From positions 276 through 64,275 of the IMG/VR virus record IMGVR_UViG_3300033150_001531: 64,000 nt of DNA; one strand, written 5' to 3'. How positions within the stretch are numbered: the stretch's first letter is position 1; each line of letters opens with the position of its first letter. Both the position numbers and the translations under genes were made by a program. The notes below the pieces were generated by a model. That model was not told where the DNA came from and did not search any database. It worked only from the letters and a program-made list of their open reading frames with translations. The DNA comes from a virus. Lineage: Duplodnaviria > Caudoviricetes. Shown here one piece after another: positions 1 to 64,000 of this stretch.

Positions 1-31
1 GAAAGAGCACAGCTATATTCCCGGAAAATTA

Positions 32-3022
32 ATGCTTGCTCCCAGCCCAAACTCCAGCTGGAAAAATCAAAACGCGTTTGCGCACTTGGCGCAAAAAATA
101 TTCACAAGGACGTTGCCTTTCTCAAACTCGTACAATGTAACAACGGATTTCTTTCCTTTCCTTTGGAAATTCTATAAAGGAAAAAAATCTGAAGTTAAAT
201 CTGAAGTTGAAGAAGTTGAATTTGAAGTTAAAACTCAAGAGTTTAATTTAAGTGAAATTTTCCCCACTGATCAAATTGTTAGGGATTGGTGGATTAAAGA
301 GCAAGTTAATAGGTTTTTAACTAACGAAAATTTAAAGACTGATCCCCAGTTTAAAGAAGAGATTATTGATTGTATGAAGGAAGCTGTTAGGAAAGCCGGG
401 GAAAAATTTAAAGCATTTAGAGAAATTCAAGAAGAAAGAAAAGTTCTAAAAACTAAAAAACAGAATTTTTATATTTTTGAAATTAATGATGAAGTTCAAG
501 AATATAATTATGAAAAGCGTTGCTACGAGGATGTTAAAAAAGAATATAAGATTTTTGTTGAGATAAAAAGCGCAAGCATTTTAACAATGCTTGAAATAAT
601 TGAAGGAATCCTTGAGAAGATCCGAGAAGAAAAGAGAAAATTGAGTTTAGTTAGAACTTTCGGATTTAAAGATGAATCTGAAATGAAGGAAATTTTTGAT
701 TGGACAAATTGCGAATTCAAACCATATATGCATCAACTAGTAATGTATATGAATCATATGATGCATGATTTTAGTCTGGACGGGAGTGATCCTGGGACGG
801 GGAAATCTCTCGGATTTCTTATGGCTTGTCATAAGAGGTTTGAAGAAAATTTAATAAAGAAAGTTTTAATTATTTGTCCAAGTAATCAAATCAGGAATTG
901 GGAAAGAATGATTAAAAAATTCTTTCCCCAATATTCCGTCCGCGGAATCATGGAAAAAACTTGGGCTGAAAGAGCAATCGGTTTGAGTTCAAGCGAGAAT
1001 TTCATAATTCTGAATTATGAAGCTTTCAGAACGAAAAAGCTTGTTAAGGAGATTCCGATTCTATCGGAAGATGGAAATGGAGAAGACAAAGAAATTTTAA
1101 ACGAAGAAATTAAAAAGAATCCTCATTTCGTTTATGAAGTAAACGAAAAAGAAAATAAAATTAAAGTCTCTTTAATGTTAAATAAATTAGCTGAAAGATT
1201 AAACTTTGATTGGATTTGTCTTGATGAAGGGCATAGAATTAAAAATCCAGATGCTCAACAAACGAAAGCGATTTTTGAAGGATTCAAGAATGTTAGATAT
1301 AAGAGTATTTTAACTGGAACTCTTTTAGCTAACAAAGAATGGGATTTAATTTTACCGACATTATTTTTGAATCGTCATAAAGAAATCTTTATGGATCTTT
1401 ACAGAGATGGACCGGATGGAAAAATCCAATTAAAGAGTAATAAAGAATTTTTAAGGATATTCCAAAAAGCTTACTTTTACGGGAATAATGGTAGATTAGT
1501 TCCCCGGAAGGGAACTCTGATAGAGATAAGAGAAGCTATCGAAAATTTCGGAGTAGCTTTTAAGAAAGAAGAATGTTTAGACTTGCCGGAAAAAAACTAT
1601 GAATTAGTCGAACTTCCCATGGGGAGTATTCAAGAAAGAAAATATATTGAAGCTCTAAAGACAAGTGAAATTGAAATTAACGAATTTGAGAGAGTCAAGT
1701 ATCAAAATATTCTTGGATATTATAATAAAATGACTCAGTTGTGTAATGGCTTTGTTATTCAAGAAAATGTTCCAGTGAGAGGAATTTGTGAGAATCCAAA
1801 GTTAGATTGGGTTTTAAGTAAAATCGAAGAATTAGGAATCGAAAGAAATTTAAATGATTCTGAGATTGAAAAATTAAAACTTCAAGAAGATTTCGATCCA
1901 GAAAGTATTAAAAATAGAAGCCCAAAATTAGTAATCTGGGCCACTTTTCAGAATGATATTGAAGTTTTAGTTAAGGAAATCCGAAAATTACTTGAAAGCG
2001 AAAATGCTTGTGTGGGAGTTTACGGGAAAAAAAATGATGAAATTGGTTCCCCAGCAAGCAATGAGAGGTTTTTAATTAGTGAAAAATTTCAAGATCCAAA
2101 CTCTGAATTAAGAGTTTTAGTTGCTCATCCTAAAACAATGGGAGAGGGAATTGATCTTTACGAAGCAAGTGAAGTAGTTTTTTATAATAATTCGCTTGAA
2201 AAAGTTTTAAGAGACCAGGCAGAGAATAGAGTTCATAGGATTGGAATGAAAAACAAGAAACCCAATATTTATGATCTGACTTGCGTTTTGAGTAATGGAG
2301 ATCCTACAGTTGATGGAATTATTAGAGAAGCCTATTTGAATCATCAAAGCGTTGTAGAAGCAGTAATGAGTTATTTAGGAGTGGATTTAAAGAAAGTCGA
2401 TGAAAAGAGTTTTCCTGAAGTTTTTATTGATAAAAGTGTGAGGAGAATTGAGAAGAAAGAAGAGAAGAAGAAAGAGAAAGAAAGAAATAAAATTGAGAAA
2501 ATTTTCAAAAAGTTTTTTCTCAAGAATACAAATTTAAAAATGCTTCCCGCTGGGAAACCAGAAGATTTAGAGAAAATTAGAATAAGTCCAGAAATTGGGT
2601 TTAAAAACTTTTCGAAAAGTTTAAAAGAAAGGAAAGAACTTAAGCATAAGATTCAAAAACCGAGTGAATGCGTCTTAACAAGCATTGCGACTGTCTTAAA
2701 TGTTAGTGTGGAAAGATTAAAGATGATGGCATTTGAGACTCTCGGAAAAAGAAAAGATCAAGAGGGATTGACTAATGAAGAAATTCAGCTTTTTCTTGAG
2801 AAAAATGCAGACAGTATAGGAATCTTTAAGTTTGTTCAAGAGTTACCTTTAAAAGGTAGAGGTTTAATTTTGATTAAAAATCCGTGGGCGAAACATATGA
2901 TTGCTTTTTGTGATGGTAGAGTTTATGATCCTAGTAAAAATAAGAGATATGAATTTAGTGAATATTTTCAGACTAGTATTGAAGAAGGATGGAAAATTGA
3001 GAGTATAAGGTTGTTTGTTTAA
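32..3022 (+). CDS. SNF2-family (SF2) helicase/translocase with C-terminal C39-like peptidase domain; true start uncertain
   Basis: Motif I DPGTGKS, motif II CLDEGHRIKN, motif III LTGT, motif VI QAENRVHRIG. C-terminal QKPSECVLTSIA...HMIAF..GRVYDP. Confidence 0.88.
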   Translation: MLAPSPNSSWKNQNAFAHLAQKIFTRTLPFSNSYNVTTDFFPFLWKFYKGKKSEVKSEVEEVEFEVKTQEFNLSEIFPTDQIVRDWWIKEQVNRFLTNENLKTDPQFKEEIIDCMKEAVRKAGEKFKAFREIQEERKVLKTKKQNFYIFEINDEVQEYNYEKRCYEDVKKEYKIFVEIKSASILTMLEIIEGILEKIREEKRKLSLVRTFGFKDESEMKEIFDWTNCEFKPYMHQLVMYMNHMMHDFSLDGSDPGTGKSLGFLMACHKRFEENLIKKVLIICPSNQIRNWERMIKKFFPQYSVRGIMEKTWAERAIGLSSSENFIILNYEAFRTKKLVKEIPILSEDGNGEDKEILNEEIKKNPHFVYEVNEKENKIKVSLMLNKLAERLNFDWICLDEGHRIKNPDAQQTKAIFEGFKNVRYKSILTGTLLANKEWDLILPTLFLNRHKEIFMDLYRDGPDGKIQLKSNKEFLRIFQKAYFYGNNGRLVPRKGTLIEIREAIENFGVAFKKEECLDLPEKNYELVELPMGSIQERKYIEALKTSEIEINEFERVKYQNILGYYNKMTQLCNGFVIQENVPVRGICENPKLDWVLSKIEELGIERNLNDSEIEKLKLQEDFDPESIKNRSPKLVIWATFQNDIEVLVKEIRKLLESENACVGVYGKKNDEIGSPASNERFLISEKFQDPNSELRVLVAHPKTMGEGIDLYEASEVVFYNNSLEKVLRDQAENRVHRIGMKNKKPNIYDLTCVLSNGDPTVDGIIREAYLNHQSVVEAVMSYLGVDLKKVDEKSFPEVFIDKSVRRIEKKEEKKKEKERNKIEKIFKKFFLKNTNLKMLPAGKPEDLEKIRISPEIGFKNFSKSLKERKELKHKIQKPSECVLTSIATVLNVSVERLKMMAFETLGKRKDQEGLTNEEIQLFLEKNADSIGIFKFVQELPLKGRGLILIKNPWAKHMIAFCDGRVYDPSKNKRYEFSEYFQTSIEEGWKIESIRLFV

Positions 3023-3067
3023 GCATTTAGAATTTAGAATTAAAAGAAAGAAAAAGAAGGAGAAAAA

Positions 3068-3541
3068 ATGCATAAACTAAAAAAAGAAAATACAAACATG
3101 ACTCAGGCAGAAATAATCAAAGATAATTACGAGAAAACAATTAAAATTCTCAAAAATGGTTTTCGAGAAATCTCCCCTGCGGAATTTCTTGAAAATTTAG
3201 GAGTCGATTTCGACTTTTGTACTTGCGGAAAATCTTATTGTCTTACATGCAAGGGAAGCCCAGATCATAGTATTATTATTAAATTCCCTGAAGATGGAAG
3301 CACTCTCTTTATCAGTAATCCATTTCAAATTAAGTTTCCTGGAAGCATGAGAGCGTATAAAGCGTTGACGAAAAAGCAAATCAAGAGTTGGAAAAGCGTT
3401 CTCGCAAAGATGTATGGACCGTCCTTTGCTTCATTATTACCAGATGATGAAGTCGAACGTATCAAAAATAATATGCAATATCGACTTGATGAAATAGAGA
3501 TGAAAAGAAGAGAAGATAAGGATGAAGAAAAGAGAAAATAA
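3068..3541 (+). CDS. hypothetical protein with CxC-x5-CxxC cluster
   Basis: ORF after AAGGAG; FCTCGKSYCLTCK. Confidence 0.65.
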   Translation: MHKLKKENTNMTQAEIIKDNYEKTIKILKNGFREISPAEFLENLGVDFDFCTCGKSYCLTCKGSPDHSIIIKFPEDGSTLFISNPFQIKFPGSMRAYKALTKKQIKSWKSVLAKMYGPSFASLLPDDEVERIKNNMQYRLDEIEMKRREDKDEEKRK

Positions 3542-3562
3542 AAATGAAAAGGAATTCTAAAA

Positions 3563-3901
3563 ATGGAAAGATTCAAATTAGAAAATAAAATGCTAAACGC
3601 AAGAATACTAAAAATTCTAGAAAAACATGATATTTTGTTTATTGAAACTCTTGCAATAAATGATAGAGATTTACTTAGGCTCCCTGGTATAGGTAAATCT
3701 TCTTTGCGAGAAATCAGAGAGTTTGTAGGGGAAATTAAAACACAGTACTTAAAAAATATGCTTGAGATTATAGAAAAGAAAGGACTACCAAGATTAGAAA
3801 GAATTAAATTCTTACGCCAGATTCTTTATATTCAAATGTTGCAGGATAGCGCAGAAACAGCGGAAAAAGAATTAGGTGAAATGATTCTAGAGATTTTATA
3901 A
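3563..3901 (+). CDS. RNA polymerase alpha-subunit C-terminal-domain-like protein
   Basis: LNARILKILEKHDI...DLLRLPGIGKSSLREIRE parallels RpoA CTD (LSVRSANCL...ELLKTPNLGKKSLTEIK). Confidence 0.8.
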   Translation: MERFKLENKMLNARILKILEKHDILFIETLAINDRDLLRLPGIGKSSLREIREFVGEIKTQYLKNMLEIIEKKGLPRLERIKFLRQILYIQMLQDSAETAEKELGEMILEIL

Positions 3902-3961
3902 AAAAATTAAGGAAAAGAGAGAAAAGATAGAAAGAGAGAAAAGGAGAAAGAGAAGAAGAAG

Positions 3962-4543
3962 ATGAAATTAAAACTAAAAAACACATGTTATAAAATCGTA
4001 AGAGTTGAAAAAGGAAAATTCATGAGTGAATTTGCTCCCTGCGGATTTTCTATAGAATACAAACTAAATAAACTACAAAAAGCCCCTAGAAACACTATGG
4101 GCTTTTTTGTTTATGAAAGTCTAGAAGATTTAAGGCAAGCAAAATATTATCTCGCTAATAATTTCCAAGAACCTCTTTCTGAGATTAAAGAAGAAAAAGT
4201 TTTCAAAGAATTAAAAGGAAAAAAATGTATTCTGAAATGCGAATGCAGTAAATTCTGGACTCCTGAAGTTATTATATCTGCTACGCAGATGTATATAATT
4301 TGGGATCGGTTTAAAAATAAAAATAAAAATAAAAATAAAAATAAAAATAAAAATAAAAAAATGACGCCCGGAAGCATATTAAAATTAGAAGGGATCAATG
4401 TTAAACTTAATAAGAAGAATAAAGTAATTAGTTACGACGTTAATCCATATCGTTATTTTAGAAGGTATCCAGATTCCAGAGCCAAAACAGTATTCTTCTG
4501 TAAACCTAAACAAGTGTTTATTTACAATTACGAGTGTTTATAA
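3962..4543 (+). CDS. paralogue 1 of unknown CYK/GFFVY/ECxCSK family
   Basis: CYKIV...NTMGFFVYESLEDL...ILKCECSKFW...KPKQV; internal (KN)n run. Confidence 0.8.
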   Translation: MKLKLKNTCYKIVRVEKGKFMSEFAPCGFSIEYKLNKLQKAPRNTMGFFVYESLEDLRQAKYYLANNFQEPLSEIKEEKVFKELKGKKCILKCECSKFWTPEVIISATQMYIIWDRFKNKNKNKNKNKNKNKKMTPGSILKLEGINVKLNKKNKVISYDVNPYRYFRRYPDSRAKTVFFCKPKQVFIYNYECL

Positions 4544-4608
4544 CTAACAAAAAATTAAAAATTTTATTGAGGAGATAAAAAAGATAAAAGAGAAAAAAAA
4601 AGGAAAAA

Positions 4609-5001
4609 ATGAAAAAAATGAAAAAACCTGAATGGATCTTAAGAGAAAAAGTTTATCAAATTGCAACGAATTCCAGAAAAGAAGTTATCGAAATTTCTGG
4701 CGGAAGGTCTCCATATTCAAATTTCGATATAATCATTTGCGATGAAGATTTCGAGCTAGGAAAAACTCCAGCGAATTATATTTTATCCGATATCGAAATA
4801 AAAACAGCTGACCCACAAACTGCTTACAAAGGTAGGCATGGTTCCGGGAGATTATTCTACGCAAAACCTAATCCAGAAGGTTTAATTTTAGTACAAAGTT
4901 GGGAAAATCCAGTTTTAGTTCTATGTGACGGAACTCCATTAGGAATCCCAAACAAAATCACTCTCGGAGATTTGTTTCCAGCTGATTCAAGGATTATATG
5001 A
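4609..5001 (+). CDS. hypothetical protein
   Basis: 130-aa ORF, upstream GAGGAG/AGGA, co-oriented. Confidence 0.7.
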   Translation: MKKMKKPEWILREKVYQIATNSRKEVIEISGGRSPYSNFDIIICDEDFELGKTPANYILSDIEIKTADPQTAYKGRHGSGRLFYAKPNPEGLILVQSWENPVLVLCDGTPLGIPNKITLGDLFPADSRII

Positions 5002-5049
5002 TCCAATTATCTGGTTTAAGATTTAAAAATTTAGGAGTTAAAAAAAATT

Positions 5050-5466
5050 ATGTCTAAAAAAAGAGAATTAGAAAAAGAATTAGAATTAGAAGTTCCAACT
5101 ATAAAATTTAATAACGGATTAGTTATTGCCAACTTTTCCAGCCCTCACCCATTCAAGTTCAATAACGGATTTATTCTAGATGCATGTTCAACAAAAAGAT
5201 GCAAGAAATTATCTCTCTTCAAAGAAGAAATCAAGGTTCTTGACTCCAGCAGAAAATTCTTTAATGTACAAGTAATTTTCAGGAGAAATCTTGTACTTGA
5301 GAAAGAACTAGAAATGCTGGAAAAAAATCCAAAAATTGATATTATTTTAGTTCCACTCCCAATCTTAACATTCTACAGAGATAATCCGCGTTTTTCAAAA
5401 ATTCGCGGCTGTATTGTAGAAGACCGAGTAAATAAGATTATTAGTTGTGAGAAATTTAGTATTTAG
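5050..5466 (+). CDS. hypothetical protein
   Basis: 138-aa ORF after AGGAG. Confidence 0.7.
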   Translation: MSKKRELEKELELEVPTIKFNNGLVIANFSSPHPFKFNNGFILDACSTKRCKKLSLFKEEIKVLDSSRKFFNVQVIFRRNLVLEKELEMLEKNPKIDIILVPLPILTFYRDNPRFSKIRGCIVEDRVNKIISCEKFSI

Positions 5467-5534
5467 TTTAATCTTAATTTAATTTAATCTTAATTTAATT
5501 TTAATTTAATTTAAGAAAAGAAAGGAAAAAAATC

Positions 5535-5942
5535 ATGAAAAGCAAATTTGCGACAGCAGAAACAATCGAAAAATTTCTTGAAACCCCGGAAGGAGAAAAT
5601 TTCGCAGAGAAAAACTTTGCATATTTATTCTTTGATGAAGATAACCAACACGAAATTGATAGAATTTTGTCTGGAGAAATGTTCAAAGTTCCTTATTGGA
5701 TTGAAAATTATCAAGGTGAGGAGTTTTTTGTCGATTACGTTGAAGGATATCATGATAAATATCCCCCCGGGGACATAACTACAACTACAATTTTCTCAGG
5801 AGAAAAACCAAAAACTTTTGGATATATCGACTCAATCCCGCTCCCGGAAGAAATTGAACATCAGGCAGAAAACGGTGAGTTCTTTTATGAATATCGTGGA
5901 CATAGTTTTTTAAGAATTTGGAAGGAGTTAAAAAATGAATAA
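5535..5942 (+). CDS. hypothetical protein
   Basis: 135-aa ORF after AAAGGA. Confidence 0.7.
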   Translation: MKSKFATAETIEKFLETPEGENFAEKNFAYLFFDEDNQHEIDRILSGEMFKVPYWIENYQGEEFFVDYVEGYHDKYPPGDITTTTIFSGEKPKTFGYIDSIPLPEEIEHQAENGEFFYEYRGHSFLRIWKELKNE

Positions 5943-6468
5943 AAATAAAAATAAAGATAAAGATAAAAATAAAGATAAAAATAAAGATAAAAATAAAGAT
6001 AAAAAAGAAAATAAGGATAAAAAAACACTGCCAAAAGCAAAAGAACTTTTTAAAGAAGAATATGAAAGGTTAAAAATTGATCCCTACCGGGATCCAGAAG
6101 ATCCTTCCGAGGCATGGATTACATATCAACCAATCTTAAACACCTACGCGAAAATCTTAGTTCAAGTAGATGATGATGATTATCAAGGGGATTCTCGTGT
6201 TCTTTATTTTAACGAAGAAACAAAAAAATATGGCTTTCTCAGATTCGGCTGGGGTTCATGTTCTGGATGTGACTGGTTGCAAGCATGTAATACTTGGGAG
6301 GAAGTCGATGAACTAATTCAAGAATTATATAATCAAATTATTTGGTTTAATTCAAAAGAGAACTGCTTAAAATATTTTCTAGAACATGATTGGGAAGGTG
6401 ATTATTCTTGGAGAGACGAAGAAACTAAAGAATTTGTTGAAAAAGTTATTAAATTTTTAAAAAATTAA
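5935..6468 (+). CDS. conserved-looking phage protein (GWGSCSGCD motif)
   Basis: YQGDSRVLY...FGWGSCSGCDWLQAC; AAGGAG upstream; N-terminal (KD/KN)n run. Confidence 0.75.
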   Translation: MNKNKNKDKDKNKDKNKDKNKDKKENKDKKTLPKAKELFKEEYERLKIDPYRDPEDPSEAWITYQPILNTYAKILVQVDDDDYQGDSRVLYFNEETKKYGFLRFGWGSCSGCDWLQACNTWEEVDELIQELYNQIIWFNSKENCLKYFLEHDWEGDYSWRDEETKEFVEKVIKFLKN

Positions 6469-6528
6469 GTTATTAAGAAATTAAGTTATTAAGAAATTAA
6501 GTTATTAAGAAATTAAGTTATTAAGAAA
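6465..6528 (+). repeat. 4 x 16-bp tandem repeat TTAAGTTATTAAGAAA
   Basis: Four exact copies starting at the upstream stop codon; no spacers. Confidence 0.95.
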
Positions 6529-6552
6529 TTAAAAAGAAAAAGGAGAAAAAAA

Positions 6553-6915
6553 ATGTATCCTACTTTTAAAAATCTAGCAGATGAGTTATCACATTACATA
6601 AGTAATGTTAAAGAACATGATGAAGATCTAAATAATGCAGTTATTTTCATTGGAAAATGTACCTGCATATCTCATAGGTGTAGTATCAAAAAAGAAAAAA
6701 TAAATATTGAATTGTCATTAAAAGAAGGTTTAAATATTTTATCTGCTGAAAAATCTCATCCCAACGGCTGTGGATACGCATATTGCCATCCAGTAGTTAT
6801 TTATCTAAGAGAAAAAATTATTATTAGTTGCGAATTCGAAGGTATGTATGGACACCGTTGGATTTGGAGATATCCAAAAATAAATATTAAACCAAGCTTT
6901 TATCAAGATGAATAG
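6553..6915 (+). CDS. hypothetical protein
   Basis: 120-aa ORF after AAGGAG. Confidence 0.7.
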   Translation: MYPTFKNLADELSHYISNVKEHDEDLNNAVIFIGKCTCISHRCSIKKEKINIELSLKEGLNILSAEKSHPNGCGYAYCHPVVIYLREKIIISCEFEGMYGHRWIWRYPKINIKPSFYQDE

Positions 6916-6983
6916 TTAAAAAATTAGAGAATTAAAAAATTAAAGAATTAAAAATTAAAGAGAAAAAGAAAAAGAAAAAGAAA

Positions 6984-7178
6984 ATGAAAATGAATAAACA
7001 TCCAATCCTTGGAGGAAAACTTGCGCCAGAAAAGGCGCGAAAACGCTTCGAAAAAAGTGTAATAATGAAAGATTATCAAGATCTTAATTTTATAAGTTTT
7101 TGGTCGTTATACTTCAGATATCTTTATTATTCGGAGTATGACAAAAAATTCTTAGAAAGCTGTAATATTAAATTTTGA
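6984..7178 (+). CDS. hypothetical protein
   Basis: 64-aa co-oriented ORF. Confidence 0.5.
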   Translation: MKMNKHPILGGKLAPEKARKRFEKSVIMKDYQDLNFISFWSLYFRYLYYSEYDKKFLESCNIKF

Positions 7179-7184
7179 TAAAAA

Positions 7185-7874
7185 ATGAAGAAAAAGAAAG
7201 GAAAACAAAACAAAATGTCAAGAGAAGAAATAGAATTAGAGAAACAAAAAGATCAAATAATCAAAGAACAAGAACAACTACAAAAAGAACAATCAGAGGA
7301 AATTTTTTCAATCCCAATCTCGCCCCCACAACAATCAGAAAGAGAATGGGTTGAATACCTAGAATCTCTCGAAAAAACAGAGGAACATTTTGTCTGCGCA
7401 AAATGTAAACAAAGCGTTGGAAAAAAGTATGTGGTTAAAGATGGACATATTTTACACGAAAAATGTCTAGATTTCTCTGGGCATCTAATAACCATGAAAT
7501 TACATGAACATGATGTCTTATGGATGTTGAATATTATCAATTATAATAAAAAACATCCGTTATACACGAAATTGATGTTATCCCTGACTGAAAAGAGAGA
7601 ATATTTTCAGTGTAAAACCTGCGACAGAGTTTTACATCGATCTTTTATGTATGAAAATCAAATGTTAAATCTAGTCATGAAATTCTTATGGTGCATCCAA
7701 AATAAGAATAAGCGGAGTTGTAATGCTTGCAGTAAAATTTTAACTTTTTGTTCAGAAGCCTGTAGTGAGAAATATTTAGAGAAGATTATGAATATGCTGA
7801 AGAGAATTGATGTTGATATAGAATATATTAAAGATTTCTTCGAGGAAGAAGAAAAAAGAAGAGATAAAAGATAA
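7185..7874 (+). CDS. multi-zinc-finger protein
   Basis: CAKC...HEKC, CKTC, CNAC...FCSEAC. Confidence 0.65.
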   Translation: MKKKKGKQNKMSREEIELEKQKDQIIKEQEQLQKEQSEEIFSIPISPPQQSEREWVEYLESLEKTEEHFVCAKCKQSVGKKYVVKDGHILHEKCLDFSGHLITMKLHEHDVLWMLNIINYNKKHPLYTKLMLSLTEKREYFQCKTCDRVLHRSFMYENQMLNLVMKFLWCIQNKNKRSCNACSKILTFCSEACSEKYLEKIMNMLKRIDVDIEYIKDFFEEEEKRRDKR

Positions 7875-7911
7875 GAGATAAAAGATAAGAGATAAGAGAT
7901 AAGAGATAAAA
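7863..7911 (+). repeat. 7 x heptamer GATAA(A/G)A
   Basis: Read directly; overlaps the stop codon. Confidence 0.9.
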
Positions 7912-7933
7912 AAAGAAAAGGAGAAAAACTAAA

Positions 7934-8209
7934 ATGCTTACAAGAAAAACTTATAACAAATTAGCCTATACTTTAGGCAAATATAAAGCGCACCAACTTT
8001 TAAACCCAAATGATCCTTATTTAGTAGATATTTTAGTAAGGGAAATTGAAGGAATTTTAAAAAATGCTAACCCAAAATTTAAGATAGAACTTTTTGAAAA
8101 AGTAATAAAGGAAACTTATAAAGAAATTTTAAGTTCAGAGCTTAAATTAAAATCTAATAGTAGAGCTTTTGAATTTGAATATGCTTGTAATTCACTTAAG
8201 CAGAAGTAG
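7934..8209 (+). CDS. hypothetical protein
   Basis: ORF after AAGGAG. Confidence 0.7.
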   Translation: MLTRKTYNKLAYTLGKYKAHQLLNPNDPYLVDILVREIEGILKNANPKFKIELFEKVIKETYKEILSSELKLKSNSRAFEFEYACNSLKQK

Positions 8210-8270
8210 GAAGTAGGAGATAAGAAATAAGAAAAAAGAAATAAGAAATAAGAAAAGGAGAAAAACTAAA

Positions 8271-8870
8271 ATGCCAAGAAAACTTTATATCATTATCCTA
8301 AAAAAAGGCAACCGCCGAAAAGTGTTAAAAATCACTTTCGGCGAACGCCTAACAGCTTATCTAAGCTGGTATCATGAAGACGGAAAATTTATCCGTCTTC
8401 AAAAACTAAAAACAATAGACGCAATCACAATGCTGTATGAAGAACAAAGTTTTATCAGCGAAATCACAAAGATTGACGGCTTAAAACAACTTCGTGGCTT
8501 TCCACTATCAGAACTTATACACGATGTAGAAAGTGAGTATTTTGTCAGAAAACATTTAGCCAAGACAAAATATGCGAATTTAAGGAAAAAGTTGCGAGAC
8601 AAATTATTAGATGAAAGATTAGAGTTAGAGAAAGAGAAAGAGAAAGAAAGTCAAGATCAAAGTCAAGAGAAAGAAGAGAAAACATCTAAAAAACTCAAAC
8701 TCGAAGAAGAATTAGACAAAACAGCGAAAGAATCACTTAAAAAAGTCGTCGATTTAGATTTAGAAGATTTAGATTTAGAAGATTTAGATCTAGATTTTGA
8801 TTATAACGATTTAAAAACAAATCTTTTTGACAAAACAAAAGACGAAGATGAAGATGAAGATGAAGATTAG
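8271..8870 (+). CDS. hypothetical protein with acidic low-complexity C-terminus
   Basis: ORF after AAGGAG; DLDLED and EDEDED runs. Confidence 0.7.
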   Translation: MPRKLYIIILKKGNRRKVLKITFGERLTAYLSWYHEDGKFIRLQKLKTIDAITMLYEEQSFISEITKIDGLKQLRGFPLSELIHDVESEYFVRKHLAKTKYANLRKKLRDKLLDERLELEKEKEKESQDQSQEKEEKTSKKLKLEEELDKTAKESLKKVVDLDLEDLDLEDLDLDFDYNDLKTNLFDKTKDEDEDEDED

Positions 8871-8873
8871 GAG

Positions 8874-9467
8874 ATGAAAACTAAAATGAAAACGAAAATG
8901 AAAAGAGAATTACTAAAACACAAATGTTATAAAACAGTTTTCTATAACAAAGAACTAAATGCTTTTACAAGTGTAACATTAACAGGAGATTTAGCATTTA
9001 AATACAAACTAAATAAACTACATAAAGCCCCAAACAATACTATGGGATTTTTTGTTTATAAATCTTTAGAAGATCTTTGTAAATCAAGTTTTACACTCTC
9101 ATACTCCTCTTTCTCTAATATAAAAGAAGTAAAAGACCTTTCAACACTTTATTCAGGACAATATTGTATTTTAGAATGCGAATGCAGTAAATTCTGGATT
9201 CCTAAAACTTTTATAAATCCTCTAGATTTTTACTTTTGGGCAGAAATGAGAAAACCTTTTAGATCTATTATAACTTCAATTCCAAACATCTCTTTAGTAA
9301 AAGACAAAAAAACAAATACAATACAATATCGTTTTCTGTCTTCACAAATGCAAACAGAGGATTCAGATTTAAATTGCACTTCTTGTTTTATAAATAAGAT
9401 AGAACATAATTTAGAATTTAAACCTTATACTGTTTTTTATTTGAAACCGAAGAAAGTTTTTGTATAA
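8874..9467 (+). CDS. paralogue 2 of CYK/GFFVY/ECxCSK family
   Basis: CYKTV...NTMGFFVYKSLEDL...ILECECSKFW...KPKKV. Confidence 0.8.
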   Translation: MKTKMKTKMKRELLKHKCYKTVFYNKELNAFTSVTLTGDLAFKYKLNKLHKAPNNTMGFFVYKSLEDLCKSSFTLSYSSFSNIKEVKDLSTLYSGQYCILECECSKFWIPKTFINPLDFYFWAEMRKPFRSIITSIPNISLVKDKKTNTIQYRFLSSQMQTEDSDLNCTSCFINKIEHNLEFKPYTVFYLKPKKVFV

Positions 9468-9504
9468 TTTTATGATTAGGAGAAAAAATATATAATGGTG
9501 AAGA

Positions 9505-9690
9505 AAGGGTGAAGATGGCCGGAGGATGGCCAAGACGAGGCGCCAGAGGCAAGGTATCCTATCCTACCTGTAAGCCCCAATCGCCCGAATTCGCCCCCCT
9601 AGCTGGCTCGAATCGACGGCCTCCAGCTCCTAGCGCCCCCGGCATCCAGACCACCGGACCCAGCCACACACATAACACTTTCTTAATGTA
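9505..9690. other. GC-rich intergenic island of unknown function
   Basis: Lines 9541-9660 count 36/60 and 42/60 G+C against a strongly AT-rich background. Confidence 0.6.
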
Positions 9691-9722
9691 AATTCTCAAA
9701 AAAGTTCTCGGAGAAACCTAAA

Positions 9723-10295
9723 ATGAGAAAAAATTTAACAAAATACACCTGTTATAAATTAGTTAGATACGATAAAAAATCGAATAAATTCTTTAGTTCA
9801 ACATTTTCTGGAACATCCGCAATAGAATATAAATTATATGAATTACAAAGAGCTCCCAGAAATACTATGGGATTTTTTGTTTATAAATCTTTAGAAGATT
9901 TAAATTTAGCAAATGACGATTGTAAAACTCAACAACATATAGAAGAAATTAAAAATCCTGAAAATTTTGAATTTAAAGAAAATTTTCTTGATCTAGACTA
10001 TAGAGAGTATAGACCCCGCTATTATATTATGGAATGTAAATGCTCTAAATTTTGGAAACCTTCAACAATTTTAAACACTCATGTTCTTAGCGATTGGCGA
10101 GCTGGAAAATGCTCTTTAAAATATCTTTTAGCTTCAAGGAAAGATATTAAGTTAGTCAAAAATGAGAAGAATAACGAATTCTTTTATACAAGTAAGATAG
10201 CTTGGTTGTTTCCATTAACATTATTAAAGAATTATCCAAAATTTAAACCTTATTGCGTATATTTTATTAGACCTGTGAAAATTTTTATTTATTAA
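9723..10295 (+). CDS. paralogue 3 of CYK/GFFVY/ECxCSK family
   Basis: CYKLV...NTMGFFVYKSLEDL...IMECKCSKFW...RPVKI. Confidence 0.8.
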   Translation: MRKNLTKYTCYKLVRYDKKSNKFFSSTFSGTSAIEYKLYELQRAPRNTMGFFVYKSLEDLNLANDDCKTQQHIEEIKNPENFEFKENFLDLDYREYRPRYYIMECKCSKFWKPSTILNTHVLSDWRAGKCSLKYLLASRKDIKLVKNEKNNEFFYTSKIAWLFPLTLLKNYPKFKPYCVYFIRPVKIFIY

Positions 10296-10306
10296 AATAT
10301 TAAAAA

Positions 10307-10849
10307 ATGAAGAAAAACAAAAACAACTATTCTCCCCTCTTCAAAGATACACTAAAATTATATGTTGTTGATAAAAAACTTCCACAAAAATACATAAATC
10401 TTTATTTAAAATTCGCAGACAAAACTACAGGCGTTTTTTATCAAAAAAACATATTAAAAACACTAATAAATATTGATCCAGATTTTACTTGCGATATTAT
10501 TAAAAATAAGAATAAGAATAAAAATAAGAATAAGAACAACCAAAATCAAAACCTTTTAGTCATTATCAACTCTAGAGGAAATTTCGAAAAATATGGAGCT
10601 AAACAAATAAAATTAAAAAAACTAATCGATAAATTATCAGAAAATGTCTTTCTTGTTTTTTATCATCCTAGTATGAAAAGATTAAAGAAAATTCGTTGTT
10701 ATCTATTAGGTAGTAACATGGTTATTCTTATGACAGAAAAAAAGTATGCGTTTTCTTGTTTCGCTTTCGATCCGTTTGCTTGCGTCGAGGCTTTAAAGGC
10801 TTGTAAGCAAGTCTATTTAGGCGCATCAACGCGTAAGGATAATGATTAA
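10307..10849 (+). CDS. hypothetical protein
   Basis: 180-aa ORF with an (NK)n run. Confidence 0.65.
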   Translation: MKKNKNNYSPLFKDTLKLYVVDKKLPQKYINLYLKFADKTTGVFYQKNILKTLINIDPDFTCDIIKNKNKNKNKNKNNQNQNLLVIINSRGNFEKYGAKQIKLKKLIDKLSENVFLVFYHPSMKRLKKIRCYLLGSNMVILMTEKKYAFSCFAFDPFACVEALKACKQVYLGASTRKDND

Positions 10850-10878
10850 AATTTTATAGACCTTCTAGCTTGAGTAGG

Positions 10879-10905
10879 GCTAAATCGTTGATTTTAAAAG
10901 GGTTA
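10879..10905. promoter_or_regulatory. IHF-like binding site, copy 1 of a shared 27-bp motif
   Basis: Reverse strand reads AATCAACGATTTA, matching the WATCAANNNNTTR consensus; 22/27 identical to 19758-19784. Confidence 0.55.
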
Positions 10906-10953
10906 GCTGCCTCCTGGAGGCCTCCTGGGGCTTTGATGAAAACGAAAAAATAC

Positions 10954-10982
10954 TTGACAAACGTCTAAAAGTGTGCTACTAT
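10954..10982 (+). promoter_or_regulatory. strong sigma70 promoter with extended -10
   Basis: TTGACA-17 bp-TACTAT with TG at -15/-14. Confidence 0.85.
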
Positions 10983-11070
10983 ACATTCATAATTAAGTGG
11001 AAGTAAGAAAAAAATACTTCCAAATATTAATTTTATTCACTTATTTTAATTTTTTTTAAGGAGTCAAAAA

Positions 11071-11487
11071 ATGGAAATGGAACTGGAAACGAACAGTTAC
11101 GAAGATGAAGAATTTGAAAATGAAGAAGAAAGAGAAGAAGAAAAGGAGAAAAGAGAAAAAGAACCTCTCGTCTACAACGATCAAGGAATCGCAGTTATTT
11201 CAGTCGAGGTAAAATCAAAGAAACAGGTCCTTGGAACCGTTGATGTAGAACAGTTTCGAGATGTGAATTCTGCGATTCGCTTTTTCGACGAAAAGACAAA
11301 AAATCGCGGGGCTGAAGTCGTTCTTGGCATGATTAACGCAAGCTACCGTGTAAAACAGACTAACGATTTTCGAAATGCAAAGACCAAGAAAGTTTCGCCG
11401 CTTACGATCTTGAGGAAGAAATTAAAGGGCGGCGACGAAGAAGCCCAGGCAAAATTTCGGGCTCTTTGTGAAGAGTTGGGAATCTAA
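11071..11487 (+). CDS. hypothetical protein, apparently monocistronic and highly expressed
   Basis: TAAGGAG SD, own promoter and terminator; acidic N-terminus, basic helical C-terminus. Confidence 0.8.
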   Translation: MEMELETNSYEDEEFENEEEREEEKEKREKEPLVYNDQGIAVISVEVKSKKQVLGTVDVEQFRDVNSAIRFFDEKTKNRGAEVVLGMINASYRVKQTNDFRNAKTKKVSPLTILRKKLKGGDEEAQAKFRALCEELGI

Positions 11488-11519
11488 TTTATTAGCATAC
11501 AACTCTCCCAAAAGCAAAG

Positions 11520-11560
11520 ACAGCAGGAAGTTTATTGATAAACTTCCTGCTGTTTTAATT
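11520..11560 (+). terminator. intrinsic terminator
   Basis: 16-bp inverted repeat ACAGCAGGAAGTTTAT/ATAAACTTCCTGCTGT followed by a T-run. Confidence 0.85.
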
Positions 11561-11602
11561 TTAATTTTAATTTAATTTAATTTAATTTTTCTAAGCAAAA
11601 AA

Positions 11603-11779
11603 ATGACAAAAGTTTTCGAAGTTAGAAGTATAGATTTTATCTTAGCTTTAAGAAGAGAAAACTTAGCTAAAAAATATGCTGAAAGCATTTATTTGAGAGA
11701 GAAAAGAGAAAATTATGTTAGACAATCTAGAGAGAGAAATCTCGAAGAAAGAAGAGGAAGAAGCAAAAAAGAAGATTAA
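11603..11779 (+). CDS. small basic hypothetical protein (58 aa, not in ORF track)
   Basis: Hand translation MTKVFEVRSIDFILALRREN...RSKKED. Confidence 0.4.
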   Translation: MTKVFEVRSIDFILALRRENLAKKYAESIYLREKRENYVRQSRERNLEERRGRSKKED

Positions 11780-12155
11780 AAACAAAACAAAGATTAAAAT
11801 CTTTGAATTTAAAAAAAAAGAAGAAAAAAGAAGAGGAGAAAGAGAAAAAGAAAGAGAAAAACATTATCTACTTCTTGTCGGTTTGCCCCCAGTAAAACTA
11901 AACAACACAGATATTAGCAAAACGCAAAAAATCCTCACTAGAGTTTTAGCCCCACTACATGAAAAGAAAATAAATCTTGCAGTTCTCACCTGCAATGTTG
12001 ATTTACTAGATTCTATTTCCTTGCGGGAAGTTGATGCAGAAATGTATCAAGTTCTACAAAAAGTTAGTAACATGGAAAAAGAACTTGGTAATTTTTTCTC
12101 CCTCAATTCTGAATCTGAATCTAAGTCTGAATCTGAAATAAAAGATAAAAAATAA
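11715..12155 (+). CDS. hypothetical protein
   Basis: Co-oriented ORF; start uncertain. Confidence 0.55.
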   Translation: MLDNLEREISKKEEEEAKKKIKNKTKIKIFEFKKKEEKRRGEREKEREKHYLLLVGLPPVKLNNTDISKTQKILTRVLAPLHEKKINLAVLTCNVDLLDSISLREVDAEMYQVLQKVSNMEKELGNFFSLNSESESKSESEIKDKK

Positions 12156-12157
12156 GA

Positions 12158-12192
12158 AATAAAGAATAAAGAATAAAGAATAAAGAATAAAG
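12158..12192 (+). repeat. 5 x heptamer AATAAAG
   Basis: Read directly. Confidence 0.9.
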
Positions 12193-12208
12193 ATAAGGAT
12201 TTAAAAGA

Positions 12209-12430
12209 ATGAATTGCCCAAATTGCGGAGGCGATAAGGTTGTTTTAACTTCAAATTTGGTATTCAATAGGGTATTTCTGCAGGATAAAGAATCTGAGCT
12301 TGAATCTAAATCTAAAATTAAATCTAAAGTTAAATCTAAACCCAAACTAAAATATCTCCATTGTTTATCATGCTTAAGTATTTTTAATCTAGAATACGAA
12401 AAATTTGTTGAAAGTACACTGGAGAAGTAA
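12209..12430 (+). CDS. small zinc-ribbon protein
   Basis: CPNCGG...CLSC. Confidence 0.65.
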   Translation: MNCPNCGGDKVVLTSNLVFNRVFLQDKESELESKSKIKSKVKSKPKLKYLHCLSCLSIFNLEYEKFVESTLEK

Positions 12431-12433
12431 CTT

Positions 12434-12784
12434 ATGAGTGCCCTTACAAAACACAAAAAGCAATTAAACACACCCAAAGAAACCTACGATTTATTTGTAT
12501 CTTATAAGATAAAACCAAGAGGCGACGAACCTTTACTTAAAGAACTAACATACAAAAATTATCGAATCCTTTTTTGGAAACGCGTAATAAAAACAAATGT
12601 AGATTTAAATACAAGTTTACGATTTTGTATGAATTATATTCACGAACGTGTTCACAAAATCGAAGCCAAAAACGTAATGTATCATATTGTTAAAACATCT
12701 TTAGTAAATGATCCAATGGATATTTTAAAAGAGAGATTTAAAGATGAGTTCAGAAATAAAAACAAAAACGAAAATGAAAAATAA
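12434..12784 (+). CDS. hypothetical protein
   Basis: GGAG upstream; co-oriented. Confidence 0.65.
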   Translation: MSALTKHKKQLNTPKETYDLFVSYKIKPRGDEPLLKELTYKNYRILFWKRVIKTNVDLNTSLRFCMNYIHERVHKIEAKNVMYHIVKTSLVNDPMDILKERFKDEFRNKNKNENEK

Positions 12785-13352
12785 ACTAAAACTAAAATAT
12801 AAATGTTTCAAGGTAGTTTATAACCCAGAACCCTTTGAATTTTATTCATCTCACACAGATTTAGGAGAAGTACAATATAATCTAAACGAAGAACATTATG
12901 CTTCAGAAGTTGGTTTTCTAGTCTTTAAAAACTACTCAGATGCTTATAGATTTGCTATCGCAAGCGCAAGCACAGAAGATGATTTTACTTATGCAATCTT
13001 AGAATCTAAATGTTCAAAACTACGCCCAATCAAAATACTTTTTAAAGAGAGTTTAAGATGCGGAGAATTACCCATAATAAAATATGAAAAGAAGAAAAAC
13101 GAAATTCACGCAGTCTCACCAGAATTTTGCATAAATTTATCAAATTCCTCCCAGTATATTCTGCCAGCAGAATACTACGTAAATGAAATATTTAGTACTC
13201 CCCCGGGGACATACAGTACGTATAAACTCAAGCCTATTAAATTGAAAGCTAGAATTTATAGATCACAAAGTACATATAATATCTGTATAGAAACTTTTAC
13301 GCCGATTGATGTAGAACAATTTTTTCCAAAAGCGAGTAAGTATAATGACTGA
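12744..13352 (+). CDS. paralogue 4 of CYK/GFFVY/ECxCSK family
   Basis: CFKVV...GFLVFKNY...ILESKCSKLRPI...KPIKL. Confidence 0.78.
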   Translation: MSSEIKTKTKMKNKLKLKYKCFKVVYNPEPFEFYSSHTDLGEVQYNLNEEHYASEVGFLVFKNYSDAYRFAIASASTEDDFTYAILESKCSKLRPIKILFKESLRCGELPIIKYEKKKNEIHAVSPEFCINLSNSSQYILPAEYYVNEIFSTPPGTYSTYKLKPIKLKARIYRSQSTYNICIETFTPIDVEQFFPKASKYND

Positions 13353-13413
13353 AAAATTTAAATTAAAAAACACCTGTTAAAATGACTAAATTAAAAAAAA
13401 GAGAGATTTAAAG

Positions 13414-14001
13414 ATGAAAACAAAAACGAAAACGAAAACGAAAACGAAACAACCAAATATTAAATTAAAACTCAAAAACGAATGCTTCAAAGTAGTTTAT
13501 CAACCAAAACCAACTGGATTACAAACACAAAACGATATTTATTATTCCGCAATCACAAAATATCATACACAAAAATACATAATAAATAAACTTATCCGCG
13601 CTAATGAAGCAGGATTTTTAGTCTTTAAAAACTTTGGTCTTGCTTATAACTTCGCATTAAATTACACCCGATTTAATCGTGATTTTTTTATTTTAGAATG
13701 TGAATGTTCTAACCTAAGACCAATTTATCATCTTCTTAAAGAACATACTAGATTAAAACTAGGTGAAAAAGTTAAATATGTTAAAACTAAAGAAGAAATT
13801 TTTGCTCAAATAGAAGATTCTCTAATAAATTTATCAGTACCTTCTCCAATTATAATACCGAAAAACTTTTGTAATAGCTTTTTCTCCGTAGCACCTGGCT
13901 TTTTCAGTACATATTATTTAAAACCTATTAGATGCGCAATTTACTTTTCTGTATTACCAAAACGCGTTGGTATTACTGCACGATTTTGTAGAAACTCATG
14001 A
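13414..14001 (+). CDS. paralogue 5 of CYK/GFFVY/ECxCSK family
   Basis: CFKVV...GFLVFKNF...ILECECSNLRPI...KPIRC. Confidence 0.78.
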   Translation: MKTKTKTKTKTKQPNIKLKLKNECFKVVYQPKPTGLQTQNDIYYSAITKYHTQKYIINKLIRANEAGFLVFKNFGLAYNFALNYTRFNRDFFILECECSNLRPIYHLLKEHTRLKLGEKVKYVKTKEEIFAQIEDSLINLSVPSPIIIPKNFCNSFFSVAPGFFSTYYLKPIRCAIYFSVLPKRVGITARFCRNS

Positions 14002-14034
14002 AGATACACAAGATTTTAGAATTAAAATAAGAAG

Positions 14035-15765
14035 GTGTTTATGAAAGAAGAAAAATCAAACATTATAGAAATCGACCCCAAACTATTACTCTCTCTTAAT
14101 ATGATGGGTTTTGGGAAAATTTTATCTGAGCGTTTAGTTGAATTTTATGGAGAAGAAAAACTAAAGAAAATATTATCAACAAATATCTACCAGATTGTAG
14201 AAGTTGAAGGAATTAGTTTTGGCAGAGTAGATAAAGCAGCTAGCATTTTAAATTACGATAAAAATGATGAGAGAAGACAAAAAGCAGCCATCTTATATGT
14301 TTTAACCAACGCCCAAAATTACGGTCATACTTATCTTCCTAAATTTCTTATTCGAAAAGAGTTAAAAAAATTAAAAATTTATCTCAAAGATTTAAATAAA
14401 ATTCTTGAAGAGTTAGAAGAAGAGAGAAAAATTGTTGTTGCTGAGGGAGAGAGATTTTATATTTATTGGTTAGAACATATGGAAGCACAAACTTCAAGTA
14501 TAATTGAAGAGAGAGGAAAATTTAAAAATAATTTAAGAATTAAATACGAGATTCCAGAATATTTCGACGAATCTCAAAAAGCAGCAGTTAAAAAACTTTT
14601 AAAAGGTGAAAACATCAGCATTTTAACTGGAGGCCCAGGCACAGGCAAAACAACAATAACGAAATTTATTTGTGAAACTCTTAAAAATAATACTTTAAAT
14701 TTTAAACTTTGCGCCCCGACCGGTAAAGCTGCAAAAAGACTAGAAGAAGCTACCAATGAAAAAGCTCAAACAATTCACAGACTTTTCAAAGCTGGAATGT
14801 TTGGGCAGTGGCATTACAATAAGAATAATAAATATCGAAACCTTGATTATTTAATCATTGACGAAAGTTCAATGTTAAATGTGAATTTAGTTTATCGATT
14901 TTTACAAGCTCTAGAATTAAAAACTAGAATTATCTTCATAGGAGACATTTTTCAACTTCCTCCAATCGGCCCGGGCTTCTTCTTAAGAGATTTAATTAAA
15001 ACTAAAAAATTCCCTACAGCATACCTAACAACAAACCATCGTCAAGGCCCTGGTAGTGTTATTGCAAATAATGCACTTGCAATAAATCGTGCAAAATTTA
15101 ATGTAAATTTAAAATTCAACGATACAGATATGCAATACGTCGAATGCAAATCTCCGATTGAAATTCGAGAGAAAATTTTAGGAGAAATCGATAAACTCCT
15201 TGTAGATTTTTCCCCAGACGACATACAAGTTTTAAGCCCGCAAAGAACTACATCCGTTGGTGTTGAAGAGTTGAACACACTCTTAAGATTTCATTTAAAT
15301 CCACTTGCAAAAGCGAAAAAATTAGGTTTAAAGGGTTTCTGCAAAAACGACAGAGTTATGCAAACTATAAATGATTATTCTTTGGGGATTTTTAACGGTT
15401 TTGTTGGTAGAATTATTAAAGATTTAGGAAATGTTTTTGAAATTAACTTCTTTGACTACGAAAATATAATGTATCCTAAAGAGAAAATGAGTGCCCTTAC
15501 TCATGCTTATGCTTGTACTGTGCACAAATTTCAAGGCAGCGAAGTTAAAGCAGGAATTATAATAATTTCCTCATCCCACACATTTATGCTGACGCGAAAT
15601 CTTCTTTATACTGCAATGACGCGATTTAAAGAAAAGTGTGTATTTATGGGAGATAGAATGGCAATAGCGCGGGCTATAAATAACACTAAAGAACAAAAAA
15701 GATATTCTTATCTTTATGAAAGGTTAGTTGAAGAAGATGAATTTTTTACTAGGAGAACTCCATAA
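14035..15765 (+). CDS. recD2: RecD2-like SF1B helicase
   Basis: N-terminal HhH region (GISFGRVDKAA), TGGPGTGKTT, APTGKAAKRL, IIDESSM, GDIFQLPPIG, TVHKFQGSE, RNLLYTAMTR. Confidence 0.93.
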   Translation: MFMKEEKSNIIEIDPKLLLSLNMMGFGKILSERLVEFYGEEKLKKILSTNIYQIVEVEGISFGRVDKAASILNYDKNDERRQKAAILYVLTNAQNYGHTYLPKFLIRKELKKLKIYLKDLNKILEELEEERKIVVAEGERFYIYWLEHMEAQTSSIIEERGKFKNNLRIKYEIPEYFDESQKAAVKKLLKGENISILTGGPGTGKTTITKFICETLKNNTLNFKLCAPTGKAAKRLEEATNEKAQTIHRLFKAGMFGQWHYNKNNKYRNLDYLIIDESSMLNVNLVYRFLQALELKTRIIFIGDIFQLPPIGPGFFLRDLIKTKKFPTAYLTTNHRQGPGSVIANNALAINRAKFNVNLKFNDTDMQYVECKSPIEIREKILGEIDKLLVDFSPDDIQVLSPQRTTSVGVEELNTLLRFHLNPLAKAKKLGLKGFCKNDRVMQTINDYSLGIFNGFVGRIIKDLGNVFEINFFDYENIMYPKEKMSALTHAYACTVHKFQGSEVKAGIIIISSSHTFMLTRNLLYTAMTRFKEKCVFMGDRMAIARAINNTKEQKRYSYLYERLVEEDEFFTRRTP

Positions 15766-15998
15766 TGAGCTTCTTTGCTTTCTTTTTAACTTACGGCGCT
15801 ATAGGTGCTATTCTTGGAGAGTTGCTTTTGTTATTTTTGGATAAAAAATACGGTATAGACTCTCTTAATAAAGATGATGCTTCAAAAGTTTTATTTGTCT
15901 TGATTTTATTTGGCCCTTTTTGGTGGATTATAATATGTTTTCTGCTTTCCTGCTTGTATTTTTGGATTTGGAAGATGAAGATGAAGATTAGGAGATGA
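15765..15998 (+). CDS. small two-TM membrane protein
   Basis: Two hydrophobic segments; AGGAG upstream. Confidence 0.6.
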   Translation: MSFFAFFLTYGAIGAILGELLLLFLDKKYGIDSLNKDDASKVLFVLILFGPFWWIIICFLLSCLYFWIWKMKMKIRR

Positions 15999-16001
15999 AA
16001 A

Positions 16002-16127
16002 ATGTCTGTGACTGAAAATTTCTTAGAAGACATTAAAAAAGTGGTTAATGCTGAAGAAGTTGAAAGTGTTGTTATCGGTGAAATGGGCTGGGGAGATTAT
16101 AGAAAAGAATTAGTTCCACCTTCTTAA
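16002..16127 (+). pseudogene. 41-aa ORF, possibly a truncated gene remnant
   Basis: AGGAG upstream; MSVTENF...VVIGEMGWGDYRKELVPPS, then an abrupt stop. Confidence 0.3.
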
Positions 16128-16160
16128 GATTTCATTTAAATTAATTAAGGAAAAATCACA

Positions 16161-16400
16161 ATGAATATTGATGGAGAAATGACTTTTTTTGAAGAGGAAA
16201 AGCAAGCAGAAATCGCAAAGATATTGTTGGAGCGTGTAACTAAAAGACCTCATCCTTATTTTACCAGGGGTCAATATGTTCAGGTCTGTGGAGCATGGTT
16301 TCAGGTGAAACTAATTCTAAAAGACAGAATGGTGTTAATACCAATGAGTGATAAAATGGCCGAAGTGCTGAACCAAAAACAGCATGAAAAAAGGAGCTAA
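16161..16400 (+). CDS. hypothetical protein
   Basis: ORF after TAAGGA. Confidence 0.6.
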   Translation: MNIDGEMTFFEEEKQAEIAKILLERVTKRPHPYFTRGQYVQVCGAWFQVKLILKDRMVLIPMSDKMAEVLNQKQHEKRS

Positions 16401-16473
16401 GAAAGTACCAGATCCATCTAGTGAGCACAATCTTTTAATCGTGAAGAATAAAAAAAGAACATAAGAGAAGATA

Positions 16474-16926
16474 ATGCAATTAAATTACACTTGTTATAAA
16501 TTAGTGTTAGTTTATCGAACAAATCCATTAGTTTTTAGGTCTGCTATTCTACATCCGAAGTCCAAATTATCAATACAATATCAATTAGATAAAATATCAC
16601 GGAATAAACCAGGCTTTCCGGGGATATTTGTATACATACAATGCCCAAAGAATCTCAGTACTAGTAAATTATGGAGAACAGGCGCAGTCCTAAAGTGCAA
16701 ATGTTCTAAGCCTCAACCTTTGATTGATTATTTTTCTTTGCGTAATCTCAGGAATCTTGAAAAAGATCACGTAAAAATTCGCAAAATGGCATCGCATTTT
16801 GATTGTAAAAGGACAAAAGACTATGTACAGATAATACCGCAGAATTATGCAGTAGTCAGAGATAGTCATTTTGTTGTTGAATATTTAATGCCGGTTGAAG
16901 TTGTTGGTTATTCGGTTTTATTATAA
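16474..16926 (+). CDS. paralogue 6 of CYK/GFFVY/ECxCSK family
   Basis: CYKLV...PGIFVY...VLKCKCSKP...VEYLMPVEV. Confidence 0.78.
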   Translation: MQLNYTCYKLVLVYRTNPLVFRSAILHPKSKLSIQYQLDKISRNKPGFPGIFVYIQCPKNLSTSKLWRTGAVLKCKCSKPQPLIDYFSLRNLRNLEKDHVKIRKMASHFDCKRTKDYVQIIPQNYAVVRDSHFVVEYLMPVEVVGYSVLL

Positions 16927-16961
16927 GCTTTTGTAGATAAAGAAAGGAGAAAAAAAAGAAA

Positions 16962-17489
16962 ATGAAATTAAATTACAAATGTTATAAAGAAGTAATACTT
17001 TACAAGAAAAATCCTCTAACTTTTGCATCTGCACACGCAAAATCAAGCTCGAAATTTTCAATAAAATATCAATTAGGAAAAATATCCCGTAACAAGCCTC
17101 ATCTTCCAGGCATGTTTATTTATAAAGATTGCCCAGATCAGCTTCATTTTCCTGGAGAAAGCAAAGACCTTCTTATACATCATTTATCTACTAAAGAATA
17201 TGAATATGCTACACTAATTTTAGAATGTCAATGTTCAAAATTAAAGAAAATATCAGCTGTATTAGACCTCTATTCTTTGTATTTATTAAATTCCACTATA
17301 AAAAATCTCGGGGAAGTAAAGAATTATATAAATTATCAAGAGCAAAAGTTTGAAAATGAATGGTGTATGATGTTTAGTATTTATTCTACTTTCCTTAAAA
17401 ACCGAATAAAGTTTTATCATGACTATAAGGATTACGTAGTAGAATATTTAAAACCTATAAGAATTGTTGGGATTAAAAAAGATTATTAA
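16962..17489 (+). CDS. paralogue 7 of CYK/GFFVY/ECxCSK family
   Basis: CYKEV...PGMFIY...ILECQCSKL...VEYLKPIRI. Confidence 0.8.
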   Translation: MKLNYKCYKEVILYKKNPLTFASAHAKSSSKFSIKYQLGKISRNKPHLPGMFIYKDCPDQLHFPGESKDLLIHHLSTKEYEYATLILECQCSKLKKISAVLDLYSLYLLNSTIKNLGEVKNYINYQEQKFENEWCMMFSIYSTFLKNRIKFYHDYKDYVVEYLKPIRIVGIKKDY

Positions 17490-17507
17490 TTTAAGAAAGA
17501 TAAATGA

Positions 17508-18038
17508 ATGTTGAAATTAAATTACAAATGTTATAAAGAAGTTATTTTATATAAAAAAGAACCATCGGCTTTTTTTTCTTTAGTCATTAATAAAGATTCG
17601 AGATTTTCAATAAAATATCAACTAGGAAAAATCTCAAGGAATAAGCCTTATATGCCTGGAATTTTTATTTATCCTGACTGGATATCATGTTTTTATAATA
17701 ATAATAAGGTTAAAATATCTATGGAAGATTTTTTAGCTGATGGGCCAGAAATTTTTATAGTAGGTTTAGAATGTGAATGTTCAAAGCCAAAAAGATTGAC
17801 GAATAGACTAGAATTATTTTATATACAAAGTGTAATTCAACATGTAAAAAACTTCGCAACAATAAAACAACATATAAGTTATAAAAAGTGGAAAATAGGA
17901 AACTCTTGGTATATGTCAATGGATATTCATCCCTTTAATCATATATGTGCAGTAACAGTTGGCTCCTCAATTTCTAACTTGCTTCGTGTGGTGGAGTATT
18001 TAAGGCCTGTAAGAATTGTTAGAGTAAAAGAGTTTTGA
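17508..18038 (+). CDS. paralogue 8 of CYK/GFFVY/ECxCSK family
   Basis: CYKEV...PGIFIY...GLECECSKP...VEYLRPVRI. Confidence 0.8.
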   Translation: MLKLNYKCYKEVILYKKEPSAFFSLVINKDSRFSIKYQLGKISRNKPYMPGIFIYPDWISCFYNNNKVKISMEDFLADGPEIFIVGLECECSKPKRLTNRLELFYIQSVIQHVKNFATIKQHISYKKWKIGNSWYMSMDIHPFNHICAVTVGSSISNLLRVVEYLRPVRIVRVKEF

Positions 18039-18096
18039 AATAAGGAGATATAACGAAGATCTAAATATTGCTGGGAAAGTTTAAAGGAGAAAAGAA

Positions 18097-18351
18097 ATGA
18101 GAATAATTTTAAAACCCAACGACAAGGACAAGCATATGATCGAAATATGGGACATGGAAGGTAATCTGTTTGCCGCGGTTCATGTTGATCTTTTTTATGA
18201 TTCGCATGAGAGCGGAGGAGATTTATATGCTGTATTAGATGGCGGTGAGAGTATAGCTGTATCGTTGAAGATTGACGAATTTAATCCAAGCTTTATTGAG
18301 CCGAGATCCGATTACCAAGGGAGAAGGAATTATGACCAAAGAACTAATTAA
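18097..18351 (+). CDS. hypothetical protein
   Basis: AAGGAG SD. Confidence 0.6.
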   Translation: MRIILKPNDKDKHMIEIWDMEGNLFAAVHVDLFYDSHESGGDLYAVLDGGESIAVSLKIDEFNPSFIEPRSDYQGRRNYDQRTN

Positions 18352-18700
18352 GCCGTGCCCATTCTGCGGGACTGTTCCAACAAAAGTAGAGAGCCTGTAT
18401 TATCCATATTCTCTGGAATGTGTTTGCTACGCTGTGAGATGCCCTAAAGAAGATTGCACCGGAAATTCAGATCCAGAAAGAATATGGCAGACTTCTAGAA
18501 AGAATGCAATAAAAGCATGGAACACGAGAAAGTATCCGAACAAAGTTTATGTAGTTCTTGAGGGCGATGGATACGAATGTAGCTGGCCTATCGCGGTATT
18601 GACTGACAAAGAAAAAGCGGAAGCCCAAAAGTTGAAATTAGATAAGCGAATAGTGAGAATAGAAGAATTTTTACTAGACGAGGAAGATAAAGAAAAATAA
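18332..18700 (+). CDS. Lar-family restriction-alleviation-like zinc-finger protein
   Basis: KPCPFCG...YAVRC..C...NAIKAWNTR; start reassigned to the ATG at 18332 after AAGGA. Confidence 0.75.
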   Translation: MTKELIKPCPFCGTVPTKVESLYYPYSLECVCYAVRCPKEDCTGNSDPERIWQTSRKNAIKAWNTRKYPNKVYVVLEGDGYECSWPIAVLTDKEKAEAQKLKLDKRIVRIEEFLLDEEDKEK

Positions 18701-18790
18701 CGTATGTTGGGTATTGGGATGATGGATTATCATTTATAGGTAGACATAATCCCGACGAGTAGGCCGAGATCAGATTATTAGAGGTGAAAA

Positions 18791-19093
18791 ATGATTGGCC
18801 GTTTCACTAACGGAAAACCACGCATCGCTACAGAATCAGACTGTAAGGCTTTGTGGGGAGGAGGTAAGAATGGGAAATACTTTCGCTGCGGATTCTGCGG
18901 CTACAAATTCAAGCCTGGAGATTGCTGGAGATGGCAATATACCAACGACATCCCTGGAGGTAGTGGAAATCCTATAGTCTGTGAAAATTGTGATGAGGGT
19001 AGCGAAAAGAACAGGGAAAAGTGGAAAGAGAAGTGTGAAGAATTTCGATCTGATAAATGGTGGTGGTTTAGAAGAGGAGAATGGGATGAATGA
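18791..19093 (+). CDS. zinc-finger hypothetical protein
   Basis: FRCGFCG...VCENCD; GAGG SD. Confidence 0.65.
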   Translation: MIGRFTNGKPRIATESDCKALWGGGKNGKYFRCGFCGYKFKPGDCWRWQYTNDIPGGSGNPIVCENCDEGSEKNREKWKEKCEEFRSDKWWWFRRGEWDE

Positions 19094-19367
19094 AATGATC
19101 CTCATCGACAAAGTTCAGGAAAAAGCCTTGAGGGTATTGTGTGAAACCCTTGAGGAGCGGATTGATCTTGACACCATAGAACGCATTGTCAAGGACGCCG
19201 AAAGTTTAATCGATCGATGTATCGGTTCTGACGGTACATGGATGATCGGTGAACGCGATAAATTGGAAATGGCTGATATGCTCGAAGAATTAGTGGATAT
19301 AAATAAATTACTTACCGGGATTATCGTAAAGGCGGTTAAGCTGGAGGATGAGAAATGGGGGAAATGA
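19086..19367 (+). CDS. hypothetical protein
   Basis: Start reassigned to the ATG at 19086 (GAGGAG upstream). Confidence 0.55.
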   Translation: MNEMILIDKVQEKALRVLCETLEERIDLDTIERIVKDAESLIDRCIGSDGTWMIGERDKLEMADMLEELVDINKLLTGIIVKAVKLEDEKWGK

Positions 19368-19567
19368 CAGTATCTGAAATTATCGAAAAATATTTAAGGG
19401 AAAACGGTTATGATGGTCTTTATGAAACCAACCACGAATGTGCATGTGAAATTGGAGAACTAATACCATGCATGAATTATTGCGGAGATTGTAAACCGGG
19501 ATACAAAGTGCTCGATCCATCCGGTGAATATGATTTTCTGATTGTTGAGAATAAAGATGGAAGGTAG
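19355..19567 (+). CDS. small Cys-rich protein
   Basis: GYDGL...ECACEIGELIPC...CGDCKPGY. Confidence 0.65.
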   Translation: MGEMTVSEIIEKYLRENGYDGLYETNHECACEIGELIPCMNYCGDCKPGYKVLDPSGEYDFLIVENKDGR

Positions 19568-19734
19568 TAGTCTCAAGCGCGATATTGGGTTAATATAATA
19601 TTGCCGATGGAAGAGGCGAATTTATTGCTGAATTATGGTATGATTATGAGAAGGAAAAAACTTTTTGAGAAAAATTGAGAGAGAGATTTAAATACAATTA
19701 GCTTAATAGATAATTTATTATAATATCCGCCCGG

Positions 19735-19754
19735 GGTGGGTGATATCACCCACC
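19735..19754. repeat. perfect 20-bp palindrome GGTGGGTGATATCACCCACC
   Basis: Read directly. Confidence 0.9.
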
Positions 19755-19757
19755 GAA

Positions 19758-19784
19758 GCTAAATAGCTGATTCTAAAGGAGTTA
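19758..19784. promoter_or_regulatory. IHF-like site, copy 2 of the shared 27-bp motif
   Basis: GCTAAATAGCTGATTCTAAAGGAGTTA; reverse strand AATCAGCTATTTA has one mismatch to the IHF consensus. Confidence 0.5.
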
Positions 19785-19790
19785 AATAGC

Positions 19791-19819
19791 TTGACAAGCC
19801 CTCTTGGATGTGTTAGACT
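19791..19819 (+). promoter_or_regulatory. strong sigma70 promoter with extended -10
   Basis: TTGACA-17 bp-TAGACT with TG at -15/-14. Confidence 0.8.
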
Positions 19820-19824
19820 CTTAG

Positions 19825-19930
19825 GATCCACTGGACTACGGATTATTCCTTTCAAGAGTTCGTAAGGAATTAAAGTACAAATTCTTTAATTCCTTGGGCT
19901 GCGTAACACAGCCCATTTAATTTTATTTTT
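19825..19930 (+). ncRNA. candidate structured small RNA or leader upstream of the TnpB-like gene
   Basis: 12-bp stem 19864-75/19884-95, then 6-7-bp GC stem 19895-19915, then a U-rich tract; no ORF. Confidence 0.45.
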
Positions 19931-20020
19931 GAGAGAGAAAGGAATTGATTTTAGAGAGAAGAGAAAAAGAGACGTTAAAACAAGAAAGAAAGAAAAAAGA
20001 AAAAAAGAAAGAACCTCAAA

Positions 20021-21295
20021 TTGAAAACCTCTACCGTCCTCGCAATAAAAACAAAATTAAATTTAACAGAAGAACAAAAATCCCTTTTAGAAGAAGAAGC
20101 ATCTTTTTTCCATAAAACCTTATTGACTACCGCATTAAAAATTCTTCATGATGCGATTAAGAATTCAAGAACTAAAACCAAAACTAAAACTAAAATCAAA
20201 AAAGTTAATCTAAATGGTCTTTTACAAAAAATACGAAGCGAACTTGAGCAAAAAACGTCAAAAATTGATGCAATAGACCTATGCTTGCGCGAAATCCGAT
20301 GCATTTTCTTCGCGTACAAATCAAAACTACGTTATGACCCAAAAACATCACTCCCTAAAAATCTAGACCTAGATTCTTTGCGTGTCACAATAATTCCAAA
20401 TCCCACAATCAGATTGACCCCCGGCGAATCTAAAAATACTTTTAATTTTAAACTAAATTCTAGCTTTACGCTAAAAGACTCAACATATTCTATTTGTTGC
20501 GCTCCAGTTCATACAGAGCAACTGGAAAGACACCAATCAAATATTTCGAATGTTAGCTTTTATCGCGTAAAAACCACGTGGTATGCTGTATTCGCATTAC
20601 ATATACAAACAACAGTACGAAAAGCTCAAAAATATCCTCTAATTTTAATTACATCGAACAGAATTTATTATAAATCCTTAGCCAAAACTATTGCAATGGT
20701 TGTTGCAATAAATAAGTCTGGTGAATTTTTTCTTTTTACAATACCATCGAAACAATATAAGCATTTACTTAGTACAACAAAAAATGCGTGGTTCAAAAAT
20801 GATAAACTAAAAAAGAAAAAACTAATTAAAATCACTTCTTGGTTCATGCATACTACAAGTAGTGTTGTTGTAAAGTTTATCAAACTTGTTTTGAAACATC
20901 AAAATATGCAAGATAGTTCTCCGAGAATTTTAATCGACAATTCCCAAAAATCTTCAAGAACTTTTAATCAAAAATTAAAATACAAACTCTCACTTGCTGG
21001 TTTTTCTTTTAAAGAGATAAAACTTCCACAAAATATACAAGATTATGTTTGTTTTAAGTGTTTCGCAAGACATACAATATATTTTGACAAAAATTTACAC
21101 ATGTACGTTTGTAGAGTTTGTAATGTAAAAATAGATCCTTCATGGTACAAAATTAGGATGTTATTACATTCAGAAAAAGAAGATAGATTTTTAAAGTTGA
21201 GGCGTATCTCTAATGGGGATTCAATAAACCAACTTAAGTTGATGATCAAAACGCAATTTTCACGGTTAAAACAGCGACAGGCTAAAAACTCATGA
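20021..21295 (+). CDS. tnpB: TnpB/Cas12f-like protein with degenerate RuvC (probable nuclease-dead, TldR-like)
   Basis: N-terminal KLNLTEEQKSLL; WED strand YRVKTTWYAVF; FMHTTSSVVV; FNQKLKYKLSLAGF; zinc ribbon CFKC...CRVC; catalytic positions altered. Confidence 0.78.
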   Translation: MKTSTVLAIKTKLNLTEEQKSLLEEEASFFHKTLLTTALKILHDAIKNSRTKTKTKTKIKKVNLNGLLQKIRSELEQKTSKIDAIDLCLREIRCIFFAYKSKLRYDPKTSLPKNLDLDSLRVTIIPNPTIRLTPGESKNTFNFKLNSSFTLKDSTYSICCAPVHTEQLERHQSNISNVSFYRVKTTWYAVFALHIQTTVRKAQKYPLILITSNRIYYKSLAKTIAMVVAINKSGEFFLFTIPSKQYKHLLSTTKNAWFKNDKLKKKKLIKITSWFMHTTSSVVVKFIKLVLKHQNMQDSSPRILIDNSQKSSRTFNQKLKYKLSLAGFSFKEIKLPQNIQDYVCFKCFARHTIYFDKNLHMYVCRVCNVKIDPSWYKIRMLLHSEKEDRFLKLRRISNGDSINQLKLMIKTQFSRLKQRQAKNS

Positions 21296-21612
21296 GCATT
21301 TTAGCAGTTTATAAAGACGAAATAGCAAAACTCCAAAAGAAAAAAGAGAGTAAAGACGTTAAAAAGGTCTTAATTAGGAAATTGCCTCTGAGTTTACACA
21401 CTAAAATTAGGCTTTTAAGTATTCATAGCGGTTATACTATGGAGGATATTATAATTCTTAGTATTGAATTGCTTTTTCAGGATATTTTAAGAAGAGAGGC
21501 CGAGAAAATTTTGAATCTTGAGAATTTAAAGAAGCTGGAGAGGGAGAAAGAAAAGAAGAAAGAGAAAGAAGAGAAGAGGGAAGAAAAAGAAAATGGCCAT
21601 AGACCTAATTGA
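21292..21612 (+). CDS. ribbon-helix-helix (Arc/MetJ-like) DNA-binding protein
   Basis: KKVLIRKLPLSLHTKIRLLSIHSGYTMEDIIILSIE; ATGA overlap with the tnpB-like gene. Confidence 0.65.
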   Translation: MSILAVYKDEIAKLQKKKESKDVKKVLIRKLPLSLHTKIRLLSIHSGYTMEDIIILSIELLFQDILRREAEKILNLENLKKLEREKEKKKEKEEKREEKENGHRPN

Positions 21613-21862
21613 AATCTTTAAATTCAAAACCATCTCAAGCATGGATGATGATGAGTTGAGGGATGTTTTTACAAAAGTTGAAGAATTTAGAAAGGAAAAA
21701 TTCAAGAAAGCCAAAAAACTCAGCACATTAGATAAAATCTTAAAGATTTTAACCGTTGAAAAGAGTCATATTATTGTGCAAAAAATGCAAGAGCAAGAAA
21801 AAGAAAAGAAAGAAGATGAAAAATCATCAAAATCAAAACAAAAACCTGAAAGAATTAACTGA
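21593..21862 (+). CDS. hypothetical protein
   Basis: Co-oriented overlapping ORF. Confidence 0.6.
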   Translation: MAIDLIEIFKFKTISSMDDDELRDVFTKVEEFRKEKFKKAKKLSTLDKILKILTVEKSHIIVQKMQEQEKEKKEDEKSSKSKQKPERIN

Positions 21863-22823
21863 AGATTCATGCTTTGATGGAACATCCTTAGATATATGTT
21901 CTCAATGCCCCCGGAAGTATTACTACGCCCGCGAAGTTGGGATTGTTTCACAAAGCGAAGCAATGCCACTAACATACGGTGCTGCAATGCATGAATTTTT
22001 TGATGAATATTATACTTCAGGAGATGTTAAAGAAGGTTTAAAACGTTTTGTAAGCGCCTGTAAGCGTCAAGGTTCACAAATTCCAGCAAAAATGACTGAA
22101 GAACATCCTTACAGCATAGAATATGGCATTCTTTTATTGCAAGAATATGCATCTTATTACAAAAGAAAAAGAGAAGATGAACAATTCGAAACTGTTTTAG
22201 ATTCTAAAGGAGAACCTTTTGTAGAGATTAGTTTTTCTATCGATGTAGGCGTCGGAATTTATTATGGCCGAATTGATAGGATTGTTCGCTGGAAGGAAGA
22301 CAACAAACTATATATTTGGGAACATAAACATACCAAAAATCCACTAAACTCAATTTATTGGGATAAATTTGCTATAAATAACCAAATTTCAAACTATATT
22401 TTTGCGGCTTCACAAATTTTAAATGAAGAATTTGGTGGAGCAATTATAAATGCCATTAGAATTCATCCTTTCAAAAAAGATTCTAGTAACTTTTACGAGA
22501 AAATTTTTCAACGGAGAATAACAACGAGATCAAAAGAACAGCTTCAAGATCGTGCAATACAAATCCAAACACAAATCGCATTTATTAAACAAGCCAGAAA
22601 AATTGGGATGAGTGCTTTTTATCAAAATGCACCCTCTGGATGTGGTTTTACAAGATGGCGATGCGAATATGAACCTTTGTGTATGACAAACGATGAACAT
22701 GTAAGAAATTCGATTCTTAAAGGTGAGTATAAAGATTTTACATGGCGAGCTTATGACATAACGGAACATTTTGTTGATAATTTCGAGAATACTGAAAAAA
22801 TATATGAATTGAAAGGAACTTAA
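21816..22823 (+). CDS. PD-(D/E)xK exonuclease, Cas4/RecB-like with Cys clamp
   Basis: CPRKYYY, YGAAMHE, GRIDRI...IWEHK, C-terminal CGFTRWRCEYEPLC; start likely 21816. Confidence 0.85.
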   Translation: MKNHQNQNKNLKELTEDSCFDGTSLDICSQCPRKYYYAREVGIVSQSEAMPLTYGAAMHEFFDEYYTSGDVKEGLKRFVSACKRQGSQIPAKMTEEHPYSIEYGILLLQEYASYYKRKREDEQFETVLDSKGEPFVEISFSIDVGVGIYYGRIDRIVRWKEDNKLYIWEHKHTKNPLNSIYWDKFAINNQISNYIFAASQILNEEFGGAIINAIRIHPFKKDSSNFYEKIFQRRITTRSKEQLQDRAIQIQTQIAFIKQARKIGMSAFYQNAPSGCGFTRWRCEYEPLCMTNDEHVRNSILKGEYKDFTWRAYDITEHFVDNFENTEKIYELKGT

Positions 22824-22830
22824 AAACGAC

Positions 22831-23646
22831 ATGAAGCAACTTTATAAAGGAACATTTAAGAAGAAGACCTTTATTCCAAAAGAAGAAAAGTCGATGCCTT
22901 CGAAAATCATTATTTATGGCCATGCTGGAGCAGGAAAAACACACATGCTTCATTTAATTCATGAAGGATTAAAAAAGCTTGGGACTAAAGGTCTATATAT
23001 TATGGATTTCGACGGCACTAGAACGCTCCATAAATTAAAACATGATGGAGATGTTGAACTGTTTGTAGATACTAAAAAAACTAAAGGTGAATCTTTCGAA
23101 AGATGGATGTATAGAATAAATGAATTTGAAAAAGATCATGAAGGTTATGGCGGATTTGCAATCGATAGTTTAACAACTATGCAACATATGATGATGAATT
23201 ATGTTCATAAAATAAATAAAGTGGCAAGACATTTAGATTTTTTATCTAACATGCAGGATTACGGAGTCTTAGTAGATTTATTAGAACAAATGATGCCACA
23301 ATTTACTCATATATCTTCAAAAGCTCTTTTGATTTTAACCGCACATATAAGATCTTTCGAAGATACAACGGAAGGAGGAAAAACATACTGTACGCCTAGT
23401 GTGCGGGGGCGAGTATTACCGAGTTCTTTGGGTTTATATTTTAATGAAGTTTGGCGATTAGATAAAAGTGGTACCGGTGCTGGGCTCAAGAGAAGAGTTC
23501 AAACCGATAAAGATTATAAGTATATCGCCAAAACACAAACTGAAGGCATTAAAATGCCATTCGATACTATTGAACATTGTATTGAGTGTGTATTAAAAGC
23601 TTTTGAGAAGGGAGGAGGTGAGTTGGGAATTAAGATTGAGAATTGA
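22831..23646 (+). CDS. sak4: Sak4-like (AAA_24) ATPase / single-strand annealing protein
   Basis: IIIYGHAGAGKT, MDFDG, AIDSLT, ILTAH. Confidence 0.8.
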   Translation: MKQLYKGTFKKKTFIPKEEKSMPSKIIIYGHAGAGKTHMLHLIHEGLKKLGTKGLYIMDFDGTRTLHKLKHDGDVELFVDTKKTKGESFERWMYRINEFEKDHEGYGGFAIDSLTTMQHMMMNYVHKINKVARHLDFLSNMQDYGVLVDLLEQMMPQFTHISSKALLILTAHIRSFEDTTEGGKTYCTPSVRGRVLPSSLGLYFNEVWRLDKSGTGAGLKRRVQTDKDYKYIAKTQTEGIKMPFDTIEHCIECVLKAFEKGGGELGIKIEN

Positions 23647-23780
23647 ATTAAATTAAAAACTAAATCAAGACTAAAATTAAGACTAAAAACTAAATTAAAC
23701 TAAACCAAAAATCAAAATCAAAATTAAGACTAAAAACTAAAGAAACTAAACCAAAAATCAAAACCAAAGGAATCAAAACA

Positions 23781-24230
23781 ATGGAATTAGAATTTAACAT
23801 CGATTTAACTTCAATAAAAGAATTAAAACCAATTCCCCCGGCAATCGTAATTTTACAGATTGACTCTGTAAAGGCTGGACAATCAAAAGCCGGTAATACA
23901 ATGCTGCATTATGCAACGACAATTCTTGCTCCTGATGATATTTGTGAAAAAGTAGACAAATTTTATTTCAGCTTGACGCTTGTTGATTCTGCACTTTGGC
24001 TTGTAAAACAATTACAACAAGCCTGCGGTGTTGAAATCGTACCCGGAAGTTTTAATGCTGAGGCAGTAGTTGGGTGCCAAGTTGGAGCAAAAGTTGATCT
24101 GCGAATTTCGGAAGAATATGGTATTCGTAATCAAGTTAGTAAATTTTACCGTGTTGAAAAAACCATTCCGGAAGTTAGGGGAGATTGGCCTCCAGAAGAC
24201 GAAGAAGTTGGAGATGAGGAAACAGTATAA
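23781..24230 (+). CDS. DUF669-like single-stranded DNA-binding protein
   Basis: KPIPPA...SKAGNTML OB-fold-type pattern, acidic tail, position after Sak4. Confidence 0.75.
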   Translation: MELEFNIDLTSIKELKPIPPAIVILQIDSVKAGQSKAGNTMLHYATTILAPDDICEKVDKFYFSLTLVDSALWLVKQLQQACGVEIVPGSFNAEAVVGCQVGAKVDLRISEEYGIRNQVSKFYRVEKTIPEVRGDWPPEDEEVGDEETV

Positions 24231-24334
24231 TAATAGAGTGTAGCTAATAATTTCAATTTCAATTTAAATTTAAGGAGAGTTGAGTTTGAATTTGGCTTTA
24301 AATTTAACTCTCCTTAATAAAGGTTTATAAAATA

Positions 24335-24943
24335 ATGAGAGGTACACAACTTTTAAAAACATATTCAAAAAGACTTCTAATTTTAGGAATGAGTGCCCCC
24401 AGCTTACTTGCATTAAAAGACTATGATCGAACTTATTGGACAGAATGTTGGGGATTAAACGAAGCATATTCTTTAATTCCTGACACTTGGTTAGAAGAAT
24501 TAAATATTACACGGTGGTTTGAGGTTCATCGTAGCAACGTTTTAAAGAATAACGAAAGAGTTAAAGATCATGCTAAATTCTTAAACGATTTAAATGTCCC
24601 AATATATACTACAAGAGTACTTCCAGACCTAAAAAATCAAAGAATTATAAACAAAGATGCTATTCTTTTTGAACTTGGTTGGGATTGGTTTCAATCAACA
24701 GTTTCTTGGATGATTGGCTGCGCTCTTTATGAACATAAAGTTTATAGTAACCGTGCTTTTAACGAAATTAGCATTTTCGGGGTTGATATGATCCTTACTG
24801 ACGAATATAAATGTCAACGCCCCGGGCTTGCACATTTATTGGACGTTGCGCGAAAAGAGTATGGTATCCAAATAACTTTACCTGAAAATTGCGGTCTTCT
24901 TACAAGACCCGAACTTTATGGATTTGATCAAGATGAGATTTAA
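24335..24943 (+). CDS. putative glycosyltransferase-like (GT29/MptE-like fold) protein
   Basis: ILG..APS, WGLN, STVSWMIG.A, EISIFGVDM...EY..QRP...LYG. Confidence 0.45.
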   Translation: MRGTQLLKTYSKRLLILGMSAPSLLALKDYDRTYWTECWGLNEAYSLIPDTWLEELNITRWFEVHRSNVLKNNERVKDHAKFLNDLNVPIYTTRVLPDLKNQRIINKDAILFELGWDWFQSTVSWMIGCALYEHKVYSNRAFNEISIFGVDMILTDEYKCQRPGLAHLLDVARKEYGIQITLPENCGLLTRPELYGFDQDEI

Positions 24944-25241
24944 AGATAATAAAAATGGAGATAAAGATAAAAAATCAGATATACTTCTAATGCAAATGCG
25001 AAGAGATATGTTGCTTGATTTTACCGCAGATTTAATATTAGAGTTGGCTACAAGATCTTTGCCCAGTAATATTTTTAGGAGTATGGTTGACGGTTGGGTA
25101 CGGCAAAAAATGCAAGTTCATGATATGAATATTCCACAAATGAATGAAGCTATTTTATATGTTAAGGAGGTTGTTTATAAATTAACTGAAGCAAAAAGTA
25201 GTGGAATTATTATTCCCAAACCTAAAATTGTTAAGAATTAA
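24918..25241 (+). CDS. hypothetical protein
   Basis: Co-oriented ORF. Confidence 0.6.
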   Translation: MDLIKMRFKDNKNGDKDKKSDILLMQMRRDMLLDFTADLILELATRSLPSNIFRSMVDGWVRQKMQVHDMNIPQMNEAILYVKEVVYKLTEAKSSGIIIPKPKIVKN

Positions 25242-25527
25242 AATGTCAATAAAACAGTGTTTCTATGTCAATTTAAGAAGACTTTGGTGTCGCTATTACA
25301 ATCCTTCTTATTATAAAAGAGAAGTCTTAGCTAATTTATGTTGGTGGAGATTCTCAATGAGAAAAGCTAGGATTAGTTTTAGAATTTTGAAGAATCTAAG
25401 CTTATTTATTTTACACACTTTAGGAAAAATAAATCCATTGCAATGTGCTCATAACAAAGGCGGCTGGAGAACTGATTTTTGCGATTATTTAGAGAGAAAA
25501 GCTAATGAAAACATTAAATTTTTCTAA
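25201..25527 (+). CDS. hypothetical protein
   Basis: Co-oriented ORF; start probably the ATG at 25243. Confidence 0.55.
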   Translation: MELLFPNLKLLRIKMSIKQCFYVNLRRLWCRYYNPSYYKREVLANLCWWRFSMRKARISFRILKNLSLFILHTLGKINPLQCAHNKGGWRTDFCDYLERKANENIKFF

Positions 25528-25592
25528 TGGAGACTTGATTCTATTAAAAAATGCGTTAAAGCGTTAAAACATCATAGAAGGAGACAGTTAAA

Positions 25593-25928
25593 ATGATACA
25601 TTGGTTGCGTAATAAAATGACGATAATAATAACTACAATAAAAACTAAAGATCCAGGCGTAATTGGATTTGATAAAAAAGGTGAAGACGGGGTAATTTTA
25701 AAACGACTGCGAGTTCCCGCTCCTATGTTTTTTATAATTTTGCTTTTTATTCTCTTTATCCCTATGGGCCTAAAGATTGCAGGTTTAATTTCAATCTCTT
25801 GGCTTTGGGCTACTGCTACGTTCTGGATGTTGGTAGCGACAATCATAATTATAGTAGGAAGTTTTCTTTTAGCTGTATTTATCACAACGCTAATTATATC
25901 AATGTTGTCTAAATTTTTTAAAGATTAA
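25593..25928 (+). CDS. membrane protein (2-3 TM)
   Basis: Long hydrophobic C-terminal half. Confidence 0.6.
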   Translation: MIHWLRNKMTIIITTIKTKDPGVIGFDKKGEDGVILKRLRVPAPMFFIILLFILFIPMGLKIAGLISISWLWATATFWMLVATIIIIVGSFLLAVFITTLIISMLSKFFKD

Positions 25929-26048
25929 AGATTAAAACTCCGTGAAGAACAAAAAGAAGAAGGCTAAAAAATTATTGGTTGAATGGGATGCATTAGTCGG
26001 AACGCGACATTTATATATTGTTGTTGATGAAAATATAGAGAGGATTAA

Positions 26049-26354
26049 ATGGTCGATACCAAAAATAAAAAAGTATACATTCGTATAAGAGCTGACAATG
26101 ATAATCTTGAACGAGCTTATGTTTGCTATAAAACAAACGCCCCACAATGTTATGATGAACCGAAAACGCTTACTCTTAAGAATTTATCTGATAAATGGCG
26201 TTTAGTTTTAATTCCAATGGTGCTTAAGGATCATCAATTAAAGCTCTATAAAAAATCTCATATTGCAATATCGATTGATCCGAGTGCTGATGGAGGTCTC
26301 ATATTGAACCAAATTCGGTCTTTTGTAAATAAAATTATAAAAATAAGTCCATAA
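26049..26354 (+). CDS. hypothetical protein
   Basis: GAGG SD. Confidence 0.6.
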   Translation: MVDTKNKKVYIRIRADNDNLERAYVCYKTNAPQCYDEPKTLTLKNLSDKWRLVLIPMVLKDHQLKLYKKSHIAISIDPSADGGLILNQIRSFVNKIIKISP

Positions 26355-26381
26355 AATATATCATCCACAAAGAAAAAAATA

Positions 26382-26474
26382 ATGTATACAACAATTCACT
26401 TTTTAGTTTTCACTATACCTTTACTTTTTATAATCCTTTTCTACATTGTGATTGAAACCAGAGACAAAAAATAA
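26382..26474 (+). CDS. 30-aa single-TM microprotein (not in ORF track)
   Basis: MYTTIHFLVFTIPLLFIILFYIVIETRDKK. Confidence 0.45.
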   Translation: MYTTIHFLVFTIPLLFIILFYIVIETRDKK

Positions 26475-26499
26475 ATTAAAGTGACACTCACAAAAGAAA

Positions 26500-28884
26500 A
26501 TGTCAAAATCGAAATTTACTCATGCTCAACACGCACAACTACCCTTCAAACAAGGCCCGCTTAATGCAAAAATCGTTTTAGTTGGGGAAGCCCCGGGCGG
26601 TGAGGAAGCAATAGATAAAGAGAAAAGACCATTTATCGGATCAAGTGGAAAATTATTAAGAGAACTCTTACAAAAATTTGGAGTAAATCCAGAAGAATGT
26701 TACATAACAAACATTCTTAAAACTCGACCTCCGAAGAATGATTTTGCTAAATTTGTAAAAGAAAACCCAAAAACATTTGAAACACACATAAAACTTTTAA
26801 GATTTGAATTAGAACTTCTAGAAGATCCTTATTTAATCGTCCCTGTCGGAAAACAAGCATTACGAATTTTATGCGGAAAAACTTCTATTGAAAAATGGCG
26901 AGGAAGTAGAATAAAATGCATATTCCCTCCAATAAAAAACGTTAAAGCGTTCCCAATTTTACATCCAGCAGCAGTTTTAAGAGCTTGGAAAAAATACTTC
27001 ACGCCTTTTGTAGCTGATATAAAAAAGCTTAAAGAAGAATCCTCTTTTAAAGAGCTCATCCTACCTGAACGCGAATTTATAATTCGTCCCACATTTGAAC
27101 AAGTTTTAGAATATATCGATCTTTGCAAGAATAAAAAACCAACATCTTGTATCGGTCTTGATATTGAAACAACATTAAAGAAAATATGCTCAATTCAGCT
27201 AGCTATTAGTAAAAAAAGCGCAATAACAATCCCATTCCAATACAAAAGTGGTGAGTCTTATTTTCCATTAGATCAAGAAATAATTATTTGGCAAGCTCTT
27301 ACTGATTTACTAGAAAATTGTGGTCGTCGTATTTTAGGTCAAAACATTGTTGCTTTCGACTTCTTTTATCTTGCAATTCATGGATTCAATCATAAAAAAC
27401 TATGCGAAAATCTTCTCATGGATACAATGACTGCAATGCAATGTTTAGAACCTGAACTCCCGCGAGGTTTAGACTTCTTATGCAGTATTTGGACTAAAGA
27501 ACCTTACTATAAAGATGAAGGGAAGGAATGGGGTACAAGAGTTGGTGAGGAAGAATTTTGGACATACGGCGCAAAAGATGTTGCAGTTCTACATGAGATT
27601 GCAGAGAAATTAAAAAAAGAGCTTGAAGAAGCAGATTTATGGGAGTTTTATAAAAAACGATTTTTAAAACAAGCATTTATTCAATTAGATTTAAGTTTAA
27701 GAGGTTTACCTTTCGATTCAAAAAAGAGAGAAAAGTTAGAAGAAAAATTCACGAAAGAAATAATCAAGAAACAAGCACAATTAAATGTCATCGTTAACAA
27801 ACCTTTAAATGTTAAATCTCCCAAACAAATGGTAGAGTTTTTATATCAAGATTTAAAACTTCCAATAAAAAGAAATCGCGCTGGAAATCCGAGCGCAGAC
27901 AAATACATTGTTAATGAATACGCAGCGAAACATAATATAAAAGCTCTTAAACTCGCCGCAGAAATAAGTGAGAAGAGAACGCTCTTTGGAAATAATATAA
28001 GAGTATCGGTAGATTCGGATAATAAAATTAGAACTTCTTATGGTTTCACAGAAACTGGCCGTTGGAGAAGCTCAAAAACACCATTAAATACTGGAACAAA
28101 TTTACAGAATTGGACGCATGAAATGCGCGTCATGATTCATGTACCGCCGGATGAGTGGTTTTTAGAGGTTGACGGTGCGCAAGCGGAAGCACGCATCGTT
28201 GGATATCGAGCACGAGATGTTGATGGACTAATTCGCATTTTCGAATCAAACAAAGACATTCATTGCCAAACAGGTTCAATAATTTTCGGATTGCCTCCAG
28301 CAGAAATAGTTGGAAACGAGCCCGGGGACACACGTTATTTAGCTAAAAGAATTGTTCACGCATCTAACTATGGAATGGGACCAGCATTATTTGCGAAAGT
28401 TTACAATCTAGATGCAGCAAAGTTTGGAAAACCTATGGTTACATCCAAACAAGCAAAGATTTGGCAGCAAAAATATCACGAAGGTTTTCCGAATATTAAA
28501 AACGTTTTTCAACAAGAACTAGCAGAGGAAGTTAAAAAATACAGAAAATTATATAATCCATTTGGACGCCGTATGGTTTTCAGAGACCGTGTAGGTTATG
28601 AAATGTATAAGGCTGCTTTCGCATGGTATCCGCAATCTACAGTAGCTGACTGGACTAATACAATTTTGATGAAGCTTTACAATTCTCATTTAGCTAAAGT
28701 CGTTCATCAAATGCACGATGGCATCACAATGACAATAAAGCCTAAAGATTTGGATAAAGCTATAGAATATATTAAGGAGTGCGCTAATTTCAAGATCCCA
28801 GTGCAAAATTATAAAGTGTATATCCCTATTGAATTTAAAATTGGCAAAGAAAATTGGCGTGATATGGAAGAAATCGCAATATGA
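26500..28884 (+). CDS. polA: family A DNA polymerase with N-terminal uracil-DNA-glycosylase-like domain and 3'-5' exonuclease
   Basis: UDG: VGEAPG, LHPAAVLR. Exo: GLDIET, GQNIVAFD, YGAKD. Pol: EVDGAQAEARIV, RYLAKRIVHASNYG, QMHDG. Confidence 0.93.
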   Translation: MSKSKFTHAQHAQLPFKQGPLNAKIVLVGEAPGGEEAIDKEKRPFIGSSGKLLRELLQKFGVNPEECYITNILKTRPPKNDFAKFVKENPKTFETHIKLLRFELELLEDPYLIVPVGKQALRILCGKTSIEKWRGSRIKCIFPPIKNVKAFPILHPAAVLRAWKKYFTPFVADIKKLKEESSFKELILPEREFIIRPTFEQVLEYIDLCKNKKPTSCIGLDIETTLKKICSIQLAISKKSAITIPFQYKSGESYFPLDQEIIIWQALTDLLENCGRRILGQNIVAFDFFYLAIHGFNHKKLCENLLMDTMTAMQCLEPELPRGLDFLCSIWTKEPYYKDEGKEWGTRVGEEEFWTYGAKDVAVLHEIAEKLKKELEEADLWEFYKKRFLKQAFIQLDLSLRGLPFDSKKREKLEEKFTKEIIKKQAQLNVIVNKPLNVKSPKQMVEFLYQDLKLPIKRNRAGNPSADKYIVNEYAAKHNIKALKLAAEISEKRTLFGNNIRVSVDSDNKIRTSYGFTETGRWRSSKTPLNTGTNLQNWTHEMRVMIHVPPDEWFLEVDGAQAEARIVGYRARDVDGLIRIFESNKDIHCQTGSIIFGLPPAEIVGNEPGDTRYLAKRIVHASNYGMGPALFAKVYNLDAAKFGKPMVTSKQAKIWQQKYHEGFPNIKNVFQQELAEEVKKYRKLYNPFGRRMVFRDRVGYEMYKAAFAWYPQSTVADWTNTILMKLYNSHLAKVVHQMHDGITMTIKPKDLDKAIEYIKECANFKIPVQNYKVYIPIEFKIGKENWRDMEEIAI

Positions 28885-30302
28885 GGCTATTAAAAGATAG
28901 CTGGATCAAATCATATTTAGATATATTTGATTTTACAGAACCGCCTACATCATTTCATATTTGGACTGCTTTTAGCATTTTAGCTGCTGTGTTAAAAAGA
29001 AAAGTGTGGTTTGGAAATAAAGAACATTTACATATCTTTCCTAATTTATATGTAGCGTTAATTGGTCCTAGCGGTATAAGAAAGACGACAGCATCGAATT
29101 TAGGAATAGAATTATTAACGCATGTTGATGGCATTAAAATTATAAGAGATAAGACGACACCAGAAGCTCTTCTAGAAGCACTCACAGCTACAGAGATTAT
29201 AAAAAAGGAAAGCAATGATGATGACGGAAAAGAGAAATTAGAGTTCGAAATAACATCACATGGATTTTTATACGCTCCAGAACTCTCTACTATGTTAAGT
29301 GGTCATGTGAAATATTTGCAGGGGTTAAACGAACAACTAACTGCACTTTATGATTGTCCGACACACTACGATTATACAACTAAAACTTCTGGGAAAAATT
29401 ATCTAGAGAATGTTTACGTAAATTTACTTGGATGTTCTACAAAAGAGTGGCTTGCTACCATTTTTAAAAACTCTGATCTTGGTGGCGGTTTTATGGGTAG
29501 ATTTTTATTTGTTGTTGAAGAAAAAAAAGAAAAGGCGATACCACTTACAGATGTTAAATTTAGTGACAAAAAATCAGCTTTAAAAGAAATGCTTATTGCA
29601 GACTTGCAACACATCTCAAGACTTGAAGGCGAAGTAAGGGTGACCCCAGAAGCGCGAGAAGCTCATAGAAAATGGTATTTGGAGTTGCAAGAGCGGAAAC
29701 AAGATTATGCGTTATTCCTTAGCGGTTTTGTTGAAAGAATTGAGGTTTTGATTATAAAAATTGCAATGCTTTGCTCTATTGCGATTGACGATTCTTTAAT
29801 TATAACAGAACAGCATTTAAAAAATGCGAGATTGTTATTAAAAGCAGTAGAAAAGAATATGGCAAACGCTTTTATTCATATTGGAGCAACGCAAGAGGCG
29901 AAAATTGGCGAATTGATTTATAAAATTATTAAAGCTAAAGGTTGTGTTGAAAGAAAAGAGCTTTTTTCTCATGTAAGTCAATATATTAAAAGTGTTCAGC
30001 ACTTTAATTCAATAATCGCTAATATTAACGAGATGGGCAAAATTGTTGGGAGTCAAACTAAAGACAACAAAACTATTTATATGAGTACCGAATTTTATCG
30101 AGATTGGAGGGCAAAAAAGTTGAAAGAGTTGAAAGAGCAAGAAATTAAAAGAAAGGAGGATTTAGAAAGGAAGAGAGCTGAAATTAGAAGAAGAGTTAAG
30201 AAGCAGAGAGAAGAAAAAGAAAAAGAGAAGGAGAAAGAAAAAGAAAAAGAGAAAGAGAAAGAGAAGGAGAAGGAGAACAAAAATAGTAATGCAAAAGCCT
30301 AA
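28881..30302 (+). CDS. DUF3987-like P-loop ATPase (putative replicative helicase)
   Basis: FPNLYVALIGPSGIRKT, APELSTML, GGFMGRFLFV; follows the polymerase. Confidence 0.75.
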   Translation: MRLLKDSWIKSYLDIFDFTEPPTSFHIWTAFSILAAVLKRKVWFGNKEHLHIFPNLYVALIGPSGIRKTTASNLGIELLTHVDGIKIIRDKTTPEALLEALTATEIIKKESNDDDGKEKLEFEITSHGFLYAPELSTMLSGHVKYLQGLNEQLTALYDCPTHYDYTTKTSGKNYLENVYVNLLGCSTKEWLATIFKNSDLGGGFMGRFLFVVEEKKEKAIPLTDVKFSDKKSALKEMLIADLQHISRLEGEVRVTPEAREAHRKWYLELQERKQDYALFLSGFVERIEVLIIKIAMLCSIAIDDSLIITEQHLKNARLLLKAVEKNMANAFIHIGATQEAKIGELIYKIIKAKGCVERKELFSHVSQYIKSVQHFNSIIANINEMGKIVGSQTKDNKTIYMSTEFYRDWRAKKLKELKEQEIKRKEDLERKRAEIRRRVKKQREEKEKEKEKEKEKEKEKEKEKENKNSNAKA

Positions 30303-30627
30303 ACAAGAGCAAAAAATAAGAACCAAAACAACAATCCTTGAAGAAGTTATACAAACTTTAGAAAAGCGTGAACACTTATATGGAGATGCTTTTAAAACCT
30401 ACAACATTGCTCGCCATCTCTTTGAGATGTATTTAATGAAATATTGCAGAATACATGTTGGATTAAAAACATCAGATATTATGATGTTTATGCTTTTTAT
30501 CAAAATCGCAAGACTTCTTCATACAAGAATGGATATAGACACGAAAAAAGATTTAATTGGTTATGTTGCACTTTTAGATTATGTGCAAGAGCAAGAGCAA
30601 GAGCAGGAGCTTAATATAAATGAATAA
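30289..30627 (+). CDS. DUF6378-like small helical phage protein
   Basis: REHLYGD...IA...YL...MLFIKIAR...D...DLIGY. Confidence 0.7.
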   Translation: MQKPKQEQKIRTKTTILEEVIQTLEKREHLYGDAFKTYNIARHLFEMYLMKYCRIHVGLKTSDIMMFMLFIKIARLLHTRMDIDTKKDLIGYVALLDYVQEQEQEQELNINE

Positions 30628-30814
30628 AAAAGATCAAGATTCTGAATGTAAATGTGAAGTTAAAAAACCACTTCACATCTTAGTCGAGATGCGAGATCGA
30701 GAGTTAAGATTGATTCAAAGACTAACTCCGATGAACGCAAGAGAAGTTAAGAAAATTGTAGATTTATTTCTAACAGATTCCTTTAGAGGATATATTAGTA
30801 TTAATTTTCTTTGA
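30620..30814 (+). CDS. hypothetical protein
   Basis: AGGAG SD. Confidence 0.5.
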   Translation: MNKKDQDSECKCEVKKPLHILVEMRDRELRLIQRLTPMNAREVKKIVDLFLTDSFRGYISINFL

Positions 30815-31083
30815 GATTTAAAGAAGAAAAGGAGAAGAGAAAAATGACTTATTATAATAATTATAATAATTATAAAAAACATGCAGTAACTGGAGCAGTG
30901 TGTCTTACAATGCATACGCATGGATATAGTATGGAGATCTACTACTATGACGAACTATACCAAAGAATTGGATTTGAAGTATACATATACACTTCATTGA
31001 CAAAAGCCTTAGCTGCGCAAAGAAAAGCCTCAAAAGAATTAGATACACTTCTTAAAGAAAATAAAGCTGGGAGGTTGACTTAA
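30811..31083 (+). CDS. hypothetical protein
   Basis: Co-oriented; start may be the ATG at 30844. Confidence 0.55.
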   Translation: MRFKEEKEKRKMTYYNNYNNYKKHAVTGAVCLTMHTHGYSMEIYYYDELYQRIGFEVYIYTSLTKALAAQRKASKELDTLLKENKAGRLT

Positions 31084-31090
31084 ACTAAAA

Positions 31091-31315
31091 ATGCAATTTT
31101 ATGATGAATCAATAATCCAATGCGAATCCTGTTATAATTATTATACTCCAGACGAAATAATTATTTGTCGAATATGTCATATAAATGTGTGTATTTATTG
31201 CGTGAATAATAATAGTTTTGAAGATTATTGTGATGCATGTTTTAATGATGTTCAGGAAGAGATTAAGAAAAATAATGGAGATATAATAAACTTCAATCCC
31301 TATAAAGATTCGTAA
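31091..31315 (+). CDS. small Cys-rich zinc-finger protein; last gene of the + arm
   Basis: CESC, CRIC, CIYC, CDAC. Confidence 0.65.
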   Translation: MQFYDESIIQCESCYNYYTPDEIIICRICHINVCIYCVNNNSFEDYCDACFNDVQEEIKKNNGDIINFNPYKDS

Positions 31316-31778
31316 TTTTCTTACCACTCTTGCCAACTTCTCGCAGAACAAAATATCCGCCGACAAGTGCAAGTGTTAATGCATGAACTTCGTAAGGAAA
31401 ATCTACAGGATTTAGTCGGGTTTCCGAGAACCAATTTGCAATCGTAGTTCCACCATAATTAAGAGAATAGATAATTAGGAGGCCGTAAAGCCAAGAAGGT
31501 CTTGCTCTTCTAACAAAAGAATCCTCAGATTCAACTTCTGCTCTAATTCGCTTCTCCCGCTCTTTATCGGCCTCTAACAAAACACTAGTAACACTTTGTT
31601 CTAATTGCGCTTGAACAGCTTGCGCTTTCACTTGCGCTTCGAGCATTTTGATTTCAAATTCTTTTTGCTTCTCTGGGTCCATCCTAAAACTGCTAACAAT
31701 ATCTTTAACTGCACCAGTAATAACACCAACCGGATTCGCACTCTTAAAAACCTCAGAAATTGCACTTTTAAAACTCAT
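31293..31778 (-). CDS. holin (3TM, GTA-holin-like)
   Basis: DSFVRRARPSWLY...LVGGYFVLREVGK; adjacent to the endolysin. Confidence 0.75.
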   Translation of the reverse strand: MSFKSAISEVFKSANPVGVITGAVKDIVSSFRMDPEKQKEFEIKMLEAQVKAQAVQAQLEQSVTSVLLEADKEREKRIRAEVESEDSFVRRARPSWLYGLLIIYSLNYGGTTIANWFSETRLNPVDFPYEVHALTLALVGGYFVLREVGKSGKKITNLYRD

Positions 31779-31831
31779 TTTTCTTTAACTCCTCTCTAAT
31801 TTTAATTTTAATTTTAATTCTGATTTTAATT

Positions 31832-32287
31832 TTAATTTGAACTAAAATCGTATTTTATCAAATCTATTGCATCCCCGACAATCACAGAACAATCCTCTTT
31901 CTTAACGGCTTCTAAAACAAATTCGTAGAGTTTTTTATAAGCCACTTTCGAATGTGTAAGCATCTTCAGTAAATTCTCATCGTGAATAGGATTAGTTCCA
32001 ACACCAATACAACCCTTTAATTCCTGAAAATAATTCGCAATATGAAAATAAATACAACTTCTATTCGGCACTCCTTTTAATTCCAACATTCCTTCATGCC
32101 AAGAAAATTTTCTCTTATAATCTTCGTGCATCTTTCCAGCTTTTCTCAACGTAATTTTAAATAGCCCGGGGGAAATTTTTCTCTCTTTATTCTCTAATCC
32201 ATAACAAACAAATTTACCATTAAACAAGATTATACTTGCTGTAGAAAACTCATCCTCGTAATATCTAAAAAGAGTTATGATGCTCAT
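31832..32287 (-). CDS. DUF5675-family putative endolysin
   Basis: CYGLE...ISPG...GVPNRSCIYFHIAN...LKGCIGVG. Confidence 0.78.
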   Translation of the reverse strand: MSIITLFRYYEDEFSTASIILFNGKFVCYGLENKERKISPGLFKITLRKAGKMHEDYKRKFSWHEGMLELKGVPNRSCIYFHIANYFQELKGCIGVGTNPIHDENLLKMLTHSKVAYKKLYEFVLEAVKKEDCSVIVGDAIDLIKYDFSSN

Positions 32288-32296
32288 AATTATAAT

Positions 32297-32533
32297 TTAT
32301 GCTTCAGGTTCAGATTCAAGTTCAATCTCACTATAATCATCAATTAGTTGCCGTCTAATAGCATCAACTTCGCTTCCACGAACAATTCTTTTAATGTAAT
32401 CCACAAGATGCTTCCTTACAAAAGCTAATTTATCTGCTGGAGTTCCATCCCCTTCATACATGTATTTTTTGTCAAAAGCATTAAAAACTCTACTTACTTT
32501 ATCATCAGGTATTGTGATTGTTATTTGCGCCAT
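32297..32533 (-). CDS. small protein downstream of the fibre gene (possible chaperone)
   Basis: Position; AGGAG SD. Confidence 0.55.
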   Translation of the reverse strand: MAQITITIPDDKVSRVFNAFDKKYMYEGDGTPADKLAFVRKHLVDYIKRIVRGSEVDAIRRQLIDDYSEIELESEPEA

Positions 32534-32584
32534 TATGTAAATTCTCCTAGTTTACTAAATTTAATTAAATTAAATTAAATTAAA

Positions 32585-35500
32585 TTAAATTAAATTTAAT
32601 TCATTCAAATCCTTTACCTTCCCACCTTTGACATAAAACCCATCATCATGAAATACTGCAACAATTTCTCCCTCTTTATCCATAATTTGTATGCCTTTAT
32701 CATATTTCGCAATTCTACTAACATCTCCATGTTCAGCAGCCCACTCAACCATCTCATCCGTAACACCAAATTCTCTAATTTTCCATTTATTTGCAAATGC
32801 AATATCAGCTTCAGCGTTTCTATAAATGGTATCACAATAAATATTTGCTACGCGTACACCATCTGTGCCAATATCATAAGCACTGTCAGTATCACAAGTA
32901 ATATCCTCTTTAAGTATTATTGAAGAACTAGTAACTGTTAATTTTTGTGTTGTACTATGGCGTAATGAAACAGCATTTTCCGTACAAAGAACATTCCCTT
33001 CCCACCCGGAAACACTATAATAACCGAGACATATTAACGTAGTTGCAAGCGAGAGTAATGCATAAGGTGCTGAATCATTAGATCCAACATATACTGTATC
33101 TTCTTGAGCATCAAATACTGTGGCACCATCAACTTTAATCTCAACAGAATTGTCTGCAATATATATTCCAGAATCATATCCAGAACTGTCACGTGATCTA
33201 AGAAAACATTGTGAGTTACTAACATACATTCTACTATAAGGATTTGATGTCGAACTATCTATAGCAATTCCACTAGATACATTCATATCTATCATACGAT
33301 CGCTATCATCTTTTGAAATAAGTCTATCTACACGGACATCTCCTTCAAAATAACCATCAGCAAAAGCTTTGGAAGCAGATCCGAGATCATAAGCATCATC
33401 TGTAAATGGTATAATATCGCAAGCTACAGAAATTTCTGAAGATTGAACTGCTAATTTAATTACATTGTGAATATAACATAATACAGATTCTCCATAAGTT
33501 GCATCATTAGCTCTAACCTCTAAGCTTGATTGTACTATGGTCCCATAATCAGTACGCAGTATTATAAATGGATCTGTTGTAGATCCATCAAGCGTAACTG
33601 AACTTGTAGATGTCCCTGAGCATTGCACGCTTGCATAATCTTCGACTTCAATAAAAACACTATTCCATCTTGTACTTTCACCCCCAAGATGTAAATATTC
33701 AGTACCACCTGTCTCTGGAGCAATATATAAATCATCATTTGTTGTAGTTGAATAAATACTGCTCCCACTCCCGAAAATAAGTTTCCCGGGGGCAGAATCA
33801 TCTTGTGTTAACAAAATAGACCCTGCATGTATACCAGAAACTGGAATACTAACTAAATTATTTCCACTAGTATCATAAGCATTAAATCCACTTGATGCAT
33901 CAATTTCAACTCTACCACCGCTTGCACCTGTTCTAAGTGTAATTCCAGTAGCGGTAATATCTCCGCTAGAATCCCAAGCAAAACCGCCAGAAGTTCCTAA
34001 CCAACCGCTTCCATCGCTTGCGTCAAATCTAGCAGTATTAACATCAGAAGAATTTTTCATTGTAATACCAGCAGAATTCAAAAATACTCTAGCACCACTT
34101 GCAGCAGTTCTAATTAACGCGCCAGTAATTGTTCCACTAGTAATACTTCCTAAAGCTGCACTAATAGCTGATAACTGAGCTACATTTATTTCCGTTGCAG
34201 TTACAGAATTTGCAGCTAATTCATTAGTAGTAATTGCATCAGCTTGAACCATTCCAGTACTAATACTGTTGTCTCCAATAACAGTATCGTTTATTCCTAA
34301 AACTCCAACAATAGGAATATAAGCTGCCATAGCATTAGTGTTGGAAGAAGCCCAAGCAAGACACATTACAATTCTATCTTCATGACCTTCGATGTCAGTA
34401 GCATAATCTTTAGTTACTTGAAGTGTTGCATTATCTACAACATAATAAATGTAGTAAATATCCCCACTTCCAGTAGTCATACTACCAGTTCCGGTAGTAG
34501 ATGCATTTACTGTTTTCGCACTTTCTCCTTCAATGGTAATTGTTCCGTCTCCACCTCCCCATTTTCTCCATTTAACGGTTCTATAATCTGAAGCATAGAA
34601 CTCCATATTTGTGAAGAAGCGTCGTGCTTGAGCTTTTAAAGAAGCTGTAGGAATTGTGTCTGCATCTATTGGACCTCCAGGAATTGATGTAATTCCTCCA
34701 GTTCCCCAGACAATTTTATCTGTGCCAGTTCCAAGAAACCCACTACCATCAGCTTTAATACTAACAGTTTGTATATTGTTTCCAAAAGCTTGAATCTCTG
34801 GAGTTCCAGCGTTACCATCAATTTTAATATAGCTTGTTCCTGTTCCAGGACAGCGAATAACGCCGCTAGTTAAAGTTCCCATATCAGCAGTAAATGCGCT
34901 TAAATAATTACAAGCTACAATATTTGCAGCTATAATACTGCTGGTTCCAGTAGATGGTAAATAAGTAATATTTTCGTTTGTATCAGAAGTAGTTATAATT
35001 GTGCCAATTAAATATTTGTTGTCGCCTAATGCATCTGACGGAGATGTACTAACACTTAAATTAGAATTGCCACTAGTCTTATACAAATAATATACAGCAT
35101 CAGTTGAGAGTGTTCCAGAATTTCCACTACTAATACTTTCAGTTGCCCCATCAGGCAACCACACATATCCTGATGTCCACTCAGCCCCACGATATTCATT
35201 ACCTGTAAGCGGAGAAACAAAAATGCTGCAAATAACGGGAATACTCCCAACTGATTGTTTCCCTGCTGTAATTGCGCCATCGTCAACATCATCTTCAACA
35301 ATACCTGCGATATCTTTTTCTACTGCACTACCTGGGGTTAATGTTCCTGTAATCGTAGAATCACTATATCGTAAAGCTCCCGGGCCAAAAACATTAACAG
35401 CCCGCGCCGCAACAACAAGACCATTTCCAGAAGTAGTTTTTCTTGCTCTATAACGTAATTCAGGCTGAACATATTCAGTCCCGGGCAAAACCGCAACTTC

Positions 35501-37609
35501 TCTATAAAATTGACATTTATCTCTTAAAAAATTATCTACAATCTTCCAATAACTAACAGTTCCGTTATTTCTTGTTCTATAATTTCCCGTAACTGTAATT
35601 GTAAAGGGATCCCCGGCGGTGTTAGATGCTATTTCATATTCTTCAAAAAATACAGTATCATTCGCTGTCCCATCGTCTCTACCTAATCTTAAAAAATAAC
35701 CCGCGTATTGATTCAACGTAGCAGAGAAACCACTAATACTAAACTCATAAGTTCCCTGCGTTGCAGTTAATGTCCCATCAGATTGACTCTTACTAACAGT
35801 TTCACTCGGTAAACTATTTGGATGACCAAAGATTTGAATTTTATTAGTAGTAAAATTATCATCACCAAGTGTAAGTGTTATATATAATTCATCTCCGGCT
35901 AAATTGCTAGGATTCCCTGTTGGATGAGCATCTAATGTAGTCCAAGCACCAAATTTATCAATATCCGGTAAATCTACATCAACACTATTTATGTCAGTGC
36001 TTACTGTTAATGTTGCAGGTGTTGTATAATCCGACCAACCAAAAACATTATGAACACGCGCAGTATATTCCCACTGCTCGGCTAGTTCAAGATCAAAACC
36101 TATCCGCGAATACGCATCAGACCTAGTATTTATAACACTCTCATGTTCTACATCACTAAAGCCTGTAGATGCAGAGAAAGATCCATTATCTTTTTTTCTT
36201 AGTTGTACTTCAAAAGAATCTACGCTGTCTGAATTTGTTGAAATTGTATTTATATGAAAATAAACATAAGTTGTAGTTCTAGACTTACCTACATAATAAG
36301 GGCTGCTTCCAGTAGTAATTGTTATTCCACTAGGAATATCAGTATCAGTGGTGTTTGTATAATCATTAAGAGTAAAGACATCTCCAGAATTACTTAAACT
36401 CCATACACTATCAACATCATCATCGTCGTAAAATTTTGCTCTAGCCCAATATTCTCCATATCCATGACTACTTACTCCTTGTGTGAATTCATAAGGAGTT
36501 GCATTATCAGTTTTACTAACAACTAAAGTCTGGTTTCCATCCGGGGTTCCGGTAGTCGGATTTCCATCACCAACAGCTGCATAATATAATTCAAAATCAC
36601 ACTTTTTAATATTAGCAAGTGCGGTGAGTGGTTGAGTACTTGTTGGCTTTTTTGCATTAACATAAATTCTATAGTTTCCCATAGAACTTAAATTAACTTC
36701 AGGTGTCGGAGGACCGCTAAAACTAGGTGCACTTGCACCCGCGAGTTCTGCGTTAATCTCAGAACTTAATGTTCCACTTTCTCCAATTTGATTAACTGCG
36801 CCAACTCTAAAATAATAAGTGTTTCCAACAAGAATTTTATTACTAGATTGTTTCGTAAATTTATATTGATAATGACCAGTTTCTGTCTCTTCTAGTTGAT
36901 TTCCACTAACAAAAATAGCATCATCAGAAGTTGTAATCCCAGAAGATGTATCATAATAAATTCTAAAACCTCTTAACGCTAAATTCTCAATTTCACTGCC
37001 CCCAACCCAATCCCATTCAAGCAGAATAAAATCTAAAATGCTTGTTGCATCAAAATTTGTCGGCGCAGGAAGTGTAAGCGCGAAATCACTTAACGTTATT
37101 ATTTGATGCTTTCCTGTCCAAATACATGCGTTAATTGCAACACCGCCAGAATGCGAACTTGCAGCAGTGTTATGCGATCCACGAGCATACAATGTTATGC
37201 TCCACGGATTAACACTTTTGTTAATCGTTTTAATCGTAACTAATTCATCTTCAATTCGAATCGTCGCATTAACTTTATAATATTTTTGGCCATAGTCCGG
37301 GGGATCAATTAAAACATTTAACTCACTATCATTGATAGCTGTATTTAATGTAGTATATCCCCCGGCATCTTTAATAACAGGTTTTATTTCTAACCCTGTT
37401 TTGGAGTAAGTAACATAACTTAAATCAAAATAAGTTTCTCCGATAACAGGATTAAACCTGATTTCCGCTTCATTTTGAATACCATCGAGTGAAGTGTTTG
37501 AATCTTGATTAGGTTTATTGTATGTTGCACCTAATTTAAAATCCTCAACTCCTTTACTTAACTCTTTAATGTAGCACTTAGCTCCCGCAGGAGTTACATA
37601 TTTTGACAT
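32585..37609 (-). CDS. large tail fibre / receptor-binding protein (1674 aa)
   Basis: FN3-like segments (PTNF..T...LLEWD, YYFRVGAVN), gpJ-like TADMGTLTSG / SAALGSITSG repeats, G/S/T-rich. Confidence 0.8.
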   Translation of the reverse strand: MSKYVTPAGAKCYIKELSKGVEDFKLGATYNKPNQDSNTSLDGIQNEAEIRFNPVIGETYFDLSYVTYSKTGLEIKPVIKDAGGYTTLNTAINDSELNVLIDPPDYGQKYYKVNATIRIEDELVTIKTINKSVNPWSITLYARGSHNTAASSHSGGVAINACIWTGKHQIITLSDFALTLPAPTNFDATSILDFILLEWDWVGGSEIENLALRGFRIYYDTSSGITTSDDAIFVSGNQLEETETGHYQYKFTKQSSNKILVGNTYYFRVGAVNQIGESGTLSSEINAELAGASAPSFSGPPTPEVNLSSMGNYRIYVNAKKPTSTQPLTALANIKKCDFELYYAAVGDGNPTTGTPDGNQTLVVSKTDNATPYEFTQGVSSHGYGEYWARAKFYDDDDVDSVWSLSNSGDVFTLNDYTNTTDTDIPSGITITTGSSPYYVGKSRTTTYVYFHINTISTNSDSVDSFEVQLRKKDNGSFSASTGFSDVEHESVINTRSDAYSRIGFDLELAEQWEYTARVHNVFGWSDYTTPATLTVSTDINSVDVDLPDIDKFGAWTTLDAHPTGNPSNLAGDELYITLTLGDDNFTTNKIQIFGHPNSLPSETVSKSQSDGTLTATQGTYEFSISGFSATLNQYAGYFLRLGRDDGTANDTVFFEEYEIASNTAGDPFTITVTGNYRTRNNGTVSYWKIVDNFLRDKCQFYREVAVLPGTEYVQPELRYRARKTTSGNGLVVAARAVNVFGPGALRYSDSTITGTLTPGSAVEKDIAGIVEDDVDDGAITAGKQSVGSIPVICSIFVSPLTGNEYRGAEWTSGYVWLPDGATESISSGNSGTLSTDAVYYLYKTSGNSNLSVSTSPSDALGDNKYLIGTIITTSDTNENITYLPSTGTSSIIAANIVACNYLSAFTADMGTLTSGVIRCPGTGTSYIKIDGNAGTPEIQAFGNNIQTVSIKADGSGFLGTGTDKIVWGTGGITSIPGGPIDADTIPTASLKAQARRFFTNMEFYASDYRTVKWRKWGGGDGTITIEGESAKTVNASTTGTGSMTTGSGDIYYIYYVVDNATLQVTKDYATDIEGHEDRIVMCLAWASSNTNAMAAYIPIVGVLGINDTVIGDNSISTGMVQADAITTNELAANSVTATEINVAQLSAISAALGSITSGTITGALIRTAASGARVFLNSAGITMKNSSDVNTARFDASDGSGWLGTSGGFAWDSSGDITATGITLRTGASGGRVEIDASSGFNAYDTSGNNLVSIPVSGIHAGSILLTQDDSAPGKLIFGSGSSIYSTTTNDDLYIAPETGGTEYLHLGGESTRWNSVFIEVEDYASVQCSGTSTSSVTLDGSTTDPFIILRTDYGTIVQSSLEVRANDATYGESVLCYIHNVIKLAVQSSEISVACDIIPFTDDAYDLGSASKAFADGYFEGDVRVDRLISKDDSDRMIDMNVSSGIAIDSSTSNPYSRMYVSNSQCFLRSRDSSGYDSGIYIADNSVEIKVDGATVFDAQEDTVYVGSNDSAPYALLSLATTLICLGYYSVSGWEGNVLCTENAVSLRHSTTQKLTVTSSSIILKEDITCDTDSAYDIGTDGVRVANIYCDTIYRNAEADIAFANKWKIREFGVTDEMVEWAAEHGDVSRIAKYDKGIQIMDKEGEIVAVFHDDGFYVKGGKVKDLNELNLI

Positions 37610-37662
37610 TTTATTCTATTCCTAGAAAGAGAAAGAAAAACAAAAACAAAAACAAAAATAAA

Positions 37663-39144
37663 CTAATACGCTGTTACGAAAACATTGTATCTACTTTCGT
37701 TTGTGTTTGTATCTGTTGCGTGAAGCGTCATCATATATTCACCTTTGCCTTCTGTTACTATTGAAGCATCTGTTGGGAGATATTGACTAGGAAAATATGC
37801 GTTTGGCTCTAGTTGCATTCCCCAAACATAAAGACTTGAAGAGCCGTCGCCAGTATAAAAGGCTGTTGTGCCATTAAGTAGAGATACATTTAAATATGGA
37901 TTCATCGTACCAGATTCACTCATACAACTAATATGAATCCTGTACCAATCATTAGGATATGCTTCAATTTTATAATCAAGTAAGTATGCAATATTGTATC
38001 TCGCAATCAAAGACCCATCAGATAAATCTACTGAAACTCCTGTAGGATGACTAGGAGTATCATGTTTTCCTCTAATAACAACCCGCGCATTTCTTGTCCC
38101 TGAAGCCCTTTTAAGAAAAACACTACCAGCAATAGGTTCATTATCTTCAAAAGACGAATTTAAAAGTGTTTTATAAATATAATGTGATGTTGAATCAGAT
38201 GTATCTTCTATAACTTCATCAGCGGTAGTTGCTCCATCAGGCGCAATTCCAACATCATCAGAAACAGATACTCTAATAAGAGATTTCCCAGTCGTCATAT
38301 CTTCAGAATACAGCATTAAATTCGAAGTTTCACACTTAAACTCAAATAACCTCGCAATGTATGTTAAATCTCTCCCATCAATAATCTTATATTCATCTGC
38401 ATTATCAAAATCATTATCAGTTCCACCACTCAAACTAACACTAATCTTATGCTCACTATCAACACTTGTAACAATCCCCTCGCTTCCATCAGTAACATTC
38501 TGTAACGTATCAACACCCTCAACAATATTAGAATTCTTAAAAGACACATTTTTATTATACAAAAATGCACTTCCATCCGCTCCAGTATGTATTCCTTGTG
38601 CTTTTACAGCACGCTCAATGTCCATTTCGCGTGCGTTTTTAAAACCAGAAACGCTAAACTTAACACTATCAAGATAAGTATCATCTTCAGCAATACGCAA
38701 CCCTAAGAATGGTTTTATTGCATTTCCACTCTTAACAATAATATTGTCGCTATATCCTTCAATTTTACAAACAACTTCAATACTTTTACTTAAAACACTA
38801 GAATCACTAAGCGTGATTTCTAAATCAAAAGTGTGTGTTCCATACGCATTAATTGTATTCGTTACAAATTTTGTAGCTGTCAATAAATCTGGATAAGAGC
38901 CGACACTAATATTATTCCAAGATCCAGAATTTTTTCTCCAACGAATACTACTTGGAGGATAATCTGCAATTAAATTTAAACTTCTAAAAGGATAAATACT
39001 CTTACCTAAAATGCAAGATTGCCCTTTAAGGATTAAGACGTATGTCTCATAATCATCCTCAGCATACACTGGAGCTACACGCTCTGAATGTTTTACTGGC
39101 GCAACTCTTAGATTACTAGCTATTACTTTGCGTAGATTTGCCAC
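37663..39144 (-). CDS. tail/spike protein with carbohydrate-binding-like C-terminal domain
   Basis: NLMLYSED...WYRI...GDGSSSLYVWGMQLE...SQYLPT, a pattern typical of phage spike-fibre domains. Confidence 0.65.
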   Translation of the reverse strand: MANLRKVIASNLRVAPVKHSERVAPVYAEDDYETYVLILKGQSCILGKSIYPFRSLNLIADYPPSSIRWRKNSGSWNNISVGSYPDLLTATKFVTNTINAYGTHTFDLEITLSDSSVLSKSIEVVCKIEGYSDNIIVKSGNAIKPFLGLRIAEDDTYLDSVKFSVSGFKNAREMDIERAVKAQGIHTGADGSAFLYNKNVSFKNSNIVEGVDTLQNVTDGSEGIVTSVDSEHKISVSLSGGTDNDFDNADEYKIIDGRDLTYIARLFEFKCETSNLMLYSEDMTTGKSLIRVSVSDDVGIAPDGATTADEVIEDTSDSTSHYIYKTLLNSSFEDNEPIAGSVFLKRASGTRNARVVIRGKHDTPSHPTGVSVDLSDGSLIARYNIAYLLDYKIEAYPNDWYRIHISCMSESGTMNPYLNVSLLNGTTAFYTGDGSSSLYVWGMQLEPNAYFPSQYLPTDASIVTEGKGEYMMTLHATDTNTNESRYNVFVTAY

Positions 39145-39598
39145 GATTAAACTCTTCTAATTTTGCTTCATCTTCTGCCTGTGTTCTGTTTTTAACCACA
39201 GAAAGCTCATCTAACAACACAGGAACTGCAAATGCTTGAAACGCAGGCCATTTCGAACATTTATGCATTTCATCATAAATTCTATCAAAATCTGTACGAC
39301 TTAACTGAATTTCATCAGGGATGTGATCAACTTCATCGCCAAAAACAAGTCTCAACATACGATAAAAACGCGCTTCATCTGCATCCATTTGTTGATGATT
39401 TGATGTAAATGCAATTAAAATCAACTGACCAGTTAATTCTGGATAAGTAAGATAATCTTCTTCTCCATCTTTAGTTTTTCCGCGATACAATTGCTTCTTC
39501 GTAAATCCATAGTCTAGATTCGTTCTTAGAATTTTAAAAGGTGCATTACTCATGATTTTTCTCCTAATTTGTCGTTCTAGTTTTCGTTTAAAGTTCAT
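39116..39598 (-). CDS. hypothetical tail-region protein
   Basis: Position in the tail operon. Confidence 0.6.
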   Translation of the reverse strand: MNFKRKLERQIRRKIMSNAPFKILRTNLDYGFTKKQLYRGKTKDGEEDYLTYPELTGQLILIAFTSNHQQMDADEARFYRMLRLVFGDEVDHIPDEIQLSRTDFDRIYDEMHKCSKWPAFQAFAVPVLLDELSVVKNRTQAEDEAKLEEFNRGKSTQSNS

Positions 39599-39604
39599 AC
39601 TCGT

Positions 39605-40519
39605 TTATGTTAAAGCCACAGTGCCAGATTTAGCAGTTCCAGCAGTATATTTTACTCTAAACCTCAAAACATTGCTTGTTTCATCAATTTCAAAAGCAAG
39701 ACCATTATTAAAATCCGGCGTCACCGTCCCATTAGGTACATAAAGTGTAGCTACTCTTGTACTAACATTAAGATCCAAAATCTTATTTCCTGTTGAAGTT
39801 CTAAAAGTCATATTACCTGTACTTGCTTCAGGGTCGAAAAACAAACTTGTCCCACTTTGTTGAATATCAGTATAATTTCCAGCAGAGTCCTCAATTCGAA
39901 AAATAGGAGCCGCCCCTTGAAGATGCAAATCTTTAGCTGGAGTTCCTCCAATTCCAACTCGTTCATTAGATGTGTCTACGACAAAGATATCTCCAGTATC
40001 ACCATCTTTTCTAACTAAAAATGCTTCAGCACTGGTCCCATCAATAATTATACTACTAAATGTTGCACTTCCTGTAGTATAAGGTACACTATAAGTGACG
40101 ACAACATCAAAATCCTTAGACTGTGAATCATCATTATCAACACGAATATGAAATTCATCACTACTATCATCATCTTCGTAAGGAAACAAAAAACCTTCCA
40201 ACAACTCACTATAAGTACTTCCATCATATGATGCAGGATCATACAATTTAGTACTCCCCGGTCCAAGCTCATAAACTTTAGTATCCGATGCAAAAGTATC
40301 TTTCTTGAAAAATGATACTGTACATTCTCCAGCATCGACACTTGGAGTACAAGTAACTTTATGAACATGGACAAAACTAACAGCTTCAGGAATAGCAAAA
40401 CTCTGTTCACTATAACTACTTGCTCCAACCGATGTAAAATTAAACGTTCTTGATATTAAACTACTCATTTTATCGCTCGCTCCCCGGCATATCTGGAAAC
40501 GTAACTTCAGTAGAAACAA
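39605..40519 (-). CDS. tail fibre-associated protein
   Basis: VGIGGTPAKDLH beta-rich fibre motif; likely start at MSSLISR (40448). Confidence 0.65.
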   Translation of the reverse strand: MFLLKLRFQICRGASDKMSSLISRTFNFTSVGASSYSEQSFAIPEAVSFVHVHKVTCTPSVDAGECTVSFFKKDTFASDTKVYELGPGSTKLYDPASYDGSTYSELLEGFLFPYEDDDSSDEFHIRVDNDDSQSKDFDVVVTYSVPYTTGSATFSSIIIDGTSAEAFLVRKDGDTGDIFVVDTSNERVGIGGTPAKDLHLQGAAPIFRIEDSAGNYTDIQQSGTSLFFDPEASTGNMTFRTSTGNKILDLNVSTRVATLYVPNGTVTPDFNNGLAFEIDETSNVLRFRVKYTAGTAKSGTVALT

Positions 40520-43500
40520 CTACTTCCAAATCGCCGGTATTTGTAGTATTATAAGCTATTGATGGCGTGCTGGGGACAACCGCAGCAGGGATTCCAGTAG
40601 AATCCATATCTAAATAATCAACAACAATTTTCAGGTCGTTTCCAAAATTCTGTGTGCTGTCGTTATAAATTTCATTTAAATGTATTTGACATTCAAAACT
40701 TCTAACAAATTTATTATCTTCTGTAATTTTTAAAACCCTAAAAAACAACGGCCCATCATCATAAGGCACAAAATCAACAGCACCACCCATAAATTTAGCT
40801 CTCAAAACATCACTTTCAACACAAATGATATCTCCGGGCTGTATTTTCTGTGCGGTTTTTAAACTTGTTTGAAAAGAACAATAAAAATTTCCATAAAAGT
40901 CTTCCCGAACCATAAGTGCTAGTCTGCGTGCTGCTTGATCTACTGAAGATGTTAATGGAAGTTGTACTTCTTTTTTAATCTTTCTTCTAGTATTAACTTC
41001 CCCAAATCTTCTACCAGCTTCAAATTGCGCAACTTTACTTCTAACAGTTACTTTAGTAGTTAAAAAATCTCTGCTTGCATCAGGAAACGTCACACTATAC
41101 TCATTAGCGATATCTCGAATATCTTTTCTCCAACACTGAAGACTACTTTCTTCTGTGTTTGCATTCCTTAGAATATTTCGGTTACTTCCTTTATCAGTGA
41201 AAAATCTATCACTTACAACATCATCCAATTCCGCCTGTGTTAACGCTCTTCTATAAACTATTTCAATCTTTCCCTCTTCGTTCATTCTCCAATTCGCAGC
41301 AGCTTCATCAAGAACACTTGTTAAAACGCTATGAATACTCTCGTTCTTGCTTAATACTCCATTCGCATTCCAACGTCTGACACTGCCCCCAGAGAACAAA
41401 TTACCAGAGCCATAAATAACAAAATTCTTTGGCTCAAAACTTCCAAAAGGTCTGTCAATCGTTATTAAAACTACATTTCGTGGTTCATCACCAATCGAAT
41501 TTATTTCAGTTACGCCAAAAGAACCGTAATCTACTTCAACAATAATCTGTTCTTCAAGACTTGCAGAATCAACAACTAATATACCCCCGCTAAGGATGCG
41601 TGCATTAAATGTATTATTGTTGTTGTCTTTAAATTGAATTGCGAAACCTCTGAAAGCACTTATTTTTGGTGCCCAATCATAAACCATGACGCTATATTGG
41701 GAATATTGATCGACTGTCTGTTGGGCTATAATATTTGTAGAATCTACACCGAAAAGATCACCATAACCGTCATTATCTTCATCACCAATACAAAAGTTAG
41801 AAAAATCTATAAAACTCTCTAAATCTAAATTAGAAGAACCAAAACCACCACCCCAAATTGGATTAGTTAAAACATGATAAGCAACTAAAGCAAAATCAGG
41901 ATATATAGTATATCTGTAAGTTAAACCTCCGTCTTTTAGATCAAACATAGGATCGTGATAAGGTTCAAGTCTAGGCCAAGAAAAAGGAACTTCGTATAAT
42001 GTACCAGCTAAATCAACACTTCCAGTCAGTTGTTCTAAATTATCTTCGTTGGACTCAATGCGCACACGCATTGCTGTTATACCCGACCATGAAATACCAT
42101 CACCATAACCATCATTAAATAAGAAGGGGAGTCCATAATGCGCTCCATCAGCTACTCCATTCCCATAAGTATCTAAGCTAATGTAGTTATTATGCATATA
42201 TGCTTTTCTAGCACCAATACCCCATCGAATCCTTCTAACATGTCTTTCATTGTTTGGATCTTCAAAAATCCTATCATCTTCATGTCCGGGTTTACTTCCA
42301 CGCCAAACATTAAACTGTACAAAAGGTTCATGCTGAATAACTAAGTTTGTGTTGTTAAAATCTCGCTGATCCGCATCATGTGTTCTGTTATTTATGAATG
42401 GATGCCCAATTAAATACTGAACACCCTCACAAATTAAGAAAAACCCATGTTGAAAATCGCCGGCAGGTGCCCAGCAATAACTTTTAATTCCGTTAAGTCT
42501 ATAAGGACCAAAGACTACAGGAATTATACTACCATCCATAGATTCTTGAGTCTCTGGAATCCTAGTAAATGGATCACCGGAATCTCCACCAAATAATTTA
42601 CCACTACTTGGCGTTTTTCCTTTATAAGTTACAGGAGATGCTTCGGTTCTACCACCAAATTCTCTCCTTCCATCACTAACATAAAGCGGCGTTCCATTGC
42701 TTCCAGCTTGCCAAGTTCCATATCTTCCCCGCGCTTTACATTCAGATTCAAGACCACCACAAAAAGTATAAGGAGTTCCTAAATTAAGTAAATCTCCAGA
42801 AGAAATTTCTTTGGTTCCATTATAACCTGTATTAAACCACTCAACTTCTAATTCTGTACTACTATTTACGCTTGTAACTCTAAAATAACAATTTTTTGTT
42901 GCATTATGCAAAAACCAACCTTCTTGCACCGCCGGTCTTGTACTAGAACCATCGAATCCGCTACCAGTAATTACATATGTATTTCCGCTAGGACTAACTG
43001 TTGACGAATGCGTCCAAGAATAAATTTTTTTCGGAAGTCCTCTACCTTTCAACAATTTATAACTGCATCCTACTTGATCTGCAAAAACAAATGGACAAGT
43101 AACATCTAAGCTGCGCCCAAAACTTTGCATCAAGTTGTGAGGCATGAATTGAATATCCCAATCAAATGTAAATTCTCCCCATTTAGGTGCATTTCCCACA
43201 CCCTGCCAAATCTGGATCACCTCCTTTATATTAGGAAAGCACCTCCATAATTCAACTTTAGCATTTTCAAAGAGTTTTGCACCTCCATTCTTAGCCATCA
43301 ACTTCTCAATATCGTGGTCATCAGAAGTTAATCGATGCGCTACTGTAAAAGAAATTTCAGTATCTTCGCCGTCTAAAGCCCAACTCTTACTTGAGATATC
43401 GATAATTCTAGCTTGAAAATAACTTGGATTTGCATTATTTGGAAAACCGTTAAAATTATAATATTGAGCATCTATTTTTGTTGTAGACCAGAAACGGTAG

Positions 43501-43595
43501 ACATTATTTCCAAAATTAATAATGCATAAATCTATTGCAGCTAAATTACTAGCATCTACCTCTGCTTCTACTGTACTGCTATAAGAAAGAGTCAT
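40470..43595 (-). CDS. baseplate hub / central tail protein (gpJ-like)
   Basis: CPFVF...GC..., IIPVVFG, C-terminal NEYSVTF...QAARRL...IQPGDIICV. Confidence 0.75.
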   Translation of the reverse strand: MTLSYSSTVEAEVDASNLAAIDLCIINFGNNVYRFWSTTKIDAQYYNFNGFPNNANPSYFQARIIDISSKSWALDGEDTEISFTVAHRLTSDDHDIEKLMAKNGGAKLFENAKVELWRCFPNIKEVIQIWQGVGNAPKWGEFTFDWDIQFMPHNLMQSFGRSLDVTCPFVFADQVGCSYKLLKGRGLPKKIYSWTHSSTVSPSGNTYVITGSGFDGSSTRPAVQEGWFLHNATKNCYFRVTSVNSSTELEVEWFNTGYNGTKEISSGDLLNLGTPYTFCGGLESECKARGRYGTWQAGSNGTPLYVSDGRREFGGRTEASPVTYKGKTPSSGKLFGGDSGDPFTRIPETQESMDGSIIPVVFGPYRLNGIKSYCWAPAGDFQHGFFLICEGVQYLIGHPFINNRTHDADQRDFNNTNLVIQHEPFVQFNVWRGSKPGHEDDRIFEDPNNERHVRRIRWGIGARKAYMHNNYISLDTYGNGVADGAHYGLPFLFNDGYGDGISWSGITAMRVRIESNEDNLEQLTGSVDLAGTLYEVPFSWPRLEPYHDPMFDLKDGGLTYRYTIYPDFALVAYHVLTNPIWGGGFGSSNLDLESFIDFSNFCIGDEDNDGYGDLFGVDSTNIIAQQTVDQYSQYSVMVYDWAPKISAFRGFAIQFKDNNNNTFNARILSGGILVVDSASLEEQIIVEVDYGSFGVTEINSIGDEPRNVVLITIDRPFGSFEPKNFVIYGSGNLFSGGSVRRWNANGVLSKNESIHSVLTSVLDEAAANWRMNEEGKIEIVYRRALTQAELDDVVSDRFFTDKGSNRNILRNANTEESSLQCWRKDIRDIANEYSVTFPDASRDFLTTKVTVRSKVAQFEAGRRFGEVNTRRKIKKEVQLPLTSSVDQAARRLALMVREDFYGNFYCSFQTSLKTAQKIQPGDIICVESDVLRAKFMGGAVDFVPYDDGPLFFRVLKITEDNKFVRSFECQIHLNEIYNDSTQNFGNDLKIVVDYLDMDSTGIPAAVVPSTPSIAYNTTNTGDLEVVVSTEVTFPDMPGSER

Positions 43596-44176
43596 TTTAT
43601 ATTAGGCTCCACTTTAATACTAATACATGTATTTCCGTTGCTAAGAACACTATGAGGAACTTGATCAGTTCTAAGCAAACGCGCTACTGCTCGTGTCATT
43701 TCAAGTAAAACATTAGATTCAGTTACAGAAACAACACCCAGCACAGGAATATTACATTTTTTACGCGCATTCGCAAGTACTGTTACACATATTGTTTCAT
43801 TCTCTTTATAATATTGAGATATTTTAGAGTTTTCATTCAACCAAACGCCAGCATCTCCATTAGTAGCAGCATTACTTATTAGTGCCTGACCAATAAAAAC
43901 TTTATCAAGAGCTAATCGAGCTTTCATCATCTGTAAAATATCTTTCACATCTGATTGTATCGACGCTGAACGTGAATCAAGTGCTTGTATTCTACTTTCT
44001 ACTACTTGCATTCTTTTAGGCAAACTATTTTGTTTTTGCACCCAAGTATATGCGTGTCCAATAACAAGACTGCCTCCAGCGATAATTATTGCAATTAAAA
44101 TACTTGTTATTAAATTTCCCCAATTAACCCACTTTGGTCCAGGAAGCGGTTTCATATTATTTAATTTTTTAATCAT
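43592..44176 (-). CDS. membrane-anchored protein: TM + coiled coil + beta domain
   Basis: LITSILIAIIIAGGSLVI followed by a heptad region. Confidence 0.65.
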   Translation of the reverse strand: MIKKLNNMKPLPGPKWVNWGNLITSILIAIIIAGGSLVIGHAYTWVQKQNSLPKRMQVVESRIQALDSRSASIQSDVKDILQMMKARLALDKVFIGQALISNAATNGDAGVWLNENSKISQYYKENETICVTVLANARKKCNIPVLGVVSVTESNVLLEMTRAVARLLRTDQVPHSVLSNGNTCISIKVEPNIK

Positions 44177-44722
44177 TTAATCTGCTACCTCAATTACTTG
44201 TAATCCATCAACAGAAGTTAAACAACGCTGCATACGGGAAAATGAAATCATTCCGTCAGCAAATCTAACAGTAAAACGACCAGTTGTATTATATACAGTT
44301 TCTCCTAAACTATTTGTACCTGAAGCACTATCACTTCCTAACCAAGTACTTCTATCATCATTTATTCCAGGATCATACCAATAAAAAGACAGAAACCTAA
44401 CTTTATTGTTGGTGCTGTCATAAAATAAGTTATGATAAAATTCTAAGAGTTTTTCAAGTGAATCATCTAAGAGTGCATTTCCACTGAAAGGATCAGATCG
44501 AAAAACAATATTTCTTATAGAAATGCTCCAAGTACGCCACACAGGAAACACTGCAAGCGTCCCAGTTCCATCATCACGAGATAAAGATGTATCAAGTCCG
44601 CCAGGGAGAATCCTTTGCTCTTGACCCTGACCGAAAGTATTAATAACAGCTTTAATTTGATATTCGTGATCTAATGGAGTGCGGATCGCTTGAATTGGAA
44701 AAACTGGTCTATCGCTTGCCAT
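44177..44722 (-). CDS. distal tail protein-like
   Basis: Immediately after the TMP; RFLSFYWYDP...FTVRFAD. Confidence 0.65.
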   Translation of the reverse strand: MASDRPVFPIQAIRTPLDHEYQIKAVINTFGQGQEQRILPGGLDTSLSRDDGTGTLAVFPVWRTWSISIRNIVFRSDPFSGNALLDDSLEKLLEFYHNLFYDSTNNKVRFLSFYWYDPGINDDRSTWLGSDSASGTNSLGETVYNTTGRFTVRFADGMISFSRMQRCLTSVDGLQVIEVAD

Positions 44723-44725
44723 TTG

Positions 44726-47419
44726 TTAAAACCTTCCTGTATTTCCTTTCCCTAATAACGTTGCACCAAGCCTCCGGGCGGACGAAATGTTAGATTGCGC
44801 TTCAGAGTGCGTCATTCTTAACATTCCACCATTTTGTGCTGCACCTTCTTTGACTAAAACTCCCGGGGGCATACTCGTAAGTGTGTTTATTGCACCAACA
44901 AGATTTGTTGTTGCATTCATTAAACCCATTTGCACTTTTATTTGCGATTCATCAAATGCGAACTCGGGGATTTTTTCTTCGCCGCCAGCAGCAGTAGCAC
45001 TTACTCCTGCACCTTGAGTGCCTTTACCACTTAACATAACACCTAAAGCTATTGCAGCAGTCCCAACAGCTATTAACTTCGCACCTTCTGCAATCATTCG
45101 GATATTTTTAGTTAAAATTCCCATAAACAAATTTATTGTACCAATCATTACAGCGTATTGGCCCCAATAAATTAACGCTTGTCCGACAAAATTCTTAATA
45201 GCTTTTAAAAGGCCTTCACCAAAAGAAGCAGTACCACTAAATGCATCAGTTATTGCCTGCGCTACCGCCGATGCTGTAGCTAATAGCAAATCAGAAGTAA
45301 CATCTTTTACAGATTTCATTGTCGCCTTCAAAAGCCTTGATAAACTTATTACGTTGTCTTTTGCATTATCTAAAAAATCCCTAAAATCCACATTAAAGAT
45401 TTTAAAAAAGTCAGTAAAAGACAATTTTAACCTATTCATAAAATTATCTATAACATTAGTTAATTTCGTATCAAAAATTCCAATTAACGCTCTCTTTAAC
45501 GTGTTTGCATCAATGGTTAATTTATCTATCTCAGAACCGAATTTTTCAATCAATAAAAGAGCTTTCTCTCTTTGCTCCATTTGTCCACTAGCTTCAAGAT
45601 TTAATTCTGCAAACATTAAAGCTCCACGCATACGGCGTAAAGATTTTATTCTATCCTCGATAATTATAAGCTCTTTATTTACTTGTTTTATTATATCTAA
45701 CGTTGTTGTCCCTGCGATGGTTCCTTCTTGCGCCATACGCATTTGACGCATAAGCGCAGTTAATGTTTTATGTCGTGCGATGCTGAGCTTTAATACAGCG
45801 TTTGCTGCACTAAATAATTCTGTATAATCATAAAGGGAATCAATGTTTGTAACTAATAAAGCATCTAAATCCAGTTGTGCTTCTTTAAATTGCTTTGTAA
45901 ACTCTGCTGCTTCTGAAATTGCAGGAGTAAAATATCTATAAAAAGCCTCACTTGCATCTTTTACTATATCTTGTTTAAAGAAATCTGAAAACGCTTTAAA
46001 TAAATCTCCTTTTGCACTAAGAGTGTCTTCCCAAAAAGTACGGAAAACAGGACCTAATTTCGTGCTAAGTTCTTCGAAAAGTCCTGTGAAAATATTTGAT
46101 AATGCAGCTTTTGCTCCAAGAAGCATCAAAGGGTTTTTAGGATCCAAATACACATTGTAAAGAGCTTCACCGACTTTAAAAAGTCTTCCACCCAATACAT
46201 GTAAAAGAGTCAAGACTCCACGAATCAGTGTTGGAACATTTCCTAGTACATACATAAAGAAGACAAATAAAGGTTTAAGTGCGTGAAAAACATCGTTAAT
46301 CCAAAAAATAACCTTAACTAATTTAATACCTAGTTTATCTATTGAACTATTTAATGCACGCAATAAACCTGCTACACTAAATTCTGTATGCTGCCCAAGA
46401 ATAAGATCTAGTATAATTTGACCTAAAGCTTTTAATAATGCTCCAATCTTAAATGTTACTTGCGTGACGAGAATTTCATTCTTCTTCAAAACATCAAGAA
46501 CGTGCAACATAAAGGCTTTTAAATCATCCATGATAAAGCCAAAAGCTTGCAGTGAGAAAGTTGTAAACAGCGATTTAAAAGTTGCGCCAATTCCTTGCCA
46601 TGTTTGTGCTAATCTAACAGACGCCTGATCAAAACCTTTGAATTTTTCAGTGAAAGCTGCAACAGCATCTCGCGATTTTTCTAAAGGTTTTAAAAAATTC
46701 TGCACACCCTGAGTATTTTTAAAAATCAATTTCCCCACAAGACTTGTATTTCTAAGCGTTTGAGCAAAGATTCCACGAATTTCTTCTGAAATCTGACGAG
46801 TTCTATCTTGCCCAACAGTCACAGAAGCAATAGCATTTGAGAGTAGAATAGCTAAATCAACCATTTCACCTTCAGTGCGTACATATTTACGGGCACCAGA
46901 GGAAAGTAAAACTTGATAAGCCAAAGCAATTTCATCTATTGTAGCAATAGTTTCTTTATTACGTGCAATAATCTCAAGCATTACGTTTTGAGCTATATCA
47001 CCAGCTATTTTAAAATTCTCTCCAACATCTCGACTAAATCGTGCTGTTGTAGCCAAAACCGCCTGCATACTAACAACGCGCATCTCAAAATCTGCAACAG
47101 CTTTTGCGGCTTCTGTTATTGTAAATCCTAAAGCACGCATTCCTGCCTCAAGAGGTACAATAGTAGTATTCCAAATAGCCAACACACCAACCATCGAAAC
47201 TGATGCTTTTAGTAATGTACCACCTATTGCCTTAGCACTAAACACTGAAGAGCGAGCGAATCTTTTATGTGCACGAGTTAATCTATCAATTCTTCTTCTA
47301 TAAGAATCAGCTCTACGCTCAGAAGCTTTTAGAGATCTATCCATTCTTCTAAGACCTCTAACAGCAGCTTCTTCTTTAATGATAATTTTTACTACTATTG
47401 CTCTATCACTTATTGGCAT
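44726..47419 (-). CDS. tape measure protein
   Basis: 897 aa, alpha-helical, A/L-rich, follows the chaperone. Confidence 0.88.
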   Translation of the reverse strand: MPISDRAIVVKIIIKEEAAVRGLRRMDRSLKASERRADSYRRRIDRLTRAHKRFARSSVFSAKAIGGTLLKASVSMVGVLAIWNTTIVPLEAGMRALGFTITEAAKAVADFEMRVVSMQAVLATTARFSRDVGENFKIAGDIAQNVMLEIIARNKETIATIDEIALAYQVLLSSGARKYVRTEGEMVDLAILLSNAIASVTVGQDRTRQISEEIRGIFAQTLRNTSLVGKLIFKNTQGVQNFLKPLEKSRDAVAAFTEKFKGFDQASVRLAQTWQGIGATFKSLFTTFSLQAFGFIMDDLKAFMLHVLDVLKKNEILVTQVTFKIGALLKALGQIILDLILGQHTEFSVAGLLRALNSSIDKLGIKLVKVIFWINDVFHALKPLFVFFMYVLGNVPTLIRGVLTLLHVLGGRLFKVGEALYNVYLDPKNPLMLLGAKAALSNIFTGLFEELSTKLGPVFRTFWEDTLSAKGDLFKAFSDFFKQDIVKDASEAFYRYFTPAISEAAEFTKQFKEAQLDLDALLVTNIDSLYDYTELFSAANAVLKLSIARHKTLTALMRQMRMAQEGTIAGTTTLDIIKQVNKELIIIEDRIKSLRRMRGALMFAELNLEASGQMEQREKALLLIEKFGSEIDKLTIDANTLKRALIGIFDTKLTNVIDNFMNRLKLSFTDFFKIFNVDFRDFLDNAKDNVISLSRLLKATMKSVKDVTSDLLLATASAVAQAITDAFSGTASFGEGLLKAIKNFVGQALIYWGQYAVMIGTINLFMGILTKNIRMIAEGAKLIAVGTAAIALGVMLSGKGTQGAGVSATAAGGEEKIPEFAFDESQIKVQMGLMNATTNLVGAINTLTSMPPGVLVKEGAAQNGGMLRMTHSEAQSNISSARRLGATLLGKGNTGRF

Positions 47420-47421
47420 TT

Positions 47422-47829
47422 TTACTTTCTTCTTATATTAGCTTTAGCTTTAATACTTGCACTTTGAGCATTTTGATCTCTTCTCATTTCATACGCTTTA
47501 AATGCTTCAAATTTCCCAATTTCATCTTTAAGAATAACTAAACCTACAATATCATTATAAGATAGTTTATGAACCCACGGAATAATCCCTAAAGCCTCTT
47601 TAATGCTATAAAGCCAAATTATACGCTCTGCGAAAGGTAGTAATTCAAAACAGTTATAAAATTCACAAAACTCTTCGACTCTAGTCTTAACATTTTCTGA
47701 TAAACTTATGTTTGCAGTTGCTTCATTTGGATTAAAATCAGCATAAATTTCATCAGAAGTTCCATAAGGTGATCGATCTTCCGGGGAGCTATCCCATACA
47801 ATCCCCCGGAAGATCGCTCTCAGTTTTTT
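47422..47829 (-). CDS. -1 frameshift extension of the tail assembly chaperone (gpGT-like; not in ORF track)
   Basis: Open -1 frame LRAIFRGIVWDSSPED...KANIRRK without an ATG, ending 3 nt before the TMP start; slippery site A AAA AAC at 47829-47823. Confidence 0.85.
   Translation of the reverse strand, partial: KKLRAIFRGIVWDSSPEDRSPYGTSDEIYADFNPNEATANISLSENVKTRVEEFCEFYNCFELLPFAERIIWLYSIKEALGIIPWVHKLSYNDIVGLVILKDEIGKFEAFKAYEMRRDQNAQSASIKAKANIRRK
47774..47816 (-). other. frameshift-stimulatory stem-loop
   Basis: 13-bp perfect stem CGATCTTCCGGGG/CCCCGGAAGATCG, 17-nt loop, 6 nt after the slippery heptamer. Confidence 0.85.
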
Positions 47830-48218
47830 TCTAACTCAGTTTGTTCACCTTCAAGAATGTCTAAGAAATCTGAAGTAAATTGGTCGCAATGAAGTAAAAC
47901 TTTTGGATCATTTGCGAAATATTTTTGCTTCCATTGAGGATCCAAATTTCCTTTCTCATCCTTCGGTAAATCGTCATATCCTTCTACACTGACGCAACAA
48001 CGATTCCAAAGCCAAATTTTAGCTGTAGAAACTTTGTGTGTAAGTTTTTTACCACGCATATGAAGAGCTTTCTGTTCGTATTCATCTCGCTCTTCGGCAG
48101 TAGGTAATCTGAAGGTGTGAAAAACTGTAATGTATTCAATATGGCCTTCATTACTAGCACAAGGAAATTTACGTCCAATTTTAAATTGATCAACTCCACG
48201 ACTTTTAGTAAATCCCAT
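47820..48218 (-). CDS. tail assembly chaperone (gpG-like)
   Basis: Between tail tube and TMP; ends at the slippery site. Confidence 0.82.
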   Translation of the reverse strand: MGFTKSRGVDQFKIGRKFPCASNEGHIEYITVFHTFRLPTAEERDEYEQKALHMRGKKLTHKVSTAKIWLWNRCCVSVEGYDDLPKDEKGNLDPQWKQKYFANDPKVLLHCDQFTSDFLDILEGEQTELEKN

Positions 48219-48244
48219 TTTTCGTATCTCCTTTTTTAATTAAA

Positions 48245-48286
48245 GATTTAAGATTTAAGATTTAAGATTTAAGATTTAAGATTTAA
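48245..48286 (-). repeat. 6 x heptamer TTAAATC
   Basis: Read directly (GATTTAA on +). Confidence 0.9.
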
Positions 48287-48288
48287 GA

Positions 48289-49317
48289 TTAAGTAGACTT
48301 CAAATACTCAGCAACACCATTCATAACAATCAACTTCACTGGAGAGCTTTCGGTAGAATCATAAAAAGCGTCAAACTGCAATTCAAGCGTATCTCGCATC
48401 CCATCAAATCCTGGGGTAATATTGCCTAACTCACATTTAGGCAATTCAATTTGAATACTACGTGTTGCAGATTTTTCAACATACGCCTTAACCATCAACG
48501 TAGCTCCATCAATCAAATAATCCCACTGCGCATCGCCTTGATGACCTTGAACAGTTACATTAAAAGTAATTTGTCTTTCACCAAATCTTAACTCACTTAA
48601 ATAAATCCCAGCAGCACCAATATTAGACCTTGCATCTCCACGATCAAGGTTATTATTGATTGAGAAGTTTAACCCTCTAAAAATGCTACTATAATTAGTA
48701 TAAGTTCCTCCATAAGGTCCTATACTAAAAGTTGTATTTGCACCAGTTACAAAATCAGATGAAGTAAATGATGTCGGAAAAGTATAAGAACTTGCATCTA
48801 CTTGTTCACCATCAGTATACAAAGTACCTGTTACAGGTAGCCAACCTTGAGAATCAATGTTAATAGTTAATTCATTGATCATAACACCATTAAATTGTAG
48901 ATAACTTGCTGTATCCCCCAAGAATCCAGTAATTACGCTTGTGCTTGGAAGAGCATCTTTACCGCTTGCGCAAGCATCTTGCATAGTGATTGTATGCTCA
49001 AAATCACTTGATCCTGAAGTAGAAACTTCGCCACAAGCAAAAGCAAGAAGCAATCCCATAACTTCAAGGCTTGATGGAAAATTGAACGGGATTTCTGCAT
49101 CTTGCGCTACAAGAATACGTTTTCCAGTATCTTCAGGCCATTCATGCCCTTTAAGGAAGGATGCATCATCTACAAATTCAAGTGTAGGATCTATTAAAGC
49201 AGGTTCTTGCAACTCAAACATTTGATCAATATAAGAAGCGGCGTCTAAACTATTACCATAAGAGGCTTCTTTATAGACCGACATTGCCATTCGATTACAA
49301 AATGGTCTAGTTCCCAT
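48289..49317 (-). CDS. major tail tube protein
   Basis: LAFACGEVSTSG...HTIT, FSINNNL, GERQITFNVTV; position. Confidence 0.82.
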   Translation of the reverse strand: MGTRPFCNRMAMSVYKEASYGNSLDAASYIDQMFELQEPALIDPTLEFVDDASFLKGHEWPEDTGKRILVAQDAEIPFNFPSSLEVMGLLLAFACGEVSTSGSSDFEHTITMQDACASGKDALPSTSVITGFLGDTASYLQFNGVMINELTINIDSQGWLPVTGTLYTDGEQVDASSYTFPTSFTSSDFVTGANTTFSIGPYGGTYTNYSSIFRGLNFSINNNLDRGDARSNIGAAGIYLSELRFGERQITFNVTVQGHQGDAQWDYLIDGATLMVKAYVEKSATRSIQIELPKCELGNITPGFDGMRDTLELQFDAFYDSTESSPVKLIVMNGVAEYLKST

Positions 49318-49394
49318 AATTAAAATCTCCTTTAAAAGTTTTGTTGACGTTTATTAAGTAGTCAACGAAAGTAACAGCACTAAAAAAAAATTGT

Positions 49395-49751
49395 TTAGAT
49401 ATTTCTTTCTTCTTCTTCTTCTTCTTCTTCTTCTTCTTCTTCTTCTTCTTCTTCTTCTTCTTCTTCTTCTTCTTCTTCTTCTTCTTCTTCTTCTTCTTCT
49501 TCCTTATTTCCTAATTCTAATTCTTTTTCTAATTCTTCAATCTTTAGAAGCAAAGGCATTTTAGGTTTAATCTCTTTCTCTTCAACCAACTCCATATTCC
49601 CTAATCTAATTACATCATTTAACACATTAACACCAACTTCAAATTCATCTTTTTCTGCTGGAAACGTCATATGAGGCACATTCCCACTAGAAATAAAAGT
49701 TATTTTAGGTTTACCTTCTTTTCTTCTAACCTTAAAAGTTACTTTAGGCAT
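49395..49751 (-). CDS. hypothetical protein with C-terminal poly-Glu(32)
   Basis: (GAA)32 at 49407-49502. Confidence 0.65.
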   Translation of the reverse strand: MPKVTFKVRRKEGKPKITFISSGNVPHMTFPAEKDEFEVGVNVLNDVIRLGNMELVEEKEIKPKMPLLLKIEELEKELELGNKEEEEEEEEEEEEEEEEEEEEEEEEEEEEEEEERNI

Positions 49752-49762
49752 AACAAAAATCC

Positions 49763-50305
49763 TTATTTCTTATAATACGCGTAGCCATATTTAACTTCTA
49801 CTTTAAAGCCTTGCTTTCTGAAATTCTTAACAATAACATTAACTAATCCTATCCCAATAATATAAGCTATTTTCCGTGCAAGAAGTTCCATATTTGCGCC
49901 ATCAGCATCATAAACATCTTCAAGTGCTTTAGTAATACTCCCTTTAATTTTAACTACTCTATTCCAGTATTTAGGATTTGTGTATATTCTTGAACGAAAT
50001 CTAACTTCGCCTGAACTTTTAATTATTGGAAAGGCTCTAGCAGTTTTAGGTCTTAAACCACCTTCAGGAACAAAAATTTCTCTATCAACGGCCCTGAAGA
50101 CTGCTGCTTTACCGAACGCTTTTAAAGCTGCTTCTGGATTTTTCGCATAGTGTTTAATATGTAATTGAATTGGACTACCGCGCATTTGAGCATTAGCTTT
50201 CGCTTTTGCTTCACGCGCTGTTTTACTGAGCCATTTATTTGCGTATTGTTCAACTTCACGCGCGACATCTTTAAAATCAAGGCCAAAATTAAAATCAGAA
50301 GCCAT
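49763..50305 (-). CDS. neck / tail completion protein (putative)
   Basis: Basic protein in the head-tail joining position. Confidence 0.5.
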   Translation of the reverse strand: MASDFNFGLDFKDVAREVEQYANKWLSKTAREAKAKANAQMRGSPIQLHIKHYAKNPEAALKAFGKAAVFRAVDREIFVPEGGLRPKTARAFPIIKSSGEVRFRSRIYTNPKYWNRVVKIKGSITKALEDVYDADGANMELLARKIAYIIGIGLVNVIVKNFRKQGFKVEVKYGYAYYKK

Positions 50306-50791
50306 TTAATCCTCTACCCATTCAAAAATAAGTGGAATTGTATGCAAAGCATAATCACTAACATCATGAATATCAGAATCTTCTCGATCTTCCCCACCCA
50401 AATCAAACATAACAGGACCTATATGTGTTAAAACAACAGGATGTGTTAATCCTCTGAATTCTGCCGCAGTAGCTTCTGTAGTTAAATAACTACTTATAAT
50501 TACTTGAAGCATGTCTTCAGAATCTAACGTTATGCTTTCATCATCATAACTATGATACAATCCTAAAGTTACTGGAAATCTCCTCGATGGCAAAACACCG
50601 AAAAGAGTCAAATCTATATCTTCATTTCCTCTTTCAATACAAATAACAGGCAATTCATCCCAATGATTATAAGGATTTACCCAATGTCTGTAGACTGTAA
50701 ATTCTAATTTAGAATTTCCACTGGGGTCAGGATTTAAAGCCTCTAAATCCGTTTTTAGTTTTTCAAGAATTTCTCTTCTAACACTAGCCAT
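50306..50791 (-). CDS. tail terminator-like protein
   Basis: SVRREILEKLKTDL...ELPVICI; acidic; position. Confidence 0.6.
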   Translation of the reverse strand: MASVRREILEKLKTDLEALNPDPSGNSKLEFTVYRHWVNPYNHWDELPVICIERGNEDIDLTLFGVLPSRRFPVTLGLYHSYDDESITLDSEDMLQVIISSYLTTEATAAEFRGLTHPVVLTHIGPVMFDLGGEDREDSDIHDVSDYALHTIPLIFEWVED

Positions 50792-51243
50792 TATGAATCC
50801 TCGGATTCAGCATTTGAAATCACATCTTGATTCACTTCTGGATGATCATGTATATTTCTACTAAAGGATGCTTGTGTTAAATCAGTATCATCACGATTAG
50901 CTTTTTTAGCAGCTTCACTAATACTTGGCATTATAAACCCTGTTCCACCAGATTCTAATGTAGCTTTCATGCGGAATTTACGGGCTAATTTTGCATAATC
51001 TGATGCTGTAGACGCAAAATTGATAGCTGTAACTCCACCACGCCGATGTTTAATTTTCGCAAATTTTGCGCTTAAATGCTCACAAATTGTTGCAGCCGCA
51101 GAATATACGTTATCGCCAACTAAATCTAAAATCGCTTCTATAGTCTCATCATCTACTTGTTTTTGATTACTTTCAATATCCCCAATGTAGAAACGTACTT
51201 TATCTTTGTTTGTTGGTAAATTTTCATTAAAGGAAAAAGACAT
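50791..51243 (-). CDS. head-tail adaptor/connector
   Basis: DKVRFYIGD...DDETIEAIL...NVYSAAA.ICE.L. Confidence 0.75.
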   Translation of the reverse strand: MSFSFNENLPTNKDKVRFYIGDIESNQKQVDDETIEAILDLVGDNVYSAAATICEHLSAKFAKIKHRRGGVTAINFASTASDYAKLARKFRMKATLESGGTGFIMPSISEAAKKANRDDTDLTQASFSRNIHDHPEVNQDVISNAESEDS

Positions 51244-51246
51244 GAT

Positions 51247-51678
51247 TTATGCTTCCAGTTTAATAGCAGGGTCAATACAAGCTAAATATTCAGGCGTAAA
51301 AATATTAGAATCTAAATAATCTAATTTGCGTAATGCTAAAAGTGCAGCATCACCATCACCAACTTTTAATGCACGAGCATGAAATGTGTGTAATGCACGC
51401 CGAACAATTTCATCAATGTTGCCCCCAGCAATCTTGTCGAATGTTTCAATTTCAGCTAAAGAAAGATATGTTGCTTTTGGATCTACGAGTTTGAAAATTA
51501 CTAAAAGGATTGATGTAGATGCATCTTTATGATGTTCGTTCCCGTTTTTATTTTGGGCTTCGACTTCAGTTTTGGTTTTAGTTTTGGTTTTAGTTTTGGT
51601 TTTAGCCTTAACTTCAACTTTATCTCTAACCTTATCTTTATCTTTAACCTTAGTCGTTTTTATTTTTGTTGCAGTCAT
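51247..51678 (-). CDS. hypothetical protein with N-terminal (KT)n run
   Basis: ORF in the head operon. Confidence 0.55.
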   Translation of the reverse strand: MTATKIKTTKVKDKDKVRDKVEVKAKTKTKTKTKTKTEVEAQNKNGNEHHKDASTSILLVIFKLVDPKATYLSLAEIETFDKIAGGNIDEIVRRALHTFHARALKVGDGDAALLALRKLDYLDSNIFTPEYLACIDPAIKLEA

Positions 51679-51680
51679 GA

Positions 51681-52058
51681 TTAACCCGTAACGTAAACAT
51701 CATCGACGCTGCCAAGCACTTCCTTCTCAAGCCTTTCAACCTTAGTAGGATCAACATCAAGTTTTTCAGCAATTTCTCTGCGCGAGATGGGCTTACCTTC
51801 AGCAAAACAACCACCACGTTTTGCACGATGAATATGCATATAATGTACATTCTCAAATCTTCTGCCGCAATCAGGACAATTTATGCTTTCATTTAATTTT
51901 TTTCTGATGGGCACAAGATATTTCAAACCTACTAATATACTATCATTCGGTAAGCCCTCAAGCGCAATAACCTCCCCACGATCCAATACATAATTCTTCT
52001 TTGGATCAGCATGATATTTAAACGGAATAGATACGGTAACAAGTTGTCCTTTAGCCAT
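51681..52058 (-). CDS. hypothetical protein with C2H2-like zinc finger
   Basis: CPDCGRRFENVHYMHIH. Confidence 0.65.
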   Translation of the reverse strand: MAKGQLVTVSIPFKYHADPKKNYVLDRGEVIALEGLPNDSILVGLKYLVPIRKKLNESINCPDCGRRFENVHYMHIHRAKRGGCFAEGKPISRREIAEKLDVDPTKVERLEKEVLGSVDDVYVTG

Positions 52059-52121
52059 AATATAAAAACCTCGCTTTCTTTCGTTTTTTCATTAAAAGCA
52101 GAATTAAATAATAAATAATAA

Positions 52122-52156
52122 TTAACTATTAACTATTAACTATTAACTATTAACTA
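52122..52156 (-). repeat. 5 x heptamer TAGTTAA after the capsid stop
   Basis: Read directly. Confidence 0.9.
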
Positions 52157-53116
52157 TTAACTCACAGCTGCGGAGAAGAAATATCCAACGTCAGTAGCAA
52201 TCGCTTTTTGATCAAAAGCGGTATATCCTACAAGTCTGTCAGCCATTTCTTCAACAAGTCTAACTCTTCTGATAGAACTAATTGATCCAAAAACTTTCCA
52301 ATGGAAAGTATAGCCACAACTAGGTACCATAAGCCCGGGACGTGCGGGGGCATAATACAACAAGACATTCTTACCAAAAACATAACTGTAAGCTGCTGTA
52401 GCTCCATCTTGATTAGATGCATAAATTGCATTACCAATCAAAATTTTATCGAGATCAAGCAAGCTAGCAATAATATCTTTTGATAAAATTCCACGTTGTG
52501 TGTATTTAATCCGCTCAATTAACAGGGGATGATGTCGAAGTTTGCTCCAAACTTGTCTTCCAAAAAGTGCGTTACGAGCTTCAATCGCAGTAGTAGAATG
52601 AATTGTATCAACGCCGGTCTGAAAATCCAAAATAGGATTCGAAGATCCATAATTGTCCCATTGAGTAAAATCAGTCCCTCCGGTAACATCAGTTCCCCAG
52701 ACGGAAGTTGTGAAGAAATCCGAAGCCCATGCAAGTTCCCTTTTCAGCTTGAGTCTATCTACAATAAGCATCGTAGAATCTCTATCAGGCGCGAAGGGAG
52801 TATCTGCATTACCACGCACTTCATCAGGAACATCAATATGTGTAGCATATTGCAAGCAGTGATACGTCACTGCACTATCAACACGCCATCCATACCCAGT
52901 AGATTTTGTTCCCGGAGCACGAAGCTGTGCAACATTCTTAAAGAAATCTTCCTTTTTATACTTTGCTACTTGATCAGTTTGTTTATTGACCACAATAGTC
53001 GGAAAAACTTGATCAGCAACATAGCCATCATCAGGGTTCATATATGCAACGGAAACCATAGACAAAAGTCTGTCTACATGAAGATCCGCAGCACTTGGTT
53101 GAGATGTAGTAGGCAT
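52157..53116 (-). CDS. major capsid protein (HK97 fold, lambda gpE-like)
   Basis: VDRLLSMVSVAYMN...VADQVFP...W.NY..SNPI; follows scaffold and decoration genes. Confidence 0.85.
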   Translation of the reverse strand: MPTTSQPSAADLHVDRLLSMVSVAYMNPDDGYVADQVFPTIVVNKQTDQVAKYKKEDFFKNVAQLRAPGTKSTGYGWRVDSAVTYHCLQYATHIDVPDEVRGNADTPFAPDRDSTMLIVDRLKLKRELAWASDFFTTSVWGTDVTGGTDFTQWDNYGSSNPILDFQTGVDTIHSTTAIEARNALFGRQVWSKLRHHPLLIERIKYTQRGILSKDIIASLLDLDKILIGNAIYASNQDGATAAYSYVFGKNVLLYYAPARPGLMVPSCGYTFHWKVFGSISSIRRVRLVEEMADRLVGYTAFDQKAIATDVGYFFSAAVS

Positions 53117-53196
53117 TTATTATATCCTCCTAAAAGATTGTATATCTTAAATAAACATGAATAAAAAATTAAAACAAAAATACAATTAAATTAAAA

Positions 53197-53604
53197 TTAG
53201 GTTGCAGTTATTTGGAACGGCATAAAGAGACAAGGGAAAATTTCGCCTGCATTAGAAACCGCACCAAGAGCTTGTCCCCAAATATTACCACTTGTACCAG
53301 CGGTAATAGTTTCTACTACGAATTTTCCATTACTATCCGTAGTCACCCAAGCACCTAATGTAATTGTACCTCCAGCAATCGCTTTACCTACACCAAGAAT
53401 CCTAACTTTAACATCATTCCCGCTTGTATTTGGAGTCATAAGACCACCAGCAGGCGGATCAGTTACAGCAGTAGCTTTTTGTACAGTAAGCGGATTGCCA
53501 CTAGACCATTTCATAGCATAGAATTGCAAACTAGAAAGGTCTGCACCAGCTTTGGCGGACATATCCAAAACCGGAAATTCATATGGAACAGTTGTGATAG
53601 ACAT
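53197..53604 (-). CDS. capsid decoration/cement protein
   Basis: AGADLSSLQFYA...GVGKAIAGGTITLGAWVTTDSNG. Confidence 0.75.
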   Translation of the reverse strand: MSITTVPYEFPVLDMSAKAGADLSSLQFYAMKWSSGNPLTVQKATAVTDPPAGGLMTPNTSGNDVKVRILGVGKAIAGGTITLGAWVTTDSNGKFVVETITAGTSGNIWGQALGAVSNAGEIFPCLFMPFQITAT

Positions 53605-53670
53605 TTATAAAATCTCCTTCTTTATACCTTATATTTTATATTTTATATTCTACGCTTTACGCTTTACGTT

Positions 53671-54543
53671 TTACGCTTTGCGCATCCTAGAATACATGTT
53701 GTTGAGATATTCCCGATAAGCCTGAGGATGATCAGCTACAGCTTTATCAATAATTGCTGTAATATCTTTATCATTTTTATCTTTAGATTTCTCAAGTTCA
53801 GTACTGACAGTTTTAACAAGTGCTCCCAATTCATCAGCATCAAGAGCAACACTCCCGCGATCTTCAAAAAGAACACTCTTTTCAACAGTATCAGATGCAG
53901 TTTTAATTGCATCCTTCATTACTTGAGCGGCTTCTTCATCCACAGACTGAAGTTTGTAGATTTTTTCAGCAGTTTCTTTTACATTACCCGGATAAGAACT
54001 ACATTCTTTTTCAAGCCATGTAACAATACGATCAAGCGCACGTTCTTTTTCAAGAGAAGCAAGTTTCTCTTTCAAATCTTTAACCACCTCCATAGCTTTT
54101 TCATCTACAACTTTCTTCTCAACTTCAACTTCGACGGTTTTCTCGACTGTCTTCGTTTCCACCAAGTCAAGAAAGAACTGAATAGTCTTTTCAAGCTCTT
54201 CAGGAACTTCTTCAGTTTTTTTCAATTCTTGAATTACTGCATCACGAGAAATCCCTTTCTTTAGTAATTCTTGAATTTTCTTTTTCAACTCTTCATTCAT
54301 AATAAAAACATCTCCTTCTTTTTTATTTAATTTTGAATTTACATTTACATCAATGTCTTTTGACGCCCAAAAAGTACTCCCATCTTGCGGATCTATGTGA
54401 AGTGTTCCACCATCATCAGCAGTAGCAGAAGTTCCAGTTGAAGCCGAATCAATCGCTTTAGTTAATACAAAAGGCTTCAAATTAGCTGGACTTTGTACGA
54501 AAGAAACCTTTTTAACTTTTAGATTTTTCAAATACGCAGCCAT
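53671..54543 (-). CDS. capsid scaffolding protein
   Basis: N-terminal LKVKKVSFVQSPAN, then charged coiled coil; directly before decoration and capsid genes. Confidence 0.7.
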   Translation of the reverse strand: MAAYLKNLKVKKVSFVQSPANLKPFVLTKAIDSASTGTSATADDGGTLHIDPQDGSTFWASKDIDVNVNSKLNKKEGDVFIMNEELKKKIQELLKKGISRDAVIQELKKTEEVPEELEKTIQFFLDLVETKTVEKTVEVEVEKKVVDEKAMEVVKDLKEKLASLEKERALDRIVTWLEKECSSYPGNVKETAEKIYKLQSVDEEAAQVMKDAIKTASDTVEKSVLFEDRGSVALDADELGALVKTVSTELEKSKDKNDKDITAIIDKAVADHPQAYREYLNNMYSRMRKA

Positions 54544-54546
54544 AAA

Positions 54547-55065
54547 TCACCCCACATAAGGTAAACTGGCAGGAATCACACTATAAAATACCCGCACATA
54601 TAATGGAGAATCCCCAGTTGTAATTTCACCAGTCGCCATATGCAAAACAAGTGCTGCATTTGCTACTGGAGTAATTGCAGCAGTAGCTTTCACTGGAGTA
54701 TATCTAATTTGATCCGCAGTTTGATCCAAAAAACCAGTTGCTTCACACGCACCAACTTCAAGACCCGAGTCATCAGTATATTTAAATGAAAGATCCTCAT
54801 CTGCCGCAATTCCAGCATATGCAGCAGAATTGTAGTCTAGAAATAAGAATGCGCCTTGAAAAATTGTCACCAAACCTGCCCCCGGAGCACTAACGACGGT
54901 TTTAGGTGTAGCGTTAAGTGCTAAAATTTCATCGCTACTTACTGTAACGTCTACGTATTCCGTAGGCAGGAAACCCGGAGATTGTTTCATGTTATAAAGA
55001 AGGCGATCAAATTGATGTGTGCCTTCTTGTCTTGCAACAATCTCTTTATTATTGAGATAAGACAT
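54547..55065 (-). CDS. putative minor head/decoration protein
   Basis: Beta-rich, A/T/G-rich, in the head operon. Confidence 0.55.
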   Translation of the reverse strand: MSYLNNKEIVARQEGTHQFDRLLYNMKQSPGFLPTEYVDVTVSSDEILALNATPKTVVSAPGAGLVTIFQGAFLFLDYNSAAYAGIAADEDLSFKYTDDSGLEVGACEATGFLDQTADQIRYTPVKATAAITPVANAALVLHMATGEITTGDSPLYVRVFYSVIPASLPYVG

Positions 55066-55079
55066 AGTAAAAAATCCTC

Positions 55080-55781
55080 CTATTTTTCTTCAACCAAAAA
55101 GGCTGTGCCTTCGAGGCTGTAACCAGTAATTTCGCCTTCTTTAAGAGCTTTTTTCAGCTTCTCATCGAAGACTTTAGTAACTAATACCCAAGAGCCTTTA
55201 AGAATTGTTTCATTTGAACCCTCATATTGAAAATCTGTAGGTGCTATAAAAGATTCTACAATGACTGCTTGAGTTTTTGAAAGATCACTTTCATGATCAA
55301 TATTTAACATAGAATTGGGTAAATAATTATGGGCTGCTTTCTCAATTTCTTCCATAGATGTCCAATGTTCATGGGCATCATAAACTGAAGGTTCGTAAAC
55401 AACGCCATAAACTAAACCTTTTTCAACATTAAATCCTTTAAAAACTGCGGTTTTAGTTAATTCTTTCATAATTCCATCTTCGTTAATATCAATTTTATCT
55501 TTAGCATCATCTTTAACTTGAGCATTTAAATTTCTAGAATTTGTCGTAATCTTTTCTTTAACTTCCCGCTCCACAACACTATTGTCCTCCCAAACATTAA
55601 AATATTCAAGCCGGAGCGCATCGATAAAAGATTTCAAAACTTGTTTCATACCTTTATTTGCTGCAATCGCTCGACCCTGAGCAAGTGCTTTTTCTTTTGC
55701 ATTTGCTCCAGTATAACATTTACCACTATCTCCCCACTTCCAACCAGACTTTCCATCAACTGTACATTGTTTTAATGGCAT
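55080..55781 (-). CDS. XkdF-like prohead protease
   Basis: GLVYGVVYEP...DAH...IEKAAH...IVESFI...GSWV...ITGYSLEG. Confidence 0.82.
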   Translation of the reverse strand: MPLKQCTVDGKSGWKWGDSGKCYTGANAKEKALAQGRAIAANKGMKQVLKSFIDALRLEYFNVWEDNSVVEREVKEKITTNSRNLNAQVKDDAKDKIDINEDGIMKELTKTAVFKGFNVEKGLVYGVVYEPSVYDAHEHWTSMEEIEKAAHNYLPNSMLNIDHESDLSKTQAVIVESFIAPTDFQYEGSNETILKGSWVLVTKVFDEKLKKALKEGEITGYSLEGTAFLVEEK

Positions 55782-55787
55782 AATCTT

Positions 55788-57278
55788 TTAGTCTCCATTT
55801 TTTTCTTTATCTTTTTCTTTTTCTTTAACTCTAACTTTAACTTTACTTGCTAAATCATCCTCAAGGATTTGTTTTAGCTTTTCGTTATCTGAAAACGTAG
55901 GTGCTTCTTCGGCGTTATTTTTCTCCGCTTCTTTAGTAGCATCAGCCATAGATTTCTCCATATTCTCTAAAACATCTCTACGCAATCCTTCGTGTTCGAA
56001 TAACCCTGCAAGTCTTAAAACTTCTCTCTGCGTTTCTACAGTTGGATGTAAATAACCATGTTTTGTCGCACGCTCTAAGAATAATCCAAGTTCATCTAAT
56101 TTAGGAGCCGTAACCTTACCAGGGATAAGTTGTGGTAATTTATGGGCTGGTAAAGCTGCTGTCTTCGGAATAAGACTAAAAAGTCTAGGAATTTCATGAT
56201 CATTTATTGTTTCCGCGATAATATCTAAATATGCTTGAGAACTTACTTGAAATAAATCTGTGTGGTCTTTTGAAAGTGCAAAACTTCCAACCCTATCCAT
56301 TCCAAGTAGAATAAATTGAGCCAGCAAACTTACAGCAATCCTTTTATCATATCTGTTGATTATTTTATCTGTATCAAATTGACGTTTTGTATTACCTTTG
56401 CTGCCTAAGAGTTCAATTTTCCATCCTGCTGGAAGCAAAACTCCGTCTTGTTCGTCTCTCCTTAATGCATAAATAAGTTTTTGCATTTCACTTCTTAATT
56501 CAGCTGCTTCGTCGGAATCAAGATCTAACTCTTCAGGAGCTTCAAGAATTGGAAGACCAATTAAATCTCTTTCAATTCCAATAGCTTCAATATCCTCTAT
56601 ATTTTTCTTAAAGAAATAAGGCCTATAAGCTGTTCTTAAAATACTACGGCCTTCAGGATTCCCTGCTTCATAACGTGTTCTAAAATGAAGAGATGTTTCA
56701 ATAGGGATTGTGTAGTATTTTGCAGATCCTGCATCATATTGAATAAGAGCCTTCACACTATCATTAACGTCATCCCACTCCCAATCTTCAAAAGAGGATT
56801 GTTTTCTTAAAACAATTTTTCTCCAACCAACAAGTCCATCATTGTATTTACTTTGAAAACGTTTCGAAGACGAATTTCCTTTTCTAACTTTATAAACAGA
56901 TTCCATCCAAGCCCAACCAAAAGGTAGAAAAGAGATTGCATCACTAATAACTTCAGCCCATGTATGTTCCATATCTGTCATACACTGACGTAAATGTTCT
57001 GCGGCCCAAAGCGATAATTGTGAATCATCAGCAGGTTTTACAAACCAAGAGACCCTTTTTAATGTTTGTTCGATTGCACTTAAAGATGCTCCCACGATTG
57101 GATCATTTGAGCGCATTTCTTCGTATACTTTTATACCATCTTTTCCTCGTAAAACTGGAAGGAACTCTTCATAGATTTGTGAACCATATCTTCTAATCCC
57201 TGAACGCCCTACTTGAGTAAAGAGAGTATGCTTCGATGTTTTTTTGTTTAAAGAAACGACATTTTGGCTTTGTTTCAT
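55788..57278 (-). CDS. portal protein (DUF935/Mu gp29-like)
   Basis: EMRSNDPIV...FGWAWMESVY...NPEGRSILR...IERDLIGLP...GSFALS. Confidence 0.88.
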   Translation of the reverse strand: MKQSQNVVSLNKKTSKHTLFTQVGRSGIRRYGSQIYEEFLPVLRGKDGIKVYEEMRSNDPIVGASLSAIEQTLKRVSWFVKPADDSQLSLWAAEHLRQCMTDMEHTWAEVISDAISFLPFGWAWMESVYKVRKGNSSSKRFQSKYNDGLVGWRKIVLRKQSSFEDWEWDDVNDSVKALIQYDAGSAKYYTIPIETSLHFRTRYEAGNPEGRSILRTAYRPYFFKKNIEDIEAIGIERDLIGLPILEAPEELDLDSDEAAELRSEMQKLIYALRRDEQDGVLLPAGWKIELLGSKGNTKRQFDTDKIINRYDKRIAVSLLAQFILLGMDRVGSFALSKDHTDLFQVSSQAYLDIIAETINDHEIPRLFSLIPKTAALPAHKLPQLIPGKVTAPKLDELGLFLERATKHGYLHPTVETQREVLRLAGLFEHEGLRRDVLENMEKSMADATKEAEKNNAEEAPTFSDNEKLKQILEDDLASKVKVRVKEKEKDKEKNGD

Positions 57279-58930
57279 TACATCAATCCAAAATTCTTAA
57301 ATCTCATACTTCCTACTGAATTCTTAAAACGCGAACCTGTATGGTATTGAAGTTTTGAACTCATCGAGTATGCTGTAAAAGGAATTATTCTTTTTTCTTC
57401 TTCAATTTCGTTATCTTCGAGTTTATCTGCTTCTTGAGATCTACCAATTTTTAAAATGTTGGGATCTACTAAATAGGATGGCATTTTAATTAATTCATCG
57501 TATAAACATAAGATTAAAGCGTCTGCGTCATTGCATGAGCGACCTAATTTAGCTCTTAAATCGTCTTTGGATTCAATCTGCAATCTTGCATCTGTTTGAG
57601 GCCAACCATATTCAATTAAAGTGAGTTCTTCATCAAGAAATTCAGACTCGAAATCAATTCTAATTTGATCAATAAAGAAACGCAAGTTCCAAAAAAGTTG
57701 AGCACGTAAATTCCTGAATTTTTCTTCACCAACGAGCGCATTCTTTCCATCTTTTTTCTTCTTCTTATATTCTATAGCTTTTTGTCCAACATGAATACCA
57801 ACAATTCGACTCTTTTTCTTTGGTAAAAGTTCATGCAATTTATCAACAACACCCCCACCGATGCCAATAACATCAACATAAACTTTATAGGGGTTATAAC
57901 GTTCTATATATGTTTTAACAACACGCGCAATAGCCATTAAATCAAGGTTGTCTTCAAGAACAAATCTTTTCGCAATCCTTAAACCTTTCCTAACATATAC
58001 AACTGTTTGATCTGCACCGAAACGCGCAGGATCGACGCCAATATAAACTTTTCCTGTGTTTGGAACTTCTCGCGTATGTGCTTCAACTAGCTGTTCTGGA
58101 GTACAAAGAGCTTTAGATTCAGCAAGCGGTGGAATACCTTGAACTTTTACTCTGTAATAATCTGAGTTCTTACCATAAATTCTAATAACACGTTCGATGG
58201 CTGCTCTATCAACCCAAGGAGATTTATTAGCTACAACGGACGCATCAATAAATTGAACTTTCCAATCTTGCTGATATTTTTTATCTGTAATAATTCTATA
58301 AAAGAAACCACTTCTTCTCGTTGGGTTCGATGCTAAAATTGCATGTGCGCCCGGGGTAGTAAGAGACCCCTCAATAGCGTACATTACTTGATCTGGAACC
58401 CCGCTAGATTCATCACACAGGAACAAAATATTACCTTCATGCATTCCTTGTAAACCTTCAGCAGCGGCACTTACACCTGCCGCGTTAACTCTACTCGTTC
58501 TTGCAACAGCAAACCAACGTTTTTCTGCTTCAGGATCTCCCTTAAAGGTAATTCTTGTTTGAGTCCATTTAAATGTTTTTGATAAAAACTTACTTTTGCC
58601 CATCCATTTCGCAATTTCAGCCCACAAAACATCATATAATTGGTGCTGTGAGGGAGCAGTACAAGCGATTTTGCAAAACGGACGAGTAGAAAGAAAAAAT
58701 AAGACTATGACTGCTAAAGATGCACTTTTACCAACACCACTTCCAGCACTCCATGCGACAAAACGATGTTTTATAAAGTCGTTCCAAGCAGTTTTTTGCC
58801 AATCTGCACATTCGAATCCTATTTGCTCTTTTGCCCAAAGAACAGGATCATATGTATAACGTGCATACATATTTATAGCATCGTTTATTGTCGGTGCTGA
58901 TTTTTTAGTAGGAATAATTAATTGGCTCAT
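57278..58930 (-). CDS. terL: terminase large subunit
   Basis: SAGSGVGKS, LFLCDESSG, ASNPTRRSG, IGVDPARFGAD, NDADAL. Confidence 0.93.
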   Translation of the reverse strand: MSQLIIPTKKSAPTINDAINMYARYTYDPVLWAKEQIGFECADWQKTAWNDFIKHRFVAWSAGSGVGKSASLAVIVLFFLSTRPFCKIACTAPSQHQLYDVLWAEIAKWMGKSKFLSKTFKWTQTRITFKGDPEAEKRWFAVARTSRVNAAGVSAAAEGLQGMHEGNILFLCDESSGVPDQVMYAIEGSLTTPGAHAILASNPTRRSGFFYRIITDKKYQQDWKVQFIDASVVANKSPWVDRAAIERVIRIYGKNSDYYRVKVQGIPPLAESKALCTPEQLVEAHTREVPNTGKVYIGVDPARFGADQTVVYVRKGLRIAKRFVLEDNLDLMAIARVVKTYIERYNPYKVYVDVIGIGGGVVDKLHELLPKKKSRIVGIHVGQKAIEYKKKKKDGKNALVGEEKFRNLRAQLFWNLRFFIDQIRIDFESEFLDEELTLIEYGWPQTDARLQIESKDDLRAKLGRSCNDADALILCLYDELIKMPSYLVDPNILKIGRSQEADKLEDNEIEEEKRIIPFTAYSMSSKLQYHTGSRFKNSVGSMRFKNFGLM

Positions 58931-58942
58931 TATTAAATTAAA

Positions 58943-60052
58943 TTAAAAAATATTCCTTATTTCATCTAAAATTTCTTTATCTTCTTTTTCAATTTCACCA
59001 CTCATTTCGAGCTCTTCAAGAGATTCAAAAATTGCACTCATTTTTTCAGTCTCTTGAAGAATTCGCATCCATCGGATTTCTGAACTATTTTCAGCAGCAT
59101 CCATTTTTTCCAATGTATGCATAGCTTCAAGTCTGTTTGATTCTGTAGTTGTTGAAAGACGTAAAAGCGCATTTAGTGTTGCTGTTAGTGCTGCGTCGTT
59201 TTCTTCTCTTTTATTTTCATCTTCATCTTCATCTTCTTCAGATTTATCTTCTTCATCTTTATCTTCTTCAGATTCAAATTCAGATTCAGATTCAACTTCA
59301 CTGTAACTAGTAATATCATCAAGCAAACTTAAATTTGTTGAGTTGTTTTGATTTTCTCTTTCTTTTTCTCTTTCTCCCTCTCCATCTTTAAATCCTTCTT
59401 TCTCTTCTAAAGATAAAGATGCTTCATATTCAGCTAATTGTTTTTTAGCATCTTCTTCGGTGAAATTTGGATCCATCAAAACTTCATCTAATTCAGATTC
59501 AGATTCATCATCTCCATCATCATCCTTAACCTCAACAACATCTACAACACCATCCTTAATTTCATTTAAAACCGGCCTTATATCAACAACTTTATTTTCT
59601 TCTTTAACCTCTTTAACAATATTTTTCCTTAAATCACTACCTTTCTCAAAAGCTTTCATAATTAACTCAGCAGTGCTTAAATTTTCACCTTGTTCCTCAT
59701 CCTCAGTACTTAATTTTTTGGAATATTCTAAAACATCTTTAGCTGCAAGCCTTCTTAAATTCGGTGCTGCGCCTTCTTCACGAATTAAGTTTCCTAAAAC
59801 GTCTAATGCATCAGGAACAAGCAAATTAACACGTGATTGAACATCTAAAGCTCCTTCTAAAGCTTTTGCATCTCTAAGAAGTTTTAATTGTTCATACTTT
59901 GCTTTAAAAAGTTTAGAATTACAAACAATAGAAATTGTATTCGGATGAATCAATAAATCACGCGCAATCTTAGCTTGAGAATACCCTAAAAGCAATCTCC
60001 GCATGATTTCGTGATGAATTGGTTTTAATTTTTTACGTTGTACTTGAGACAT
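58943..60052 (-). CDS. terminase small subunit-like protein with N-terminal HTH and long acidic tail
   Basis: HEIMRRLLLGYSQAKIARDLLIHPNTISIV HTH; directly upstream of terL. Confidence 0.6.
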   Translation of the reverse strand: MSQVQRKKLKPIHHEIMRRLLLGYSQAKIARDLLIHPNTISIVCNSKLFKAKYEQLKLLRDAKALEGALDVQSRVNLLVPDALDVLGNLIREEGAAPNLRRLAAKDVLEYSKKLSTEDEEQGENLSTAELIMKAFEKGSDLRKNIVKEVKEENKVVDIRPVLNEIKDGVVDVVEVKDDDGDDESESELDEVLMDPNFTEEDAKKQLAEYEASLSLEEKEGFKDGEGEREKERENQNNSTNLSLLDDITSYSEVESESEFESEEDKDEEDKSEEDEDEDENKREENDAALTATLNALLRLSTTTESNRLEAMHTLEKMDAAENSSEIRWMRILQETEKMSAIFESLEELEMSGEIEKEDKEILDEIRNIF

Positions 60053-60065
60053 TTCTTCAGCCTTG

Positions 60066-60335
60066 TTATTTCTCTAAGACATAAACATAAAAACTTCTAT
60101 CATCAGTACGACTTTGATTCGTTACAATTCTATTTGTTATTTTGTATTTTGTGTTTGCGGTTCCGCCGGAAAGCCAGATTTTAGTTGTTGTATCTGTTTT
60201 TGCGTCTGAATCTTCAGTAATCCCAGATGCAACAGTCCATGTACTTGTACTGATTGTTTCACTAGAAGCTAACCAATCAGACCAATCAATTTGATAATCT
60301 AATATTGCATCTGGATCTTTGTAAAATGTTTTCAT
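60066..60335 (-). CDS. fibre adaptor-like Ig-fold virion protein
   Basis: KDPDAILDYQIDW...KIWLSGG...Y.ITNRI.T. Confidence 0.75.
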   Translation of the reverse strand: MKTFYKDPDAILDYQIDWSDWLASSETISTSTWTVASGITEDSDAKTDTTTKIWLSGGTANTKYKITNRIVTNQSRTDDRSFYVYVLEK

Positions 60336-60387
60336 TTTAACTAACTAACTAACTAACTAAAATTAAATTGAATTGAATTAAATTAAA

Positions 60388-60849
60388 TTAACTTATTGTT
60401 ATTGTAAAAATTCCACTAGTATGTGGAGTCCAGGTAATATCTCCATCTTGTAGACTTACTGGAGTTGTTCCACCATCTGAGGTGAAATCAATGAATGCAA
60501 TACATTCATCGTTGGATGCAGAATCATTATAAATAATTCCGTAATAAATATCTGTTGGACCGGCAGCATTTTTGCTCCAGCTTGCGGCAGGATCTCCTGT
60601 AGCATCAAAAGTAAAAACTCCAGAAGATTGCTCCCCTGTAATTGTTAAAGTTTCGCCCCCAGCAGTGTAACCAGTTCCTGAAACTTCAGTGTAATCTGCC
60701 TTTACCGGAGTTGTGTCGTCAGCAGCAGGTACTTTAGTGTTGTTGATTAACATCAACTTTATCGTATCGCCGCCTGTTAAGATATTATGAACTTTTCCAC
60801 AAAGATCATCTAAAAAATCATCAAAAGCTGTGAGGGCTCCTTGTGCCAT
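60388..60849 (-). CDS. virion structural protein (head fibre base-like)
   Basis: DTIKLML...TEVSGTGYTAGGETL...IAFIDF...GDITW. Confidence 0.7.
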   Translation of the reverse strand: MAQGALTAFDDFLDDLCGKVHNILTGGDTIKLMLINNTKVPAADDTTPVKADYTEVSGTGYTAGGETLTITGEQSSGVFTFDATGDPAASWSKNAAGPTDIYYGIIYNDSASNDECIAFIDFTSDGGTTPVSLQDGDITWTPHTSGIFTITIS

Positions 60850-60924
60850 TTTAAAAAGCTCCTAAAAATTTATATTTATTTATTTAATTAATTTTTATTT
60901 AATTAGTTTTTATTTAATTTTTAT

Positions 60925-61650
60925 TCAACTTATATACTTATTAACATTGGGTTTTATTTTTAATATTCTGTCTTCATCTTCTATGGCTAATATTCTATTT
61001 TCTTTCTCTACAACCAAAGTTCTAATTTCATTTAAGACCTTTAAGACACGATGATCTGGAGTCGGTCTTGTGTCTGCTGCATTTATTGTAGTTTCATATG
61101 TTTCTAAAAGTAATTCTATTAAATTACTAGATATATCAGTATCTATGAGTGCTTCTACAGTACTATTATAACCCAAAAGGTCAAGAGTTACAAGGGTAGA
61201 AACAACATTTAAAACGACCTCGACTAAAGAGTCGTAAGTTGTTAAATTTAAAGTACTTAAGTCGCTTACAACGTCGGTATCTATATCGGCTTGAACTTGG
61301 CTGAGATAATCATTTAGTGTTATCGTGCTTAGTGTGCTAACAACATCAGTATCTACATCAGCTTGAACAGTACTTAAATAACTTACTAAATCTAATTGTT
61401 CTAAAGTGCTAATTATATTTTTTGCTGCGTTAACAACACTAGTATAACTAACAAGAGATAGTTGTTCAAGAGTTGATGTAATATTTTTTTCTACATTTAC
61501 AGAAGATAAAAAATCTTCAAGAGTTAAAATTGAAAGAGTAGATATTATATCTGTTCCCGCAACTAAAGAAAAATACTGTTTTCCAAGGACCCCGGGATAA
61601 TATCCGTTTTTAGAAGTATATCCTCTTGCGACACTGTAAGTAGTAAGCAT
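60925..61650 (-). CDS. fibre-shaft-like repeat protein
   Basis: Seven 22-24-aa repeats (D/N)(I/V)xS(T/D/N)L..L.L..Y.S.V. Confidence 0.65.
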   Translation of the reverse strand: MLTTYSVARGYTSKNGYYPGVLGKQYFSLVAGTDIISTLSILTLEDFLSSVNVEKNITSTLEQLSLVSYTSVVNAAKNIISTLEQLDLVSYLSTVQADVDTDVVSTLSTITLNDYLSQVQADIDTDVVSDLSTLNLTTYDSLVEVVLNVVSTLVTLDLLGYNSTVEALIDTDISSNLIELLLETYETTINAADTRPTPDHRVLKVLNEIRTLVVEKENRILAIEDEDRILKIKPNVNKYIS

Positions 61651-61655
61651 TGTTC

Positions 61656-61732
61656 TTTATTCTTTATTCTTTATTCTTTATTCTTTATTTTTTATTCTTT
61701 ATTTTTTATTCTTTATTCTTTATTTTTTATTC
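61656..61732 (-). repeat. 11 x heptamer (G/A)AATAAA
   Basis: Read directly. Confidence 0.9.
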
Positions 61733-61738
61733 TTTATC

Positions 61739-62383
61739 TTAATCTACAGTCACAACATGAATTAAAGTTGTTTTTGCGCCAGACGCCGAAAAAGAAAACA
61801 TAATATTATTACCATTTAAATCAGAAGCAGCCAAATCTATTTTATAAACACCACTTCCAATTTCGCTTGCATTATTAGAACAAGATACAAGAGATCCTCC
61901 ATCAATGATTCTTGCAGCAGTGATTGTTAATCCTGTTGCAGGATCTCCGTTAGAATCAAACATTGCAAACATGAAATCATTAAAAGCTACATTCTTTTTT
62001 AATCTTAACGAAGGAGTTGTTAATTGAAATTCTAAATCCAATGATGCAACATCATTACTGCCAGCATCAGTAATACTTATTACAGCCGACCATGCACCAG
62101 ATAAGAAAACTCCATCCGGTAAATCAATTCTATAAAGCCCAGGGGCATTCGAAGAACTTACTTCTAAGATGCCTCCATCTGTATGTGCATCAGTTAATGC
62201 AGATAAATCTGAGAGTGAAATTGCAGTTATTGTTACATCATTGTCTGTTTCGACTCTAGTATAATAAGCGTTTAAGTCAGAAGCTGTGAGACCGGTTTTT
62301 CCAGCACCAGTAGATGAAGATGAATCTAGTATTTTTATTAAGACTGTATAATCTGTTTGGCCAACATCTACGTAGTGTTTCAT
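61739..62383 (-). CDS. virion protein with two tandem Ig-like domains
   Basis: Duplicated TGLT...E...G(L/V)Y(R/K)IDL. Confidence 0.65.
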   Translation of the reverse strand: MKHYVDVGQTDYTVLIKILDSSSSTGAGKTGLTASDLNAYYTRVETDNDVTITAISLSDLSALTDAHTDGGILEVSSSNAPGLYRIDLPDGVFLSGAWSAVISITDAGSNDVASLDLEFQLTTPSLRLKKNVAFNDFMFAMFDSNGDPATGLTITAARIIDGGSLVSCSNNASEIGSGVYKIDLAASDLNGNNIMFSFSASGAKTTLIHVVTVD

Positions 62384-62442
62384 AATTTATTGTATTTCCT
62401 TACATAAGCTTCTGTAACTTGTTTGTATAGATTTTGTTATTG

Positions 62443-63525
62443 TTATCCGTTAATTCCTCCATTCATTCCGGGATGAACTAAGAGGCCACCAGCCCCATCG
62501 TCAAATTGATCCAAAAATACTCCCATCATCGGTAATTCATTTGTTGTATTCGTCCAATCACCCTCGACAGACGGATTTTTTGCCGAGGTCATGTGACAAT
62601 TTCCTCCACCGAAAACAGCACTCATGATGTTCGGTGAAGTGGTGTCATCGAATCTATATTTGTAAAGCGAGATATCAGTTAAAGTTGTCGGCTCAAGTAT
62701 TAGACGATAATAAGTATCTTTAACGAGAGTGAAGGCGGAATCAAAAAAATAACGCCCTGCGCCACGGCCATCATTTCCGAACCAAATATCTGAATCGATG
62801 GATAAGGATAATTCTGTGGTTGATCCCCCGCTTATCAATTTAACATCAGCGTTAGCATCCAAATCCGCCCATACCCAAAATCCGCTTATTCTGGCGGTAA
62901 AGGGTGCCTTGAAACGCAAACCATAAATATCGGGTGTATCGATATTATTATAAGTTTGAGATAAGGTCCCTGAATAGTGTGGAGTCACCCCTGGAATGTA
63001 AGGATAAGAACCATCGGAATATTCAAGGGCAAATGATGGTTTCATGGCACTCTTTTTCTCCCACGATCCAGTATATGAACAAACATAAGGGAATGCTCCA
63101 TAATCATCGCCTATAACAACAACATCAATGTCGAAGGTTCCAGAACCGGGTGCGGCTATTACAAATGCAAGTAGATCACCTTTAGTGACGTTTGCATTTG
63201 ATGTGAGGGGAGTAGCGAACCATTTATTGTCATCCGCATCTTGAATTACCTGAGAACCGTTTGTGTTTGTTCCTTGTAATGTGCCGGTTGGAAAACCGGT
63301 AGCAATATCAACTGTTTCAAGCCGAACATCTACAGTTGCACCAGTTACAACAGTGCGAGTGCTAAAACATAATTTAGCGATATCACCTGTTTTAGGTGCG
63401 CGGAATATGAATGCCGCTTTTTCATCGGCTGCGTCAAGTGTGATAATGCTTAATGTAAGACTGGCGGCTGTAAAAATCGGATACGGGGGATAAGCCATCA
63501 CACCGTTAATATTTTGAAGTGTCAT
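62443..63525 (-). CDS. virion protein, putative carbohydrate-binding beta-sandwich(es)
   Basis: G/T/D-rich; YGLRFKAP, FTLVKDTYYRL; higher GC. Confidence 0.6.
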   Translation of the reverse strand: MTLQNINGVMAYPPYPIFTAASLTLSIITLDAADEKAAFIFRAPKTGDIAKLCFSTRTVVTGATVDVRLETVDIATGFPTGTLQGTNTNGSQVIQDADDNKWFATPLTSNANVTKGDLLAFVIAAPGSGTFDIDVVVIGDDYGAFPYVCSYTGSWEKKSAMKPSFALEYSDGSYPYIPGVTPHYSGTLSQTYNNIDTPDIYGLRFKAPFTARISGFWVWADLDANADVKLISGGSTTELSLSIDSDIWFGNDGRGAGRYFFDSAFTLVKDTYYRLILEPTTLTDISLYKYRFDDTTSPNIMSAVFGGGNCHMTSAKNPSVEGDWTNTTNELPMMGVFLDQFDDGAGGLLVHPGMNGGING

Positions 63526-63780
63526 TTAGCCGATCTCCACATTCAGAATCGAAGCCTTAGAAGCTCCGCGTTTATGAATTTTCCACGCCGCCCAGATTAA
63601 CGCCATAAATGCGTTGGCGTTCATATTACCTTTTAAATCGCGTAAATCATCAATTAAATTTGCCATCTCATCAGCGCTGGTACAAATGGTGTAGGGATTC
63701 CCGTCAACATCAACAACCACGTGATAGTGATTGCAGGTCGGGCCGTTGATGCGACTAATCGATGTTATCTTTACTGCCAT
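63526..63780 (-). CDS. hypothetical protein; first gene of the - arm in this window
   Basis: GAGG SD; abuts the next gene. Confidence 0.6.
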   Translation of the reverse strand: MAVKITSISRINGPTCNHYHVVVDVDGNPYTICTSADEMANLIDDLRDLKGNMNANAFMALIWAAWKIHKRGASKASILNVEIG

Positions 63781-64000
63781 TATTCCAACCTCAACATCAA
63801 ACTCAGTGGCTTATTTGTCTGAACTTCCACGACATTCGAACGATCTGATTCCAGCCCGATCATTTTTTTCTATCTTTTTAATTTTTAACAAAATTTATCT
63901 CCCAACTTTATCCGGCAAATCTGCAAAACGCTTCGGAGCAGAACGTTTTAGAGCTGAGAAATATTGTTCTAACGAAAAAGAAATTTCATCCAGTTTTCGC

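What the first reader, a model, noticed from the sequence alone, without database searches (positions are those of the whole stretch)
3962..18038. Eight dispersed paralogues of an unknown family with a fixed scaffold and hypervariable core
Seen: ORFs at 3962, 8874, 9723, 12744, 13414, 16474, 16962 and 17508 share C[YF]KxV, a following S and Y, G[FIM][FL][VI][YF], [LM][EK][CS]xCS[KN] and a terminal [KR/M]P[IVK]x[IVLC] strand. The segment between CSK and the last strand is unalignable. They form three subfamilies (NTMGFFVY x3, GFLVFKN x2, ISRNKP x3), in tandem pairs or triplets. Inference: repeated duplication and diversification into an effector arsenal with different targets, e.g. anti-defence or host-protein modification. 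The aromatic-K / G-aromatic / E strand order is loosely reminiscent of an ADP-ribosyltransferase-type core, but that is a guess. This occupies about a quarter of the early region, and no named family came to mind.
Basis: partly seen in the sequence, partly recalled or inferred. Interest (0 to 1): 0.82.

Follow-up and report, generated by a model that had tools for sequence, protein, structure and literature searches.

The report
Eight-copy phage ART-fold accessory family
An uncultured 64-kb phage carries eight diverged copies of an unnamed small early protein whose predicted core folds like an ADP-ribosyltransferase but lacks that enzyme's usual catalytic residues, and whose variable inserts and strain-to-strain gene swapping suggest, but do not prove, a set of host- or defence-targeting proteins.

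Summary
Eight + strand genes (150-202 aa) at the stated coordinates form one family in three subfamilies (solo + pair, pair, triplet), with nine invariant columns. The window is nearly all of a 99%-complete IMG/VR phage record, which holds exactly eight copies.

Pfam, PHROGs, PDB sequences and GenBank phages give no match. A profile search of 1.84 billion proteins shows the eight are an enlarged branch of a wider unnamed family of 120-150 aa phage proteins, which is also multi-copy elsewhere.

The catalytic signature does not hold. Lys replaces the strand-1 His/Arg, and no acidic column exceeds 59%. Ser and Tyr are invariant in an insertion absent from the one ART sequence compared (KptA).

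The nearest named sequence relative is the uncharacterised DUF7666 (hhalign 74%).

The core is under strong purifying selection (dN/dS 0.04), the inserts are relaxed (0.56-0.72), and a 97.6%-identical sister phage has swapped one cassette. Function is untested.

The parts
3962..4543 (+). p3962, subfamily A (NTMGFFVY), 193 aa, solo copy. Its variable insert holds an (AAAAAT)n tract that encodes an NK run.
   Evidence: Its orthologue P0009 (72% identical) lies on contig L003. dN/dS by segment is.
8874..9467 (+). p8874, subfamily A, 197 aa, first gene of a pair.
9723..10295 (+). p9723, subfamily A, 190 aa, second gene of the pair. A 255-bp GC-rich spacer separates it from p8874.
12744..13352 (+). 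p12744, subfamily B (GFLVFKN), 202 aa. It keeps the wider family's PxGT motif.
13414..14001 (+). p13414, subfamily B, 195 aa, in tandem with p12744.
16474..16926 (+). p16474, subfamily C (ISRNKP), 150 aa, first gene of the triplet. This is the protein modelled by AlphaFold2 (pLDDT 76.4).
16962..17489 (+). p16962, subfamily C, 175 aa. The sister phage's copy (P0040) is 99% identical.
17508..18038 (+). p17508, subfamily C, 176 aa, last gene of the triplet.
16131..16937 (+). Cassette (79-aa ORF plus p16474). In the sister phage L001/L002 it is replaced by a different stretch carrying paralogue P0006 (181 aa, 43-55% identical to subfamily C). Both flanks are about 97.6% identical.
16002..16127 (+). 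41-aa ORF. Its first 39 residues are identical to the start of the sister phage's 112-aa protein, and it then stops, so it was truncated at the left junction of the swap.
13354..13382 (+). Relic of a family 5' end (KFKLKNTC then a stop), 86% identical to 3965-3993.
   Evidence: (family D18)

Best explanation
The eight genes are early accessory proteins built on one domain. That domain is a very divergent, phage-restricted branch of the ADP-ribosyltransferase (ART) fold superfamily. It is distantly related in sequence to the uncharacterised DUF7666 'head' domain.

Shown:
- The family and its copy number.
- The predicted split-beta core.
- Retrieval of ART-fold chains almost exclusively.
- Strong purifying selection on the core and relaxed evolution of two inserts.
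- Recurrent tandem or multi-domain expansion in other phages.
- A cassette swap between near-identical phages.

Inferred:
- The conserved core supplies one common chemical function. Candidate site residues are the near-invariant Lys on strand 1 (at the position of the catalytic His/Arg of ARTs), the invariant Ser and Tyr, and a conserved aromatic cluster.
- That function is most likely binding, and possibly turnover, of NAD+ or an ADP-ribose-like nucleotide.
- The mostly helical variable inserts choose a different host or defence target for each paralogue, as proposed for the helical region of AcrIF11.

The canonical His/Arg, Tyr/Ser and Glu triad is absent. If the proteins are enzymes, the chemistry is non-canonical. 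The nearest pattern is the acid-less H-H-h (Tpt1/KptA) clade. My split is roughly 30-35% for an NAD+-using enzyme and the remainder for a ligand-binding protein without transfer.
For: Family and copy number.

Wider family: 35 cluster representatives at E<=1e-3, most of 120-150 aa, with the same scaffold.

Fold:
- Model of p16474: pLDDT 76.4, pTM 0.71.
- Model of distant member P0017: pLDDT 89.1, pTM 0.84.
- Foldseek's best PDB hit is Arr, probability 0.87.
- SCOP places BC2332-like and CC0527-like in the ART superfamily (PMC3000352).

Register:
- First-residue offsets in both models put the Lys on Arg9 of pertussis S1, Arg7 of LT and His99 of Runella Tpt1 (His99 as an NAD+ contact from PMC8464070). 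The numbering of the toxin arginines is from my own knowledge.
- Motif order matches E. coli KptA: YH-GT / VHLS..A / VILTV / NGVW.
- The Tpt1 triad HGT/HLA/NGV is listed in PMC7955679.

Conservation: K 97%, S 100%, Y 100%, aromatic at position 43 100%.

Selection: core dN/dS 0.04, inserts 0.56-0.72.

Turnover.

Multi-copy elsewhere.

Precedent for a small, sequence-orphan phage ART with non-canonical residues and a variable helical region: AcrIF11 (PMC12421852).

Structure neighbours in the ESM Atlas: DUF7666 and Gad2, TM 0.52-0.58. hhalign to a DUF7666-like head: 74%, E 2.8e-5.
Against: - The two models share much of their alignment, so they are not fully independent.
- No sequence-level link to any ART family: Pfam is silent apart from one DUF2441 hit at E 0.066, PDB profiles are silent, and hhalign to KptA gives probability 0.1.
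- No acidic column exceeds 59%.
- The Gly-Thr of H-G-T and the Ser/Gln after strand 2, which contact NAD+ in Tpt1, are not conserved.
- Lys at triad position 1 is listed only for human ART3 (K-L-V) in PMC7955679. ART3 is generally regarded as inactive (my own knowledge).
- The phage encodes no macrodomain, ARH, NADAR or NAD-salvage gene among the ORFs scanned.
- Residue-level superposition could not be done because no coordinates are available.
- Subfamilies A and B were not modelled.
- No experiment bears on function, timing or targets.
Confidence: 0.48

Rival explanations
1. Pseudo-ART adaptor. The ART-like core is only a stable scaffold that binds no nucleotide. The proteins act stoichiometrically, each docking its variable helical insert on a host or defence protein as an inhibitor or decoy. 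This would resemble the TASOR pseudo-PARP domain or DUF7666 heads that carry repeat 'binder' tails.
For: The canonical triad is absent and there is no conserved acid. Most mapped Tpt1 NAD+ contacts are replaced. ART-fold hits include non-enzymatic members such as the TASOR pseudo-PARP and PARP13. Related DUF7666 heads are fused to pentapeptide, HEAT, RHS, WG or helical repeats that look like binding modules. High copy number fits stoichiometric inhibitors that each need their own target.
Against: Three polar residues (K, S, Y) stay invariant or nearly so across sequences that are only 16-25% identical. The core's dN/dS is 0.04. Dead enzymes usually lose such constellations, whereas a conserved polar triad suggests a shared ligand or shared chemistry.
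Confidence: 0.3
2. Not ART-related in function or origin. On this view it is a phage-specific small alpha/beta domain whose likeness to ARTs is convergent or a modelling bias. It could work as a nucleic-acid-binding regulator, or the genes could be selfish, mobile cassettes that spread and swap by recombination without benefit to the phage.
Against: Forty-nine of the top 50 of 48,161 chains coming from one superfamily, by my reading of the titles, is not what a generic fold gives, and it recurs with two models. The Atlas's own ESMFold model of P0017 points to DUF7666 and Gad2 neighbours. No nuclease, integrase or DNA-binding motif or family was found. Strong purifying selection on the core argues for a function that is selected.
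Confidence: 0.17
3. Targeted hypermutation: the variable segments are diversified by a diversity-generating retroelement or a similar programmed mechanism.
For: Only the pattern itself: a fixed scaffold with very variable segments.
Against: No template/variable repeat pair exists among the copies; the repeats found are low-complexity tracts or the conserved 5' ends. No reverse transcriptase turned up among the ORFs scanned. The variable segments differ in length and by indels, and dN/dS there is below 1.
Confidence: 0.02

Closest known systems
DUF7666 (Pfam PF24703), an uncharacterised phage/bacterial 'head' domain usually fused to pentapeptide, HEAT, RHS, WG or helical repeats
   Same: Nearest named relative by sequence. 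hhalign of the family profile to the sub-threshold DUF7666 head of a jumbo-phage protein gives 74% probability and E 2.8e-5 over the GIFVF-helix-ILECEC block. Predicted-structure neighbours have TM 0.52-0.58, and BFVD gives weak hits. It shares the Y-K strand-1 motif, is phage-restricted, is often multi-copy, and combines a conserved head with a variable specificity part.
   Different: The Pfam model finds nothing in the window even at E<=10. The window's proteins carry no repeat tail; their variability lies in inserts inside the domain. The invariant Ser is not evident in the DUF7666-like head examined (by eye). DUF7666 itself has no known function, and no paper mentions it.
Tpt1/KptA NAD+-binding C-lobe (H-H-h clade of the ART superfamily; PF01885)
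   Different: There is no N-lobe and no R-H-R-R phosphate-binding tetrad. H-G-T reads K-V-V. The strand-2 His is Phe or Val. A 13-residue longer strand1-strand2 connection carries the invariant Ser and Tyr. hhalign to KptA is silent.
BC2332 (PDB 2aua; SCOP 'BC2332-like' ART family) and Arr rifampin ADP-ribosyltransferase (2hw2, 9iaf)
   Same: Highest Z in both models (BC2332 6.6-6.7 over 95-96 residues; Arr 4.5-5.8). Arr is also Foldseek's best PDB hit. Arr is likewise a minimal ART of about 140 aa. One family member touches Pfam DUF2441 at E 0.066. That DUF2441 is BC2332's Pfam family is my recollection and was not checked.
   Different: No significant sequence match. Arr has an H-Y-D triad (my own knowledge), and the family has none of its three residues.
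AcrIF11, a phage/plasmid anti-CRISPR ADP-ribosyltransferase (PDB 6kyf)
   Same: A small, sequence-orphan phage ART that was recognised only by structure. It has non-canonical key residues (H-F-H-D), a conserved beta-sheet, and a poorly conserved helical region proposed to recognise the target (PMC12421852). It appears in the hit list.
Gad2 (Gabija anti-defence 2; Pfam PF26128)
   Same: A predicted-structure neighbour of P0017 in the ESM Atlas (TM 0.58 over 83 residues). It is a validated phage anti-defence protein whose mechanism is unknown (PMC12904381).
   Different: Gad2 is about 400 aa and is described as having a nucleotidyltransferase domain (PMC13670838). Only a sub-domain can match. 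The Pfam model is not in the local library, so no sequence test was possible.
T4 Alt / ModA / ModB (R-S-E phage ARTs)
   Same: Phage-encoded ARTs used for host takeover, and paralogous within one phage (established knowledge). Earlier notes of this scan list tandem Alt arrays.
   Different: They have a canonical R-S-E triad and are recognisable by sequence. The present family has neither property.

Membership tests
ADP-ribosyltransferase fold superfamily (SCOP d.166.1 / Pfam ADP-ribosyl clan) | Split beta-sheet core with flanking helices (strand order 4-5-2 / 1-3-6) | tested here: met
ADP-ribosyltransferase fold superfamily | His or Arg on strand 1 (first triad position) | tested here: not met
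   Lys occupies this column in 97% of 39 sequences. Alignment offsets place it on Arg9 of pertussis S1, Arg7 of LT and His99 of Tpt1.
ADP-ribosyltransferase fold superfamily | Tyr, Ser/Thr or His on strand 2 (second triad position) | tested here: inconclusive
   The strand reads G-I-F-V-[FY]. Position 43 is aromatic in 100% of members, and is Tyr in the window's subfamilies A and C. Without coordinates the exact register cannot be fixed.
ADP-ribosyltransferase fold superfamily (H-Y-[EDQ] and R-S-E clades) | Conserved Glu/Asp/Gln at the front of strand 5 | tested here: not met
   No alignment column is acidic in more than 59% of members. The 'ECE' of ILECEC is acidic in 46% at each of its two positions. 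The stretch that corresponds to KptA's N-G-V reads x-G-T.
ADP-ribosyltransferase fold superfamily | Significant sequence or profile match to an ART family model | tested here: not met
   Pfam scans of all 39 members at E<=10 show no ART family; there is one DUF2441 hit at E 0.066. PDB profile searches are empty. hhalign to KptA gives probability 0.1.
ADP-ribosyltransferase fold superfamily | NAD+ binding and ADP-ribose transfer | not testable with these tools
   This needs purified protein (ITC/DSF, etheno-NAD+ assay, ADP-ribose blot).
Tpt1/KptA (PF01885) | Two-lobe architecture with the R-H-R-R tetrad and the H-G-T / H-L-[SA] / N-G-V motifs | tested here: not met
   The window proteins are single-domain. 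H-G-T reads K-V-V, and the strand-2 His is absent. Only the C-lobe fold matches.
DUF7666 (PF24703) | Match to the Pfam model at or above its 27-bit cut-off | tested here: not met
   No match in the window's genome at E<=10, and none in Pfam scans of family members.
DUF7666 (PF24703) | Remote homology: profile similarity and a shared predicted fold | tested here: inconclusive
   hhalign to a sub-threshold (18.1-bit) DUF7666 head gives 74% probability, E 2.8e-5, over 39 columns. Atlas TM is 0.52-0.58. BFVD E-values are 0.5-1.2.
Gad2 (PF26128) | Protein of about 400 aa with the Gad2 domain, including a nucleotidyltransferase-type domain | tested here: not met
   The window proteins are 150-202 aa with no such Pfam match. 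Only a sub-domain structural likeness exists (TM 0.58). The Pfam model is not in the library.
Diversity-generating retroelement targets | Reverse transcriptase plus a template/variable repeat pair | tested here: not met
   No such repeats. No RT among the ORFs scanned.

The most novel reading that the evidence does not exclude
The family, together with DUF7666 heads, is a new clade of ART-fold enzymes. It would use a Lys-Ser-Tyr constellation instead of His/Arg, Tyr/Ser and Glu to bind an NAD+-type nucleotide and transfer from it. Target choice would be encoded in exchangeable helical inserts. On this reading, the phage carries an eight-member arsenal of host- or defence-modifying enzymes whose cassettes are swapped between strains.
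Probability: 0.2. Interest if true: 0.85.

Novelty: new variant of a known kind. Interest (0 to 1): 0.62.

Why it matters
Small, fast-evolving early genes are where most phage counter-defence proteins have been found, and most of them cannot be named by sequence.

This work gives such a family a definition (a profile), a fold, a candidate functional site and a clear set of mutants to make:
- It has no Pfam or PHROG entry and was not detected by tblastn in cultured phages.
- It is expanded to eight copies in one 64-kb genome and is multi-copy in others.
- Its fold is ART-like.
- Its candidate site is Lys, Ser and Tyr.

If the core binds or uses NAD+, the ART superfamily gains a fourth catalytic pattern and phage biology gains a modular effector family. 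If it does not, the family is a clear example of an enzyme fold reused as a scaffold for variable binders.

Either result would also shed light on the uncharacterised DUF7666 proteins, and perhaps on the matching sub-domain of the anti-Gabija protein Gad2.

Tried and rejected
Searches that found nothing:
- Pfam and PHROGs on the eight proteins and on ten distant members gave only chance-level hits. A permissive Pfam tally over 39 members gave no recurrent family.
- Sequence-profile searches of the PDB were empty.
- tblastn of four members against 50,697 GenBank phages gave no match, two searches at E<=0.01 and two at E<=1.
- The DUF2441 and DUF7666 Pfam models found nothing in the window's genome. 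The Gad2 model is not in the library.
- hhalign of the family profile against E. coli KptA gave probability 0.1.
- Pattern-based locus searches were inefficient. The viral scans gave 0 and 1 locus, the genome scan 0, and the metagenome scan only the query's own contig. Two alignments had no usable conserved stretch.
- The word-indexed protein search found only 8 proteins.
- Foldseek against the PDB gave no hit at E<=0.001 for either model.
- Rfam and tRNA scans of the window were empty.

Ideas rejected:
- A cysteine-based active site or metal site. The Cys of CYK and of CxCS are invariant among the eight but only 46-69% conserved in the wider family.
- 'ECE' as an ART ExE motif. Each of its two acidic positions is acidic in only 46% of members.
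- DGR-type hypermutation. There are no template repeats and no RT.
- A conserved partner gene next to each copy. None was seen.

- Residue-level superposition or pocket analysis, because model coordinates are not exposed.

Full report
**1. What is there**

The window is bases 276-64275 of a 64,275-base IMG/VR virus record that CheckV rates 99% complete. It is AT-rich, about 30% G+C. Its layout is as follows:
- The + strand block carries an SNF2-type helicase, many small ORFs, a RecD2-like helicase, a Lar-like protein, a PD-(D/E)XK nuclease, an AAA_24 ATPase, a fused UDG-exonuclease-PolA and a DUF3987 primase/helicase-type protein.
- The - strand block from about 32 to 60 kb carries terminase, a Mu-type portal and structural genes.

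**2.

The eight proteins align with nine invariant columns: C, K, V, S, Y, G, CS and P. Every quoted motif is present.

Blastp in a database of only these eight gives E 1e-22 to 1e-39 within subfamilies. Across subfamilies it gives 1e-11 to 0.36, and each subfamily is joined to the others through p8874 or p16962 at 1e-6 to 1e-11.

A profile of the eight finds eight places in the genome and no more. An HMM scan of all six-frame ORFs of 60 aa or more agrees.

The layout is:
- Subfamily A: 3962 alone, then the pair 8874 and 9723.
- Subfamily B: the tandem pair 12744 and 13414.
- Subfamily C: the tandem triplet 16474, 16962 and 17508.

A short relic of a family 5' end (KFKLKNTC then a stop) sits at 13354-13382.

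**3. The eight are a branch of a wider, unnamed phage family**

Pfam and PHROGs give nothing credible for the eight.

An exhaustive profile search of 1.84 billion cluster representatives returned three kinds of hit:
- The window's own proteins.
- Two close outsiders: P0006 (181 aa) and P0009 (186 aa).
- Twenty-six weaker hits (E 4.5e-9 to 8e-4), most of 120-150 aa.

The weaker hits share the scaffold [C/Y]YKVV … F-x-S … Y-x-L-G … G-I-F-V-F-x-x-L-E-x-A-x-x-F … I-L-E-C-E … P-x-G-T … K-P. They also have no Pfam or PHROG family. tblastn found no relative in 50,697 GenBank phage records.

Across 39 sequences that are only 20-43% identical to the reference member, conservation is as follows:

| Position (P0017 numbering) | Conservation |
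|---|---|
| Ser16 | 100% |
| Tyr27 | 100% |
| Lys5 | 97% |
| Position 43 | 100% aromatic |
| The cysteines that are invariant among the eight | 46-69% |

ESM Atlas neighbours are unnamed viral clusters of 50-430 members. So the wider family is common in uncultured phages.

**4. Multi-copy is a family habit**

| Locus | Copies |
|---|---|
| L006 (9.8 kb) | 4 |
| L005 (2.7 kb) | 7 domains in three adjacent genes (1 + 3 + 3) |
| L011, L013 | tandem pairs |
| 255-kb jumbo-phage record | 3 dispersed |
| L004, L012 (20-kb stretches examined) | 1 each |

Several of these contigs share the window's replication-module genes: L004 and L012 have the AAA_24 and UDG/PolA genes (L004 also PD-(D/E)XK), and P0014's contig has all of these plus RecD2. 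That suggests the family travels with one phage clade, among its early and replication genes.

**5. Fixed scaffold, variable inserts, and turnover**

P0009 (contig L003) is the orthologue of p3962, at 72% identity. Nei-Gojobori estimates by segment are:

| Segment of p3962 | dN/dS |
|---|---|
| N-terminal core (57 of 58 residues identical) | 0.04 |
| ILKCECSK strand | 0.07 |
| Last strand | 0.14 |
| Linker before the CSK strand | 0.72 |
| Insert after CSK | 0.56 |

So there are two variable segments. They are relaxed or diversifying, but dN/dS does not exceed 1. This is one gene pair and the segments are small.

In contigs L001/L002 the flanks are 97.0-97.6% identical to the window, but window 16131-16937 (a 79-aa ORF plus p16474) is replaced. 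The replacement carries P0006, which is 43-55% identical to the three subfamily C proteins. The next gene is 99% identical to p16962.

At the left junction, the window's 41-aa ORF (16002-16127) equals the first 39 residues of the sister phage's 112-aa protein and then stops. The swap was therefore a recombination event that broke a neighbour.

A 31-nt stop-RBS-start junction is repeated at 8850-8880 and at 15973-16003. It may be one of the substrates for such exchanges, but this is inference.

No template/variable repeat pair or reverse transcriptase exists. DGR-type mutagenesis is therefore excluded.

**6. Fold**

AlphaFold2 results:
- p16474, with a 35-sequence alignment: pLDDT 76.4, pTM 0.71. 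The strands are confident (blocks above 86), and the insert (residues about 95-130) is poor.
- P0017, a distant 121-aa member, with 39 sequences: pLDDT 89.1, pTM 0.84.

Foldseek found nothing significant in the PDB for either model. For P0017 its best hit was Arr rifampin ADP-ribosyltransferase (probability 0.87, E 0.11), with BC2332 and Arr-2 also listed.

The Foldseek-independent search of 48,161 representative chains gave lists made almost wholly of ART-superfamily proteins, for both models. Values for P0017:

|---|---|---|
| BC2332 (2aua) | 6.7 | 95 residues aligned |
| Arr | 5.8 | |
| Tpt1 (9ld3) | 5.4 | rmsd 3.1 A |
| TreX | 4.6 | |
| Pertussis S1 | 4.5 | |

Below these came PltA, Scabin, TreTu, LT, CC0527, AvrPphF, CARDS, diphtheria-like toxins, PARP1-4/10/13/15/16, the TASOR pseudo-PARP, Tne2, SidE, HopU1, CteC, the RES toxins MbcT and ParT, and AcrIF11.

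SCOP files BC2332-like and CC0527-like as families of the ART superfamily (PMC3000352). ProFunc had linked BC2332 to diphtheria-toxin-type sites (PMC3024214).

**7. Active-site reading**

Coordinates are not exposed. Registers were therefore inferred from the first aligned residues and from motif order.

Strand 1:
- In both models the family Lys falls on Arg9 of pertussis S1, Arg7 of LT and Arg10 of CARDS toxin. Those residue numbers are from my own knowledge.
- It also falls on His99 of Runella Tpt1, given that model residues 1-119 align to chain residues 95-178.
- His99 and Thr101 bind the adenosine ribose of NAD+. Ser125/Gln126 and Asn163/Val165 hold the nicotinamide riboside (PMC8464070).

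Motif order against the real E. coli KptA sequence:

| KptA | Family |
|---|---|
| F-L-Y-H-G-T | x-C-Y-K-V-V |
| Y-V-H-L-S…A..V | I-F-V-F..L-E-x-A..F |
| V-I-L-T-V | I-I-L-E-C |
| N-G-V-W-L-T | x-G-T-Y |

PMC7955679 lists the Tpt1 triad as H-H-V, with motifs HGT / HLA / NGV. It defines the three ART clades as H-H-h, H-Y-[EDQ] and R-S-E.

The family therefore reads Lys / aromatic-hydrophobic / Thr, which fits none of the three clades. It is nearest in pattern to the acid-less H-H-h clade. No column is acidic in more than 59% of members, so a conserved catalytic Glu/Asp is excluded whatever the register.

The invariant Ser and Tyr lie in a strand1-strand2 connection that is about 13 residues longer than in KptA.

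No sequence method links the family to any ART.

**8. Nearest named relatives**

The ESM Atlas's own model of P0017 has DUF7666 (PF24703) clusters at TM 0.52-0.58. These are fused to pentapeptide, HEAT, RHS or WG repeats. A Gad2 (PF26128) cluster lies at TM 0.58 over 83 residues. BFVD also gave weak DUF7666 and 'Pentapeptide' hits.

The Pfam DUF7666 model does not hit the window. It does give a sub-threshold match (18.1 bits) in a 462-aa jumbo-phage protein whose N-terminus reads like the family. hhalign of the family profile to that head gives 74% probability and E 2.8e-5 over 39 columns.

No paper mentions DUF7666. Gad2 is a validated anti-Gabija protein of unknown mechanism, described as carrying a nucleotidyltransferase domain. 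The link to it is a lead only.

An earlier follow-up of this scan, on another genome (e1-5693196), described DUF7666 heads 'folded like an ADP-ribosyltransferase' joined to hypervariable helical repeats. That agrees with this report, but it is not independent evidence.

**9. Interpretation**

Shown:
- A real, selected, eight-copy family.
- An ART-like predicted fold.
- A non-canonical conserved Lys/Ser/Tyr/aromatic set.
- Variable, mostly helical inserts.
- Cassette turnover.
- Recurrent expansion in other phages.

Inferred:
- The core performs one shared chemical task in the cleft that holds NAD+ in ARTs.
- The inserts select different targets. AcrIF11 is the best precedent for a small, sequence-orphan phage ART with odd residues and a variable helical part (PMC12421852).

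The strict conservation of three polar residues at 16-25% overall identity, together with a core dN/dS of 0.04, makes me favour a ligand-binding or catalytic core over a purely structural one. Against that, most mapped Tpt1 NAD+ contacts are lost, no acid is conserved, and no ADP-ribose-processing gene was found in the phage. These facts keep the enzymatic reading at about one in three.

Anti-defence or host takeover is the likeliest biological role. This rests on position (among early genes, next to a Lar-like gene), on copy number and on turnover. Nothing here tests it.

**10. Verdict**

This is a new variant of a known kind: a DUF7666-like, phage-restricted branch of the ART fold with a Lys-Ser-Tyr signature and internal variable inserts.

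Noticed in passing
window 9505-9690: A GC-rich island of about 185 bp lies between paralogues p8874 and p9723 in a genome of about 30% G+C. It is not a tRNA and matches no Rfam family at gathering thresholds. The best sigma-70-like promoter match of the region (11 of 12) ends at 9468, just upstream.
   Followed up: partly
window 8850-8880 and 15973-16003: The same 31-nt stop-RBS-start junction occurs twice. One copy leads into p8874. The other lies next to the left edge of the cassette that is swapped in the sister phage. It may be a recombination substrate.
   Followed up: partly
window 4313-4361 (also 5929-6010 and 10500-10535): In-frame (AAAAAT)n-type hexamer tracts encode NK/KN/KD runs inside several early ORFs, including the variable insert of p3962. 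The tract is absent from the orthologue P0009. These look like length-variable simple repeats.
   Followed up: partly
window 32-3022: A 996-aa SNF2-family helicase (Pfam SNF2-rel_dom, E 1.3e-14) has a C-terminal extension of about 130 residues after a lysine-rich linker. This was not tested here.
   Followed up: no
window 3563-3901: A 112-aa ORF gives a sub-threshold match to the RNA polymerase alpha C-terminal domain (21.6 bits against a cut-off of 23.8). It and the preceding ORF are missing from the more distant relative L003, where the p3962 orthologue directly follows the SNF2 gene.
   Followed up: partly
window 18272-18700: A 142-aa ORF matches the Lar restriction-alleviation family (E 1.5e-9). 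It lies just downstream of the subfamily C triplet, in a short stretch of higher G+C (0.39).
   Followed up: no
L004 8849-12110: In this related phage the PolA exonuclease and polymerase parts are separate genes. An RNA ligase, a family member (P0031) and a 100-aa ORF lie between them. In the window UDG, exonuclease and PolA form one 794-aa gene (26500-28884).
   Followed up: partly
L005 312-2761: Three adjacent genes hold 1 + 3 + 3 copies of the family domain within 2.7 kb. These are tandem-domain fusion forms of the family.
   Followed up: partly
L014 550-1938 (- strand): A 462-aa jumbo-phage protein joins a DUF7666-like head, related to this family, to about seven helical repeats with a W..L...EK motif. 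It is a head-plus-variable-tail design.
   Followed up: partly
window 20021-21295: A 424-aa ORF with a C-terminal CxxC…CxxC motif has no Pfam match at E<=0.01. This was not examined here.
   Followed up: no
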